In this document: positions 1-49,285 of the stretch, one piece after another
Layout: every line of letters begins with the position of its first letter
Position numbering within the stretch: the stretch's first letter is position 1
Virus record (IMG/VR): IMGVR_UViG_3300022562_000659
Source of the DNA: a virus
Lineage: Duplodnaviria > Heunggongvirae > Uroviricota > Caudoviricetes
Length of the DNA: 49,285 nt
Reading direction: 5' to 3' (one strand)
The notes under the pieces: model-generated
What the model was told of the DNA's origin: nothing
Databases searched by the model: none
Seen by the model: the letters and a program-made list of their open reading frames with translations, nothing else
Program-made: the position numbers and the translations under genes

Positions 1-1
1 A

Positions 2-52
2 ATTGCTTTAAGCACAATAGAACGATACGAATTTCAGCAACAAGAGGAATAA
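2..52 (+). CDS. 3' end of an upstream gene (partial)
   Basis: Open frame IALSTIERYEFQQQEE ending TAA at 50-52; its GAGGA could serve as RBS for the GTG at 57. Confidence 0.4.
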   Translation: MALSTIERYEFQQQEE

Positions 53-56
53 TTCC

Positions 57-968
57 GTGCGAGTAGGGTTTTTAAACAATCAGATTGATAATCGTGGTAC
101 TGGTAATGCAGTATTTAACTATGCCCACTATAATGAGGTGATTCTTGGAAACAAATCTAAGATTTTCTCCTTTCAAGGGCGGGATCATTCTGAAGAGGCT
201 ATTAATAAGTTTGTTACCAGATTTGGAGCTATTTATGTACCCTATACTCAAGAATTAACGGACGTTGATGTTCTTTATCATATCAAGAGCGGGGAGAATG
301 ATGGGGTATCCCTTGATAATCCCAATATTCGATATGTTGTTCATTCTGTATTCCACAATGATCCTCACGGGGATCGCTATGCTGCTATTAGTGAGTGGAT
401 GGGCAATCGCGATCATCATCCGTTTGTTCCACACATTGTGGAAGTAGGCAATACCAATCTAGATTTGCGTGAGGCCCTTGAAATACCGCCTACAGCGACC
501 GTTTTTGGTCGGCATGGGGGTTGGGACTCTTTTGATATTGATTGGGCCTGGAATTCGATTAATACGGTACTTAGTAAGCGGGACGATGTTTGGTTTATAT
601 TTCTGAACACTGCTCCGCATATACAGCATGAGCGTGTCAAGTATTTTCCTGCCACGCTTGATGATCGAGCAAAGCGTGCATTCTTGAATACTTGCGATGC
701 AATGCTGCATGCTCGTAGTAGGGGGGAGACATTTGGTATCGCTGTAGGCGAGTTTGCAATTCTAGGGAAGCCGATCTTCACTTATGACGGGTCCTACGAA
801 CGTGCCCACATCTACGAATTGAGGGGCACTGCTCGTACCTACAAGGATGAAAACGACCTTGCAGTGCAGTTATTGGCGTTTAATCATGGCGAAACCAATC
901 ATCCCTTCTATGATCATTTTACACCAAAGAATGTGATGGTGAAGTTCAAGGAGGTGTTCCTTGATTGA
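57..968 (+). CDS. GT-B (GT4-like) glycosyltransferase
   Basis: C-terminal DAMLHARSRGETFGIAVGEFAILGKP fits the GT4 E-x7-E nucleotide-sugar motif. Confidence 0.8.
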   Translation: MRVGFLNNQIDNRGTGNAVFNYAHYNEVILGNKSKIFSFQGRDHSEEAINKFVTRFGAIYVPYTQELTDVDVLYHIKSGENDGVSLDNPNIRYVVHSVFHNDPHGDRYAAISEWMGNRDHHPFVPHIVEVGNTNLDLREALEIPPTATVFGRHGGWDSFDIDWAWNSINTVLSKRDDVWFIFLNTAPHIQHERVKYFPATLDDRAKRAFLNTCDAMLHARSRGETFGIAVGEFAILGKPIFTYDGSYERAHIYELRGTARTYKDENDLAVQLLAFNHGETNHPFYDHFTPKNVMVKFKEVFLD

Positions 969-1596
969 ATCTAGAGTACGTAATATTCCAATATGGCTTC
1001 ATAATGATGAAGCCCTATCTAATGCTATTCGTAGATCCCAAGATTTTTGGGAGGGAGATATTTTAGATTATATCCGAGATAATTTTCCTGTACAGAAAGT
1101 TATCTTTGACGTGGGAGCAAATGTAGGTAACCATTCTCTCTATTTTGCTACATTCCTGGAATATACAAAAATCGTTGCGTTTGAACCATATATAGAGAGT
1201 TTCAAGTTACTTCAGATGAATTTGAACCGATTTGACAGTGGAAGGGTTCTTGTTTACCAGCAAGGAATATCAGATCAGCAGGAATGGACAAATCTTGTTA
1301 TCAATCATTCTAATTTGGGGGCTAATGAAATTCATCCAGATGCAGTAGGTGAACGTGTATACGTTAATACCCTGAATGAGTTTGGTACGTGGTTTCATCC
1401 CGTAACCCTGATCAAGATTGATGCTGAATGGTGGGAACCGCAGGTACTAGCAGGAGCTAATGAGATTATCCAAAGAGATCATCCACTAATCTTGATTGAA
1501 GATTCTCGTAAAGAATATGGAAAACTCCTTCCAGATTATGATCTCCACATGGGATGGGAGTGGCACAACACATACTTGTACAAGTGGAGGGAGTAA
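961..1596 (+). CDS. FkbM-family SAM-dependent methyltransferase
   Basis: IFDVGANVGNHS, AFEP and IKIDAE motifs; TTG start after AGGAGG. Confidence 0.9.
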   Translation: MIESRVRNIPIWLHNDEALSNAIRRSQDFWEGDILDYIRDNFPVQKVIFDVGANVGNHSLYFATFLEYTKIVAFEPYIESFKLLQMNLNRFDSGRVLVYQQGISDQQEWTNLVINHSNLGANEIHPDAVGERVYVNTLNEFGTWFHPVTLIKIDAEWWEPQVLAGANEIIQRDHPLILIEDSRKEYGKLLPDYDLHMGWEWHNTYLYKWRE

Positions 1597-2237
1597 TGAT
1601 TTACTTTATTGCAGCACTATATAACGAAGAAGTTGAACTGAAAGATGACTTCCTTATTCATGTTGCCTATATTGTTAATGGTTGGAGAATATGTGATGAT
1701 GGCAGTACTGATGCAACGGGAGATATTCTAGAGCAATTGAAGATGTATGGTCCTAGTGATTTTGATTACAAAATCATTGAACATACGGGATTACCAGAGA
1801 CAGTCAAGCATGAAGCCAAGGAAATGGTTCCGGATGGATCTTGGTGCCTGATGCTTGATGCTGATGAGCGTCTTACACCTGAAACAGTTATCGCAATAGG
1901 CGAATGGTTTGATTCAGGTGAGTATCAAAATTGGGATTATGTATATTTCAATCAAATAGAAATCATTGATGGTGCGCATGTTCGCTCTTTCCAGAAGGCT
2001 AAATTATTCAGAAAGGAAGCAGTATCTTTTCCCTTACATAATATTCATGCCGATGATCAGTTTACCGGACGTGGAACATATATGGACAAATGGATTGTAC
2101 TGCATAGAAAGAGTAGTACCAAACAGATCCAAAGGGAACAGGAATACTTAGACACCTACAAGAAATTACTGGATGAGGGTTCGATTGATCAGGGCAGATA
2201 CGAATGGCTGCGAAATTTGCATCATTTCGTGAGATAA
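1596..2237 (+). CDS. GT2-family glycosyltransferase
   Basis: YNEE, ICDDGSTD and LMLDADE motifs; start moved to ATG 1596 (TAATG overlap, GGAGG RBS). Confidence 0.85.
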   Translation: MIYFIAALYNEEVELKDDFLIHVAYIVNGWRICDDGSTDATGDILEQLKMYGPSDFDYKIIEHTGLPETVKHEAKEMVPDGSWCLMLDADERLTPETVIAIGEWFDSGEYQNWDYVYFNQIEIIDGAHVRSFQKAKLFRKEAVSFPLHNIHADDQFTGRGTYMDKWIVLHRKSSTKQIQREQEYLDTYKKLLDEGSIDQGRYEWLRNLHHFVR

Positions 2238-2267
2238 CGGGGTTGATGGTGGATAACGTGAAGGAGT

Positions 2268-2954
2268 ATGATAATGGCAGAGGTTCTGGACAGGGGCTTC
2301 GTTGAGTTGATAGATTTTATGGGAGGGGATCTGCGGACAGTAAATGCCGCTAAAGTCTCCTTTAACAAGGAGTCAACAACTGTAGATATATCTGAAACAA
2401 AACTTATCAATTATTTGATGAAGCATCGTCATGGAAGTCCGTTTGAACATTCATACTTCACATTCAGAGTAAAGGCTCCGCTCTTTGTTGTAAGGGAGTG
2501 GCAGCGACACAGGATCGGATCATTCAATGAAATGAGTGGCCGGTATGTAGAATTTGAACCTGAGTTTTATACTCCTTCTGCTTGGAGAGTGCCAACTGCA
2601 TCAAATAAGCAGGGTAGTCGCTTTGTGGATGCTGCGGAAGCCGATTATGAGTGGCACGTAGAAACTGCCAACTTATACGATATAGCGATATTGGATGCAT
2701 GGGATAAGTATCAAGAATTACTTGATAATAATGTAGCAAAAGAAATGGCTCGCATGGTTCTGCCACTCAGCCTATATACTGAATTCTACTGGACTGTGAA
2801 TGCTCGCAGTCTTATGAATTTTCTGAATTTACGGATAGGCAACGATGCACAGTGGGAAATCAGAGAGTATGCATTTGCTGTTCAGAAATTCTTTTTGGAT
2901 GCCATGCCTGTCACATACAGAGCGTGGCTGGAGAATGATCGACTTGCGCCCTAA
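2268..2954 (+). CDS. thyX: FAD-dependent thymidylate synthase
   Basis: HGSPFEH and RHRIGSFNEMSGRY (RHRxxSxxxxSxR) signature. Confidence 0.97.
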   Translation: MIMAEVLDRGFVELIDFMGGDLRTVNAAKVSFNKESTTVDISETKLINYLMKHRHGSPFEHSYFTFRVKAPLFVVREWQRHRIGSFNEMSGRYVEFEPEFYTPSAWRVPTASNKQGSRFVDAAEADYEWHVETANLYDIAILDAWDKYQELLDNNVAKEMARMVLPLSLYTEFYWTVNARSLMNFLNLRIGNDAQWEIREYAFAVQKFFLDAMPVTYRAWLENDRLAP

Positions 2955-2982
2955 TAAGGTGTAAGTGGTAGTTATATCTAAT

Positions 2983-3059
2983 AGCCCCGTACAGTCAATG
3001 GTTAGACGGCCACCCTTACAAGATGGAGGTTGAGGGTTCGAATCCCTCCGGGGCTACCA
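2983..3059 (+). tRNA. tRNA-Val(TAC)
   Basis: Cloverleaf, acceptor AGCCCCG/CGGGGCT, loop CTTACAA, GGTTCGAATCC, encoded CCA. Confidence 0.93.
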
Positions 3060-3075
3060 AAAAAGGAGTGATATA

Positions 3076-3270
3076 GTGAGAAGGCTCCTGAAACTGCCGC
3101 CCAAAAGGCTTTTCCTAGAAGGATTAAAAAAGAGGAAGCAATTCCGACTTATACTTAAGTACATTGACCAAGACCCTGTTCCAAAGGGCAAGCATAGGGC
3201 AATTGGAACCACAGTTGATCCCATTGACGAGTATTTGGACATATATGTAGATCCTAATTTGTATAAGTAG
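3076..3270 (+). CDS. small basic hypothetical protein
   Basis: GTG start after AGGAG RBS, fills the gap between two tRNAs. Confidence 0.6.
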   Translation: MRRLLKLPPKRLFLEGLKKRKQFRLILKYIDQDPVPKGKHRAIGTTVDPIDEYLDIYVDPNLYK

Positions 3271-3275
3271 AATTT

Positions 3276-3351
3276 GGCCCCGAAGCCAACCGGTTGGAGG
3301 CGGCTGTCTTATAAACAGCAGAGTATGGTTCGACTCCATACGGGGCTACCA
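3276..3351 (+). tRNA. tRNA-Ile(TAT)
   Basis: Acceptor GGCCCCG/CGGGGCT, anticodon arm GCTGT-CTTATAA-ACAGC, T-loop TTCGACT, CCA. Confidence 0.9.
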
Positions 3352-3368
3352 ATTCTCTAGGAGCAGTT

Positions 3369-3572
3369 ATGAATAAAGAGATTGTTCATGAATTGAACGA
3401 TATAGGAAGTTGTACCTGTGGAGTGTATGGCTGTAGACGCTGGCGGGATAATTTTCCCAAGCCGGGTAGCGAAAAGCGATGCCCCACATGTTGGATGCGC
3501 ATGACCCAACGAGAGCGATTTGATGGTTCTTGGGATTGGTGGTGTGCCCCCTGTTCATTTCAGCGAAACTAG
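3369..3572 (+). CDS. small Cys-rich (zinc-finger-like) protein
   Basis: CTCGVYGC, CPTC and CAPC motifs; AGGAG RBS. Confidence 0.65.
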   Translation: MNKEIVHELNDIGSCTCGVYGCRRWRDNFPKPGSEKRCPTCWMRMTQRERFDGSWDWWCAPCSFQRN

Positions 3573-3580
3573 CACACAGC

Positions 3581-3658
3581 GCGGGCGGTAACTCAATTTG
3601 GTAGAGTACCGGCTTTGTAACCCGGAAGTTGTGGGTTCAAGTCCCATCCCCCGCGCCA
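3581..3658 (+). tRNA. tRNA-Thr(TGT)
   Basis: Cloverleaf with loop TTTGTAA, GGTTCAAGTCC and CCA; C-C mismatches in acceptor and anticodon stems. Confidence 0.85.
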
Positions 3659-3675
3659 CTTAATTTGATAGGCAG

Positions 3676-3699
3676 AGAGTCCGCAAGGACTCTTTTTTT
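3676..3699 (+). terminator. rho-independent terminator
   Basis: AGAGTCC-GCAA-GGACTCT followed by a T run. Confidence 0.85.
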
Positions 3700-3709
3700 A
3701 TGCCCAAGG

Positions 3710-3725
3710 CAGTAATACAATACTG
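3710..3725 (+). promoter_or_regulatory. ATACAA-loop hairpin, copy 1
   Basis: CAGTA-ATACAA-TACTG upstream of the 3764 gene. Confidence 0.7.
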
Positions 3726-3763
3726 AAAGGAGTTAACTAAATCCATATAAAAGGAGGTAAAAA

Positions 3764-4354
3764 ATGCCTGCAACGTTCTCATGGCTCCAGTATACAGGAT
3801 CAAACGCGGCGTCAACTACGCCGGGTGGATCAGGAACAACTGGAACCTCATCATCTAACTCAATGTCTTGGGACTTTGAAACAGCAGATAACACAGGTAC
3901 TACTACATATACTGCTAACCCAGTAAGTGCGGGAAGTGCTTCCTACCCTGTATGGATCAAGGGACTATGGACTAACTCCGTTGCGTATACAATTTCAAAT
4001 TTGAAGTTCTGGCAGTTCAATCCAGCGGCTTCGTCTGCTAACACAGCGTCGTTCACAATCTTTGGACAGACACAGAACTCTTATTCGATTGCAACTGGTA
4101 CAGCGACAGGAACAGCTTATGCCTCTAACGTATCTGTTCCAACAAGTACTTCATCTACAGGATCACCGGGCGCACCAATTACTGGCCTTGGATCATACGC
4201 CACTTCTGGCGCTGGTTCGGGAGTAAACGGAACCGGAGCATCAGGAACAAACACACCGGGTGGATGGTTGTCACTACAGTTGTCTGCGGCTGCTGCTGCA
4301 CCGGCTGGTACAACAGGCTACTTCGGATTCACAATGCAGTACGACGAGCAGTAA
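3764..4354 (+). CDS. Ser/Thr/Gly-rich protein, probably virion-associated
   Basis: Strong AGGAGG RBS; very S/T/G/A-rich beta-type sequence; function inferred only. Confidence 0.55.
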   Translation: MPATFSWLQYTGSNAASTTPGGSGTTGTSSSNSMSWDFETADNTGTTTYTANPVSAGSASYPVWIKGLWTNSVAYTISNLKFWQFNPAASSANTASFTIFGQTQNSYSIATGTATGTAYASNVSVPTSTSSTGSPGAPITGLGSYATSGAGSGVNGTGASGTNTPGGWLSLQLSAAAAAPAGTTGYFGFTMQYDEQ

Positions 4355-4449
4355 TTGCTCAAAACTAGGTCTGCCAGTAACCAATGTCTTACGCCTAGAA
4401 ACCTGTGCAAAGAAGCAGATAGCATAGGTATTTAATTTTGAAACTAAGA

Positions 4450-4465
4450 CCGGGATACAACCCGG
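4450..4465 (+). promoter_or_regulatory. ATACAA-loop hairpin, copy 2
   Basis: CCGGG-ATACAA-CCCGG just upstream of the RBS of 4484. Confidence 0.7.
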
Positions 4466-4483
4466 CACAGTAAGGGAGACAGA

Positions 4484-6022
4484 ATGGGTAAAGTACAGGG
4501 TGTAAATGTTGTTGTCGGTATTCCTTCGTTTGGAATGGTATCGACTTATTTTCTACAAGCAAGAGCTGCACATTCATTTCCGCTAGTATCAAGTGCAATA
4601 GACAAGATCGTGCTAAACAAGCCTATCGCTGAGGCACGAAATGAAATCGTGGAATTTGCATTACAACAAGGGGCTAATTATATCTATTGGTTAGACGATG
4701 ATGTTATCGCGCCCCCGGATTCATTCCTTAAGTTATATAGACATAATAGGGATATTATCAATGGTGTATATTGGTCGAAATCGAATCCCCCCATGCCCCT
4801 ATTGTTCAGAGGGCACTTGCAGGGTCCTTATTGGGACTGGCACATTGGGGACCTCATCGAAATTGATGCTGCTGGTAATGGGCTTACGCTTGTCAAAACG
4901 GACGTGTACCGAAAGATGGAGAAAGAGCTTGGAGGCCCGTGGTATTCAACTGACTACGTATCCTTCGCAGGAGTTGACGGACCAAGCGCGCCCAATAACA
5001 CCGAAGACCTCTATTTCTACTGGAAAGCGAAGAAATTAGGCTACAAGATTTGGGCGGATACAAGTGTTCAAGCATATCACTACGAGAAAAATTCTCAAGT
5101 ATTGTATGGAATGCCATCCAACTCACCACAGGCACACCCTGCTTTTGAGGTGAAAGGTCCCGGCAATAAACTGATAGCAGATATTGGTTCTGGACCCGTT
5201 ACCCCGTATATGCGGGATGAAGGCGAGGTGGTATCCTTTGATATACGAGAGGATATGAAGCCTGATATTGTTTGTGACGTGCGCTATCTTCCAGTACCGG
5301 ATCAGACATTTGATATTGTCTTCTCATCCCACACTTTAGAACATTTTCCATGGACAAGTGTGGATAAGGTCTTAAAGGAATGGTCAAGAGTATTGAAGGT
5401 TGGAGGCGAATTACGTATCGCTGTTCCTAATCTTCGGTATACGGCTGAACGAATTATGAATGATACCCTGCTTCCTACCGACTTTTGGGTACTGTATGGA
5501 GAGCAGGATTATGCGAAGAATTTCCATGCTTCAGGATTTACTCCAAATCTGTTAAGAGCATTGGTGGAATCACTTGGCATATTTGATAATATTCAAACCA
5601 AAGAGGGAGATATTTCGGGACCGCCGGACCCTAACTCCTGGAATTTACTATTGAAGGCTACAAAGATAAGACACCCGAAGACAGAAAATATTACACCCGA
5701 GGATATTGATCCTTCTCCTGCTTCACAGACATGGTGGCCTGTTAAGTTATATGATAACTATAATGAACGGCCAATAACTGAGGAAGAGATTAGTAATGAT
5801 TTGGTGAAAGACAAGATCGATACTTCTGAGGAATTGGCAACTGATCGCAAGAGAGCGGTTGTTGAAGGTCGAAGTGCCTTTGATTTCGCAGTATTTAATA
5901 AGTCTGAAATCTTGGATAGTCCTAGGGATGAAAAGCCGCAATATGATAAAGATACAATAATGGATGAATTCAATACAATGAATCAGGAGGAAAAGGATAA
6001 TGGGTTGGAGAGCAATAACTAG
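4484..6022 (+). CDS. GT2 glycosyltransferase fused to a class I SAM methyltransferase
   Basis: N-terminal EARNEIV and YWLDDDV; C-terminal ADIGSGP, FDIVFSSHTLEHF and LKVGGELRIAVPN. Confidence 0.88.
   Translation: MGKVQGVNVVVGIPSFGMVSTYFLQARAAHSFPLVSSAIDKIVLNKPIAEARNEIVEFALQQGANYIYWLDDDVIAPPDSFLKLYRHNRDIINGVYWSKSNPPMPLLFRGHLQGPYWDWHIGDLIEIDAAGNGLTLVKTDVYRKMEKELGGPWYSTDYVSFAGVDGPSAPNNTEDLYFYWKAKKLGYKIWADTSVQAYHYEKNSQVLYGMPSNSPQAHPAFEVKGPGNKLIADIGSGPVTPYMRDEGEVVSFDIREDMKPDIVCDVRYLPVPDQTFDIVFSSHTLEHFPWTSVDKVLKEWSRVLKVGGELRIAVPNLRYTAERIMNDTLLPTDFWVLYGEQDYAKNFHASGFTPNLLRALVESLGIFDNIQTKEGDISGPPDPNSWNLLLKATKIRHPKTENITPEDIDPSPASQTWWPVKLYDNYNERPITEEEISNDLVKDKIDTSEELATDRKRAVVEGRSAFDFAVFNKSEILDSPRDEKPQYDKDTIMDEFNTMNQEEKDNGLESNN
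5968..5983 (+). promoter_or_regulatory. ATACAA-loop hairpin, copy 3
   Basis: ATTCA-ATACAA-TGAAT abutting the AGGAGG RBS of 6000; lies inside the upstream CDS. Confidence 0.7.
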
Positions 6023-6515
6023 AGATTATGAAGAACTGCGTGAAGAGACTCACGGCAGACCAGTACAAGATGGTGAAGAAGGAAAACTTCTTATTATTGC
6101 TCAAGAGGATTTTGGTAGAACTGTTGCAGTAGATTTAGTAAATGGTATGATCGCCATAGACTATGAGCGCCTGGGAATACAGAATAATTCTATTGAATTA
6201 GTTAATGATAAGTTTAGGTTTTTAATTTGTGAGGAAACAAATATTGCAGGGGAGTTTATGCATCTTTCCCAAGAGCTTGTAGACTTGCGCGATGAGAACG
6301 GGCGTAGGATATTAGGACCCGATGGAAAATATCAGAGGGTACGAAATGACGTATTGACCCCACTCGTATGGCGACCTATTTGGTTCACACGTTGGACAAA
6401 TGGGGTGCCCGTGAAAGTAATTGGAGCGCAGACCACGCTTCCTACTACACAGAATAGCAAGAATGTAAAGAAAATGATCATACTTTATCCGGATGGGCGA
6501 GTAGGGATAGATTGA
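6000..6515 (+). CDS. hypothetical protein
   Basis: 171-aa ORF with AGGAGG RBS, overlapping the end of the upstream gene. Confidence 0.75.
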   Translation: MGWRAITRDYEELREETHGRPVQDGEEGKLLIIAQEDFGRTVAVDLVNGMIAIDYERLGIQNNSIELVNDKFRFLICEETNIAGEFMHLSQELVDLRDENGRRILGPDGKYQRVRNDVLTPLVWRPIWFTRWTNGVPVKVIGAQTTLPTTQNSKNVKKMIILYPDGRVGID

Positions 6516-6522
6516 GGTAGAC

Positions 6523-8484
6523 ATGGAGAAATTCAAAGTAATTATACCACTGCTAACAGTTTTTCTTATGGTTGGCATTCTGTTCAGTGCTTCTGTTAGT
6601 GCCAGCCCACCACATAAACCGCATCCAACCAAAAAGCCTAGACCAACCCCAACACTAGTTGTAACTCCCGCACCTACCCCAACACCTACTCCGACACCGA
6701 TTATTACTCCTTCTCCTACGCCCGTTATTACTCCGTCACCTACTCCAGTAATAACTCCTAGTCCTACTCCGATTATTACTTCGAGTCCTACTCCAGTAGT
6801 AACACCACCACCGACTCCGGTTATCACACCAAGTCCAACTCCCGTGGTTGATCCAATGCCGAACACTGACTTGGATGGATGGAAACTTATATTCAATGAT
6901 GACTTCACAAGTGATCTTGCTCTAGGACAATGGCCGGGACCATATTCTGGACGCTGGTGGGCGTATCCTTCTAACTGGAGAGATACCAGTCAGAATGGGA
7001 CCTATTCTCCGGATATTATTTCGGTTGCTAATGGAATATTGGACGTTGGAATAAAATACGAGAACGGGTTATACAAGGTCGCAGCTCTTGTACCAAATGT
7101 TGTAGGTACAGACGATGACCAACTTTATGGAAGATACTCAGTACGATTCCGTGCTGATTCTATGGCTGGTTACAAGGGCGCATGGCTCTTGTGGCCGCAA
7201 TCTGAAACATGGCCGCGCGATGGGGAGATAGACTTCCCCGAAGGAGCATTCGATGGAACAATCTCAGGATATGTGCACCATCAGGGTGCTACCTCTTCAA
7301 GTGATCAGGACGCATTCCATACAGGAGCCACATGGCAATCATGGCATGTTGCAACAACTGAGTGGAGTCCGAACCTTGTCAGTTTCTATCTGGATGGAGT
7401 CCTAGTAGGTTCCACCACAACACGAATTCCGAATACTCCAATGCATTGGGTATTGCAGAATGAGACTAGGGTATCTGGTGGATTGCCGGATACTTCAGTA
7501 CAAGGACATGTACAAATAGATTGGGTTGCAGTATGGTCATTAATAGCGCCGACTCCAACCCCGACACCCGCACCGACTCCGACACCCGCTCCTACACCTA
7601 CCCCAGCACCCACAGCAACGCCCCCAAGTACGGGAGTGACAATTGTGGCCGTTGGAGATATTCATGGTGAAGGCTCAGATTCGGATTCGGTAGCAACTAA
7701 AAATCTTACAACGTCTATCAATCCTAATGCTATACTTGGATTAGGAGACTACCAGTACAATTATGGTACTTGCTCAAACTTTATGACCACTGGAAGATAC
7801 AACAGTGATTGGGGAACACTACAGAATAGACTATATGCTACTCTTGGTGCTACTCATGATTACAATGGAACCAGTGAAGCAGCAAGATATATGAGCGGTG
7901 ATTGTACGGGACAGACAAACGGAGATACCGCTGGTGCCTCTCTTCTAGGAGGAACGCAAGCGGCAGATGTTCCATACTCATTTGATATTGGTGGTTGGCA
8001 TATTATTCAACTTCCATCTTATTGTTTTAGAACAGGAGGTTCTTGTTCTATTGATTCGATCAATACTTGGTTGAAGGCCGATCTTGCTGCTCATCCGACA
8101 GCATGTACGATAGCCTACTCGCATGAACCGTATTGGACAAGCCCATCAAGTGGGCATAATAGAACGACAACCATTCGACCTTGGATACAAACACTCTATG
8201 ATAATGGAGTGGAAATGTACCTATCAGGACACCAACACAACTATGAGCGCTTTGCTCCACAGAATCTAAGCGATGCTGTTGATCCTATAGGAGTGCAGCA
8301 GTTTGTTGTTGGAACAGGAGGAATTGGTTTCTATAGCAGATCAAGTACTGCTGCCAACAGTTTAGCCTTTCAATCTTCTCATTATGGTGTGCTAAAGTTG
8401 ACTCTTCTAGCAGATAGGGCTGATTATGAGTATATATCAACTGATAATGGGTATAGTGATTCAGGAACAGTTGTTTGTCATTAG
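6523..8484 (+). CDS. secreted GH16 glycoside hydrolase plus metallophosphoesterase, with Pro/Thr linkers
   Basis: N-terminal signal peptide; WPRDGEIDFPEG (GH16 ExDxxE); GDIH, LGDYQY, SH and GHQHNYER phosphoesterase motifs. Confidence 0.85.
   Translation: MEKFKVIIPLLTVFLMVGILFSASVSASPPHKPHPTKKPRPTPTLVVTPAPTPTPTPTPIITPSPTPVITPSPTPVITPSPTPIITSSPTPVVTPPPTPVITPSPTPVVDPMPNTDLDGWKLIFNDDFTSDLALGQWPGPYSGRWWAYPSNWRDTSQNGTYSPDIISVANGILDVGIKYENGLYKVAALVPNVVGTDDDQLYGRYSVRFRADSMAGYKGAWLLWPQSETWPRDGEIDFPEGAFDGTISGYVHHQGATSSSDQDAFHTGATWQSWHVATTEWSPNLVSFYLDGVLVGSTTTRIPNTPMHWVLQNETRVSGGLPDTSVQGHVQIDWVAVWSLIAPTPTPTPAPTPTPAPTPTPAPTATPPSTGVTIVAVGDIHGEGSDSDSVATKNLTTSINPNAILGLGDYQYNYGTCSNFMTTGRYNSDWGTLQNRLYATLGATHDYNGTSEAARYMSGDCTGQTNGDTAGASLLGGTQAADVPYSFDIGGWHIIQLPSYCFRTGGSCSIDSINTWLKADLAAHPTACTIAYSHEPYWTSPSSGHNRTTTIRPWIQTLYDNGVEMYLSGHQHNYERFAPQNLSDAVDPIGVQQFVVGTGGIGFYSRSSTAANSLAFQSSHYGVLKLTLLADRADYEYISTDNGYSDSGTVVCH
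6640..6850 (+). repeat. Pro/Thr linker repeats ((V/I)ITPSPTP)
   Basis: Tandem 8-aa units in the translation; a second (PT)n/PA run lies near 7548-7625. Confidence 0.85.
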
Positions 8485-8493
8485 GAGGGCACA

Positions 8494-8802
8494 ATGAAAA
8501 AGACTTTAATATTAGGACTAATTTTAGCATTAATTTTTGCACTGCCTGTAGCAGCAAAAGGTGGAAAGAATGCTTTTCCCTATAATGTTACAGTAGAGCA
8601 AGACCTTGCACTAGTTTCTACCGATTCTTATGGGTGGCTGAAGATACAGACTCCATGTGTTATCGGGTGGGTTAACTTAGCACCGGGAGACAGTGCCGTT
8701 CCATTCTCTAGGAATACAGGATGCGAGGGCACATACTCATTCACAATAACTGATACAAGAGGAAAAGCGCTTGCTGCTCCATTTGTTTTTGTATTAAATT
8801 AA
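8494..8802 (+). CDS. small secreted protein
   Basis: MKK-hydrophobic-AxA signal peptide, two Cys, GGAGG RBS. Confidence 0.7.
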   Translation: MKKTLILGLILALIFALPVAAKGGKNAFPYNVTVEQDLALVSTDSYGWLKIQTPCVIGWVNLAPGDSAVPFSRNTGCEGTYSFTITDTRGKALAAPFVFVLN

Positions 8803-8810
8803 ACCTGATA

Positions 8811-8846
8811 TAACTAATACAATAGTTATCCTAAATCCAATTAGGG
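8811..8846 (+). promoter_or_regulatory. tandem ATACAA/ATCCAA-loop hairpins, copies 4 and 5
   Basis: TAACTA-ATACAA-TAGTTA followed by CCTAA-ATCCAA-TTAGG. Confidence 0.7.
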
Positions 8847-8867
8847 GGCGATTCGCTTGAATAGAAC

Positions 8868-8914
8868 AAAAGACCAGAGACTCATCAGAAATGGTGGCTC
8901 TCTGGTCTTTTTTT
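8868..8914 (+). terminator. rho-independent terminator, possibly bidirectional
   Basis: AAAAGACCAGAGA...TCTCTGGTCTTTTTTT. Confidence 0.85.
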
Positions 8915-8954
8915 GCTTTTCATCCCGAAATTACGGGGGTGAGAAGTTGACGAT

Positions 8955-11900
8955 ATGAGTATAACTTATGTTGGAGCCGCTTATGCCGCTAGCACTAGTG
9001 TAACTCTGCCTTCATTCACACCTGGTGATATAGCCTTTGTATTGGCAGAAAATTTTACCTCAACCGCTATTTCTGCGCCCTCTGGTTGGAATATTCTTGA
9101 TTATGATGATACTACTGTTTCAAGTACCCCAAGAATGGTCGGATACAGAATTCTTCAGAGCGGGGATACAACAACTGGAACATGGACGGGATCAGTTGCT
9201 ACCACGGTTATTATTTATAATGGTGCCCATCCTATTCTCCCAATAGATGGGTTGGCAATTACAAGAAGTGCGGCCTCTTCTACAACAATCACTGCTGCGG
9301 CTTTAACCCCCGCATATTCAACAACAGTACCGATTGGACTGATGTTTTCAAGTAGCCAATTGGCTAATGCTTATAATTACGCTCCAACGTCGATGACTAA
9401 CCATACATCGGCGCTAGCGTCTGGATACGCTGGCTCTGCTGGTGCCTCTGCTGGTGCATATGCGGGCGGAACATGGACTTCAGCTCTTAGTGCTGCATAT
9501 AATTCTTATACAATTGGTCTTCGTGCTCAATCAGTATTTCCTATTATTGCGGATGATGATACCACTTCTGGTACACAAACATCTAACTCTACCTCATGGA
9601 CCCTTACGTATCCTAACAACATCAGTGCTGGTGATATGCTTATTGCAATAATCGCTTCTGATGGTGGTTCAGGCTATGTGCAGAATGTTCCTTCGGGATG
9701 GCCCGATGCAATATGGAAATACAATCAGGAGTCAAGTAGTGGTGCTAACGCTTTGTCATTTGGAAAGCGTATTTGTACGGGTACAGAGTCAGGCAACTTT
9801 ACTGTAACTATGAATGCTTCCGAGCAGGGTTCATGGATCATTTATAGGATACCTGCTGGTACTTGGTATGGAACAGACCCTTCTGGATCATTTGTAAACT
9901 CTTCATCAGATAGTGTAGTACGAACTTCAACAGGTGGCACTAGTGATACTCCCGATCCCCCGAGCCTTGATCCTGCGGGTTGGGACGCAGAAAATACTTT
10001 ATGGTTAACATTTATTGGCGTTGATACAAGCCGTACTGTTTCTGCCTTTCCTTCCTCACCGGACACATTCACTAATACAGATTCTTTAGTTTCTGGTGGT
10101 GCTAACGGTTCAACACTTGCTTGGGGCCGATTGGAAAAGAATGCGACTTCGGTTGATCCTGGAACATTTACAATTTCAACAAGTGATGACTGGAATGCTA
10201 TTACTATTGCTGTGCGCGGTGTTTTATCCTTTACGTATTCAGCACAGGCACAAGCAGAAGTTGCATCTGGTGGCCCAACTACAACCCGATTCCATGCTCA
10301 AGCCCAATCCGATATCAAAACTACATACAATAGTTTTGCGCAATCAAATACAGATATTCTACAGGTATATCAAGTCTTTGCACAGGCGCAATCAGATATC
10401 AAGGCAACCTATCAATCCTATGCCCAAGCCCAAGCGGCCCTTATTACGACGCTGCAAGGATTTGGACAAGCACAAGCAAATATACTTGCTAAATATAATG
10501 TATTTGCTCAAAGCCAAGCAACTATTAAACAAGTTTATACGGTATTTGCTCAAGCACAGGCAGGAATAAAGCAGACATATCCGTTTGGTGGCGGAGGATA
10601 CTCTACAATTGTCAGAGAAACATTCACCAGTGGTGGAACAGGATCAGCATCCAATACCCACTCTGTAAATGCCCCATCAGGCTTTACGACGGGTGATGTT
10701 GTTGCTGTAACAATTGGCCTAAACGGATCATCTATAAACAGTGTTCCAACTGGATTTGCACTCGTTGGATCGGCTACAGGACAGACAAATCCCAAGGTTT
10801 ATGTATACGTTGGAAAGTATGCTGATGTTGGTGCCGGTCCTTGGTCTTGGGGATCAACTGCTTCTATCTATGATGGATGGATTTCCGCTAGATATAGTGG
10901 TGTAGATCAAACTACAATCCAAGACGTTACCGCAGTCGGTACGGATGGTGCTGCACCCGGTACGGGAGATTTCAACCTCACTGGTATTACTACTGTAACT
11001 GATGGTGCAATGGTTATTGCTGGTGTAGCGACTAACTCATCATCAGCAGATCAGATAGTTGAAGATAACTTCCTCACTGAGATAGCCGCTGTCTTCCAGT
11101 CAAGCGCCATCAAGAATACTGAAATGGATGATGGCACTAAGACAACTGCTGGTGCTACTGGATTGCTGCACTATACGTTGAATAGCAACGTTGCTTATGC
11201 AGGAGTTGTTGGCGCACTTCGTCCAGCCTCAGGTGGTGGATCAGTTGTTGGTCCGACCTTTGCCCAAGCGCAAGCATCTATCATTAAAACTAAGCAAGTA
11301 TATGCACAGGCACAGGCAAGTGTTCTGACAGCCTACCAAGTATTTGCTCAGGGACAAGCAGATATACTTCAAGTTTATGCAGTATTTGCTCAGGCTCAAT
11401 CTGATATTCTACAAGTATATCAGGTATTTGCGCAAGCGCAAACATCTATTGTTACTACACTGCAAATATCAGCGCAAGCGCAAGCGCAGATAAAACAGAC
11501 CTATCAGGGTTATGCACAGGCTCAAGCAAATATTAAAACAACGTATACAGTATTTGCTCAGGCACAAACTGATATCAAGCAGACATATCCGTTTGGTGGA
11601 ACCACTACCGTTTTAGAGGATGATTTTGCAGGCAGTGGAAATTTGGCTGGATCGGCTCTTATTACTGGTGGTAACTGGAGCGGTGGAACCTATTGGACTT
11701 CTGGCTCGGGTAGTGTAAGTGCTACTAGAACTGGAGTCGCCCATTTAAGCAAGGGTACTCCTTCAGGTACACTCAGTTATGGTCATCGTGCCGGTACTGC
11801 TACCCATAGTGATTTTGATATATTTATCACCGATACAGGTGATGGATACTTTGAAGACGATGGCCTTTTTACATATAACACCCGTAATCTGGCTATCTGG

Positions 11901-13595
11901 TTTAGAGGTATTGATGCTAATAACTTCTACTATGTGGCTATAGCTACATCTAGTCTTCTAATTTATCGTAGAACTTCGGGTAGTTTTGTATCTGTAGCCT
12001 CCTATGCAATTTCTCCACAGGCTTTTGAAAGTTGGCGTGTTAGAGCAGAAGTCACAGGCTCTTCACCGACAACTCTTCGTGCTAAAGCATGGAAAGTTGG
12101 AACATCTGAGCCGGGATGGTTGATAGATACTACCGACAATACCGCTGGAAACCAGACAACAGATGGTGCAGTTGGTATGGCAGCACTTGAGTTACTATCC
12201 TCAAGTTTGCAGTCCTCTCTTGATGTAGGTGACGATTTCCTATTAACGACTGGTGGAGCAATTGAAGGCCCAACCTTCGCACAGGCTCAGGCATCTATTA
12301 TCAAGACCAAGCAGACATATGCGCAAGCACAGGCTTGGATAAAGCAAACATATCAATCATACGCTCAAGCACAAACACAAATTAAACAAACCTATCAGGT
12401 ATTTGCTCAGGCTCAGGCACAGATTCCGGTAGGTGTTCAAACCTTCCAAGGCTATGCTCAGGCTCAAGCCGATATACTCACAACGTATGAAGAATTTGCG
12501 CAAGCACAAGCGGATATTTTGCAAACATATATTGAGGTTGCTCAGGCAAACGCAGATATATTGCAAACTTATCAAATCTTTGCGCAGGCACAAGCGGATA
12601 TTCAGCAAACATATACTGAGTATGCCCAAGTCCAAGCACAGGTCATGCAAACGTATGAAGTGTTTGCACAGGCTCAGACTCAAATTCTACAAATATACCT
12701 AGAATTTGCGCAAGCAAATGCGGATATTCTTACTTCGTATCAAGGTTACGCTCAGGCCGAAGCCACCATAATTCAGACATATCAAGCATACGCACAAGCA
12801 CAGGCAAATATCAAAACAACCTATGCTGAATATGCGCAGGCACAAGCCTCGATTTTGCAGACATATCAAAGTTATGCACAAGCAAATGCTTCTATACTTG
12901 CAGTATATCAGGCATTTGCACAAGGCCAAGCAACGCTTGTTACTACAGCACAGGTATTCGCCCAAGCACAGGCTTTGATAATCCCAACAAGAGAATTTGC
13001 TCAGGCACAAGCCACAATACTTGCAACAACCCTAGAGTTTGCGCAAGCAATGGCCTATATGACTGGACAAATTTCTGAGTATGCTCAGGCACAGGCATCT
13101 ATTCTTGCTGTATATGATAATTACGCTCAGGCACAAGCACAAATTCTACAAACTTACCAAGGTTATGCTCAGGCTGAATCTTGGGTGCTTGCAACCTACC
13201 AGCAGTATGCACAAGCGAATGCAGATATAAAGCAAGCATATACTGAATATGCACAGGCGCAAGCATGGATCAGAATTACTGTTCTTGAATTCGCACAAGC
13301 ACAGGCAGACGTAAAGCAAACTTATGAGGCATATGCTCAGGCTCAGGCTTGGATAAAGGCAACTTATCTAGTATATGCTCAGGCTCAGGCTTGGCTCAAA
13401 GTTACGGACAGTGTAACATTCGCGCAAGCGCAAGCCGACATACTTCAAACTTATCAAGGATTTGCGCAGGCAAATGCTTATATATTGACAACAAATACAG
13501 AATACGCGCAGGCTCAGGCCATGATATATCTACCACAATACATTAGCCCTGTTGCCGATCTAAGCAATGAAGGCTGGAGAGGGGTGGTGATATAA
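8955..13595 (+). CDS. giant AQAQA-repeat fibre/adhesin-like virion protein 1
   Basis: 1546 aa; four globular beta-rich domains separated by blocks of the 14-aa repeat (Y/F)AQAQAxIxQTYQx. Confidence 0.7.
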   Translation: MSITYVGAAYAASTSVTLPSFTPGDIAFVLAENFTSTAISAPSGWNILDYDDTTVSSTPRMVGYRILQSGDTTTGTWTGSVATTVIIYNGAHPILPIDGLAITRSAASSTTITAAALTPAYSTTVPIGLMFSSSQLANAYNYAPTSMTNHTSALASGYAGSAGASAGAYAGGTWTSALSAAYNSYTIGLRAQSVFPIIADDDTTSGTQTSNSTSWTLTYPNNISAGDMLIAIIASDGGSGYVQNVPSGWPDAIWKYNQESSSGANALSFGKRICTGTESGNFTVTMNASEQGSWIIYRIPAGTWYGTDPSGSFVNSSSDSVVRTSTGGTSDTPDPPSLDPAGWDAENTLWLTFIGVDTSRTVSAFPSSPDTFTNTDSLVSGGANGSTLAWGRLEKNATSVDPGTFTISTSDDWNAITIAVRGVLSFTYSAQAQAEVASGGPTTTRFHAQAQSDIKTTYNSFAQSNTDILQVYQVFAQAQSDIKATYQSYAQAQAALITTLQGFGQAQANILAKYNVFAQSQATIKQVYTVFAQAQAGIKQTYPFGGGGYSTIVRETFTSGGTGSASNTHSVNAPSGFTTGDVVAVTIGLNGSSINSVPTGFALVGSATGQTNPKVYVYVGKYADVGAGPWSWGSTASIYDGWISARYSGVDQTTIQDVTAVGTDGAAPGTGDFNLTGITTVTDGAMVIAGVATNSSSADQIVEDNFLTEIAAVFQSSAIKNTEMDDGTKTTAGATGLLHYTLNSNVAYAGVVGALRPASGGGSVVGPTFAQAQASIIKTKQVYAQAQASVLTAYQVFAQGQADILQVYAVFAQAQSDILQVYQVFAQAQTSIVTTLQISAQAQAQIKQTYQGYAQAQANIKTTYTVFAQAQTDIKQTYPFGGTTTVLEDDFAGSGNLAGSALITGGNWSGGTYWTSGSGSVSATRTGVAHLSKGTPSGTLSYGHRAGTATHSDFDIFITDTGDGYFEDDGLFTYNTRNLAIWFRGIDANNFYYVAIATSSLLIYRRTSGSFVSVASYAISPQAFESWRVRAEVTGSSPTTLRAKAWKVGTSEPGWLIDTTDNTAGNQTTDGAVGMAALELLSSSLQSSLDVGDDFLLTTGGAIEGPTFAQAQASIIKTKQTYAQAQAWIKQTYQSYAQAQTQIKQTYQVFAQAQAQIPVGVQTFQGYAQAQADILTTYEEFAQAQADILQTYIEVAQANADILQTYQIFAQAQADIQQTYTEYAQVQAQVMQTYEVFAQAQTQILQIYLEFAQANADILTSYQGYAQAEATIIQTYQAYAQAQANIKTTYAEYAQAQASILQTYQSYAQANASILAVYQAFAQGQATLVTTAQVFAQAQALIIPTREFAQAQATILATTLEFAQAMAYMTGQISEYAQAQASILAVYDNYAQAQAQILQTYQGYAQAESWVLATYQQYAQANADIKQAYTEYAQAQAWIRITVLEFAQAQADVKQTYEAYAQAQAWIKATYLVYAQAQAWLKVTDSVTFAQAQADILQTYQGFAQANAYILTTNTEYAQAQAMIYLPQYISPVADLSNEGWRGVVI
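10569..10591 (+). repeat. 23-bp direct repeat, copy 1 (domain entry, KQTYPFGG)
   Basis: AAGCAGACATATCCGTTTGGTGG, identical at 11577-11599. Confidence 0.9.
11577..11599 (+). repeat. 23-bp direct repeat, copy 2
   Basis: Identical to 10569-10591. Confidence 0.9.
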
Positions 13596-13596
13596 G

Positions 13597-16500
13597 ATGG
13601 CATTCCCGATTACAAGATCAGCCGTAGCGAATACGGTTATCTCTAACTCAACGTCATGGACCCTCTCATATCCTACAGTCGGAGATATTGTTGATGGTGT
13701 ATCCAGCAACCCTATTGAGGCTGGGGACCTTATCTGCGTATTTATTGCTAGGGATGGAACTACTGGGACACAATCAATTACTGACTTTACTACCATTGTT
13801 GATGCCTCTGATGGAAGCGGTGCAAAGGGTGGATTCTTTGTAAAGGTAGCAACCGGATCGGAGACAGGTACATTCACCTACTCTCCCGGCGCATCCGAAC
13901 AGGGAATTTGGAGAGTCTTTGTTATCAAAAATTGGTGGGGCACCATCGCTACTGGTGTGTTTGCAAATACACCAACTACTGGAACAAGTACCGCGCCCGA
14001 CGCTGGGGATTGTGCGCCGGGTTGGGGAACCCTCGATATCTACTGGCGAACAATGTTCGCGCAGGATGATGGTAGAGGATCAGTTACTGTTTACCCAACC
14101 AACTACGATATCTATCCAAACTCTGATGCCTCTGGTGGTTCTGGTGGAGCCTCTGGTGGTTCTGTAGGTAGGCAGTTAACAGCAGCCTCAGAAAACGCTG
14201 GAGCATTTACTGACTCCCGTAACGATGATTGGGTTGCATGGACAATTGCTATTAGACCGGCAGTTGCCGCTACCACATATCAAACATTTGCACAAGCCCA
14301 AGCAAGAATTAAACTCATACAAAGAGGCTTTGCACAAGCCCAAGCAGATATCAAGCAAACATATCGAGGTTTTGCGCAGGGTCAAACAGATATCAAGCAA
14401 ACATATCAGGGCTTTGCACAAGCACAGACTGCAATTGTCAAACAAAAGCAAGTGTCTGCGCAGGCTAGTGCATGGATAAAAGCAGAAAGACAAGACTTCG
14501 CTCAGGCACAAGCCGATGTACTTCATACCTACGAAGAATTCGCTCAGGCACAAACGGATATTAAACAAATATATCAAGAGTTTGCGCAAGCAAATGCCTG
14601 GATAATGAGAACAGAAGATGCATTCGCACAAAGCAATGCATGGATACGAACAACATATCAGGGATTCGCGCAAGGACAATCTGATATCAAGTCTACGTAT
14701 AGATCATTTGCTCAGGCCCAATCTCAGATAAAAACAATATATATAGATTTTGCTCAAAGCCAAGCACAGATAAAAACCACAAGTACACAATATGCACAAG
14801 CGGAAGCGCATATTAAAACTACTTATCAGGAATATGCACAAGCAAATGCATGGCTACTTACTGAATATCAAGGGTATGCCCAAGGCCAAGCATACATCTT
14901 AATTGTACAAAATGTCTTTGCTCAGGCTCTTGCGGAAATCTTCTCAACACAGATCGAATCCTATGGATTTGCCCAAGGTCAAGCAGCCGTAAGTATTGAT
15001 ACAAATATCTATCAATTCATAGATGAAATAACTGCTGATGATGCGGACTACATTCTTACTGACTACAATCCAAATCTTATAACATATACCGCAGCACTTG
15101 CTGATATAAATGAACCTGAATACAGACAAGATCATATCATCAAACTGCGGGCAAATAAGATCGGTCCTAACTTCGGAACACTCACAGTAGAGTTGTTACG
15201 AAATGATGATCTTATTGCAACACGTACAATAGCCGATCTTGCTACTACTCCAACAGATTATGATTATCCACTGACTCCACAAGAAATTGAGTTGATTCCA
15301 GATTATGCGAATCTTCAACTTTCTCTTACTGGAACAGCGGGCACAAATACAAGAATCTATGTGACCTTTGCACAACTACAGGCTCCTGCCGGTAATGCAA
15401 AGATACGCAGAGGATTTGCACAAGCACAGGCAGAGATTATTCTTGGAGCTTCACGTTGGCAATACTCACAAGCACAAGGTACAGTTTTGCAAACGTACCA
15501 AGTGTATGCACAGGCACAAGCCGAGATTCTAATACCCCTCTTTACTAGAGAGGCATTCGCTCAGGCCGCAGCATGGATTTTGCAAACGTATCAGGGATAT
15601 GCACAGGCGGAGTCTTGGATACTCCAAACATACCAAGAATATGCTCAGGTTCAGGCTTCAATAAAGCAGACCTATATTGAAGTTGCACAGGCACAAGCCT
15701 CTATCCTACAAACATATCAAGAATATGCTCAGGCGCAAGCACAGATAGCAACTACTTACCAAGAATATGCACAGGCGCAGTCTGTAATACTCCAAGTATA
15801 TCAGGAATACGCACAAGCCCAAGCAGCTGTTAAAAACACATATCAGCAATATGCACAAGCGCAGGCTAATATACTTCAAACATATTTGGAATATGCGCAA
15901 GCCCAAGCACAGATCATATCAACGTATGCAGTATTTGCTCAGGCTCAAGCAAGACTTATTGCGTTCGGTGTTACCGTATACGCGCAGGCAACAGCATATA
16001 TGCTTGGTGCCTACCAAATGTTCGCACAGGCACAAGCAGCAATAAAGGCAACTTCAACTGAGAGTGCAAACGCTCAGGCAGACATACTGCAAATTTATCA
16101 GCAGTATGCTCAGACAACAGCCCTTATTGCTACTACATCACAACTATTCGCTCAGGCGCAGGGTTGGATAAAGGCAATCGATACAGCATATGCGCAAGCA
16201 CAGGCATCTATACGAACAACATATCTGGAATTTGCACAGGTGCAATCTGATATTCAACAGATATATCAGGCACAGGCGCAAGCAGAAGCCCTTATACAGC
16301 AAATATATCAGGGATACGCACAAGCACAATCATATATCATTATTTCTGGAAGTATAGTTGTTGCCCAAGCACAGGCTCAGATTCAAACAACGTACATTGG
16401 TTCTGCGCAGGCACAATCTGATATCAAATCTACATATGCCCAATTTGCGCAAGTTCAAACGATTATTACAACAGCATCTTACGGTTATGCACAATCTGCT

Positions 16501-16875
16501 GCAATTATACGTACTGCATCAGTCGTATTTGCTCAGGCATCCGTAATAATACTAACAATCAATACACAATCTGCACAGGCAGAGTCTTGGATTCTTGCTA
16601 CAACTGTAGTGACAGGACAGGCGATGGCTTGGATTATCAAGCCATATGCTACAGGACAGGCGATGGCGGTAATACGCCAAGACCGTATTATGAAGAATGT
16701 CACTGTTGATGATCGTAACTCAATCATCATAACAGTGGATGATAGAAAGGCCGACTCGCTGCTTGTTCAGGATCGAGCGGAAACAACAATTACTGTGACG
16801 GAAAACTCTCGTATTGTTATCACGTTGAACGACAGAAACAGTGTGAGAGTTACCGTCAATGATTCTATGTACTAG
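13597..16875 (+). CDS. giant AQAQA-repeat fibre-like protein 2
   Basis: 1092 aa; N-terminal domain paralogous to domain 2 of 8955; two long 14-aa repeat blocks; C-terminal roughly 10-aa TVxDR repeats. Confidence 0.7.
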   Translation: MAFPITRSAVANTVISNSTSWTLSYPTVGDIVDGVSSNPIEAGDLICVFIARDGTTGTQSITDFTTIVDASDGSGAKGGFFVKVATGSETGTFTYSPGASEQGIWRVFVIKNWWGTIATGVFANTPTTGTSTAPDAGDCAPGWGTLDIYWRTMFAQDDGRGSVTVYPTNYDIYPNSDASGGSGGASGGSVGRQLTAASENAGAFTDSRNDDWVAWTIAIRPAVAATTYQTFAQAQARIKLIQRGFAQAQADIKQTYRGFAQGQTDIKQTYQGFAQAQTAIVKQKQVSAQASAWIKAERQDFAQAQADVLHTYEEFAQAQTDIKQIYQEFAQANAWIMRTEDAFAQSNAWIRTTYQGFAQGQSDIKSTYRSFAQAQSQIKTIYIDFAQSQAQIKTTSTQYAQAEAHIKTTYQEYAQANAWLLTEYQGYAQGQAYILIVQNVFAQALAEIFSTQIESYGFAQGQAAVSIDTNIYQFIDEITADDADYILTDYNPNLITYTAALADINEPEYRQDHIIKLRANKIGPNFGTLTVELLRNDDLIATRTIADLATTPTDYDYPLTPQEIELIPDYANLQLSLTGTAGTNTRIYVTFAQLQAPAGNAKIRRGFAQAQAEIILGASRWQYSQAQGTVLQTYQVYAQAQAEILIPLFTREAFAQAAAWILQTYQGYAQAESWILQTYQEYAQVQASIKQTYIEVAQAQASILQTYQEYAQAQAQIATTYQEYAQAQSVILQVYQEYAQAQAAVKNTYQQYAQAQANILQTYLEYAQAQAQIISTYAVFAQAQARLIAFGVTVYAQATAYMLGAYQMFAQAQAAIKATSTESANAQADILQIYQQYAQTTALIATTSQLFAQAQGWIKAIDTAYAQAQASIRTTYLEFAQVQSDIQQIYQAQAQAEALIQQIYQGYAQAQSYIIISGSIVVAQAQAQIQTTYIGSAQAQSDIKSTYAQFAQVQTIITTASYGYAQSAAIIRTASVVFAQASVIILTINTQSAQAESWILATTVVTGQAMAWIIKPYATGQAMAVIRQDRIMKNVTVDDRNSIIITVDDRKADSLLVQDRAETTITVTENSRIVITLNDRNSVRVTVNDSMY

Positions 16876-16887
16876 GGTGGTGATAGC

Positions 16888-17184
16888 ATGACGTATAATC
16901 CGAATGTCTATGTACTCGGTGGAAAAGCAGAGATATATTTCGAAGTTACTGCCATAGATGGCACCGTGATTCAGCCAATTGAGAGTCGTTTATCTATAAA
17001 AGAACCATCCGGTATAATTGTCACAGTCTCCGGTGGGGAGTTGGTCCAGGCATCCGGCTACCTCTATTTGCTGTACCAGCCCGCGACAATCGGGTGGTAT
17101 CAGTACGAGGTATGGGTTAAGGACGCAACCGGACGAGAAGATGCTGCGACAAGAGGCTTTGAAGTAATAGATTTAGTCTATTAA
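16888..17184 (+). CDS. small beta-sandwich protein (BppU N-terminal-like), probably virion-associated
   Basis: YVLGG...RLSIKEPSG...YLLYQP...GWYQYEVWV pattern resembles phage Ig-like adaptor domains (recognised by eye). Confidence 0.5.
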   Translation: MTYNPNVYVLGGKAEIYFEVTAIDGTVIQPIESRLSIKEPSGIIVTVSGGELVQASGYLYLLYQPATIGWYQYEVWVKDATGREDAATRGFEVIDLVY

Positions 17185-17193
17185 ATAAATGGC

Positions 17194-17223
17194 TTGATCG
17201 TGGAGTTCCGGATATTGTATAGT
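17194..17223 (+). promoter_or_regulatory. sigma70-like promoter for the tRNA region
   Basis: TTGATC-N18-TATAGT in an intergenic gap upstream of tRNA-Leu. Confidence 0.5.
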
Positions 17224-17226
17224 AGA

Positions 17227-17253
17227 ATGTGAGCGGGGAACACTCGCTCACAT
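17227..17253. promoter_or_regulatory. perfect inverted repeat (operator or leader hairpin)
   Basis: ATGTGAGCG-N9-CGCTCACAT abutting the 5' end of tRNA-Leu. Confidence 0.6.
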
Positions 17254-17339
17254 GGCCCCGTGGCGAAATTGGTAAACGCAGCTGACTTAAAATCAGTAGT
17301 CGCAAGATACTCAGGGTTCGAATCCCTGCGGGGCTACCA
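17254..17339 (+). tRNA. tRNA-Leu(TAA)
   Basis: GCTGA-CTTAAAA-TCAGT, long variable arm, CCA. Confidence 0.93.
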
Positions 17340-17344
17340 ACATT

Positions 17345-17434
17345 CTAGGTGAATAGTGGCCTATTCCTGAGGCGTCGGGAGCGACGTTCGATTCGTTGCT
17401 GGAAATCGTGGTTCAAATCCACGCACCTAGATCA
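17345..17434 (+). ncRNA. tRNA-shaped RNA with a non-canonical core
   Basis: Acceptor-like CTAGGTG/CACCTAG, D-like hairpin AATAG-TGGC-CTATT, canonical T-arm CGTGG-TTCAAAT-CCACG; no standard anticodon arm; ends in TCA. Confidence 0.6.
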
Positions 17435-17435
17435 T

Positions 17436-17519
17436 GGCGCGGTGGTGGAATTGGTATACACGCTAGTCTCAAAAACTGGTTCCGAAAGGTTGTGGGTTCG
17501 AATCCCACTCGCGCTACCA
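17436..17519 (+). tRNA. tRNA-Leu(CAA)
   Basis: CTAGT-CTCAAAA-ACTGG, variable arm, CCA. Confidence 0.93.
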
Positions 17520-17539
17520 AATTAAAGAAGGTGATTTAT

Positions 17540-17953
17540 GTGCAATATGCTCTATGTGATAGAATAGGAACAGGCGGATATATTACGGTAGCCTCCGGCC
17601 AGCCAGAGATATTTGATCCTTACCGACCCGTAGTTGCAGATTACGGGTGTTCGTATATTGCCATAGACAAGCAAGGTAATGGGCAAGCAGGATTTTGGGT
17701 AAAGTTTACTGGTGGGGATGAAGCAGGAGCTTTAGCAGATAACAGAGTAGATGCTTTCCCCATTGATAAGTTGACTGATATTGTGGGGGCAGGACAGGCT
17801 ACGTTTGTTAATAACAAACTTTCTACAAAGTATGGCATAACAACAAATCCTGTATCTGCTGGAATGACGTGGCAGCAAGCACTAGATGCCGTTTTAGCAG
17901 CCTATGATCCTACCGCAGATATGCTTGGTTTAAAACTCAACGGTCTTTCTTAA
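17540..17953 (+). CDS. hypothetical protein
   Basis: The ORF-track start at 17396 overlaps RNA genes; GTG 17540 follows a GAAGGTGA RBS. Confidence 0.65.
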   Translation: MQYALCDRIGTGGYITVASGQPEIFDPYRPVVADYGCSYIAIDKQGNGQAGFWVKFTGGDEAGALADNRVDAFPIDKLTDIVGAGQATFVNNKLSTKYGITTNPVSAGMTWQQALDAVLAAYDPTADMLGLKLNGLS

Positions 17954-17957
17954 CAGT

Positions 17958-18042
17958 GGCCCTATGGTGGAATTGGCAGACACGCTGGTCTTAGGAACCA
18001 GTGCCGAAAGGTTTGGGGGTTCGAATCCCTCTAGGGCTACCA
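17958..18042 (+). tRNA. tRNA-Leu(TAG)
   Basis: CTGGT-CTTAGGA-ACCAG, variable arm, CCA. Confidence 0.93.
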
Positions 18043-18045
18043 CAC

Positions 18046-18122
18046 CTCCCCGTGGCGCAATCGGATAGCGCGAGAGACTTCTAATCTCTAGGTTGCAGGT
18101 TCGAATCCTGTCGGGGAGGCCA
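18046..18122 (+). tRNA. tRNA-Arg(TCT)
   Basis: AGAGA-CTTCTAA-TCTCT, CCA. Confidence 0.93.
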
Positions 18123-18143
18123 ATTTATTTACAGGAGAATGGC

Positions 18144-18344
18144 ATGGCTTACGGCGTACAGTATGAGGAAAGTGTACCTACGTGTCCCAAGTGTGGATGC
18201 CGGTTAACGTATGCAGGTGATGGATTTTTATCCCATTTTATTTGGGGCGAGAAAGACGCTAGGGGATGCAGATGTTCTGATCTATATAGGTACTGGTATG
18301 TAAATAAGGAGAAGGTGTCAGATGCTAAACCCACTAGATTTTAA
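18144..18344 (+). CDS. small zinc-ribbon-like protein
   Basis: CPKCGC and CRC; ATG 18144 after AGGAG. Confidence 0.6.
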   Translation: MAYGVQYEESVPTCPKCGCRLTYAGDGFLSHFIWGEKDARGCRCSDLYRYWYVNKEKVSDAKPTRF

Positions 18345-18867
18345 GCAACCACTACTACTTGATATTGGTGCTGGGGGTTATTCATCTGATGATAAATTCA
18401 CATCAGTTGATCTTGTTACTGAGTGTGATATTAAAGCATCGATGGATGCTATTCCTTTGCCGGATGGTTGTGTTGAGGGCATATTTTCATCAAATGCGCT
18501 GGAACATATTGGGAAACATCAAATTATTCCCACTTTACGTGAATGGCGTAGATTACTAAAGCCGGGGGGTAAAATCCAACTAGTACTTCCTGATCTAGAA
18601 TGGGCCGTCCTCTGGTGGCTTTCACACCAAGAAGATCGTGGTTGGAGTATGGATATCATCTACGGGCATCAGTTGCATGAAGGTGAATATCATAAGACTG
18701 GATTTACTCCGCGTATTATTTGGGAGTATTTCATGGAGGCCGGTGGATTTGAAGTCCACAAGATCGAATATATTCTTGGTGACTATAACGAGACACAGTT
18801 AGAGGAAAACAAGAAGAAGATAGAGGTTAGTCAGCGATGCATTAGCGTCGAGGCTAAAAAGATTTAA
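18322..18867 (+). CDS. class I SAM-dependent methyltransferase
   Basis: LDIGAG, IFSSNALEH and LKPGGKI; paralog of the MTase domain of 4484. Confidence 0.88.
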   Translation: MLNPLDFKQPLLLDIGAGGYSSDDKFTSVDLVTECDIKASMDAIPLPDGCVEGIFSSNALEHIGKHQIIPTLREWRRLLKPGGKIQLVLPDLEWAVLWWLSHQEDRGWSMDIIYGHQLHEGEYHKTGFTPRIIWEYFMEAGGFEVHKIEYILGDYNETQLEENKKKIEVSQRCISVEAKKI

Positions 18868-18868
18868 T

Positions 18869-18943
18869 CTGGGCGTGGTGTAGCGGTTGCACACTTGCTT
18901 TGGGAGCAAGTAGTCGGGGGTTCGATTCCCTCCGCCCAGACCA
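18869..18943 (+). tRNA. tRNA-Pro(TGG)
   Basis: CTTGC-TTTGGGA-GCAAG, CCA. Confidence 0.93.
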
Positions 18944-18958
18944 ATTTTAGGAATCATA

Positions 18959-19348
18959 ATGAGTTTTGCACAGTGTAAGGATATCTCTATTCGGGTATCC
19001 GGAGAAATTCCCAATAGTGAAATTTATTATGGGTTGTATATTGCAACCACCCCTAGGGAAACATGGGATGAAGGCTGGAGAAATGCTACTGATCCAGTGT
19101 TTACTCATTTTTGGGTGGTAAGTGATAACAAGATTATTGATCGGGCATGCGATCAATTTGGTGGGCCGGAAGAAGTGGTTACCGATATTGATGATCCCCA
19201 TTATATTATGGTAGGTAAATACAAGAAAGAGGATGATACTACTACTCCCCTTGTTGAACAGCCAATTATTGAGTGGGATACACGAATTGGTAAGAGTGTT
19301 CTAGTCCATTGGAAAGACTTTAACAAGTACATGCGCAAATTCAAATAG
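18959..19348 (+). CDS. hypothetical protein
   Basis: 129-aa ORF after AGGA; no recognised family. Confidence 0.65.
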   Translation: MSFAQCKDISIRVSGEIPNSEIYYGLYIATTPRETWDEGWRNATDPVFTHFWVVSDNKIIDRACDQFGGPEEVVTDIDDPHYIMVGKYKKEDDTTTPLVEQPIIEWDTRIGKSVLVHWKDFNKYMRKFK

Positions 19349-19423
19349 GAGGGAGGGAGTATCGCGTGGCTAGTAGAAGGCATTTTATATTCGCCCGAAC
19401 ATTGGCTACTAAGATAGTACATT

Positions 19424-19747
19424 ATGGGCAACCCTAAAAAAGACTGGTTTAGGGCTGCAAAAGCATCGGGTCATTACCCACTCAGTTTCAACTTTATTTA
19501 CACAAGACAAGACAAATATGTACAGTGTTCTTATTGTGGTATTTTCGTTCACGAAAAGTACATCACACGAGATCATGTATGGCCTAAGAGCCTTGGAGGA
19601 ATATTAAAGGCTCCTGCGTGCAATGAGTGCAATGTTCTCAAAGAAAACATGAAACCAATAGAGTGGGCGATATTCGCTACAGCCAATAACATTGCTTTAC
19701 CAGATTTAGATATATTCCAATTTATTCATCGTGCTGCTGTCGTATAG
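19424..19747 (+). CDS. HNH endonuclease
   Basis: CSYCG, TRDHVWPKSLGG and ACNECNVLK motifs. Confidence 0.88.
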   Translation: MGNPKKDWFRAAKASGHYPLSFNFIYTRQDKYVQCSYCGIFVHEKYITRDHVWPKSLGGILKAPACNECNVLKENMKPIEWAIFATANNIALPDLDIFQFIHRAAVV

Positions 19748-19807
19748 TGGTTAGTATGTCAGTCTTCCAAATTGAAGGCGCGGGTTCGATTCCCGCTAGC
19801 AGCACCA
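19733..19807 (+). tRNA. tRNA-Gly(TCC)
   Basis: TCAGT-CTTCCAA-ATTGA, CCA; 5' end overlaps the HNH stop codon. Confidence 0.9.
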
Positions 19808-19820
19808 CAAAGGAAACAAA

Positions 19821-19994
19821 ATGTCAGTCGATACCGATAAGTTGCTCTCAAACTATGAAGCAGCTAGCAAGAAGATCAAGCAGCAATTGAATTCACCCAA
19901 AGGCGGATCACAAGCAGAGTCGGAGTTTCGTGATGCCTATCAGAAACTTGTACAGGCGGGACTCGCGCAGCAGATTAAGAAGAAGTATCGCTAG
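19821..19994 (+). CDS. 57-aa hypothetical protein (absent from the ORF track)
   Basis: AAGGA RBS; MSVDTDKLLS...AYQKLVQAGLAQQIKKKYR; fills the gap between two tRNA-Gly genes. Confidence 0.7.
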   Translation: MSVDTDKLLSNYEAASKKIKQQLNSPKGGSQAESEFRDAYQKLVQAGLAQQIKKKYR

Positions 19995-20000
19995 TAGTGT

Positions 20001-20075
20001 GCGGTAGTCATATAATGGCTATTATGACAGCTTGCCAAGTTGTACATGAGGGTTCAATTCCCCCCTACCGCTCCA
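20001..20075 (+). tRNA. tRNA-Gly(GCC)
   Basis: ACAGC-TTGCCAA-GTTGT, CCA. Confidence 0.9.
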
Positions 20076-20090
20076 ATTTAGGAGAAAATT

Positions 20091-20420
20091 ATGGTTAAAG
20101 AATATGAGATACCAGTAGATGTAATAAATAACAGTATTACTACGACTATAAATACTCCTTCTACCACTTGGTGGGATGACTCATATGCACGACAATGGAC
20201 AAGTGGCACATACTCGTACACATATGCTACAACGATATATATGTACCAATTGATTTGTCCTCGTTGTAAGACAACGAATTGGGGACAGGTTGATACGGTA
20301 GTTGAGTGCAAGGGAATGCTTCCAAGTCGTATTCGTGGAAGAAAGGTAGTTGAGGAAAAGTGCGGGGCCAAGTTGAAGGCTGTATCCCAGCCAGTTGACT
20401 TTGAGATTCCCGTAGGGTAG
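20091..20420 (+). CDS. hypothetical protein with a CxxC motif
   Basis: AGGAG RBS; CPRC plus two further Cys. Confidence 0.65.
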   Translation: MVKEYEIPVDVINNSITTTINTPSTTWWDDSYARQWTSGTYSYTYATTIYMYQLICPRCKTTNWGQVDTVVECKGMLPSRIRGRKVVEEKCGAKLKAVSQPVDFEIPVG

Positions 20421-20427
20421 TATTCGT

Positions 20428-20502
20428 GGGTCCGTAGCTCAACGGTAGAGCAGGGGACTTTTAATCCACAGGTTCAGGGTTCGAATCCCTGCGGACTCAC
20501 CA
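20428..20502 (+). tRNA. tRNA-Lys(TTT)
   Basis: Loop CTTTTAA, canonical D and T arms, CCA. Confidence 0.92.
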
Positions 20503-20564
20503 ACTTTCGCCCTAATCTCACTATATTGGTAGAATAATATGGGGTTGGAAAAATAAAATCTCAC

Positions 20565-20638
20565 ATGGGGGTCGTTCAACGGTAGGATTACTGTCTCCAA
20601 AACAGTCGATCAGGGTTCGAATCCCTGCCGCCATGCCA
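20565..20638 (+). tRNA. tRNA-Trp(CCA)
   Basis: ACTGT-CTCCAAA-ACAGT, CCA. Confidence 0.9.
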
Positions 20639-20650
20639 AAGGAAATTTAG

Positions 20651-20812
20651 ATGCTATTCTGTTATGTGTGCAATAAGGATAACTCCACAGAGTTAGGACG
20701 ACTCTATCACATTGATATATATTCAGATCATTTTGATTTGTGTGCCAAGTGTTTGAAGTTACTCCTATGTCTTATAGAGACATTGCGTACAGAAATGCAA
20801 ACCCCCATGTAG
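20651..20812 (+). CDS. 53-aa zinc-finger-like protein (absent from the ORF track)
   Basis: MLFCYVCNK...LCAKCL; AAGGA RBS; stop lies inside tRNA-Asp. Confidence 0.55.
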   Translation: MLFCYVCNKDNSTELGRLYHIDIYSDHFDLCAKCLKLLLCLIETLRTEMQTPM

Positions 20813-20877
20813 TATAATGGATATTATAACTGACTGTCGATCAGTAGAAGAGGGTTCGATTCCCTTCGTGGGGACCA
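20803..20877 (+). tRNA. tRNA-Asp(GTC)
   Basis: ACTGA-CTGTCGA-TCAGT, CCA. Confidence 0.9.
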
Positions 20878-20894
20878 TAGAAAGGTGGTGATGT

Positions 20895-21482
20895 ATGAGG
20901 AATTACCCCGTATCTGTTCCTAATAAATCTAAGAAAGCAACAAGTATTTACGTTTATGATCCGTATGCCGATGAGGGTTGGTTCGTTGATTCCGACCCGG
21001 TGCCAGTATCGAAAGGAAATGCAGAAATGAAAGTTACATGGGATATCAAGAATACACTTATTGCTAGCGCTCGTAAGGAATTGGACGAGGCAAAAAAGGC
21101 TCATGCGACTGCACTAGAGGCAGTCACAAAGGCGGATCTTGCCGTTCGCGAGAAGGAAATTGTCCTAGATTGGGCAACCGGATTACTCGTTGGTGCAGAC
21201 TTGATGATGAAGCCTGCGTGGGATAAGCCCGCGCCAAAGGCATTTATTCGAAAGTTGTACTATGTTCCTAGTCGCTCGGGCCGGAAGTACGGCCACTATA
21301 TTGAAGTTACTGATAATGATGTTTCTTGTACTTGTCCGGGGTTTTTGAATAGGCATTATTGCCACGCTACCAGAGAGGTTCAAGCTAATAATGGAATTTA
21401 TCGTTATATCTGGCTAGGCTCTGTTAACGATTTTAATAAGAATCGTGATGCCGCTATGGCAAATTCTCGCGGAGAAAAGTAA
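20895..21482 (+). CDS. SWIM zinc-finger protein
   Basis: SCTCPGFLNRHYCH fits CxC-xn-CxH; predicted coiled coil in the N-terminal half. Confidence 0.7.
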   Translation: MRNYPVSVPNKSKKATSIYVYDPYADEGWFVDSDPVPVSKGNAEMKVTWDIKNTLIASARKELDEAKKAHATALEAVTKADLAVREKEIVLDWATGLLVGADLMMKPAWDKPAPKAFIRKLYYVPSRSGRKYGHYIEVTDNDVSCTCPGFLNRHYCHATREVQANNGIYRYIWLGSVNDFNKNRDAAMANSRGEK

Positions 21483-21487
21483 ATTAC

Positions 21488-21563
21488 GCCGTGATCGTAT
21501 AGATGGTCTGTACACCATTCTGAAAAAGTGGAGGTTCCGGTTCGATACCGGATCGCGGCACCA
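21488..21563 (+). tRNA. tRNA-Phe(GAA)
   Basis: Loop CTGAAAA, CCA. Confidence 0.9.
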
Positions 21564-21566
21564 TTT

Positions 21567-21641
21567 GGGCGCGTAACTCAACGGTAGAGTATCTGACTCT
21601 TAATCAGACGGTTGGAGGTTCAAATCCTCTCGCGCTCGCCA
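21567..21641 (+). tRNA. tRNA-Lys(CTT)
   Basis: TCTGA-CTCTTAA-TCAGA, CCA. Confidence 0.93.
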
Positions 21642-21645
21642 ATAT

Positions 21646-21720
21646 CGCGCATTAGTGTAGTGGTTGCACAGTGGGTTGTGGCCCCGCTAGGAACGGATCG
21701 TAACCGTAGTTGCGCGACCA
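21646..21720 (+). tRNA. tRNA-His(GTG), atypical
   Basis: GTGGG-TTGTGGC-CCCGC; T-loop ATCGTAA; lacks G-1/C73. Confidence 0.75.
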
Positions 21721-21721
21721 A

Positions 21722-21797
21722 AGCCCTGTCGTCCAACGGTATAAGATACCTTGCTGATAACGAGGGGAACACGGTTCAACTCCGTGCAGGGCTACCA
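21722..21797 (+). tRNA. tRNA-Ile(GAT)
   Basis: CCTTG-CTGATAA-CGAGG, CCA. Confidence 0.9.
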
Positions 21798-21802
21798 TAC
21801 AC

Positions 21803-21876
21803 TGACCTATAGTGTAACGGCATCACGACTGACTCTGGATCAGTTAATCCTCGTTCGAATCGAGGTAGGTCAGCCA
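21803..21876 (+). tRNA. tRNA-Gln(CTG)
   Basis: ACTGA-CTCTGGA-TCAGT, CCA. Confidence 0.9.
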
Positions 21877-21889
21877 ATTTGAGGAAATT

Positions 21890-22081
21890 ATGGAATCAAT
21901 ACTTGCAATTCTAGTAGTCGTTACAATTTTTGTATACGCTATATTTGAAATCTATTTAATTATGACGGGAAAGCCCACGATCTCTTCCATGGTGCGTAAA
22001 GCGGCCATGGAGTATCGACCGCTTGGATTTCTCGTTGGTCTAGTTGTAGGATTGATTCTAGGCCATTTCTTTTGGCAATAA
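21890..22081 (+). CDS. small two-TM membrane protein
   Basis: Two hydrophobic helices; GAGGA RBS. Confidence 0.7.
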   Translation: MESILAILVVVTIFVYAIFEIYLIMTGKPTISSMVRKAAMEYRPLGFLVGLVVGLILGHFFWQ

Positions 22082-22103
22082 TTATATACGGGAGGTGATA
22101 ATC

Positions 22104-22463
22104 TTGGCACAAAATGTTTTGGTTTTTAGTTCATCTGCCAGAACAACTTCCGTCAATAGTCCTGATATTCGTAATGATCGGGGCACGGGTTTGATACTTG
22201 TTATTGATGCTACAGCAGCATCTGCTACTCCATCTGTTGTTTTCACAATCGAAGGCAAAGATCCAGTATCCAACAAGTATTATACAATTCTAGCGTCTGC
22301 TGCAATTACAGGAACGGGAACGACCGTATTACGTGTGCATCCTGATCTGACTGCGGCACCTAATGTTGTAGCTAAGGATATGTTACCAGCCACTTGGAGA
22401 GTAACTGCTACAGCAAGCGATGCTGATTCGCTGACATACAGCGTAGGAGCATCAATGATCTAA
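22104..22463 (+). CDS. small beta-rich, probably structural protein
   Basis: TTG 22104 after GGAGG; Ala/Thr/Val-rich SSSARTTS...GLILVIDATAAS pattern seen in phage virion proteins (by eye). Confidence 0.5.
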   Translation: MAQNVLVFSSSARTTSVNSPDIRNDRGTGLILVIDATAASATPSVVFTIEGKDPVSNKYYTILASAAITGTGTTVLRVHPDLTAAPNVVAKDMLPATWRVTATASDADSLTYSVGASMI

Positions 22464-22464
22464 T

Positions 22465-22541
22465 GCCCCCATAGCCCAATTGGATAGAGCGCAAGGCCAC
22501 GGACCTTGAGGTTGTGGGTTCGAATCCTGCTGGGGGTGCCA
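22465..22541 (+). tRNA. tRNA-Arg(ACG)
   Basis: CAAGG-CCACGGA-CCTTG with C at position 33; CCA. Confidence 0.85.
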
Positions 22542-22550
22542 ATAATAAAC

Positions 22551-22632
22551 AATGTCGTGCAATCCGGTAACGTGACTTTATTCCGAAACGACGTGAGCAT
22601 TTCGTTGGGATTGATTGATAGAGTCAGACATT
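22551..22632 (+). ncRNA. candidate structured RNA between tRNA-Arg and tRNA-Tyr
   Basis: Complementary ends ATGTC/GACAT and internal helix TGACTTTA/TAGAGTCA; no ORF. Confidence 0.35.
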
Positions 22633-22639
22633 ATATCTA

Positions 22640-22723
22640 GGGGAGGTTGAGCAACGGTTGCTCAGGAGTCTGTAAAACTCCCGCCTTCGGGTACTGTGGG
22701 TTCGAATCCCACCCTCCCCACCA
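22640..22723 (+). tRNA. tRNA-Tyr(GTA)
   Basis: GGAGT-CTGTAAA-ACTCC, variable arm, CCA. Confidence 0.93.
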
Positions 22724-22743
22724 TTTTTTAGAGGGTGTTAAAC

Positions 22744-22827
22744 ATGGTAGGATTTTTTATAATCCTAGTTTTATTTGCGATCTTATCCGTTGAATTCGGG
22801 GACGATCAGCGATTTCTTGATTACTAG
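22744..22827 (+). CDS. 27-aa single-TM peptide (absent from the ORF track)
   Basis: MVGFFIILVLFAILSVEFGDDQRFLDY; GAGGGTG RBS. Confidence 0.5.
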   Translation: MVGFFIILVLFAILSVEFGDDQRFLDY

Positions 22828-22831
22828 TCGT

Positions 22832-22908
22832 AGCTGGCGGGAGGTAAGGAATCTCATCTGTCTCATAAGCAGATACAAACCCGGTTCGATTCCGGGGCGC
22901 AGCTACCA
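22832..22908 (+). tRNA. tRNA-Met/Ile2(CAT)
   Basis: TCTGT-CTCATAA-GCAGA, CCA; bulged acceptor stem; lacks initiator GGG/CCC pairs. Confidence 0.85.
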
Positions 22909-22928
22909 AACTAAATAGGAGTAGAAGG

Positions 22929-22959
22929 AAAAGGACAGCATTCCTGCTGTCCTTTTTTT
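22929..22959 (+). terminator. rho-independent terminator closing the tRNA region
   Basis: AAGGACAGCA-TTCC-TGCTGTCCTT followed by a T run. Confidence 0.88.
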
Positions 22960-22978
22960 ATTGCTAAAGGAGAGGAAA

Positions 22979-23617
22979 ATGGCAGAGGAAGAATATAGTG
23001 ATGCATATATTAAAAGACTACAGAATCTAGGACCTTATAAAGATAAGTCCCCCGATGAGATCAGGGAGTTGATCAGGATCAAGCGAGCCGCTGGTCCTAA
23101 AAATGCACCACAGTCTAAGTCTGATAAGACATATGATGCTAGATATCAAGAGAAGTTTGAGGCATTGAAGCAAGAATTTGCTGTAGACCTTAATGATTCC
23201 AATGACGTTGAAGCACTTAACAACCTTGTGCGGTTGCTCATTCAAAATGAGAATGTTGATAAGGATATTCGCGCTCTCCAGGAACAAACTTCCAAGACAA
23301 AGGATGATATTATGATCCTTAAAAATCTTGGAGACTTCCAACGGAATTTGAACATGAGTATTACTGATGTTCAGGAGAAATTGGGTATTACCCGTAAGGC
23401 TAGAAAAGAAAAGGCTGTTGATGATATACCTCAGTGGATTGACTCTGTATTGAGAAAATCTACTGAGTTTTTTAATAGGAAGACAGAGATAGTCGAGTGC
23501 CCTAAGTGTAATATAGAACTTATTAGATTCTGGTTGAATTTCCCTGACCTAGTAACAATTGCAGAATTTTCAACTGAATGTCCGCACTGCGGAGAAATAA
23601 TCAAGTATGTAAGATAG
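22979..23617 (+). CDS. putative terminase small subunit
   Basis: Directly upstream of TerL; helical body with a C-terminal CPKC/CPHC zinc ribbon; start moved to ATG 22979. Confidence 0.55.
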   Translation: MAEEEYSDAYIKRLQNLGPYKDKSPDEIRELIRIKRAAGPKNAPQSKSDKTYDARYQEKFEALKQEFAVDLNDSNDVEALNNLVRLLIQNENVDKDIRALQEQTSKTKDDIMILKNLGDFQRNLNMSITDVQEKLGITRKARKEKAVDDIPQWIDSVLRKSTEFFNRKTEIVECPKCNIELIRFWLNFPDLVTIAEFSTECPHCGEIIKYVR

Positions 23618-23625
23618 GTGAGGGC

Positions 23626-25266
23626 ATGGATGATAGAGAACGATTAGAAGCTGAGTGGGCATTCTCACAAATAATCCAGAATCCGGTGTTGTTCAGAGAG
23701 TTTATTAACGAGTGCGACCCGGAGTACGATCCTCTCAACTGGAAGCCTCTGGAGCGACATGAGAGGGCTTGGTCAGCGTGCGGCAAGAACCGTATGGCTA
23801 TGGCTTGTGGACGTTCAGTGCACAAGACAACAACGATGATTGAAATGCTGTACTTTTGGGTAATCAGCGGAGATTTCATACGTGGTGATCAGCCAAATCT
23901 TCTCGTCATGGTGCCTAATAAATCACAGAAGGATTTGTCATTCGGACGAATTGCCTCTGCCTGTAGAAGTCATTGGCTTATTAGTAAACTTGTTGACAAG
24001 AACAGGATCAATATGAGTGAGGGTAGAATTGATTTCCTGAATGGATTTCAGTTTATCCTTCGTATTGCCGGTGCCGCAGGATCTGAGGATAACGTTATTG
24101 GAGTCCACACTACCAAAATTTGGGTAGATGAGGCACAGGAATTCCCCTGGAATACTTGGAAGAGTTTGCAGAACTGTTTGAAATTTGAGATACCGAATCA
24201 CCGGATGATTGTATCCGGCGTTCCCAATGGTGAGCGCAAGGATAATGTTCTATACATCAGTGATGTGCAAGATCCAGATTATATTAGTTTTAATATCTCA
24301 CAAACAATGATGAGTTTCTGGAGTCCAGAGATTGAGTATCGACGCCGTAAAGAATACTCATCGTTGCAAGAAGATACAGAGGATTACAAGCACTTTGTTC
24401 TTGGGCAACATGGGGTGCCCACTTTTTCTGTTTTTGACAGAGTAAGATTTAAGAAAGAGAATTATGAGGTTGATCGTACCGTTGTTACTCAATCCCTCTT
24501 GGATCGGGTGCGCAGCGTTGATATCAATACTGGGGAAGTTTCATACAAATTAGAGGATATTATTCCTATGCCACCAGTGCCAAAAGCATATGGTTCCGTT
24601 CCTAGAATTGGAGTAGGATATGATCCTGGATATTCTCCAGATCCCGCAGTATTCTTTGTCATGTATGAAGATGTGAAAACGGGCCTGTGGAAAAATCTTA
24701 CCAGAATTATTCTGCAAAGAATAGAATACAAGATACAAAGAGATATTCTCAATCTCCTAGATGATACATATGAATTCAATTTTATTGGTATTGATATGGG
24801 AGGCCCTGGAAAAGTCCAGTGGCAAGACTTATGTGGTGAAGGTGCTGATCTAGAGTACAAAGAACACAACTATCTTGAACGTATCTATCCTGTTGAATTC
24901 GGTGGTCAGATGGTAGTAGCCGCCAAGGATGAGGACGGAGAAATAGTTGAGAAGAAAGACCTTATAAAGAGAGTTGCAGTGGAAACTGTCAGCCGTTGGA
25001 CGCAGGAATCAATCAAGTTTGTATTCTCTGCTACGGATGACAATCTGATGAGCGAGTTGGAACGTACAAAATTTACTCGTAACTCGGTTGGTGAGCCTGT
25101 TTACAAGACAGCAGATGACCACCAATTCTCCGCAATGATGTGTGCAATTATGGCATATCAAAATCGCTATGGCGAACCGCTTCTACCGGAGCGTAAAGAA
25201 GTAAGAGTAAAACTATCCAAGGCACATTGGATGGACCCATATGGAGTGTTACCAAGTGGTAGATAA
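23626..25266 (+). CDS. terL: terminase large subunit
   Basis: Walker A-like CGRSVHKTT, Walker B IWVDEAQ, nuclease GYDPG, C-terminal DDHQF; start ATG 23626. Confidence 0.88.
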   Translation: MDDRERLEAEWAFSQIIQNPVLFREFINECDPEYDPLNWKPLERHERAWSACGKNRMAMACGRSVHKTTTMIEMLYFWVISGDFIRGDQPNLLVMVPNKSQKDLSFGRIASACRSHWLISKLVDKNRINMSEGRIDFLNGFQFILRIAGAAGSEDNVIGVHTTKIWVDEAQEFPWNTWKSLQNCLKFEIPNHRMIVSGVPNGERKDNVLYISDVQDPDYISFNISQTMMSFWSPEIEYRRRKEYSSLQEDTEDYKHFVLGQHGVPTFSVFDRVRFKKENYEVDRTVVTQSLLDRVRSVDINTGEVSYKLEDIIPMPPVPKAYGSVPRIGVGYDPGYSPDPAVFFVMYEDVKTGLWKNLTRIILQRIEYKIQRDILNLLDDTYEFNFIGIDMGGPGKVQWQDLCGEGADLEYKEHNYLERIYPVEFGGQMVVAAKDEDGEIVEKKDLIKRVAVETVSRWTQESIKFVFSATDDNLMSELERTKFTRNSVGEPVYKTADDHQFSAMMCAIMAYQNRYGEPLLPERKEVRVKLSKAHWMDPYGVLPSGR

Positions 25267-26965
25267 AGAAGCACAACCAACTTTGGCAAAGGCACTTGCC
25301 ACAACCTTTGAAGAAACTTATGGTAGTTTCTATATGCCCTCTGCGGCAGACAAGGCGTATCAATTTGCCGGTCTATCCCCTGAAAAACTGATGATACCTA
25401 GAAATTATCATCAAGTAATCAAAATGTGTTATGATTTTTACCAGCGCGGAGGATCAGTTACGAAAGTGATTGACCGACTTGAAGAACTCGCTATCACGGA
25501 AATACGTAACGGGCAACGTAAAACTACAGATGAGCAGAATGAATATTTTACTTCTATTCTTCATAATAAACCATCAAGAATGATGCGTTTCTTGCATAAT
25601 ACTGCAAGAGAATATTTCCTATCCGGCATGGTACTCCCCAAAATAGAGTGGGTTGAGTTAAAAGGCCGTGATATCAGTCCTGATCTTATTACAAACAAGA
25701 CCTATCTTGTTCCTAGATTTGATATGTATCCTCCAATGCTTGTGAAAGTTGCATGGGCAGGATGGGGAAAAAAGACCTACTTCTTAAAGGTTAGCGATAG
25801 TGATCGCAGGGCTATTAAGAGTAAGGGTGGTAGAATTAAGGAACAACAATTGAAGTACCGTATGTGGACTGAGAATTTCCCCGGTTATGTTGAGCAAATA
25901 GAATCCGGGGCTGAGGATATAGAGATCACAGATACTGATCCTATCCTACGTAAAGAACTTTCAATATCCCCCTATCCCACACCATATTTGTACAATGTTC
26001 TGGAAGCATTGGTATTCAAGCAGCAGTTAAGACGAATGGACTTTGCTGTTGCATCCAGAGTAATCAACGCTATTCTTCTTGTGCAGGAAGGTGACAAGGA
26101 TTTCCCACTTACCGAAGAGACAAATGATAACCTGTTGAATCTACAAACACAGATCATGGCGCGTCAGGGTGATCCTCGTAAGATGGAAAGATTGTTTGTC
26201 TTGTTCTCCAACCACACAACCAAGTTGTCTTGGATTGCACCGGACGTAACAGCGATGCTTGATCAGGACAAGTATAGAGAAGTGAATGAGGAATTGGATG
26301 AAGGTCTAGGATTCCCCGGTATTCTATTGACTGGATCATCACGTCAGGGATCGCAGGCTTCTGAGGTTTCAACATGGGCTATCCAACCACAAATGGAAGA
26401 ATTCCGTTCAACACTTATTGAGTGGGTTAACTCTGAGGTCTATTGGAAGGCTTCTGAATTGAATGGATTTAGAAATCGACCATCCCCCTCCTTTAAAACA
26501 ATTAAACTTCAAGACTTTATCAAGACAGCCGCAGTATTCCAGCAGTTGTATGCTGAAGGAAATGTTTCACGTATTACACGCGACGATATGGCTGGTATTG
26601 ACTTTGAGACTGAGGCTGAATTGATGAAGGACGAAGCAGAGATTGCCAAGGGACTTCCGGCATTCACTCCTACTCCATACAGCCCACCACCTCCAACGAT
26701 TGGTGGTGGTATGCCGAATGGAAATCCGGGTAATAGTATATCCGGTGGGGGAAAGCAACCGGGGGCAGGTAGACCAAATGGTTCACAGGATCGTCCAGTA
26801 ACAAGTAAGAATAGCGGCGTTAAATTACCGGGTAAGCCTACCTCAAAAGTAAAGGCATCCGCTGATGAACGACTTTGGAGTGACGAGGAAGTTGTTAATC
26901 TGATTAACCGTATTGCAGAGGAAGTGGGTATTACAATTTCTGCAAACGATATTATTGAAAATTAG
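25241..26965 (+). CDS. portal protein
   Basis: Follows TerL; 574 aa, helical, with a Pro/Gly-rich disordered C-terminal tail. Confidence 0.8.
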   Translation: MECYQVVDKEAQPTLAKALATTFEETYGSFYMPSAADKAYQFAGLSPEKLMIPRNYHQVIKMCYDFYQRGGSVTKVIDRLEELAITEIRNGQRKTTDEQNEYFTSILHNKPSRMMRFLHNTAREYFLSGMVLPKIEWVELKGRDISPDLITNKTYLVPRFDMYPPMLVKVAWAGWGKKTYFLKVSDSDRRAIKSKGGRIKEQQLKYRMWTENFPGYVEQIESGAEDIEITDTDPILRKELSISPYPTPYLYNVLEALVFKQQLRRMDFAVASRVINAILLVQEGDKDFPLTEETNDNLLNLQTQIMARQGDPRKMERLFVLFSNHTTKLSWIAPDVTAMLDQDKYREVNEELDEGLGFPGILLTGSSRQGSQASEVSTWAIQPQMEEFRSTLIEWVNSEVYWKASELNGFRNRPSPSFKTIKLQDFIKTAAVFQQLYAEGNVSRITRDDMAGIDFETEAELMKDEAEIAKGLPAFTPTPYSPPPPTIGGGMPNGNPGNSISGGGKQPGAGRPNGSQDRPVTSKNSGVKLPGKPTSKVKASADERLWSDEEVVNLINRIAEEVGITISANDIIEN

Positions 26966-26979
26966 CCCGGAATTAAAAT

Positions 26980-27246
26980 ATGTTGAAAGAGTATGATATA
27001 GCAGTTGTCTTATGGGAAGATCATTTTCATGCAACCACATCACAACTTCCAAGCGATGTTGATGATGTGTCGCCTACACTTTCGGTGGGTTTGGTTGTCG
27101 AGGAAACGGAAAAGGTTCTAGTTATTGCACATGATGTTGAACGATATAATGACCGTGACGACCTTTCCTACACCGTTATTCTCAAGAATGCTATCGTAGG
27201 CAAGAAAGTTTATGGTAGTATTACAATTGAGGAACCCCGAAGGTAG
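26980..27246 (+). CDS. hypothetical protein
   Basis: 88-aa ORF; VLWEDH...VGLVVEET small beta-fold pattern. Confidence 0.65.
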   Translation: MLKEYDIAVVLWEDHFHATTSQLPSDVDDVSPTLSVGLVVEETEKVLVIAHDVERYNDRDDLSYTVILKNAIVGKKVYGSITIEEPRR

Positions 27247-27255
27247 GTGTAGCTA

Positions 27256-27567
27256 ATGATGAACGAGATTGTTATTGCAATCATCGGTCTGGTTGGTACA
27301 ATTTTTGTTGCTGGAATGGGCCTCTATGGCGCTAAAAAGTACAATATTGGACCTAACCAAGATAAATTAGTTGCTACACTAAAGGCCATTGTGGATGCAC
27401 AAGATGAGCGCATTACACAATTAGAGGAAAGCGCAGTGGAGAGGGACTTAAAAGTTGTAAATCTTACTGAGGAAGTGACTCGCCTTACAAAATTAACCAT
27501 TTCACAACTAGTGAAAATTCAAGAATTAGAACTTCAACTTGAAAACGAGAGGCGAGGCCATGTATAG
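27256..27567 (+). CDS. N-terminally membrane-anchored coiled-coil protein
   Basis: One TM helix followed by heptad repeats. Confidence 0.65.
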   Translation: MMNEIVIAIIGLVGTIFVAGMGLYGAKKYNIGPNQDKLVATLKAIVDAQDERITQLEESAVERDLKVVNLTEEVTRLTKLTISQLVKIQELELQLENERRGHV

Positions 27568-27877
27568 TTGGAATGGTCTTGTAGAATTACTGACGCCTCT
27601 ACCCTTGATCACTGTTTTCCTGGCTGGTTTTTTGGTAGGGTTGATATATATTCGCAGGATTATAGATTTAAATAGACTTTTTGGATACCACGTAGCGGTA
27701 CTAGGTACTGCCTTCTTCATTGTCTTGGGAAGTACCCGATGGTTTGAGGGTAACTCCCGAGAGTGGGAAGAATGGATTGCATCATTTATACTTTTTGCAG
27801 TCTACTTGGCTGGCGTCTGGATAGGACGCTATCTTCCATTGACAAAATTGACAAAATGGATGAAAGGGGTGAGATAA
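27560..27877 (+). CDS. three-TM membrane protein (possible holin)
   Basis: Three hydrophobic segments and a basic C-terminus; ATG 27560 after GAGG. Confidence 0.55.
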   Translation: MYSWNGLVELLTPLPLITVFLAGFLVGLIYIRRIIDLNRLFGYHVAVLGTAFFIVLGSTRWFEGNSREWEEWIASFILFAVYLAGVWIGRYLPLTKLTKWMKGVR

Positions 27878-27878
27878 T

Positions 27879-28982
27879 TTGCATATCGCACAGTTTAATG
27901 TTGCTAAAGCAGAAATTGTAGAATCGGAAAAGACAAAAAACAATCCTTATCTTACCGTAGCAAAATTTGTATTTGCTGATGATAAGGGTGCCCCACTTTC
28001 GACGGCACCAGATGGATTATTACAAGGGATAGAGTTTGAAGATTTTGATGAAGTTATAAATTCTTCAATTAATATGCCTATTAAAATGAGACTTCTTAGT
28101 GCAGCGGAAACAGGAACCGTTGGTGGACATGTAGGATCATATGTTATAGGACATATTACAGACATGGAAAAAGCCCAAGCAGAAGATGGTACAAACCAGT
28201 TACTTGCTGAGGCAGTACTTTACGCTGACGAATTTCCAGATGAAATTGATTACTTGAAGAAGGCATATGCCAATAACGAAGCCCCTGGAATTTCATATGA
28301 GATTGTATATGAGGATTCAATTGTTAAAAACGGAGTACAGTGGTTGAAGAAGATGGTAACTGCTGCTGCTACGTTTGTACGTAATCCAGCATATGGTAAA
28401 AGAACAGCACTATTAGCTTTGGCCTCTGCTAAAAATGATGAGGAACTTGTGGCTTCAATGAAAGCGTTTATCGCACAAGCAGAGGGATCATCAGGGGAAG
28501 GAAATTCAACACCTAATGATAAAGGAGGTATAAACGTGACAGAGGAAGAGATTAAGGCACTACAAGATGAAGCGGCTAAGGCAAAGGCTCTTGCTGAAAC
28601 ACTTACAGCAGAGGCAGCGACAAAGACCGCTGAAATCACTCGTCTAACAGAGGAAAACACTTCACTACGAGAAGAGAATGAATCTCTAAAGACCGAAAGG
28701 GCATTAGAGACTCGTGTACGTTCACTTGCTGAGGCAGGTTTCCCACTTGAGGCAGATGCAGAGAAGGCTCAGAAGACAAAGGACTTTATAATGTCATTGT
28801 CAGAGGATGCGTTCGCAATGTATCTAGATAATATCAAGACAATTAAGGCATCTGCAACTTCAGCACAGGCTGCACAAGCCAGTGCAGGTACAGCATTTGC
28901 CAGTGGCCGTAAGACAACTCAGGTCCCTAGACCAGAGATTGTAGACGGTACACTTGATGTTCCAAGCTTCCGTTTTAGATAA
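27879..28982 (+). CDS. prohead protease-scaffold fusion
   Basis: Between portal and capsid; N-terminal beta domain (GHITD...GISYEI), C-terminal acidic coiled coil. Confidence 0.72.
   Translation: MHIAQFNVAKAEIVESEKTKNNPYLTVAKFVFADDKGAPLSTAPDGLLQGIEFEDFDEVINSSINMPIKMRLLSAAETGTVGGHVGSYVIGHITDMEKAQAEDGTNQLLAEAVLYADEFPDEIDYLKKAYANNEAPGISYEIVYEDSIVKNGVQWLKKMVTAAATFVRNPAYGKRTALLALASAKNDEELVASMKAFIAQAEGSSGEGNSTPNDKGGINVTEEEIKALQDEAAKAKALAETLTAEAATKTAEITRLTEENTSLREENESLKTERALETRVRSLAEAGFPLEADAEKAQKTKDFIMSLSEDAFAMYLDNIKTIKASATSAQAAQASAGTAFASGRKTTQVPRPEIVDGTLDVPSFRFR
28536..28982 (+). CDS. nested in-frame scaffold protein
   Basis: Internal AAAGGAGG RBS plus in-frame GTG at the start of the coiled coil. 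Confidence 0.65.
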   Translation: MTEEEIKALQDEAAKAKALAETLTAEAATKTAEITRLTEENTSLREENESLKTERALETRVRSLAEAGFPLEADAEKAQKTKDFIMSLSEDAFAMYLDNIKTIKASATSAQAAQASAGTAFASGRKTTQVPRPEIVDGTLDVPSFRFR

Positions 28983-29010
28983 TCTTTAGTAAAGGAGGTT
29001 AGAGTTAATA

Positions 29011-29652
29011 ATGGCAAATGCTATTGATACAGGAAACCCAGTACCGGGTACACAGTTTATTGTCAACAAGTATGAAGACATTGATGGAGTTGGTCTAAAT
29101 CAGGAAACTCCTAGAGGTCGTTTGTGCTTCCGTGACACCAATGGACGAATGACCCTTCCGCGTACTCTTACAGAGGCACAGAAGGCAGTCTTCCCCGTAG
29201 ATTGGTTCAAGCCGCTTAATCCCGGCCCTTATTTTGATGGTGTTGGACTTAACGGTCAGCAAATCTATTCGATAAATGACGGCTCTCTTGGTCAGCAGGA
29301 GAGCGCTTTTGCGATGGACCCTGACACACTGTACAACTCATCTTGGCCTGCTGCTGTATTGCAGTACGATATTCCCAAGTTGTTCTATAACCTACCAGTA
29401 CCTTCTGGCTCTGCTGCTCTCGCATGGGACGGTGGAACAGTAACTTACGGTTCAGGAAATTACACTGGCGTATCTTCTGACTACAATTACGGCTCTCTTG
29501 TATACGCAGACTACGTAGCCGGTAGTGAAGGCAAGGTTACCGTTTCAGGTGCCGCTGCTGGAAACAAGGCCGTAGGACATGTTGTAGGCAAGGATATCTT
29601 TGGTCAGAATACTATTACAGTTAAGCTTCGTGGCGTAGCCGCAATTGCATAA
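29011..29652 (+). CDS. putative capsid decoration/cement protein
   Basis: Located between scaffold and major capsid; strong RBS; beta-rich C-terminus GHVVGK...ITVKL. Confidence 0.6.
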   Translation: MANAIDTGNPVPGTQFIVNKYEDIDGVGLNQETPRGRLCFRDTNGRMTLPRTLTEAQKAVFPVDWFKPLNPGPYFDGVGLNGQQIYSINDGSLGQQESAFAMDPDTLYNSSWPAAVLQYDIPKLFYNLPVPSGSAALAWDGGTVTYGSGNYTGVSSDYNYGSLVYADYVAGSEGKVTVSGAAAGNKAVGHVVGKDIFGQNTITVKLRGVAAIA

Positions 29653-29681
29653 ATCTTGATGTAAAGGAGGGAAATAGGTAA

Positions 29682-30683
29682 ATGACACTAATTAAGGACC
29701 CTAATTTAACGGACAATCACAGAAAGGCTTTTGCAGAGGCGGCTGCTGAGGACAAGAAGGCTCTTGCGGAAATGATTGTAGAATACGTTGACCCCGTATA
29801 TCTTACACTCGATATCGCTAGCGCTTTCATGGGCACTCGTGAAATGCAGTTTGGAGAACTTCTTGTAAAGCGTTTCAAGGGTAAGTACCATGTCCAGCAG
29901 ATCGTACCCGGTCAGATCACCCTAGGTGAGCAGATCACAGTACGTGACAAGGCTGTAAGCTACTCACTAGATATTCTAGCAGCAAAGGCTGCTTACAATA
30001 CTCTTGAGTTGCAGCATGGTGGCCCACAGTTTACACCGGAAAGAGTACGTGCAGATGTGCGTGCAGCATTGCAGGAGCGTGTACTTCTACGTACATGGAA
30101 TGCACTTGCTAACATCTGGACAGCAGGAAATGCTTCCGCATTGACTATTCCGGGTGCAACTTATTCGCAGTTTATTAATGCAGGAGGCCCACTTACCTCT
30201 ACTGCTCTTGACAATGCTATCGACCATGTTAATTTCTGGTCGGGCAGTGTAAAGGCAATTATTGGCACAGAGGCTGCTCTTGCACCTCTATCTACATTCG
30301 GCCAGTATCAGTTGATCGGTGGAAACAACGATTATGTTACACAGAATGGTCAGCCAGCCGGTACTTTCCAGAATGTATCCCCATTCGGAACAGGACCAAA
30401 GGGTGTAGAAACTTATCGTGGCGTTTCAAACATTATTCGTCTAAAGCAAATCTTTGACGAGACTGAGTATCCGCCACGTCCACTTCTTCCAAACGACTTC
30501 ATTCTTGTTGTTGGCGATAATATTGGTGAGTTTGTAACTTACGGTGGCCCGCAGACAAAGGAATTCGTAGACAATGAACCAACTCCACCTTACTGGAATT
30601 TTGAGACTTGGCTACAGTTTGGCATGATGATCTGGAACGCGCGTGGTCTTGTAAAGATTGGCGTAACAGCAACAACTCCTTAA
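29682..30683 (+). CDS. major capsid protein (HK97-like fold inferred)
   Basis: 333 aa, synteny, strong AAAGGAGG RBS, followed by a strong hairpin. Confidence 0.75.
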   Translation: MTLIKDPNLTDNHRKAFAEAAAEDKKALAEMIVEYVDPVYLTLDIASAFMGTREMQFGELLVKRFKGKYHVQQIVPGQITLGEQITVRDKAVSYSLDILAAKAAYNTLELQHGGPQFTPERVRADVRAALQERVLLRTWNALANIWTAGNASALTIPGATYSQFINAGGPLTSTALDNAIDHVNFWSGSVKAIIGTEAALAPLSTFGQYQLIGGNNDYVTQNGQPAGTFQNVSPFGTGPKGVETYRGVSNIIRLKQIFDETEYPPRPLLPNDFILVVGDNIGEFVTYGGPQTKEFVDNEPTPPYWNFETWLQFGMMIWNARGLVKIGVTATTP

Positions 30684-30719
30684 TATCTAGCCCAGCGCTA
30701 GGCTTAAGCGAGTATTAAT

Positions 30720-30766
30720 GATGCGAGAGCTTGGGGCGTTGCCCTAGGCTCTCGCCATCCATTTTT
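30720..30766 (+). terminator. GC-rich hairpin/terminator after the capsid gene
   Basis: GATGCGAGAGCTTGGGGC-GTT-GCCCTAGGCTCTCGCCATC followed by CATTTTT. Confidence 0.65.
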
Positions 30767-30790
30767 GTTTACAGAGGGAAAGGTAAAGTC

Positions 30791-31234
30791 ATGGCTGAAT
30801 TTGTATACTACAAGAAGAATGTACCCTACGTAGTCGGTGGACGCATGTTCCGTACTGACGCTATCGGGTTTACGCTTACAAATAATCACCCTTGGGTAGC
30901 GGTGCCCGTAGAACAACTACGAGAATTTAAGATTACAAACAAGGATTCCCTAATGGCTGGTTTGATTATAGAAACCGGAGAGCCTACCTTGGATTGGGAA
31001 ACCGATAATGCGATCTCGGATGAGCAGGCACTTGCATTAGTCAAGGGTAATTTCTTGACATTAAAGAAGACACTAGAGCGAATCTCATCAGTGCCGATTA
31101 TTACCAAGATGCTAGAACTAGCAAAAGAGAATGATCGTCCACGCAAGACAGTGGCTGCGATTGAGGCTAGGTTGGCTGAAATCCAGGAAGATGATGACTT
31201 CATAACACCGGCTGTGATGCGAGGGGTGTCCTAA
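30791..31234 (+). CDS. hypothetical head-associated protein
   Basis: ATG 30791 after GAGG/AAGG; C-terminal helical RKTVAAIEARL motif. Confidence 0.6.
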   Translation: MAEFVYYKKNVPYVVGGRMFRTDAIGFTLTNNHPWVAVPVEQLREFKITNKDSLMAGLIIETGEPTLDWETDNAISDEQALALVKGNFLTLKKTLERISSVPIITKMLELAKENDRPRKTVAAIEARLAEIQEDDDFITPAVMRGVS

Positions 31235-31254
31235 TATTTGAAGGAGTGAAATAA

Positions 31255-31719
31255 GTGAATCTACTTGAATTGGTCCCCGCGTTCAAGCGGCACCTAAAGC
31301 AATGGATCAGAACTCAAGACACGGACTCCACTCTTGCAGCCTATCTAGCAGATGCCATTGAGGCATTGAATTGGCGTTGGACACGGGATTATATCATTGC
31401 AACAGTAGCGCCTAGCACATTTTCAGTATCCCCGGATATTGCTGTACGTGATAAGCGCCCGATAATTCTTATGGCATCTATCATCTACAAGATGGGTAAT
31501 GTTGAACTGGCTGGATTCCGTGATGGAGATTTTGCGTATGATCCACAACAAGGACGGGCAAATCCTATTTTGGCAGATATTGCGGAATTGGATAAAATGC
31601 TTCCCTCAAGACCATCACTTGCCAAGGCGATTTCTTCGCCGTTACGCGGCTTTAGCAATGGTCTGAATCCAGAATCATATGCTAGATTGGTTGAGGCAGG
31701 AGTACTTGGTGCTGTTTAA
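31255..31719 (+). CDS. putative head-tail adaptor
   Basis: Synteny, size, helical N-terminus with DSTLAAYL. Confidence 0.55.
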   Translation: MNLLELVPAFKRHLKQWIRTQDTDSTLAAYLADAIEALNWRWTRDYIIATVAPSTFSVSPDIAVRDKRPIILMASIIYKMGNVELAGFRDGDFAYDPQQGRANPILADIAELDKMLPSRPSLAKAISSPLRGFSNGLNPESYARLVEAGVLGAV

Positions 31720-31735
31720 GTAAAAAGGAGAAGGA

Positions 31736-32392
31736 ATGGGAAATGTAACAATTCTGATACCAACATACTTTGGTGGTAAATTGGTATCAAATTGCGTAAA
31801 TAGTATCTTACAGAATGTGAAAAATGCACAGTTTCTAGTATACAAGAATGATATTGGTTGGCTTCGTGCGTCGAATAAACTCATGTCAATGGTCAATACA
31901 GATATAATCCTTCTCAACGATGACACAATTGTTATGTCAGATATCGTGGAAGAAATGGAGCGATTGGCTTATAGCGATCCTAAAATTGGAATCGTTGGAG
32001 GAAAGGCATTAGCCCCTAATGGGGACACGGTTATAAACTACGGAATCTATATTGGGCCAGATGGTAATTCAGCGCACAAGCATTATGGACAACGATCAGA
32101 GGAAGTCCAGAACGTGGAGACACAAAAGGCTGTTGAAGGCAGTTGTATGTTCATCAAAAGGGAAGTCCTAGACGCGATAGGCTACTTTGATGAGAATTAT
32201 GGGATGGGGTATCGGGAAGAAGTCGATCTTTGCTTCCGAGCAAGAGAGGCAGGATACAAGGTTGTTAGTAGCCCCACTGCCGAATATATTCATCTTGTGT
32301 CACAAACCAATGGAAAATTAGGGATCGATAACAATACCCACGGCTACTTCATGGAGAAGTGGGGAAGAAAATTAAAACTCGGAACAGTTTAA
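31736..32392 (+). CDS. GT2-family glycosyltransferase
   Basis: ILLNDDT and EGSCMFIKREVLDAIGYFDENY...EEVDLCFRAREAGY. Confidence 0.92.
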   Translation: MGNVTILIPTYFGGKLVSNCVNSILQNVKNAQFLVYKNDIGWLRASNKLMSMVNTDIILLNDDTIVMSDIVEEMERLAYSDPKIGIVGGKALAPNGDTVINYGIYIGPDGNSAHKHYGQRSEEVQNVETQKAVEGSCMFIKREVLDAIGYFDENYGMGYREEVDLCFRAREAGYKVVSSPTAEYIHLVSQTNGKLGIDNNTHGYFMEKWGRKLKLGTV

Positions 32393-32403
32393 GGGAGAAG
32401 GTT

Positions 32404-33369
32404 ATGGATAAGTTAGCAATATACTTTGGGGACAAGCCGAACAATGGGCAGTACGACAATGGGGTCTGGATGGATATACTTAAAATACCGTATCTCCAGC
32501 GCATTGAAGAAGCGAGTCTCTATGAAACCCTGATACGAACTCTTTGGCTAGATGCTATTGGATGGACAAAGACGATAAGAGATCAATATCCACATGTAGT
32601 CCAGATTGGACTAAGCGACCATCCACTCTCTACCCATATATCACGTCTAGATGCCGTAAGACAATACGCCTATCTGTCTGATTTACAATACTTGGATGGC
32701 TTGATGGCTCTTACAGAAGAAGAGCGACAGTTTTATCAGACTGCCTTGCCACATATTCCAGTTGAGCGTGTTGGCCTACCATTCCCGGTTGAATCTTATG
32801 AGAAATTGTACGGGAGCTTCCGTGATAACGAGAAGCAATATATTGGTTTAGGTGTTGGTGCAGCGGACAATGATAGAAATTTCGTATCAAACCTTCTCGT
32901 CTTTAGAATGTTACAACTGAATAACCCCAATCTTGTCGGGGTGTTCCTGTCGATTCCAGATCAGTTATTGCCTTATTGTTCATACTGGGCTGGTAGAGTT
33001 GATAACATATTCATACACCAGCGTAATGGCATGGGTGAATTTTATGAAATTTTGTCGCAGTGCAAACTTGTTATCAACTTGACTGACAGGAACACTCCCG
33101 GCAGATTACAAGGCGAAGCAGCATTCTTTAATGTTCCGGTGGTTGGTTCCAACCGCCTTGAACTACAGAACGAATTGTTCCCCCAGTGGTCCGTAACTCC
33201 GTTTGAATTGCAGAAGGCCGTGGATACAAGCCAGTGGATTCTGGATAATCCAATGGCGGCTGATGCTTTGACAAGCGAGGCTAAGGAAACATTGATCACA
33301 AATTATAACTACGAAGTTAGCAAGGAGCGTTTTGAGCGCTTGATGAATCGCGTAGGAGATAAGAAGTAA
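32404..33369 (+). CDS. GT-B (GT4-like) glycosyltransferase
   Basis: EILSQCKLVIN...GRLQGEAAFFNVPVVGS C-terminal GT-B motif; start ATG 32404. Confidence 0.65.
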   Translation: MDKLAIYFGDKPNNGQYDNGVWMDILKIPYLQRIEEASLYETLIRTLWLDAIGWTKTIRDQYPHVVQIGLSDHPLSTHISRLDAVRQYAYLSDLQYLDGLMALTEEERQFYQTALPHIPVERVGLPFPVESYEKLYGSFRDNEKQYIGLGVGAADNDRNFVSNLLVFRMLQLNNPNLVGVFLSIPDQLLPYCSYWAGRVDNIFIHQRNGMGEFYEILSQCKLVINLTDRNTPGRLQGEAAFFNVPVVGSNRLELQNELFPQWSVTPFELQKAVDTSQWILDNPMAADALTSEAKETLITNYNYEVSKERFERLMNRVGDKK

Positions 33370-33801
33370 ATGCCTATTGATCCGGAATTCATAAAGTCAC
33401 GAATTGATAATGTCCGAACAGAAATCGGAAGATACGTTACGTTCTATACGCCCGTAGCAGGTCAAGATACTGACTTTGTGGCTAGTGGATTTTATAATCC
33501 ACTGACCTATACAGGATTCCAGACAGTTTTGGAAGAGACAGAGGTTCTAGCCCGAATACACTGGTCTGGTGATGAGCGTATCACAGCTACTCCCGGTGGT
33601 AAATACTATGTTGGCGATTGCACATTGAAAGTCGATCCATCATATCACGATCTTGCACAAAGATGCATGAATGCAAATGAGGGCAAAGTGAAGGTAGATG
33701 AGAAGTTTGTAACTATCACTGCAATTGATCCGGTGGGAGCGCCAACAGTAAACAGGCTAAGGATCGTCTGCAAGTCAGTAGGCACAAAACCCGAAGCGTA
33801 A
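33370..33801 (+). CDS. putative head-closure (stopper) protein
   Basis: Synteny and a beta-rich 143-aa sequence. Confidence 0.55.
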   Translation: MPIDPEFIKSRIDNVRTEIGRYVTFYTPVAGQDTDFVASGFYNPLTYTGFQTVLEETEVLARIHWSGDERITATPGGKYYVGDCTLKVDPSYHDLAQRCMNANEGKVKVDEKFVTITAIDPVGAPTVNRLRIVCKSVGTKPEA

Positions 33802-33816
33802 TGAAAGGATAAAGGC

Positions 33817-34086
33817 ATGGGAATAGATTTTACACCAAACCAAGTTGTTTGCCCGCATTGCAACAAGCAATTTATCCACAATAAGGTTAATGGAATCGCG
33901 CTACTTGAGATAGCGCAAGGGATTGAGGCACGAAAGAGAATGCATTGCAGACTCACTCTTGATGCTGTTGAAAAGATATTCAATGGAGAGGTTCCTAGAC
34001 CTATAAAGAAAGCAATTCTTGACGGATATAATGATCTTGCTCGTGATATGCACACAATACTTGGGTTTGGGCAGGAAACCGAATAG
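33817..34086 (+). CDS. hypothetical protein with CPHC
   Basis: 89-aa ORF with RBS. Confidence 0.6.
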   Translation: MGIDFTPNQVVCPHCNKQFIHNKVNGIALLEIAQGIEARKRMHCRLTLDAVEKIFNGEVPRPIKKAILDGYNDLARDMHTILGFGQETE

Positions 34087-34099
34087 GTGGTGATGTAGT

Positions 34100-35062
34100 G
34101 TGCTAGAAATCGAGTTTGACCCGAACCGTGCATTCTACAATTCCGTACAAACATATGAGTGGCTTGTAGCAGAGTCGTGTGGTATTGCGGCTACAAGACT
34201 CAAGACTGAATTAGACTATATTGTTTTGAGTACTATAGAAACTGCTATGGTTGAGTCCGGAATGCCTGCCATCTACCAAGCACATTTATTACAGGGTGTC
34301 ACATCAAATCTGAAAACTACAGTTTCGGCGGCGAGCAACATACTCGTTGCTCAAGTTTTCGATATAGCAGAACTTGGCGATATTGAGGATCTGATACGTG
34401 GATTCCACTATCATGCAATTGCTGCAATTGGTAGTAGAAAAGAATTCAGTCAGACAAATCCCCCACGTATCGAGTTGCCCTATACTGGACAAGCAATGTA
34501 CAACGAGGATCGACCAGAACGCAGATTAGATTTTTGGGACACTCTTGTAGAAGGCGCTACATACATTGTTACTGTTACACGACGTTCTCGTAAAAAGGGC
34601 GGGGGCACAGTCACATATACAATCGAGGTTCCTACCTCGGGCATGTATGATGAGACACTAGCAGCAAGAGTTGCAACGTGGGGCAATAGATATCCAGAAT
34701 GGATTCTCCTAGAGAATGGTTCGGGTATGAGCCCTACCGGACCCGATATACAGGCAACACATGTTCGAAGCCTTATAGAAGAGCGGGTCTATGCATTCAT
34801 GAGTGAGGTTTTTGAGGCGCACTTTAATGCATTGATTGATGCCTGGAATGAGGACTTTGATGCACAGGAGCGAACCTCCATTAATAGCACATCATATTCT
34901 AGTGCGTGGTATGAAGATACATGGACGACAACTGAAGCCAAGTCTACATTTGAAAAATTCTTTGATCGTCATATGTATGAAGATATTAGATTTGAAGATT
35001 ACTCGTATGAGCCTAAAGGACGAGGCTCTAAAATTCGCGGTCCCGGTGGCCGATTTGCATAG
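34100..35062 (+). CDS. putative neck/tail-completion protein
   Basis: Position between stopper and tail terminator; function inferred from synteny only. Confidence 0.45.
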   Translation: MLEIEFDPNRAFYNSVQTYEWLVAESCGIAATRLKTELDYIVLSTIETAMVESGMPAIYQAHLLQGVTSNLKTTVSAASNILVAQVFDIAELGDIEDLIRGFHYHAIAAIGSRKEFSQTNPPRIELPYTGQAMYNEDRPERRLDFWDTLVEGATYIVTVTRRSRKKGGGTVTYTIEVPTSGMYDETLAARVATWGNRYPEWILLENGSGMSPTGPDIQATHVRSLIEERVYAFMSEVFEAHFNALIDAWNEDFDAQERTSINSTSYSSAWYEDTWTTTEAKSTFEKFFDRHMYEDIRFEDYSYEPKGRGSKIRGPGGRFA

Positions 35063-35071
35063 GAGGTCAGT

Positions 35072-35533
35072 ATGGCAATTGCGCGAAGATACTACGAACG
35101 CCGTGCTTTGGCTGATGCTCTAGGCACACAACTTAACGCCACGGGATGGGGAGTAGGGCAAATACGGCAGGGATATCAGACAGAAGAAGATATCACCGTA
35201 CCGCTAGTGTCCTTATTCTTTCTACCTTCAAAGTATATTGAAATGCAGATGGGTAGAAAATTGGATACAGAAAAATCATTTTCTCGTAGACTACAAATAG
35301 ATTGCTACATGGAAACGGAACCTAGAGCCGATATGATAGGTGACGAAGTTGCTGATTTTCTCGATGAGTTTTTTATAAATATAAAAGACCCAAATGGCAA
35401 TGTACTTGGCGTATTATATACAGAGGATAGTGAAACTATTTCGGCAGAAACTTTGCCACCATTATATAGGGACGCAAAAGTAAAGCGTTGGCGATGCGTT
35501 GTTATGGCAACGCTAAGAGCAGATTATTTTTAG
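35072..35533 (+). CDS. putative tail terminator
   Basis: Precedes the major tail gene; 153 aa with LQIDCY...D.IGDEVADFL pattern. Confidence 0.6.
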   Translation: MAIARRYYERRALADALGTQLNATGWGVGQIRQGYQTEEDITVPLVSLFFLPSKYIEMQMGRKLDTEKSFSRRLQIDCYMETEPRADMIGDEVADFLDEFFINIKDPNGNVLGVLYTEDSETISAETLPPLYRDAKVKRWRCVVMATLRADYF

Positions 35534-35628
35534 TCTAACGATCTGACAGACGCACGCGCAGAACGTTAGTCACAGGATGAGGAAAGGGAAGTTACATGAC
35601 AAATCCCACAAAGGAGTGATTATAGATT

Positions 35629-36837
35629 ATGGCTAGACGTACAAGAGTACATTCAAGGGACTTGCAGCCCCTATTGGCTACACCGAAGGGACTCCTAGCT
35701 GTTGCGCGTGTACAGAGATTTGATTGGCCCGCTACATTTCCAACTACAGATGTAGACGAGTTGGCACGTAAGTTGCACGTAGGACAGACACAGGAAACTC
35801 CACAGGTTACCGTTACAGTCGAGGCATTCGACGTAACACACACAACATTCGCGCACTTGACAGGTTATTCGGGTGGAACATTCCCGGTATCTGGTGCCTC
35901 AATCACCGAGTTCAAGGGTATCGATGTTCTTGGACATATCCGTGATGCAGACACACAGAAGATTGTTAACGCTCTTTACGTGAAGCGTGGTATTGTTACT
36001 GGAATGGATCTTACATTCGGTGTACGAGCCAATTCAACTGCTTCATACACAATTAGCGCTAACTCAAAGAAGGAACTAAAGCAGCCTGTATTCTACGAGG
36101 CAAGCACAACAATTTCCGGTGGTGCCAAGATGGTACTTGCGAATACTCCTACGTATTTGACTCGTACATCAGGATACATCATTGACGCTTACCGTACATC
36201 GGCTGCTGGCAATACCAACTTCTTGAATGAAGGTACAGACTTCTCAGTGGCAGGTACAACAATTACCTTCATTGATGCTGGTGGAGTTTCTACTGGTAGT
36301 ACAAATATTCTGGATACTGTATGGGTAACATATTGTTCTCCGGTTACTACAAGCGTATTTGAATCTCTAGATGACGCTTCTCCTGCTGCTATTCAGGGCA
36401 AGTATGTTCCTGTTACAATCAGCGTTGACAGCATTCCGAGAGTACAGAGCGCTTCAATCCGTGTTGCATTCCAGACTGAAGAAATTCTTGAGATGGGTGG
36501 ACTAGGAAAGCCGGTTGGTTATGAGATTGGTATTCCACAGGTTACAGGAGATATCTCTGTTCTAAAGACAGATAACGATCTTCTTGCTATCCTTGAAGGT
36601 GTTTCAAACAGCACCGTAGAGAATGATATGGAATATGCCAAGACAACTCTTCCGTTGAAGATTCAGTTGAAGGACCCACGCGACGTAGGAAAGACTGTTC
36701 TTACCTATTATGTGCCTTCGATCACAATTACAGCAGAGGGCGACGATAACTCTGTCAACCAGTCAATGAACGAGACATTCTCTTGGTCATCTACAACTGG
36801 TGAGTTGTATGTAATGTCCGGTGTTGGAGTGTACTAA
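35629..36837 (+). CDS. major tail (tube) protein
   Basis: Thr/Ser-rich beta protein upstream of the chaperones and tape measure. Confidence 0.75.
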   Translation: MARRTRVHSRDLQPLLATPKGLLAVARVQRFDWPATFPTTDVDELARKLHVGQTQETPQVTVTVEAFDVTHTTFAHLTGYSGGTFPVSGASITEFKGIDVLGHIRDADTQKIVNALYVKRGIVTGMDLTFGVRANSTASYTISANSKKELKQPVFYEASTTISGGAKMVLANTPTYLTRTSGYIIDAYRTSAAGNTNFLNEGTDFSVAGTTITFIDAGGVSTGSTNILDTVWVTYCSPVTTSVFESLDDASPAAIQGKYVPVTISVDSIPRVQSASIRVAFQTEEILEMGGLGKPVGYEIGIPQVTGDISVLKTDNDLLAILEGVSNSTVENDMEYAKTTLPLKIQLKDPRDVGKTVLTYYVPSITITAEGDDNSVNQSMNETFSWSSTTGELYVMSGVGVY

Positions 36838-36894
36838 TATTTACACTTAGGGGCATATTCACACTGAGTGTAAATATGGCAAATTAGTGAATAT
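36837..36894. repeat. nested direct/inverted ATATT(T/C)ACACT repeats, possible pseudoknot
   Basis: ATATTTACACT and ATATTCACACT, then inverted AGTGTAAATAT and AGTGAATAT (coordinates within about 1 nt). Confidence 0.6.
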
Positions 36895-36923
36895 TGGGTA
36901 TGTAGACAAATGTTTACAACAAT

Positions 36924-36954
36924 GGGGAGCAGTCAAACGGCTGCTCCCCTTTTT
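36924..36954 (+). terminator. rho-independent terminator after the major tail gene
   Basis: GGGGAGCAGTC-AAAC-GGCTGCTCCCC followed by TTTTT. Confidence 0.88.
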
Positions 36955-36978
36955 AATTTTTTGTTGGAGGAAACGGTA

Positions 36979-37689
36979 ATGGGAAAGATAAGTAAACTGT
37001 TGAAGTGGGGACACAAGGTAACATTGCGTGATGCAAACAGCAAGGTTCTTATGGACGTATGGATTAGAATTCTGGATGATGATAATCTGGAAGAAGCCTA
37101 CCTTGATGCTCGACTAGCATCCGCAGAATATAGAGCGGAGTTGCGCGATCCTAAATCAAAGAAGCACCAGGATGATATCGCCAAAATAGAAAAGGCTTCA
37201 AGAGAAGAGTGTATGAGCCTTATCAAAGCAGCTAAGGGTGGAAACCTAACAGCTGAAGCCTTTTCCAATGTAGTTCGTCCTGATCTGCCAACAATAGCAG
37301 AGATTGCTATTGATCCTGACGCTCCAACGCTGGAGGAACAGGAGAAACTGGACACTGCAATTAGTAAGATCAATGATGAATATGCCAAGGCAATTGATGA
37401 ATATGTTGATACAAAATCAGCAGAGATTGATGAGGCCATGGCACATATGACAGATGAGGAATTAAGAGAGGCCGCGAAGTCTTCCACGATTGATCTTCTT
37501 GTTCTCACATTATTCATCAAGCGTGTGCTGGATGAAAAGGTATGGAGAGGAACATTTGAAGATCAAAAATATAAAATTCCTGGATTTGAATCATATGAAG
37601 ATTTTCTATCAACTGATTCTGGCATCAAGGATCAATTGCGTGAGGCATATAATGACCTTGAGATGAGTCCGGAAGAGATAAAAAACTAG
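36979..37689 (+). CDS. tail assembly chaperone (G-like)
   Basis: ATG 36979 after GGAGG; acidic and helical; ends at a slippery site. Confidence 0.75.
   Translation: MGKISKLLKWGHKVTLRDANSKVLMDVWIRILDDDNLEEAYLDARLASAEYRAELRDPKSKKHQDDIAKIEKASREECMSLIKAAKGGNLTAEAFSNVVRPDLPTIAEIAIDPDAPTLEEQEKLDTAISKINDEYAKAIDEYVDTKSAEIDEAMAHMTDEELREAAKSSTIDLLVLTLFIKRVLDEKVWRGTFEDQKYKIPGFESYEDFLSTDSGIKDQLREAYNDLEMSPEEIKN
37680..37686 (+). other. programmed -1 frameshift heptamer A-AAA-AAC
   Basis: Immediately before TAG; the -1 frame (CTA GCA GAG...) is open into the 37710 ORF. Confidence 0.85.
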
Positions 37690-37979
37690 CAGAGGGTAGC
37701 CCATGGGGAGTGATATTGGAATTGTCCAAAATCATGGGGCTGCCCTTGATGCCATCGCTGGATATGACAGCAATGGAAATACCCCACACAATTTCCTACG
37801 CGATCTTGTATCGTGAGAAGATTAATAGTTTCAATGAGTTGCCGAAGGACAAGCGCCCACCGAGAAATCTATGGGACAAGCCGTACAAATTGCAGTTGTT
37901 CTTTGACGAGGTATTTGATTATGGCAAAGATAAATCTAGTACGGAGTTTATAGAGTTTGACTTAGACGAGGTGGAGTAA
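37686..37979 (+). CDS. tail assembly chaperone (T-like part of the GT fusion)
   Basis: Reached by -1 frameshift; lies directly before the tape measure gene. Confidence 0.75.
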   Translation, partial: LAEGSPWGVILELSKIMGLPLMPSLDMTAMEIPHTISYAILYREKINSFNELPKDKRPPRNLWDKPYKLQLFFDEVFDYGKDKSSTEFIEFDLDEVE

Positions 37980-37981
37980 GC

Positions 37982-40900
37982 ATGGCTAGACGATTAGCAG
38001 CCGATCTTGTTATTAATACGGGCCAAGCCAGTCAAGCCTTAGCTGCATTTGGCAATAATCTAGATGGAGTTAAGAGACAAGCACAAGTGCTTGGGGCTGC
38101 TAGCAACGCTATTGCTGGAAAGAATTTTGGACTCGCCGGTTCTGGTATTATTGATCTTAAGGGTGGGGGACAATTAGAAGCCAGAGTAGAGGCCATCAAT
38201 AGATCCTTTGTAAAAACAGGTAATACAATTAAAACTGTTTCACAACTTATGGGGCAGTTTATCGATGAGAATGGAAATGCGCAGCGACTTGTTACTGGAA
38301 CCGTAACATCATATGAAGGTAACGTAAGTCGTATTATCGAGGCACAAGGAAAAATTGCTGCATCTGCTGATAAAGTATCCAGAATTGAAGATCAGCGTTT
38401 AGCAACTGTAGAAGCAATTACGCAAAACTATGAGCAGCAGAAGAGGATTTTCAATCTTCAAGGTGCAAATGCTCAATCACGTCAAACAAGAGCGCAAGCA
38501 GATATCAATAATATTGCAACCGCACGACAGCCATTTGATGCGGCTGTGGTCGGTGCGCGAGGCGCATACGATAAAGCCGTTCTACTTGAAGCCTCACTTA
38601 GAGCAAAAGGATCTCCGGAATTAGCACGCGCAACTGCTGCTAGAGCATCTGCTGAAGCACGTTTGGATGCTGCAATTCTTGCGCAGACTGCAATCTATAC
38701 AAGCACGCAGGGTCCTCTTGATAATGCTAAGAAGAAGTTGTTAAAAGCAATTGGCGATGAGGCAAGAGCAGCTGCCGATTCCGCAGTAGCGGAACAAGAA
38801 GCCAAGCGTCAAATAAAGGCTGCAAGATTGACTGCCAACCTTGAAAGAAAAGCACAGGGTGTCACAACTCCAGAATTGAATGCACTTGATCAGCAATTGT
38901 ATGCTGCACGTACTTCAGTACCTGAATTGCCAAGACAGATTCAATATTTGCAGGGGGCAGCTCCTAATCTTTTGAGAAGATTGGAACAGGCAGGATTAGG
39001 ACAACCGGGCGGTGCAGCAGTAGGCCCATTTGGTCGTACTATTGATAGAAACTCAGCCGACTATGTTAAAAATCTCATTAGTCAGGAAGCCTATGAGGGA
39101 ATCAATATTCAGCGTGATCTTGTACGTCAGGTTACAAGAGTATCGGGATCATTCAAAGATGCTACGGGACTAGTACAGACATTCAATGCTGAATTTGATG
39201 CTGCTGGACGCACAATTACCCGATTCGGATCGCAGATGAGTGGGCTTGGAACGATTTTCAGTTCTTTGAAGAGAGACTTCCAGAAGGTTCTTGAATTCGC
39301 TATCGCTACAACCGTGGTATTTGGTGCATTCCGTGCTATTTCAGGACAGTTGAACACAGTCATTGAATTGGATAAGAGTATCCGTCAATTGTCTGTTACT
39401 GCTAACCAGACCCGTGGAGAGGCAACCAAATTGTTTGCTAGCATTGCAGATGCGGCTATCGCTACTGCTACCCCCCTAGAGGAAATGGTAAAAGCAGCAG
39501 ACGATATCGCTCTTGCAACACGTAAAGCAGGACAATCAGCCGATGAATGGAATGCTTCCATTCTATCCCTCTCAACATCTGTAGGAATTCTCACAAACTT
39601 GGCAGGAATTGATACAGTACGAGCAACTGATTTACTTGTATCTACAATGAAGCAGTTGAATCTTGAGGCTGCTGATCTTCCCGGCGTTTTGAATAAAGTA
39701 ACCGCAGTAGCAGGCGGGCAATCTGCTGCTATTGCTGATGTTATTACTGGCCTTGGAAATATGGCAGAAGCCAGCCGTCAGGCCGGATTGAGTCTAGATG
39801 AGACTATTGGTGCAGTACAGGCACTATCTCAGGCTACAAGCAAATCCCCAGCAGAAGTTGCTACTTCGTTCAAGAATCTTGTTGGTGCCCTTGGAGGACC
39901 ATCGGGTGTTAAAGCCTTAGATAAATTTGATATTGCGCTTCGTAATACTGATGGCTCATTAAGAAATATTCTTGAAGTTTATGGAGAAATCCAAGATAAA
40001 ATACAGAAGGGCATAATACCTCAAAGTGAGGTCCAAGGGCTGATACGGGGCATTGCTGGCGGTCCTAGACGTGCCCCTGACGCTGCTGCGCTACTCTCTG
40101 TTATTAAGGACATTGGGGAAGCTGCGAGAAGAAGTGCTGGTGCTACAAATGATGCATTCCTAGCAAATGCAAAGGTACTTGATACCGTCCAAGCAAAACT
40201 TATACAAATTCAAGCACGTATGGACAAGTTTGCAGTCGGAAAATTCGGAACAGTTATTCGTGAAGTCAGTGAGAGTTTCCTAGATGCCTTCCAAAAAGTG
40301 CTTGATCTTGTAGAGGTCATTCCTTCAGGACTCATCACATTCGTTGCACAAATAGGCGCATTGGCAGTTGCGGTCAAACTAGCAGCCAGCGTGGGCAAGA
40401 TATTCCTTGGCACCCTACTTGAAATGGGTGGAGCATTTAGAAAACTTAAATTAGATATTGATTCTGCTAGGGGCGCACTAGCCGGTTACAGTGGAGCAAC
40501 TGCTAGAGCAAATGCTAAGAGTGCAATTACAAAAGGATTAATAAAATCTGGAGGCGCTGCTGCTATTGGAGGCGCTATTGGTGCAGCCGCTGCGGCTAGT
40601 GGTGGGGCAAGCCCATTACAGATTGCAAGTTCTGGATTGGAAACAGCAGGATTAACTTTGTTGTTTGCCGCACCTATTCCGCACGCCAAACTATTAGGTG
40701 GTGCGTTACTTGCAGTTGGTACAGGTCTTAGCCTTGTCACTGAGGAAACAAAGAAAAGTACTACTGCTATTAATGAGAATAGTGAGGCTGTTCTTAATAA
40801 TTATGGTGCATTCCATGAAGCATCAATTGTACTTCAGGGATTAGAACAAGAACGTAGTAATCTAAACAAAACTATACAAGAGATAGAATTAATCCCCGAA

Positions 40901-43237
40901 GCAAAAAGAACAACAGATCAGATAGCATTGCTTACCAGTGCTGAAACAGATTACGCTAATGCAACTCGTAATGTAATCGAGGCAAATAATGCTCTCAATC
41001 AATCTTTTGAAGCATTAAGTGATGCGTTGTCAACACTTCCTGATTTTCCTGAATATGAAATTAATCTTGCTAAGGCAGGATTACTCAACCAATCGGGACT
41101 AGAAAATCTTATTAGGGACCTGTCTGTAAAGTTTATTCAACAAGCAAATCCTGATTTCCAGCCCGCAGGAACCTTTACTCTTAGTGGTGGAATCCGATCA
41201 ACACAAACAGGATTTGAGCAGATACCATCCATATTCCCTTCTGGACGTACACCAGATTTTGCCACAACTGGAGGCAATATCAGTAATCCAAACGGATTCA
41301 ATCTTAAAAGCCTAGCAACAGATGCTCAAAAGGTTAAGGAATTATTTTCTGAGATTGGAGAAATTAAAAAATATGTATTTTTTGGTGAGGGAGATAATCT
41401 ACAATCTGAATATAGTTTCCTACCAACACCTGAAAATCTGGATCGTGTACGTACTGCCCTTTACTCAATCAGGGAAGAAGTTGATCCTGAAAAATTCAGA
41501 ATCATGGCTACCTCATTGGATCAATGGGCAGCGTCAGTTGCACCAGCGCAACAACTAACGAATGTTATTGAAGAATATTCGGGGTACTTATCAGCATTAG
41601 AAGTTGCTGATCCATTTGTAAAACCTGAAGATATAAAAAGGGCTAGAGAAATTCTTCTCATTTATAGTGCTATAGCACAACTTGCTACAGGTGAAGATCC
41701 ACGCCCCTCTACATCAGGAGCTCCCGGTAGGGAAGGTGGATCAATTGGTAGAACTCAGGCGCAGCGAACAAGAGATAGGGAAGAAGCATTAAAAGTACTA
41801 AATGAATTTGCTTTTGATTCTGAAACAAATCAACCACGACTTGAGCCACGAGTAAAGGAAGAATGGCTTGAATTAGCTAAGGCCGTATTTATTCTTAATG
41901 GAGAATATGATAAAGCTAATGATAAAATATCCGTATTTGAATTAGCAAAAAGTTACGCGGATGCTGCTGGAGAATCTGTCGATGGATTGACCGAGGCTAT
42001 GAATGCATTTGGTTTATCAAGTGAAGAGGCTGCGCAGAAAATTGCTGATTTGCAAGAAGCAATGAATGAATTTGCTGATAAAGCACAGGCTGATCTTGCT
42101 AATCGTTCAGCCGAACTAGCTGCTTCATTCCAAGCTGGAGATATATCAGAAACAGACTACAACACACAAAACGAAGAGATAAAATCACAAGTTCGTTTAA
42201 TTAGGAATTTGAGGGATGCGTATAATGAACTTGCTGAGACTCAGCAGGATTTGGATACTTCTTCATTTGGTGATGTATTAGGCCAATTTGATAAAGAAGG
42301 ATCTAAACAATTTATTAAAGACCTTAGAAAAATTCCTGGATTAGAAGATGCAGCTTCCCTATCAACATTTGAATTAATCCAACGTATGTCTGCATTAGCT
42401 GAAACATATGGATTAACGGGAGATCAAACTGATGTTCTAGGTAAAAAACTGTCTAAACTATTTGGTGCCCTTCAAACTATTTCTAAATATAGAGCAAAGA
42501 TCGGTGTTGGAGTAGAGGTTGATGTAGGGGCACTTATTAAAATGTATAAGGCCCTTAATAAGCCTATGCCAATTATTAGTTCAGGATTAATTGTTGGTTA
42601 TACTGGTGGTGGAGCATATTCTGGCATAATCAAAGAACTGGAAGCGGCACAAACAGTTGTCAGTAAATCTGGTTCTTCAATTGGCAATATTTATCGTGCT
42701 GGTACAGGTGGAGGATCAAGAACCACTAGTGGTGGTGGCGGCAGCAGTAGAAGAAAGGGAAAGGACGTATCAACTGTTGATCTTCCCGATGAAATTGCTG
42801 ACGCATATAATCGAAGCTCACTTATTAGAGAAGCCATCAAGAGAGCTCGTGCATTGCAGCGCCAGATTCCAGGTGCAACAAAGGATGCAAAGAATGATAT
42901 TGTTGAATTGCTGAAAGGAACACAACGTATTCTAGAGGTACGTGGAGTAAAGGATGACTATCTACGTAAGGCACTTGAAGAATTGGCTGATATTGAGAAG
43001 AAAAGACTTGAGCAAGAAACAAAAGCAGATGTAATCAGACGAATTCGTGTCGGCGGGGGAGACTTCTCCGCTATTGCTAATGTTCCTGTCAATTCAAAGA
43101 CTGGTATCAGTCTTGGTGGTGCAGATGGACCGATCAACATTACATTGAATATGAATGGTACGGTATTAACACCTGCACAGTTTGATCAATTTGCAAACCA
43201 AATAGCAGCCGCACTAAAGCGACAATTAGCGAAATAA
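37982..43237 (+). CDS. tape measure protein
   Basis: 1751 aa, Ala-rich and helical, with a hydrophobic central segment; follows the G/GT pair. Confidence 0.9.
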   Translation: MARRLAADLVINTGQASQALAAFGNNLDGVKRQAQVLGAASNAIAGKNFGLAGSGIIDLKGGGQLEARVEAINRSFVKTGNTIKTVSQLMGQFIDENGNAQRLVTGTVTSYEGNVSRIIEAQGKIAASADKVSRIEDQRLATVEAITQNYEQQKRIFNLQGANAQSRQTRAQADINNIATARQPFDAAVVGARGAYDKAVLLEASLRAKGSPELARATAARASAEARLDAAILAQTAIYTSTQGPLDNAKKKLLKAIGDEARAAADSAVAEQEAKRQIKAARLTANLERKAQGVTTPELNALDQQLYAARTSVPELPRQIQYLQGAAPNLLRRLEQAGLGQPGGAAVGPFGRTIDRNSADYVKNLISQEAYEGINIQRDLVRQVTRVSGSFKDATGLVQTFNAEFDAAGRTITRFGSQMSGLGTIFSSLKRDFQKVLEFAIATTVVFGAFRAISGQLNTVIELDKSIRQLSVTANQTRGEATKLFASIADAAIATATPLEEMVKAADDIALATRKAGQSADEWNASILSLSTSVGILTNLAGIDTVRATDLLVSTMKQLNLEAADLPGVLNKVTAVAGGQSAAIADVITGLGNMAEASRQAGLSLDETIGAVQALSQATSKSPAEVATSFKNLVGALGGPSGVKALDKFDIALRNTDGSLRNILEVYGEIQDKIQKGIIPQSEVQGLIRGIAGGPRRAPDAAALLSVIKDIGEAARRSAGATNDAFLANAKVLDTVQAKLIQIQARMDKFAVGKFGTVIREVSESFLDAFQKVLDLVEVIPSGLITFVAQIGALAVAVKLAASVGKIFLGTLLEMGGAFRKLKLDIDSARGALAGYSGATARANAKSAITKGLIKSGGAAAIGGAIGAAAAASGGASPLQIASSGLETAGLTLLFAAPIPHAKLLGGALLAVGTGLSLVTEETKKSTTAINENSEAVLNNYGAFHEASIVLQGLEQERSNLNKTIQEIELIPEAKRTTDQIALLTSAETDYANATRNVIEANNALNQSFEALSDALSTLPDFPEYEINLAKAGLLNQSGLENLIRDLSVKFIQQANPDFQPAGTFTLSGGIRSTQTGFEQIPSIFPSGRTPDFATTGGNISNPNGFNLKSLATDAQKVKELFSEIGEIKKYVFFGEGDNLQSEYSFLPTPENLDRVRTALYSIREEVDPEKFRIMATSLDQWAASVAPAQQLTNVIEEYSGYLSALEVADPFVKPEDIKRAREILLIYSAIAQLATGEDPRPSTSGAPGREGGSIGRTQAQRTRDREEALKVLNEFAFDSETNQPRLEPRVKEEWLELAKAVFILNGEYDKANDKISVFELAKSYADAAGESVDGLTEAMNAFGLSSEEAAQKIADLQEAMNEFADKAQADLANRSAELAASFQAGDISETDYNTQNEEIKSQVRLIRNLRDAYNELAETQQDLDTSSFGDVLGQFDKEGSKQFIKDLRKIPGLEDAASLSTFELIQRMSALAETYGLTGDQTDVLGKKLSKLFGALQTISKYRAKIGVGVEVDVGALIKMYKALNKPMPIISSGLIVGYTGGGAYSGIIKELEAAQTVVSKSGSSIGNIYRAGTGGGSRTTSGGGGSSRRKGKDVSTVDLPDEIADAYNRSSLIREAIKRARALQRQIPGATKDAKNDIVELLKGTQRILEVRGVKDDYLRKALEELADIEKKRLEQETKADVIRRIRVGGGDFSAIANVPVNSKTGISLGGADGPINITLNMNGTVLTPAQFDQFANQIAAALKRQLAK

Positions 43238-43252
43238 AGGGGGTTCAGAATT

Positions 43253-44017
43253 ATGGGATTGGGTCCAAGCCCGTCTTATCTGGCTAAATACAACTCATAC
43301 ACATTACCCGGCTATGTGCAGGACGAGTCATTCGATTCAACCATGCGTGTTGCTGATCATTATGCTCCCTATGCAGATGGATCAAACTCAGAAATGACTG
43401 GACTTCAAAACAAAATGCTCTCACTTACACTCAAAGTATGGGAAGAGGATTACGCAACCTGCAAGCAACAAGTACAACAGGCTGCCACAATGCTGCGTAG
43501 TAAGCGACAGGGATTCGCTCCGCTCTATGTGCAATATAATACCAAACACTATGATGCGATGGTCAGTTCTCTTAAAGTGGATAAAACCGTAGGTGATAGT
43601 CCTAGAGTTTTAGAGTATCAAGTCAGTTTTCAATGTAAGCCTTGGTTAATTGATGATACAACACAAACACTTACTGGGTCAAGTCTTGCAAGAGTACGAA
43701 CATTTTTTGTCACAACCGGTCGAACGATTGATGACGGTGGCTGGACTCCAACTACTATCACTCTTACTGGAAATGATATCACTGTATCTGGCTATACGAT
43801 CAATGGAGATTTTGCAGGATTTATCAGTGTGTCTGGTATAGTTACAAATCTTGTTGTTGATGCTGAAGCATTCACCGCCCTAGAAGGTACAACAAATAAA
43901 AATAGTTACATGAGATATGCAGACTACCGTGTTTGGACTGGACCTGAAGAAACCACATTTGTAGTATCGGGCGCAACAAGTGTAACAATAGAATACAATA
44001 ACAGATGGTATATATAG
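43253..44017 (+). CDS. distal tail protein (Dit-like)
   Basis: Directly after the tape measure gene; 254 aa; FQCKPW motif and a C-terminal NRW. Confidence 0.65.
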   Translation: MGLGPSPSYLAKYNSYTLPGYVQDESFDSTMRVADHYAPYADGSNSEMTGLQNKMLSLTLKVWEEDYATCKQQVQQAATMLRSKRQGFAPLYVQYNTKHYDAMVSSLKVDKTVGDSPRVLEYQVSFQCKPWLIDDTTQTLTGSSLARVRTFFVTTGRTIDDGGWTPTTITLTGNDITVSGYTINGDFAGFISVSGIVTNLVVDAEAFTALEGTTNKNSYMRYADYRVWTGPEETTFVVSGATSVTIEYNNRWYI

Positions 44018-44030
44018 GAGGTGAGATATC

Positions 44031-45101
44031 ATGGCTGCTGGTGATATAATTTTGAGCGACGGGTTTGATTCTCTATCATTTATAGGTTGGAATTCTGAGT
44101 ACTCTTGCTCGATCAGTAGTTCTTATTCACGGGTAACTAATAGTGGAGCAGGGCTGCATTTTACAAGTACTAATAATGGATTCAACCCAAGCCCTGAATT
44201 GGAGTCTGACACGTTTGCACCAATAGAAGAATTCCTATTGAGTTTTGCATTCAAGATCGGTTTGGTTACTTCCAATCTATGGCTTGTGACTTTTAAGGAC
44301 GGTACAGAAACATCTAATCATCAATGTGCGCTCGTTGTAAACTCAAGTGCGCACATCGCATTTGTTCGACGTAATAGTGGAAACCCTACATATGGAATTG
44401 CTGCAACTTTGGCTGAGGGGTCCACAATTCTTCAGGCCAATAGATGGTATTGGGTTGAAGCAAAAATCAGAGTTAGCAGTACTAATGGGTATGTTGAATT
44501 GAAACTAGATGGAAACACTGAGATATCAATGACAACTTCTCTTGATAGTTCGAATACTGCTAATGATTACGCCACACGTATTAATCTGAATTCGTCTTTC
44601 TCATCTAGCAATACTACAATAGATTATGATGATGTAGTGTTATTTGATAATACTGGAAATACAATGAGTTTCCTAGGGGATGTTCGTATTCTTGATCTAG
44701 TACCTACCGCAGATGGAAACAGTTCTGATTGGACTCCTTCAACGGGAGTAGATAACTATGCAATGATTGATGAATTGCCCCCTGTGGATACTGATTATGT
44801 ATATACAAATACTGTAGGACATAAAGATACCTATGTATTTCAAGACCTTCCAGCAAGTGCAACAACAGTGTATGGTATCACATATGTCACAAGATCGTTC
44901 AAGACCGATGCCGGTACTCGTACACTTAGAAATGTGATGCGGCAGGCAAGTACAGATTATGAGCGCTCTGATAGTGATACATCAATTTCTCTGAGTCCAT
45001 CAACAGCGTTCTATTCGGAGACAGTCAATCCCGCTACAGCGGTGGCATATACTGTCAGCGATATCAATGGAAATGAATTTGGATTTAAACTACAAGCATA
45101 A
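44031..45101 (+). CDS. baseplate-associated lectin-like beta protein
   Basis: N-terminal ConA-like pattern (WYWVEAK...VELKLDG...IDYDDV); C-terminal PTADG...W...IDE...DTDYV domain. Confidence 0.5.
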   Translation: MAAGDIILSDGFDSLSFIGWNSEYSCSISSSYSRVTNSGAGLHFTSTNNGFNPSPELESDTFAPIEEFLLSFAFKIGLVTSNLWLVTFKDGTETSNHQCALVVNSSAHIAFVRRNSGNPTYGIAATLAEGSTILQANRWYWVEAKIRVSSTNGYVELKLDGNTEISMTTSLDSSNTANDYATRINLNSSFSSSNTTIDYDDVVLFDNTGNTMSFLGDVRILDLVPTADGNSSDWTPSTGVDNYAMIDELPPVDTDYVYTNTVGHKDTYVFQDLPASATTVYGITYVTRSFKTDAGTRTLRNVMRQASTDYERSDSDTSISLSPSTAFYSETVNPATAVAYTVSDINGNEFGFKLQA

Positions 45102-45112
45102 TTTAGAGTAAC

Positions 45113-45144
45113 CATTAATACAATAATGTGTTCAATACAATGAA
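45113..45144 (+). promoter_or_regulatory. tandem ATACAA-loop hairpins, copies 6 and 7
   Basis: CATTA-ATACAA-TAATG, then TTCA-ATACAA-TGAA directly before GGAGG. Confidence 0.7.
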
Positions 45145-45159
45145 GGAGGTCAGTAGCAT

Positions 45160-48100
45160 ATGAGTACAACCTATGAGGTTTTTTCTCAGGCTCAGGCAAC
45201 TATTGTTACTGGCTATCAATCTGTTGTTGTAAGTAATCTTCCATTTGGATATTGGGGATTAGCCGATACCTCCGGTACAACAGCCGTTGCGATCAAGGGA
45301 TCAAATGGCACATACTCAACTACTGGATTAACCCTTGGCGTCTATGCTGCCATGCCTACAGACGACGTAAACAAGGCAGTCAGTTTAAATGGGTCGGGCG
45401 GGTCGCAATTACTGCTTAACTCTAGTACCCCCACAAACTCCTTCTCTATGGAGGCATGGGTTAATCCAAACCGCACTATTAACATTGCAACAGAAAGCAA
45501 CTCTGGTACATCTGCTGGTACAAACAATAGCCAAAACTATGTTTTCTTCCCTGATCAAAAAGGGACTGATCGTGGCTTGGGAATGTCCGTTGGAACAAAC
45601 GGAATTCAGGCAATCATTCACGGTAACAATACCATTGTTCCTATTGCCTCCTACTCAGCCACAATATCTACTACATGGCACCATGTAGTTATAACACTGG
45701 ATGCCAAGGTTCCAAAGATTTATCTAGATGGTGTTCTTGTACGAACTGGAATAACCGCTACTGCTACTAATGTGTACGCACCGACACGAATGTTTGGAAC
45801 ATCTGGAAACAGTTATGGCCCATACAACGGCCAATTGAACAACGGCGCTCTTTATGATTATGTTCTTGATGCTGATCAAATCCTCAATCATTATCAGGCA
45901 GGAGTACCAAGGGCAGTTGGACAGGCCCAGGCACTTATCATTAATATACCTGTTGCTCAAGCACAGGCACAAATTCTTGCATTCGATTTCCCGCAGTGTG
46001 GACAAGCACAAGCCGATATTGTACAGGGATTACGCTATAATGGCTTGGCACAAGCACAAACCATTATCACTGATATCTATGAGACTTTTGCTCAAGCATC
46101 CGTATGGATACGAGACACGTATGCTGGATTTGCTCAGGCAAATGCTTGGATTCTCCCATCTACACAAGTCGGACAAGCAAACGTAGGTATTAAACAGACA
46201 TACCCACTTGCAAATATTGAGCCTAATCTTACTATGATCCTACGTCCAACCTCTGATGAGTGGACTGGATCACCTACCCTAGTAAATAGTGATACCTACT
46301 ATGGGGCGGTAGATGAAGAAGTTCTTAGTAGATCAGACTACTATAGAAACACTATTTCTAATTCCTATATGCGGCACAACTTTACTATTCCGGCAGATCA
46401 ATATCCAATTGGTGGATCATATGTAATTGATTCTGTTCAAATAACAGTTGATCAGTATACCCCAGCACCCTCTGGTGGTGCTACATACCGTCTTGTAGAT
46501 CCTGATACTGGTACATCTTACACAGTTTTAAGTATCGGACAAAACCAGAACGGTACTTTCTCCAGTACTCCGGTTACGGTTAGACCTTGGGATAGTCAGC
46601 CTTGGACACATGAGGATATCCTTGCTCTAAAGGCTGGATATTATGCACCGTCTTCATTTGCTAGTGGTTATATTTACCAATTCTATGTTACTGTCAGTTA
46701 TCACTATGCCGCACCTGTAGCACAAACTGCTGCCTTAATTTATCAAACACGTTGGTATCCCTCAGGACAAGCACAGGCAGCAATACTTAATACCTATACC
46801 CAATCAGCACAGGCGGCTGCGTTAATTGATAACTATATCAAAGTACAGTTTGCCCAGGCTGAAGCTTATATATTCCTATGGGCAACTACTGCCCTAAGCC
46901 TACGTGTTATTGAAGCACAATCACTTCCAACTACGGCGACTAGTAATATAACTCTTAGAGTTATCACACAGCGTCCGATATTTGGATTAGCGCAAGCGAC
47001 GGCATATATCAGTAATAGTGAAGGAACTACTGTACAGTTTGGACAAGCCTCTACTTGGATTAAAGCCGTTGGATCAGTTGTAATAGGTCAAGCACAGGCA
47101 TGGGTGCGTGTCTTTGCAGTATCAACATTCTATGTTAGAACAATAGCCGAAGTATCTAACCCGGATACGCGCCTAGCAGCCCACAATCTAAGAGTTATCA
47201 TAAATAGACCTATATTCTCTGTAGGTCAAGCGAAGGCACTGATCCAGTCCCCCATAAAAAATGCACATGCACAAGCCCATGTTTCTATTTATAGAACACC
47301 ACATATAACCTATGAGGTATTTGGACAGGCGCAGGCGAATATCAGAACCAAGTATAGGGCTAATGCGAATGCTAGGGCTTCTATTTTACGTACATACACA
47401 AGACATGCTCAGGCTATGGCATTCATCTTCCATCCACAGGAATTTGCACAAGCACAAGCACATATTAAACATACAAAGACTGTAGTAACGGCAAATGCAC
47501 AAGCCTATGTGCGATTGTATGTTGGATATGCGCAGGCTAATGCCTGGATCGACAATGTTATTACGAAAACGGGACAGGCCCGAGCCTACATGCGACTGTA
47601 TGTTGGATATGGGCAGGCACAGGCTGATATTAAAACCACATACCAAGCACGGGCACAAGCCGCTGGTGCTGTTCTATTCTCTGGTATGTTTGCACAGGCT
47701 ACAGCCGATATATGGCAGCAATATCAGGTATATGGACAGGCTGCGGCTCTTATTGATAACTACATTAAGGTTCAATTTGCTCAAGCCCAAGCCGAATTGA
47801 TCTTTATCCAAGTATCTACAATACAAATACGTACTATTATTGATAGTACTAATAAAGAAACTAAGATATCATCAATCAGCCTACGTGCTATTACAAACAG
47901 GGCAACCTTCCGTAGTGGACAGGCTGCCGCCCTAATATTCAACTATACTAAGGTTTTCTTTGGGCAAGCACAGGCTAATATCCGAGCCAGTTCAGTATAT
48001 TCAGGACAAGCAGAAGCGTATTTGAGTGCCTATGGTGTAATTGGCACAGGACAGGCTGAAGCATCCATTCTTAAACTTGCGGGTTATGGACAAGCACAAG

Positions 48101-49245
48101 CTTACTTCCGAGCCTTTGGTGTACCAGCATTTGGACAGGCTTTGGCCTACTCACTTGGATTTACATTTGTTCACGCACAAGCTGAGGTTTATATCAAACC
48201 TCTTACTGGTTTGGCACAAGTTATGGCCTCAATTAAGAGGGCTTATACACAGCAGGCACAGACTCAGGCAATGATTGAGATTGTACGTCGTGGCTATGCG
48301 CAGGCTGAAGCATGGATATTGTACACAACTAGCATCTATATTGCTACAGCACAAGCACAGATTCAGTATCGTACATTCCCAGCGGCTCAAGCCCAAGCCG
48401 AGATTACACAGTATAAGCACGGTTGGGCTAATGCTATGGCGCAGATTGCCGGATTGCAGCACGCACAAAGCATGGCACTTATTCGTGCAGTATCAATACC
48501 AACTGCACAAGCCGGGGCACTTATCAAAGATAAGTATACAATGATTATCTATAATGGATATTTACTACCCGGATATCTACAAAGTGAATCTATACAAGAT
48601 TCATCTAGAATTAAGATGTACTCATCGCCATATTTTGATGATATACATGGTGAATATATTGGATTGGAAACAAAGATCATTTCTCTCCAGTTTAAGTTAC
48701 TTGGGGAGACATATGATAGTTTGAAAACACAGGCTACAAAAGCTTCGACAATGGTATGGAGCGCGAAAAAGGAAGCTAAATTATATATTCATAGTTTAGA
48801 TAATTACTACCTTGCAATTCCAAAAACTTTCAAGATACTTACTTCAGCTAAAGATTCAACCCTCGATTACACGGTTGACTTCAGCGCCCAGCCTTGGCTT
48901 TATAGCAACATTATGAACACGATCACAGGTACTACAACTCTTGTGACAACAGGTAGAACCTTTAATGATGGAGTTGACACCCCAGCAACAGTTAAGATTA
49001 CGGGTACAAATATTACAGTATCCGGATACACAGCAGATAATTTATTTACAGGATACTTTGCTGTTTCTGGTGCAGTTACAGATTTGATTATTGACTCAGC
49101 AAATTATACAGCCACTATAGACGGAGTAAATAAAAATGGGTTAATGAGAAACTTAGACTACCAGATTTATGTTGGTGAGGGAGTCACATACTTTAATATA
49201 ACAGGTGCTACTAGCGCTGAAATTTCTTGGAGAAACAGGTGGTAA
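45160..49245 (+). CDS. AQAQA-repeat fibre protein 3: LamG/ConA domain, repeats, C-terminal Dit-like domain
   Basis: FSMEAWVNP...WHHVVITLD...IYLDG...QILNHY (LamG-like); AQA repeats; final 235 aa align by eye with 43253. Confidence 0.72.
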   Translation: MSTTYEVFSQAQATIVTGYQSVVVSNLPFGYWGLADTSGTTAVAIKGSNGTYSTTGLTLGVYAAMPTDDVNKAVSLNGSGGSQLLLNSSTPTNSFSMEAWVNPNRTINIATESNSGTSAGTNNSQNYVFFPDQKGTDRGLGMSVGTNGIQAIIHGNNTIVPIASYSATISTTWHHVVITLDAKVPKIYLDGVLVRTGITATATNVYAPTRMFGTSGNSYGPYNGQLNNGALYDYVLDADQILNHYQAGVPRAVGQAQALIINIPVAQAQAQILAFDFPQCGQAQADIVQGLRYNGLAQAQTIITDIYETFAQASVWIRDTYAGFAQANAWILPSTQVGQANVGIKQTYPLANIEPNLTMILRPTSDEWTGSPTLVNSDTYYGAVDEEVLSRSDYYRNTISNSYMRHNFTIPADQYPIGGSYVIDSVQITVDQYTPAPSGGATYRLVDPDTGTSYTVLSIGQNQNGTFSSTPVTVRPWDSQPWTHEDILALKAGYYAPSSFASGYIYQFYVTVSYHYAAPVAQTAALIYQTRWYPSGQAQAAILNTYTQSAQAAALIDNYIKVQFAQAEAYIFLWATTALSLRVIEAQSLPTTATSNITLRVITQRPIFGLAQATAYISNSEGTTVQFGQASTWIKAVGSVVIGQAQAWVRVFAVSTFYVRTIAEVSNPDTRLAAHNLRVIINRPIFSVGQAKALIQSPIKNAHAQAHVSIYRTPHITYEVFGQAQANIRTKYRANANARASILRTYTRHAQAMAFIFHPQEFAQAQAHIKHTKTVVTANAQAYVRLYVGYAQANAWIDNVITKTGQARAYMRLYVGYGQAQADIKTTYQARAQAAGAVLFSGMFAQATADIWQQYQVYGQAAALIDNYIKVQFAQAQAELIFIQVSTIQIRTIIDSTNKETKISSISLRAITNRATFRSGQAAALIFNYTKVFFGQAQANIRASSVYSGQAEAYLSAYGVIGTGQAEASILKLAGYGQAQAYFRAFGVPAFGQALAYSLGFTFVHAQAEVYIKPLTGLAQVMASIKRAYTQQAQTQAMIEIVRRGYAQAEAWILYTTSIYIATAQAQIQYRTFPAAQAQAEITQYKHGWANAMAQIAGLQHAQSMALIRAVSIPTAQAGALIKDKYTMIIYNGYLLPGYLQSESIQDSSRIKMYSSPYFDDIHGEYIGLETKIISLQFKLLGETYDSLKTQATKASTMVWSAKKEAKLYIHSLDNYYLAIPKTFKILTSAKDSTLDYTVDFSAQPWLYSNIMNTITGTTTLVTTGRTFNDGVDTPATVKITGTNITVSGYTADNLFTGYFAVSGAVTDLIIDSANYTATIDGVNKNGLMRNLDYQIYVGEGVTYFNITGATSAEISWRNRW

Positions 49246-49248
49246 CTT

Positions 49249-49285
49249 ATGCTTCAAATTAGATTAACTGATAGTTTAGGAAGTA
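49249..49285 (+). CDS. 5' end of the next gene (partial; baseplate hub/Tal by position)
   Basis: ATG 49249, MLQIRLTDSLGS, open to the window end. Confidence 0.45.
   Translation, partial: MLQIRLTDSLGS

Follow-up and report, generated by a model that had tools for sequence, protein, structure and literature searches.

Hairpins with an AUNCAA hexaloop on exchangeable stems adjoin the ribosome-binding sites of fibre and glycosylation genes in a tailed phage: candidate translational operators

The window, a stretch of 49,285 nucleotides from a large uncultured Caudoviricetes virus (IMG/VR record IMGVR_UViG_3300022562_000659), carries seven short hairpins at five gene junctions, here called sites A to E. 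All seven lie on the coding strand. The hairpins and the features around them are:

3674-3702, + strand: intrinsic terminator (9-bp stem, GCAA loop, T7 run), after tRNA-Thr and directly upstream of hairpin A
3710-3725, + strand: site A hairpin, CAGTA-ATACAA-TACTG, present in the minimum-energy fold
3764-4354: gene of a 196-aa Ser/Thr/Gly-rich protein, downstream of site A
4450-4465, + strand: site B hairpin, CCGGG-ATACAA-CCCGG
4484-6022: glycosyltransferase-methyltransferase fusion gene, 512 aa
5968-5983, + strand: site C hairpin, ATTCA-ATACAA-TGAAT
6000-6515: 171-aa gene
8810-8829, + strand: site D hairpin 1, ATAACTA-ATACAA-TAGTTAT
8830-8845, + strand: site D hairpin 2, CCTAA-ATCCAA-TTAGG
8857-8958, + strand: leader ORF, TTG start, 33 sense codons and a stop (34 in all)
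8868-8914, + strand: terminator-type hairpin, 19 pairs in two stacked helices, GAAA tetraloop, then a T7 run
8915-8947, + strand: masking hairpin GCUUUUCAUCCC / GGGGGUGAGAAGU, sequestering the Shine-Dalgarno of the fibre gene
8955: ATG of the 1546-aa fibre gene, behind the site D leader
45113-45128, + strand: site E hairpin 1, CATTA-ATACAA-TAATG
45131-45144, + strand: site E hairpin 2, TTCA-ATACAA-TGAA
45160-49245: 1361-aa fibre gene, downstream of site E

A sequence-only reading of this DNA had described seven hairpins with a constant loop on differing stems, and all of them were found; only the stem at 8811, given as the 6-bp TAACTA/TAGTTA, proved to be longer (7 bp, ATAACTA/TAGTTAT). The loops start at 3715, 4455, 5973, 8817, 8835 (ATCCAA), 45118 and 45135, and TACAAT is contained in five copies, as that reading had said. 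It had also remarked on the closeness to start codons, which the measured distances bear out: 38, 18 and 16 nt from the hairpin end to the ATG at sites A, B and C, 15 nt for hairpin 2 of site E, and 11 nt from hairpin 2 of site D (loop 8835) to the start of the leader ORF, a start absent from that reading. The two loci with tandem pairs are sites D (8810-8845) and E (45113-45144). An eighth ATACAA-type copy with a 4-bp stem, at 44803, lies within an ORF and is not conserved in relatives; it is probably a chance occurrence.

Site A follows a tRNA cluster. Its hairpin begins 10 nt past the intrinsic terminator, whose stems co-vary in relatives, and the purine run AAAGGAG stands directly 3' of it; the real Shine-Dalgarno of the window's own clade is ~25 nt further downstream. 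Orthologous stems at this site are AGTA/TACT, TGACA/TGTCA, AGGTA/TGCCT (with a U·G pair), TAGCA/TGCTA, CAACA/TGTTG and GATA/TATC. One subclade has an alternative fold, in which the real Shine-Dalgarno region pairs with the hairpin's 5' arm over 8-10 bp (-10 to -14 kcal/mol, z -3.5 to -5.8); hairpin formation and masking of the ribosome site are there mutually exclusive, and the hairpin would go with exposure. The site B hairpin is placed after a terminator-like hairpin; its counterparts are GCTAGA-ATGCAA-TCTAGC (G001) and ACTAGG-ATGCAA-CCTAGT (G002), with a conserved ACAGTAAGGAG downstream. Site C is the copy kept inside a coding region: it falls within the 3'-terminal part of ORF 4484-6022, and a single nucleotide separates it from the Shine-Dalgarno AGGAGG that follows. 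Here, the stem is CCGG/CCGG in L031 and ACTA/TAGT in L039 and is identical in G002; the hairpin is missing in G001 and G003.

At site D, hairpin 1 begins 8 nt past the stop of a 102-aa gene and recurs, with a different stem, in 13/13 related leaders. The 3' arm of hairpin 2 runs into AGGGGG, the Shine-Dalgarno of the leader ORF, and in relatives this arm, TAGG(G/A)G or GGGG, is the Shine-Dalgarno itself. Both the terminator and the masking hairpin lie within the leader ORF, whose stop codon overlaps the start of the fibre gene in ATATGA. This leader architecture is conserved: an A/T/G-TG start was found in 13/13 leaders, long terminator-type hairpins with differing stems in 13/13, analogous masking hairpins in most, and, by an automatic call, a leader frame open to within a few nucleotides of the fibre start in 12/14. 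Judged by eye, L040 and L048 have an alternative leader start nearby. At site E, hairpin 1 begins 12 nt past the stop of a 356-aa baseplate-type gene, and hairpin 2 abuts the Shine-Dalgarno GGAGG. Orthologues of hairpin 1 are AGAGTTA/TAACTCT (G001), AATTATTA/TAATAATT (G002), CGTA/TACG (G003) and GCTATA/TATAGT (L155), and those of hairpin 2 are ATCTA/TAGGT (U·G, the arm within AGGTGGTG; G001) and TTTCA/TGAAG (G002).

The motif exists well beyond chance and is strand-specific. Eight AT[AC]CAA hairpins with a perfect stem of at least 4 bp were counted on the + strand of the window and none on the - strand; 300 dinucleotide shuffles of the window, the comparison that the sequence-only reading had proposed, gave a mean of 0.40 on both strands together and a maximum of 3. 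For stems of at least 5 bp, 6 hairpins were observed vs. 0.09 expected, and ATACAA is the most frequent 6-nt loop of all perfect hairpins of that length in the window. Related metagenome loci (242 kb) hold 24 ATACAA hairpins on the + strand and none on the other. When all unique contexts are taken together, 30 of the 367 ATACAA occurrences on the + strand are flanked by at least four Watson-Crick pairs vs. 0/192 on the - strand, although significance values are inflated, as the counts take in phylogenetically related sequences.

The same five junctions carry the motif in three complete relatives (115-120 kb, with terminal repeats) and about 50 metagenome contigs, and in each complete genome, a covariance model found matches only in these five site classes. 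All 55 curated copies have the loop AT-N-CAA: U2, C4, A5 and A6 are invariant, and position 3 varies (37 A, 11 T, 4 C, 3 G). Their stems comprise 45 distinct 5-bp sequences, and every Watson-Crick pair type occurs at the four innermost pairs. For covariation, the score is 0.90 vs. 0.21 shuffled (at most 0.30 with the partner slid), but these copies were picked for pairing; hence, the stem swaps at orthologous sites, where the loop is kept, are the stronger evidence. Pairing rather than stem sequence matters, in keeping with the original view of a structure-specific element. Counted outwards from the loop, pairs 4 and 5 include 11 G·U but not a single A·C (~9.5 A·C expected under independence), which points to sense-strand RNA; from this asymmetry and the position of the copies, the motif probably acts as RNA rather than as + strand single-stranded DNA. 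The stems are weak (median -2.9 kcal/mol, many copies about -1), and the fold of the site E region is no more stable than that of its shuffles, which suggests that the hairpins need a partner. The AUNCAA leader-hairpin motif is not in Rfam, where the search gave no match even at E up to 5; the earlier reader had recognised no known motif either. There are two further occurrences: an unrelated jumbo phage (G004) has the same tandem motif, the pair standing just after a terminator-type hairpin, and viral contig G005 has a dual ATACAA pair 3 nt before a terminator, with a 5' flank that can pair with the terminator 5' arm.

The hairpins adjoin Shine-Dalgarno sequences. Counting the last hairpin of each site, a Shine-Dalgarno-like motif starts -4 to +8 nt from the hairpin end in 30/40 (75%), against a baseline of 35% at 12-60 nt upstream of ORF starts and 22% genome-wide. 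Hairpin 2 of a tandem pair contributes its 3' arm to the Shine-Dalgarno. A stabilised hairpin would occlude the Shine-Dalgarno at sites D and E and, in the one site A subclade, would free it.

We give a probability of about 0.5 to the reading that the hairpins are translational operators, docking sites for a putative factor that co-regulates the fibre and sugar-modification genes. They would be cis-regulatory elements of the sense mRNA, each a weak short stem presenting the A-U-N-C-A-A hexaloop immediately 5' of, or overlapping, a Shine-Dalgarno. A sequence-specific trans-acting factor, most likely an RNA-binding protein, would read the loop on any stem, and its binding would set translation initiation of the next cistron: the 196-aa protein, the glycosyltransferase-methyltransferase, the 171-aa protein and the two giant fibre operons. 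For the largest of these operons, at site D, control would be indirect, through the 34-codon leader ORF whose Shine-Dalgarno is held by hairpin 2. Ribosomes on the leader would melt the terminator hairpin and then the hairpin masking the fibre ribosome site, and would terminate on the fibre start codon, allowing translational coupling. Pfam, PHROG and Atlas searches of neighbouring small proteins gave no RNA-binding match; the factor may be host-encoded, as the unrelated jumbo phage has the same tandem motif. Of the roles suggested by the sequence-only reading, an RNA-binding regulator site fits best and a single-stranded DNA hairpin promoter is disfavoured (G·U pairs, 6-nt loop, polymerase gene not found), and its idea of a regulon agrees with a motif that marks a small gene set at the same junctions in relatives.

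The terminator-like hairpins before sites A and B and after site D fit transcription-level models too. The hairpins, above all the tandem pairs, could be nut-, ANTAR- or put-like RNA sites at which a loaded factor, or the RNA directly, lets the polymerase read through the terminators of the fibre and glycosylation region. Such antitermination is unlikely for the set as a whole and a live rival for the tandem site 8810-8845. There, a dual hexaloop stands 22 nt before a strong terminator conserved in 13/13 relatives; in ANTAR targets, too, two hexaloop hairpins with A as the first loop base stand together (PMC3369931, PMC8164766), the pair of G005 stands close to a terminator with which its flank can pair, and some relatives require terminator read-through for expression of the 196-aa gene. 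However, hairpin 2 in the window's family does not overlap the terminator 5' arm, so no mutually exclusive fold arises. Against the ANTAR type, loop position 4 is C in 55/55 copies, while the sole base-specific contact of ANTAR is with G4 (PMC8934654), and no ANTAR domain was found in the three complete relatives. Sites A and B come after terminator-like hairpins and not before, four sites in 5 kb of one co-directional gene block are needless for a processive mechanism, and the tight Shine-Dalgarno spacing is left unexplained. Somewhat less probable still is a role in processing or stability, in which a host or phage endoribonuclease recognises the AUNCAA loop and cuts the polycistronic RNA between cistrons, or the hairpin protects the new 5' end of the mRNA downstream. 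The position at cistron boundaries suits it, as does the tRNA cluster before site A, which must itself be processed; at sites A and B and in G004, moreover, the terminator-type hairpin just before the motif would shield the 3' end left upstream. A stem of about -1 to -3 kcal/mol protects a 5' end poorly, though; initiation control is indicated by the way hairpin 2 overlaps the Shine-Dalgarno and by the coupling arrangement at site D, and no nuclease candidate was found beside the sites.

The same position directly past terminators, at sites A and B and the G004 pair, is where a new promoter would be expected, and the TACAAT of five window copies could be a -10 box for a host sigma-70-type or phage-modified polymerase, or the hairpin an extruded DNA promoter of the N4 type. 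Both are improbable. The equivalent of -11, loop position 3, varies as given above; that of -7, the base after the loop, is C or G instead of T in 8/55, and a consensus scan found no -35 or TG extension at any hairpin. For hairpin 2 of sites D and E, the predicted start, 7 nt downstream, would fall inside or after the Shine-Dalgarno. A pairing-independent -10 TACAAT, which the sequence-only reading had set against its own proposal, fails on these points when checked on the sequence, and selection for pairing with arbitrary sequence is foreign to duplex promoters. In five relatives, the Shine-Dalgarno of the 196-aa gene follows the terminator directly; the hairpin is missing and a promoter would not fit between them, so the hairpin is not a required promoter. 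For the N4 type, the loop has 6 nt, not 3, and the G·U asymmetry disfavours the template strand. Sigma70_r2 was not found, nor was a giant virion ORF (none above about 1,750 aa); PF00940, for a T7/N4-type polymerase, was without a match, a weak negative, since the control matched nowhere.

Among known systems, the dual-hexaloop target of ANTAR regulators is the closest kind. EutV, NasR, AmiR and PdtaR bind dual hexaloop hairpins (PMC3369931, PMC8164766, PMC8934654), with A at loop position 1, a linker of 2-25 nt and stems of at least 3 bp (PMC3369931, PMC8164766), and the smallest unit that they bind is a single hexaloop (PMC3369931, PMC8164766, PMC8934654). The phage hairpins share the 3-8 bp stems of arbitrary sequence, the hexaloop with A1, the tandem pairs and the short linker, and a place upstream of a terminator or overlapping a ribosome-binding site to control translation. 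They differ in the loop A-U-N-C-A-A, with its invariant C4 where ANTAR has an obligatory G, in a hairpin 2 clear of the terminator stem, in their late or fibre gene context, and in phage genomes where no ANTAR gene was found. The promoters of the N4 virion RNA polymerase likewise lie upstream of genes and are short inverted repeats, with stems of 5-7 bp and a specific loop, but theirs is a 3-nt loop in a template-strand DNA hairpin at early genes, read by the T7-like polymerase domain of a giant virion protein; none of this is seen here. Lambda nut and HK022 put are comparable in being small RNA hairpins or pairs, located in a long operon's leader where a terminator follows the end of a gene. 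Lambda boxB, bound by N, has a GNRA-like pentaloop, a conserved stem and a boxA partner, unlike the free-stem hexaloop, and put is a roughly 70-nt two-stem RNA, unlike these short hairpins; nut and put occur once per operon with no Shine-Dalgarno link, whereas four sites are found here in 5 kb.

In Cluster K mycobacteriophages, the 13-bp conserved SAS includes the Shine-Dalgarno, the arms of ESAS are sequence-conserved 17-bp inverted repeats, and a role in translation is suspected (PMC3203893). As with SAS/ESAS, the motif is a one-orientation repeat at the translation starts of a gene subset, in the same gene families across related phages, but conservation here is confined to the 6-nt loop, and the arms vary freely. 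In the T4 gene 43 operator, the MS2 and PP7 coat-protein operators and Mu Com-mom, one hairpin that adjoins or covers the Shine-Dalgarno or AUG is recognised by its loop bases and by the presence, not the sequence, of its stem; gp43 and coat protein switch initiation off, and Com switches it on by opening a masking helix. The hairpins described here resemble these operators in their position at the Shine-Dalgarno, with a loop to be read and a stem free in sequence. They are unlike them in being doubled before the fibre genes and in an unrelated loop sequence, and while those operators are single, autogenous or one-gene, here one loop at five junctions would make a regulon.

The commonest loop among the perfect 6-nt-loop hairpins of the window with stems of at least 5 bp is ATACAA. 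The seven hairpins that the sequence-only reading had described upstream of accessory and structural genes were all found in the window as described, all on the plus strand. With perfect arms of at least 4 bp, AT[AC]CAA hairpins occur eight times on the plus strand and never on the minus strand; 300 dinucleotide-preserving shuffles gave a mean of 0.40 for both strands summed, with a maximum of 3, so the enrichment over background is clear. At stems of at least 5 bp, six are observed against 0.09 in the shuffles. An ORF contains the eighth copy (44803), which is not conserved in the relatives; this copy is probably due to chance and was dropped as a member of the motif. No known match was found either, as had been supposed: an Rfam search around the sites at E up to 5 returned nothing, Rfam at gathering scores over the whole window gave 19 tRNAs and nothing else, and a literature search for the AUACAA loop yielded nothing relevant.

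Every gene of the window is on the plus strand. They include terminase, portal and structural genes, as well as a glycosyltransferase, a methyltransferase, a thymidylate synthase and a GH16/phosphoesterase protein, together with 20 tRNA genes, in a sequence of 43% G+C with strong GGAGG ribosome sites. Megablast and tblastn found no close relative among cultured phages. A first set of relatives comprises three complete IMG/VR genomes that carry terminal repeats (G001, 119,870 bp; G002, 114,680 bp; G003, 120,336 bp), with 64-79% identity to the window across aligned genes; a second set of relatives consists of 55 metagenome loci around orthologues of the gene for a 196-aa protein. In the complete relatives, the motif stands at only a few places per genome, and these coincide with its gene junctions in the window:

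Site A, 3710-3725, plus strand: single hairpin before the 196-aa gene
Site B, 4450-4465, plus strand: single hairpin before the glycosyltransferase-methyltransferase gene (512 aa)
Site C, 5968-5983, plus strand: single hairpin before the 171-aa gene
Site D, 8810-8829 and 8830-8845, plus strand: tandem pair before the largest fibre operon (1546-aa fibre)
Site E, 45113-45128 and 45131-45144, plus strand: tandem pair before the second fibre gene (1361 aa)

The recurrence at these five junctions in the window and the complete relatives agrees with the co-regulated glycosylation and fibre set proposed earlier: the motif tags a fibre and glycosylation regulon.

All 55 curated copies have a 6-nt loop on a stem of 3-8 bp. 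The loop is ATACAA in 37, ATTCAA in 11, ATCCAA in four and ATGCAA in three; positions A1, U2, C4, A5 and A6 are thus invariant in 55/55, and position 3 is free. The same 55 copies display 45 distinct 5-bp stems. Across orthologous junctions, the arms are replaced completely while the loop is kept. Site A stems are CAGTA/TACTG, AGTA/TACT, TGACA/TGTCA, AGGTA/TGCCT, TAGCA/TGCTA, CAACA/TGTTG and GATA/TATC; those of site B are CCGGG/CCCGG, GCTAGA/TCTAGC and ACTAGG/CCTAGT; site C has ATTCA/TGAAT, CCGG/CCGG and ACTA/TAGT, and the first hairpin of site E has CATTA/TAATG, AGAGTTA/TAACTCT, AATTATTA/TAATAATT, CGTA/TACG and GCTATA/TATAGT. These swaps at orthologous sites bear out the constant loop on compensating stems that had been claimed. 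A covariation score computed from pair counts reaches 0.90, versus 0.21 for shuffled pairs and at most 0.30 with the partner slid, yet since the copies were selected for pairing, less bias attaches to the orthologous swaps and to the strand asymmetry. The latter extends to 242 kb of metagenome relatives, with 24 ATACAA hairpins on the gene strand and none on the other. MAFFT misaligned the variable stems of the site A and D leaders, which left RNAalifold with little or no consensus; the D leaders were folded individually instead. Pseudoknot pairing of the loop with sequence downstream of it was rejected, as no co-varying partner was found.

Counted outward from the loop, pairs four and five comprise 11 G·U combinations and not one A·C, where about 9.5 A·C would be expected under column independence. 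G·U pairs are mismatches on the opposite strand; hence, the structure is maintained on the sense strand, which is modest, though consistent, evidence of an RNA element. The stems themselves are weak: the median stability is -2.9 kcal/mol, many copies are near -1, and for the site E region shuffled sequences fold just as well. This sense-strand hairpin motif, absent from Rfam, is real and conserved, and weak stems selected for pairing around an invariant loop look like a recognition site for a trans-acting factor.

The hairpins are closely associated with ribosome-binding sites. Taking the last hairpin of each site, a Shine-Dalgarno-like motif starts between -4 and +8 of the hairpin 3' end in 30/40 cases, the corresponding shares being 35% in the zone 12-60 nt before ORF starts and 22% at random positions. 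At tandem sites, the 3' arm of hairpin 2, the second member of the pair, forms part of the Shine-Dalgarno (CCC-ATACAA-GGGG, CTCTA-ATCCAA-TAGGG, ATCTA-ATACAA-TAGGT(GGTG)). The ten exceptions belong mostly to one site A subclade, where the 5' arm and its flank (CCUGAAAGUA) can pair with another partner, the 196-aa gene's actual Shine-Dalgarno region (UACUUUCAGG). This alternative helix has 8-10 bp, -10 to -14 kcal/mol, z-scores of -3.5 to -5.8 and one compensatory change. According to the predicted folds of such two-state leaders (L065:1532-1604; likewise L045, L056, L062, L067 and L072), hairpin formation and ribosome-site exposure would be mutually exclusive in this subclade.

Two further observations concern the surroundings of sites A and B. 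In the clade of the window, a Shine-Dalgarno-like purine run (AAAGGAG, CAAGGAG or AAGGGAAAGGA) directly follows the site A hairpin (3726-3733 in the window and orthologous positions). The run has no start codon after it, the true Shine-Dalgarno being ~25 nt further downstream; mini-ORFs after the run were inconsistent and were discarded. On the 5' side of hairpin B, the window (4395-4440) and G002 carry a hairpin followed by a conserved TATTTAATTTTGAAACTA, and in G001 the hairpin is kept without TATTTAATTTTGAAACTA. A weak terminator is one possible reading of it, a portion of a larger leader another.

The most elaborate arrangement precedes the largest fibre operon. The region 8803-8960 folds at -56.6 kcal/mol (z -5.35), far better than its shuffles, and comprises five parts:

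8810-8829, plus strand: hairpin 1
8830-8845, plus strand: hairpin 2, whose arm enters the AGGGGG Shine-Dalgarno
8857, plus strand: TTG start of a leader ORF
8868-8914, plus strand: terminator hairpin of 19 pairs with a GAAA loop and a T7 run
8915-8947, plus strand: masking hairpin, in which GCUUUUCAUCCC pairs with GGGGGUGAGAAGU, the Shine-Dalgarno of the fibre gene itself

From 8857, the leader ORF runs for 33 sense codons (34 with the stop) and terminates in ATATGA, where it overlaps the fibre ATG (8955). The order of the elements is the same, on different stems, in 13 related leaders. The leader ORF, in the stretch 8846-8958 of the window, begins with an NTG codon 7-9 nt after the Shine-Dalgarno; this start is ATG, TTG or GTG in 13/13 and never CTG. 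In 12/14 leaders, the first in-frame stop comes only a few bases from the fibre start, with junctions such as TAATG, TAGATG and TAAATG. Modelled in this way, 8846-8958, which 13 relatives conserve, would act as a leader for attenuation and translational coupling. Translation of the leader ORF would open the terminator and the masked ribosome site, and would then pass ribosomes to the fibre gene. Since the ATNCAA pair sits on the initiation region of the leader ORF, the pair is the presumed control point.

Among the options put forward by the sequence-only reading, a site for an RNA-binding regulator is the best supported: a putative factor reading the loop would control translation of the genes that follow the hairpins, with a probability of about one half. 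Antitermination, in which the hairpins would let transcription pass terminators, is an unlikely rival. In five relatives (L032, L037, L051, L055 and L059), which have no hairpin, a terminator is followed within ~8 nt by the Shine-Dalgarno of the 196-aa orthologue, leaving no promoter space, so that this gene must be reached by terminator read-through. This suggests a general antitermination of late transcription in the phage group. At site D, the terminator starts 22 nt downstream of hairpin 2, without overlap. RNA processing, with the hairpins as nuclease sites, is a rival of slightly lower standing still.

The promoter options, including the single-stranded DNA hairpin promoter suggested earlier, are disfavoured, and a promoter element of any kind is very improbable. 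In a sigma-70 -10 element, A at -11 and T at -7 are conserved, and a -35 element or a TG extension accompanies them. The possibility had been raised that TACAAT in the hairpins is such a box; this did not stand, as the -11 equivalent varies (A 37, T 11, C 4, G 3) and the -7 equivalent is C or G in 8/55 copies. No hairpin comes with a -35 or TG extension, none appears in a promoter scan, and a start ~7 nt after hairpin 2 would sit inside the Shine-Dalgarno. The five hairpin-less relatives, without promoter room before the 196-aa gene, also argue against this function. The hairpin promoters of N4 have a 3-nt loop on the template strand and are read by a T7-like virion RNA polymerase, whereas the present loop has 6 nt and the G·U versus A·C asymmetry favours the sense strand. 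No ORF exceeds ~1,750 aa, the largest being fibre or tape-measure genes; in the three complete relatives, neither a sigma-70 region 2 domain nor a T7-type RNA polymerase (PF00940) was found, the latter a weak negative, as the control was also without match.

As for the putative reader of the loop, Pfam, PHROG and Atlas searches found no RNA-binding domain in the 171-aa, 102-aa and 196-aa proteins and ten small ORFs of the window, and yielded only an HNH endonuclease and a sub-threshold zinc-binding match. The latter is a match of an 83-aa ORF (18093-18344) to PF23903, a phage zinc-binding domain, at an E of 5e-4, which does not pass the cut-off; the product is only a candidate for a small protein that binds nucleic acids, with nothing to connect it to the hairpins.

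The motif is also encountered outside the family. Among the matches listed of a tandem-motif pattern scan, a 229.5-kb jumbo phage contig of IMG/VR (G004) carries two ATACAA hairpins with 8-bp stems, G·U pairs included, directly after a terminator (L199:5300-5480), followed by AAGGAG and the gene of a 512-aa CBM96 carbohydrate-binding protein. Other AATACAAT copies in this contig are ordinary coding sequence. The genes common to this phage and the family of the window are only a dCMP deaminase and a thymidylate-synthase-like gene, and no shared phage-encoded reader is visible between them; if one factor reads both lineages, it may hence be host-encoded. In the first viral scan, both stems were present in four loci among the matches listed: L155, a relative of the window; L106, the 8+8 bp pair of the jumbo phage; L081, with 4+4 bp and possibly due to chance; and L197, of low complexity. 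A stricter viral scan left three loci with both stems, two of them of identical sequence. In none of the 120 bacterial matches listed did the two stems of a tandem pair reach 4 bp and 3 bp, and no use of the motif by host genomes was detected among them. In a further 18.5-kb IMG/VR contig (G005; L210:3095-3175), a dual ATACAA arrangement (GCCA/TGGC and GGCA/TGCC) lies 3 nt before a terminator, and its 5' flank CGCA can pair with the terminator 5' arm, an ANTAR-like mutually exclusive layout. With stems of 4 bp, this is a weaker case than the jumbo phage and may be due to chance.

To our knowledge, phage post-transcriptional regulons have been described in few model systems only, for example, T4 RegA and gp43, the RNA-phage coat proteins and Mu Com. 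The present motif offers a clean example backed by comparative genomics, in an uncultured phage lineage of 115-120 kb, where a six-base loop on arbitrary stems marks host-recognition genes, those of sugar-modifying enzymes and of three giant fibre proteins. Should the loop be read by a factor, this would open a way to learn how the stoichiometry or timing of the fibres is controlled, and would offer possibly a new RNA-binding specificity and a compact, portable translational-control tag. The leader of the largest fibre operon, with its dual hairpin, leader ORF, terminator and masked ribosome site, is a testable model in which the control of transcription is coupled to that of translation.

Several known elements resemble the motif in part. 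In lambda-type nut sites, a boxA lies upstream of boxB, a conserved stem of 5 bp capped by a GNRA-like pentaloop; the motif differs in its AUNCAA hexaloop and unconserved stems, and the alignments contain no conserved block 5' of the hairpins. T4 gene 43, the MS2/PP7 coat proteins and Mu Com-mom represent single-hairpin translational operators, which are one-gene devices. The motif is like the operators of the gp43 and MS2 type in being a loop-specific hairpin, independent of stem sequence, at or over the Shine-Dalgarno or AUG. The SAS/ESAS of Cluster K mycobacteriophages, a conserved 13-bp start-associated repeat with or without conserved 17-bp inverted repeats (PMC3203893), are likewise start-associated and unexplained, but they are conserved in sequence, whereas the motif is conserved in its 6-nt loop alone.

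The nearest described kind is the ANTAR-target RNA: tandem hexaloop hairpins on arbitrary stems of at least 3 bp, with A at loop position 1 and a linker of 2-25 nt, placed before a terminator or over a ribosome site (PMC3369931, PMC8164766). The hexaloop on stems of at least 3 bp and A1 are both found in 55/55 copies of the motif. Sites D and E are tandem, with linkers of 0-5 nt, in the window, G001-G003 and at least ten metagenome relatives; sites A, B and C are single hairpins, and a single hexaloop is the minimal unit of the ANTAR target (PMC8934654). The sole base-specific contact of EutV is G4 (PMC8934654), in contrast to the C found at this position in 55/55 copies. At D and E, hairpin 2 overlaps the Shine-Dalgarno and not a terminator, and the ANTAR domain PF03861 has no match at E up to 1 in the three complete related genomes. 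With a common architecture, but without the defining G4, terminator overlap or ANTAR domain, the motif would work like an ANTAR target without being a canonical member. Tentatively, AUNCAA hairpins could represent a new RNA-protein recognition class, ANTAR-like but of other specificity (C4, position 3 free) and with a possibly host-encoded reader, which unrelated phages would use to time or dose, in a single translational regulon, their receptor-binding fibres and the enzymes of virion glycosylation; a relay through the leader ORF would belong to it and couple the state of the hairpins to terminator melting and unmasking of the fibre ribosome site.

Follow-up and report, generated by a model that had tools for sequence, protein, structure and literature searches.

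In chaperone-usher pili, an immunoglobulin-like (Ig) fold without its last strand is completed by an N-terminal donor with the aid of a chaperone and an usher, giving a linear chain. SpyTag/SpyCatcher is an engineered split of the Ig-like CnaB2 domain, the halves of which are joined covalently by an isopeptide bond. In type V pili (Porphyromonas FimA/Mfa1), donor-strand exchange is C-terminal; the donor of the lipoprotein pilin is self-complementing at first and is freed by gingipain cleavage, and the product is a linear homopolymer of pilin folds (bioRxiv 10.64898/2026.07.16.738973). Branched receptor-binding complexes with T4 gp10-like/XD docking domains were described for TSP1-4 of Ackermannviridae (PMC11414711) and for phiKp24 (PMC9700779). 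The term "donor strand exchange" in a paper on the eCIS sheath refers to sheath arms, a different structure (PMC13266070). In the open-access literature, no paper was found that describes a donor-strand or a split-domain joint for phage fibres.

We analyzed a viral DNA stretch of 49,285 nucleotides (the window); all features described here lie on its + strand. Two neighboring genes, ORF 8955 (fibre 1, donor; 8955-13595, 1546 aa) and ORF 13597 (fibre 2, acceptor; 13597-16875, 1092 aa), probably encode a natural plug-and-socket joint with fold complementation in trans, a variant of donor-strand complementation. ORF 8955 has beta-type domains, both N-terminal and inserted, three blocks of 14-residue AQAQA repeats and a C-terminal donor segment; the approximately 30 AQAQA repeats leading into the donor (12267-13526) constitute its stalk. 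ORF 13597 consists of an N-terminal domain paralogous to aa 195-434 of 8955, an AQAQA block, the socket domain, a second AQAQA block and acidic 10-residue C-terminal repeats.

As in type V pili, a segment of about 20 C-terminal residues would fill a groove in another subunit and complete its beta-sheet free of a chaperone. The donor of 8955, however, corresponds in evolutionary terms to the N-terminal piece of a CBM-like jelly roll and comes from another gene product; donor and groove are not borne by one repeating subunit (8955 has only a donor and 13597 only a socket), and the socket is located mid-chain, the expected product being a branch. Neither pilin family matches nor a protease site nor a signal peptide was evident for the two proteins (the signal peptide was judged by eye on the N-termini). 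With chaperone-usher pili the joint would share an incomplete beta-sandwich to which a neighboring subunit adds, in trans, a short extension at its terminus, but the jelly roll lacks its first strands instead of the last one, and the donor is C-terminal. No match to chaperone or usher families was found among the 18 proteins scanned in the 49-kb window. The gp10-like/XD systems likewise chain separately encoded fibres or spikes with variable distal modules into a branched complex; however, complete N-terminal domains of trimeric spikes dock there, while 8955 and 13597 would have C-terminal anchors and a joint made of one domain cut in two, and no gp10-like/XD domain was matched in them by Pfam, PHROG or NCBIfam. 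As proposed for the phage joint, a short peptide completes a small beta-domain in SpyTag/SpyCatcher, but the phage joint is natural and no isopeptide is claimed for it.

ORF 8955 carries at its C-terminus the opening ~17 residues (PxxD...W) of a jelly-roll domain that is unnamed and predicted to be CBM-like; they make up its first two strands. The donor segment (aa 1528-1546; 13536-13592) was recognized by PSSM rank, the PxxD pattern and the interface of the predicted complex. Its Pro is aa 1532 (nt 13548), followed three residues on by Asp and then by Trp; the stop codon occupies 13593-13595. A PSSM was built from columns 1-14 of 74 intact domains, AQAQA proteins being left out; with it, the eight donor C-termini took ranks 1-8 among 918 distinct ORF C-termini (7.7-31.1 bits, 17.4 for 8955, and 0.6 for the next-best C-terminus); thus, the donor match exceeds chance. 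Sequences directly 5' of each acceptor scored from -0.7 to -15. Pro and Asp were invariant among 28 distinct donor termini, themselves chosen by the PxxD pattern. All four codons are used for the donor Pro, and those for Ala, Ile and Ser (the latter in both codon families) also vary, which points to selection at the protein level; Asp was encoded by GAT in 18 of 18 cases, with a background of 80%. The Shine-Dalgarno-like site of ORF 13597 (13580-13591) overlaps the last donor codons, the two Val codons GTG GTG being fixed in 12/12 and 16/16 cases, and its motif recurs upstream of 16888. Since these codons serve as the Shine-Dalgarno site of the next gene, the conserved terminal VVI of the donor is no evidence at the protein level, and its interpretation as a co-evolved docking strand was dropped.

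The acceptor domain, a predicted CBM-like jelly roll located between AQAQA repeats (14989-15396), was supported by an HMM match, models and fold searches. NIYQFIDE begins at nt 15004 (aa 470). Family positions 1-21 are missing from this socket, the HMM match starting at position 22 of 154 (E=6e-35); in all sockets the match starts at positions 20-23, so a structural strand of the fold is absent. The domain family is large and unnamed (746 phmmer hits), and the donor segment was present in cis in 176 of 183 homologous copies; five of the seven exceptions were in AQAQA fibres. A first-pass annotation had reported that 8955 ends in the first segment of the domain while 13597 carries the rest without it, and the PSSM and HMM bear this out; its coordinates for the donor, the remainder in 13597 and the motifs of 44031 (44703) and 45160 (46246) were correct. 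It had also aligned the halves residue for residue with the copy in 44031, a fit that is good over the first ~45 residues and is lost beyond them. Intact relatives that are much closer belong to the large unnamed family, unlike 44031 or 45160. Of the two copies taken as intact, the distantly related one at the C-terminus of ORF 44031 (phrog_2448; 44682-45098) was shown to be homologous by comparison with the profile of the family (hhalign 93%, E=3e-7), direct BLAST with 13597 giving only an 18-residue match (E=0.04). The copy inside AQAQA fibre 45160 (46219-46725) matched weakly (22%, E=1e-3 over 40 columns; 16%, E=0.0016 over 122 columns) and is likely but unproven as an intact domain. Direct pairwise comparisons with 44031 and 45160 were rejected as proof of the split, being too weak.

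Pfam, PHROGs and NCBIfam gave no name for 8955, 13597 or the domain; SMC matches were discarded as compositional, and Atlas matches were unnamed clusters only. No sequence relative was found in the PDB, none was found among 50,697 GenBank phages, and no cultured relative was found.

An intact domain was modelled with a pLDDT of 96, the donor segment forming strands at positions 3-5 and 7-12; family positions 3-12, missing from sockets, are strands in this model. The complex of the 8955 donor with the 13597 socket scored 0.69 against 0.01 for the best of three controls, although halves of a split domain pass complex prediction easily, by likeness, and the acceptor alignment included 113 trimmed intact homologues. 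The score passed the mark, which 58 of 80 solved complexes and 2 of 110 mismatched pairs also reached. The runs agreed in at least 92% of contacts, with a partner pLDDT of at least 68 and interface residues 11-32. In the predicted complex the peptide occupies the place of the first strands of the intact fold, and chain 1 had a pLDDT of 82-83 with the donor peptide versus 68 with unrelated partners. When the acceptor was modelled together with its flanking sequence, no cis replacement for the missing strands was found. The AlphaFold pLDDT of the socket core exceeded 95 without the peptide, so the socket may be largely folded without the donor.

The first-pass annotation had likened the joint to pilus strand complementation; as regards the fold, the likeness was not borne out, the models giving a CBM-like jelly roll instead of a pilin Ig fold. 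With Z 10.4, rmsd 2.9 Å and 119 aligned, the best match to the completed domain indicated a beta-sandwich of jelly-roll topology and ~130-150 residues, Foldseek gave TM of about 0.5-0.6 to CBM8/6/36, and the fold resembled galactose-binding-like jelly-roll CBMs (porphyran CBM 8xmz, CBM16, CBM32, CBM4-2, discoidin). Many fold-match rows tie, so no family or ligand is assignable. To our knowledge, none of these CBMs is naturally split. A conserved acidic loop of the socket, IDE..D.DY, adjoins the donor and may form a putative Ca2+ site; the loop may hint at carbohydrate or Ca2+ binding.

In the proposed mechanism, adhesion-type domains would lie toward the N-terminus of each AQAQA fibre, and an anchor would form its C-terminal end. 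The anchor of fibre 1 would be the first ~17-20 residues of the jelly-roll domain, and fibre 2 would bear the remainder midway along its stalk. The two fibres would be made separately, translationally coupled. The donor would then enter the socket between the strand at aa 497-501 and the C-terminal strand at aa ~593-598, completing the sandwich, and fibre 1 would hang as a side branch on fibre 2. That the C-terminus of fibre 1 completes the fold inside fibre 2, as was first proposed, agrees with the predicted docking and its register; binding in vivo and fibre branching we infer from it.

Split domains of the 8955/13597 type occur in uncultured phages of one family, from soil and sediment. At 18 junctions, distributed over 15 loci, a donor gene was found directly upstream of an acceptor gene; three-gene chains and tail-tip clusters are among them. 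The split is thus not confined to this genome. Some proteins carry both a socket and a donor, which would lengthen the chain to three fibres. All 15 loci represent one phage group and are not independent origins. Of 121 AQAQA proteins, 20 were donors and 13 had sockets; in this set, copies of the intact family domain were at N-termini only. Donors and sockets pair one to one: the partner gene adjoined in 5 of 5 look-ups begun from one side, donor or socket, and donor/socket counts per whole record were 1/1, 2/2, 1/1 and 0/0. Syntenic single-fibre loci (L015, L042, L049) had neither. On a 5-kb contig, protein P0023 had two sockets, and the partial gene upstream of it had no donor.

The arrangement could instead be a relic of an insertion: a cassette of stop, start, tip domain and repeats would have entered a loop of an internal domain, leaving at the end of gene 1 an inherited piece that does not bind and, downstream, a truncated domain that either functions by itself or is inert. 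Precisely this gene order would result from an insertion of that kind; the sockets form one group in the tree (91/73, not starred; branches of 0.1-0.85 changes per column), which fits a single origin; their core is modelled confidently without a partner, and the last donor codons are held by the Shine-Dalgarno site. However, a distance of 36-45 nt to the downstream stop places the invariant Pro and Asp beyond the ribosome-binding site, in a segment that varies synonymously, and the donor is kept across sockets only 23-46% identical, tip domains having been exchanged meanwhile. Moreover, donors and sockets increase in number together (L007, L073, G002), and the pair recurs in the tail-tip cluster. 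We consider the relic unlikely: insertion is plausible as the origin of the joint and not plausible as its present state.

Slightly less likely still is a real joint with a product other than a branched virion fibre, such as a capsid-, neck- or host-surface-attached assembly, or a donor acting only as an assembly aid. Glycosyltransferase, thyX-like and tRNA genes surround ORFs 8955 and 13597, which are located outside the tail module at ~20 kb from the tape measure, and neither ORF matched a tail-fibre family in Pfam, PHROG or NCBIfam; that no cultured relative was found also leaves room for this reading. Against it, 45160 and 47 relatives combine AQAQA repeats with a distal-tail-like domain in a single protein. 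This C-terminal domain of 45160 (48532-49245) is paralogous to ORF 43253 (38% identity, E=1e-49), which is distal-tail-like by its position after the tape measure and has a weak DNA_circ_N match; the paralogy ties AQAQA fibres to the tail tip. The tail-tip cluster is also the second genomic setting of the joint, seen only in relatives L055 and L074, where tail-tip fibres contain sockets with adjoining donors. We infer that 8955 and 13597 are virion fibres.

That readthrough, frameshifting, ribosome bypass, splicing or DNA excision unites the two pieces in a single chain, which would make the complementation one in cis, is very improbable. The genes do abut, with a gap of 1 nt in the window, and in some relatives they share a reading frame; however, gaps among relatives were +1, 0, -1 and -14 nt, covering all three frames, with TAA, TGA or TAG stops, and recoding across the junction was rejected on this frame variation. 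In addition, every downstream gene has an ATG start and a Shine-Dalgarno site of its own, neither an Rfam intron nor another RNA was found between the pieces (the RNAs of the window were tRNAs only), and the 1.4 kb that separates them encodes a paralogous domain of ordinary kind with repeats. An assembly or rearrangement artefact of this genome, conceivable because repeats may mislead assemblers (a frameshift in L006 was absent from the second assembly L043), is refuted by conservation: assemblies from JGI, Logan and NCBI show the split at 14 further loci, with the socket identities given above.

For the family as a whole, we lean toward the view that these phages make branched adhesion fibres by a natural, repeatable tag-and-catcher principle, with a ~17-residue C-terminal plug and a socket placed anywhere along the stalk of another fibre. 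Branch number would be set by stacked plug/socket genes (one, two and three fibres were seen), at the tail tip as well as in another fibre cluster, on a stalk of 14-residue repeats of undescribed fold. Phage fibre branching described so far is N-terminal gp10-like docking; here, if the reading is true, anchoring would be C-terminal, by completion of a cut domain. Fibre connectivity in uncultured phages (which fibre plugs into which, and the branch number) would then be readable from gene sequence, and tandem addition of large adhesin genes without tail redesign would be explained. A strand-sharing joint could likewise arise where a gene inserts in one loop of a CBM-like domain of ordinary kind. 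The donor-socket pair, small at about 135 + 20 residues, may lend itself to use as a natural peptide tag and catcher.

Spacing of the AQAQA repeats was 14 (70%), 15 (14%), 13 (6%) or 12 (4%) residues, with 10, 11, 17 and 18 together making up ~3%. This variety and the frequent Gly make a coiled coil a poor fit, and the helical AlphaFold model of the stalk (pLDDT mostly 45-80) was rejected on the same grounds. Repeats of the (L/V)xD type close the last fibre of each cluster; those of 13597, with 10 residues each (16693-16872), are a candidate anchor. A conserved 98-aa gene (16888-17184) follows the last fibre in every cluster seen, and its product is a candidate partner of these C-terminal repeats.

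The window comes from the genome of a tailed phage; genes resembling those of terminase (23578) and portal (25241) and a tape-measure-like ORF at 37982 were present in it, and related records were 105–120 kb in length. Three of its fibre proteins, designated by ORF start coordinate as 8955 (fibre 1, 1546 aa), 13597 (fibre 2, 1092 aa) and 45160 (1361 aa), shared a 14-residue AQAQA repeat broken by globular domains (repeat stretches at 12267–13526, 14278–14988, 15406–16686 and 45160–48500; family of 121 proteins). Domain searches gave no family name for these three, with the sole exception of a Laminin_G_3 domain in 45160. The AlphaFold helical model of the stalk was disfavoured by the repeat spacing, which differed by one or two residues and not by three or four, and by the frequent Gly; the AQAQA repeat fold is undescribed.

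The first-pass annotation had noticed a domain split between fibres 1 and 2, and this observation was confirmed, the four motifs it named being in place in the window sequence. The intact copies it claimed fared unequally: ORF 44031 was a distant family member (hhalign, 93%, E = 3e-7), while the copy in 45160 was only suggestive. The halves were said to align residue for residue with 44031; in pairwise comparison, the 44031 copy matched 13597 weakly (E = 0.04) and is a poor yardstick. A far closer unnamed family of 746 proteins was retrieved with the 13597 domain as a query. Its members start with Q-(F/Y)-A-R-P-x-x-D and a Trp, 15–25 residues ahead of an IDE..D.DY motif. This segment was present in cis in 176 of 183 domain copies; of the seven exceptions, five came from the list's four AQAQA proteins and two carried a divergent segment at that position. 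When a PSSM made from intact domains alone was run against 918 ORF C-termini, the eight then-known donor termini (C-terminal segments like that of fibre 1) occupied ranks 1–8 (7.7–31.1 bits; next 0.6), and the residues preceding each socket, the incomplete domain of the acceptor, scored below 0. Since the weakest donor (7.7 bits) was close to the top internal scores of long proteins, the weight is carried by the donor set and not by single cases.

The split was found in related phages as well as in this genome. Across 15 loci there were 18 junctions at which an acceptor gene directly followed a donor gene: one each in the window, L001, L003, L006/L043, L013, L025, G001 (across the terminal repeat), L055, L074, L075, L076 and L077, and two each in L007, G002 and L073. 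In look-ups from one known side, the partner was the neighbour in 5/5 cases, and the middle protein of three-gene clusters had both socket and donor. Donors and sockets numbered 1/1, 2/2, 1/1 and 0/0 per whole record; a third match in G002 was an intact N-terminal domain. Neither donor nor socket was found in the syntenic single-fibre loci L015, L042 and L049. In L055 and L074, the pair was located in the tail-tip cluster, and the protein bearing the socket was a 45160-like fibre with a fused distal-tail-like domain. The exception was P0023 (L005:607–4434), a tail-tip fibre with two sockets and a partial upstream gene without a donor on a 5-kb contig; its donors may be encoded elsewhere in that genome. 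Sockets were 23–46% identical to that of the window and formed one group in the tree (91/73, not starred); therefore, they likely go back to a single old origin, and the loci are not independent events.

In L055 (917–2156), a 307-aa F5/8-domain gene with terminal AQAQA repeats was followed by an 85-aa ORF that encoded the donor; it looks as if the original donor gene has been interrupted, with the plug retained. One fibre gene was whole (2404 aa) in L043 (2764–9978) and frameshifted in L006 (9236–16449), which is an assembly error within repeats. The phage-like contig L049 was binned in an 'uncultured Flavobacteriaceae' MAG, and L055 has the same accession prefix; this is probably bin contamination and not host evidence.

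In the donors, synonymous variation was seen in the Pro-x-x-Asp core, 36–45 nt ahead of the stop codon (all four Pro codons are used, and Ser comes from both of its codon families), a pattern favouring selection on the protein; the donor Asp was always GAT (background 80%). The terminal VVI of donors was encoded by GTG GTG wherever the residues are Val. These conserved codons are the Shine–Dalgarno site of the next gene, and VVI carries no information on protein function. Recoding across the junction, by which the domain would be completed in cis, is unlikely because junctions occurred in all three frames.

The model of the intact domain was a beta-sandwich (pLDDT 96) with the donor segment as its first strands (3–5, 7–12). 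It was similar to CBM-type jelly rolls (best Z 10.4, rmsd 2.9 Å, 119 aligned; many ties) and to uncharacterised phage proteins, e.g., Pas29 of Actinoplanes phage phiAsp2 (TM 0.77); no sequence relative was found among solved structures. Modelled with its natural flanks, the socket had a confident core and pLDDT <50 where the first strands would lie, and no cis strand took their place. The donor peptide was predicted to dock on the socket with a score of 0.69 (best of three controls, 0.01; the mark for this score is reached by 58/80 solved complexes and 2/110 mismatched pairs), a value to be read knowing that split-domain halves tend to pass by likeness and that the alignment included trimmed intact homologues. 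The runs shared at least 92% of contacts with a partner pLDDT of at least 68, and predicted pairing of donor residues 1532–1538 with socket residues 497–501 and of Ile1530 with 593–594, as the intact topology demands. This docking is model support only. Together with the conserved junctions, it supports the earlier interpretation that the C-terminus of fibre 1 completes the fold in fibre 2; complementation in trans, giving branched fibres, is quite probable.

Among the 121 AQAQA proteins, 47 ended in a distal-tail-like domain of the 45160 type and 20 in a donor plug; the 13597 type ended in acidic repeats of 10 residues, and a conserved 98-aa gene came next. The C-terminus would be the anchor of all AQAQA fibres here, by one of these three means, and fibre 1 would therefore be a side branch attached midway along fibre 2. 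In every cluster, the last fibre ended in 4–6 acidic repeats ahead of the 98-aa gene (window 16693–17184; 54–58% identity), possibly a second anchor pair. The distal-tail-like gene was duplicated (43253–44017 and 48532–49245; 38% identity), with an AQAQA fibre carrying the second copy as a C-terminal fusion, as kept in L050–L055 and L074. We infer the location of 8955/13597 on the virion from paralogy with the tail-tip fibre. The pair likely arose when a stop, a start, a tip domain and repeats were inserted into a loop of an intact internal domain, and would then have multiplied by duplication. The proposed joint would work like C-terminal donor-strand exchange in type V pili (10.64898/2026.07.16.738973) and share its purpose with gp10/XD branching (PMC11414711, PMC9700779), but it belongs neither to the chaperone–usher nor to the type V pilus family; no description of such a split-domain joint in phage fibres was found in the open-access literature.

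A secreted-looking protein encoded just upstream of fibre 1 (6523–8484) combined a GH16 domain and a metallophosphoesterase with Pro/Thr linkers; in L042, a different Pro/Thr-rich gene occupied this position. Upstream of the fibre cluster lay three conserved genes (3764–6515), for a 196-aa Ser/Thr/Gly-rich protein, a glycosyltransferase fused to a methyltransferase, and a 171-aa protein; glycosyltransferases are numerous, which suggests glycosylation of the virion or of the fibres. Twenty tRNA genes, including Ile(TAT), were mixed with small ORFs (2983–3658 and 17254–22723); ORF 17396 overlapped tRNA-Leu, and its true start is probably later than called. Three paired short inserts of the LRVI...LRVI type between the repeats of 45160 (aa ~575–700 and ~880–925) look like beta-hairpin spurs.
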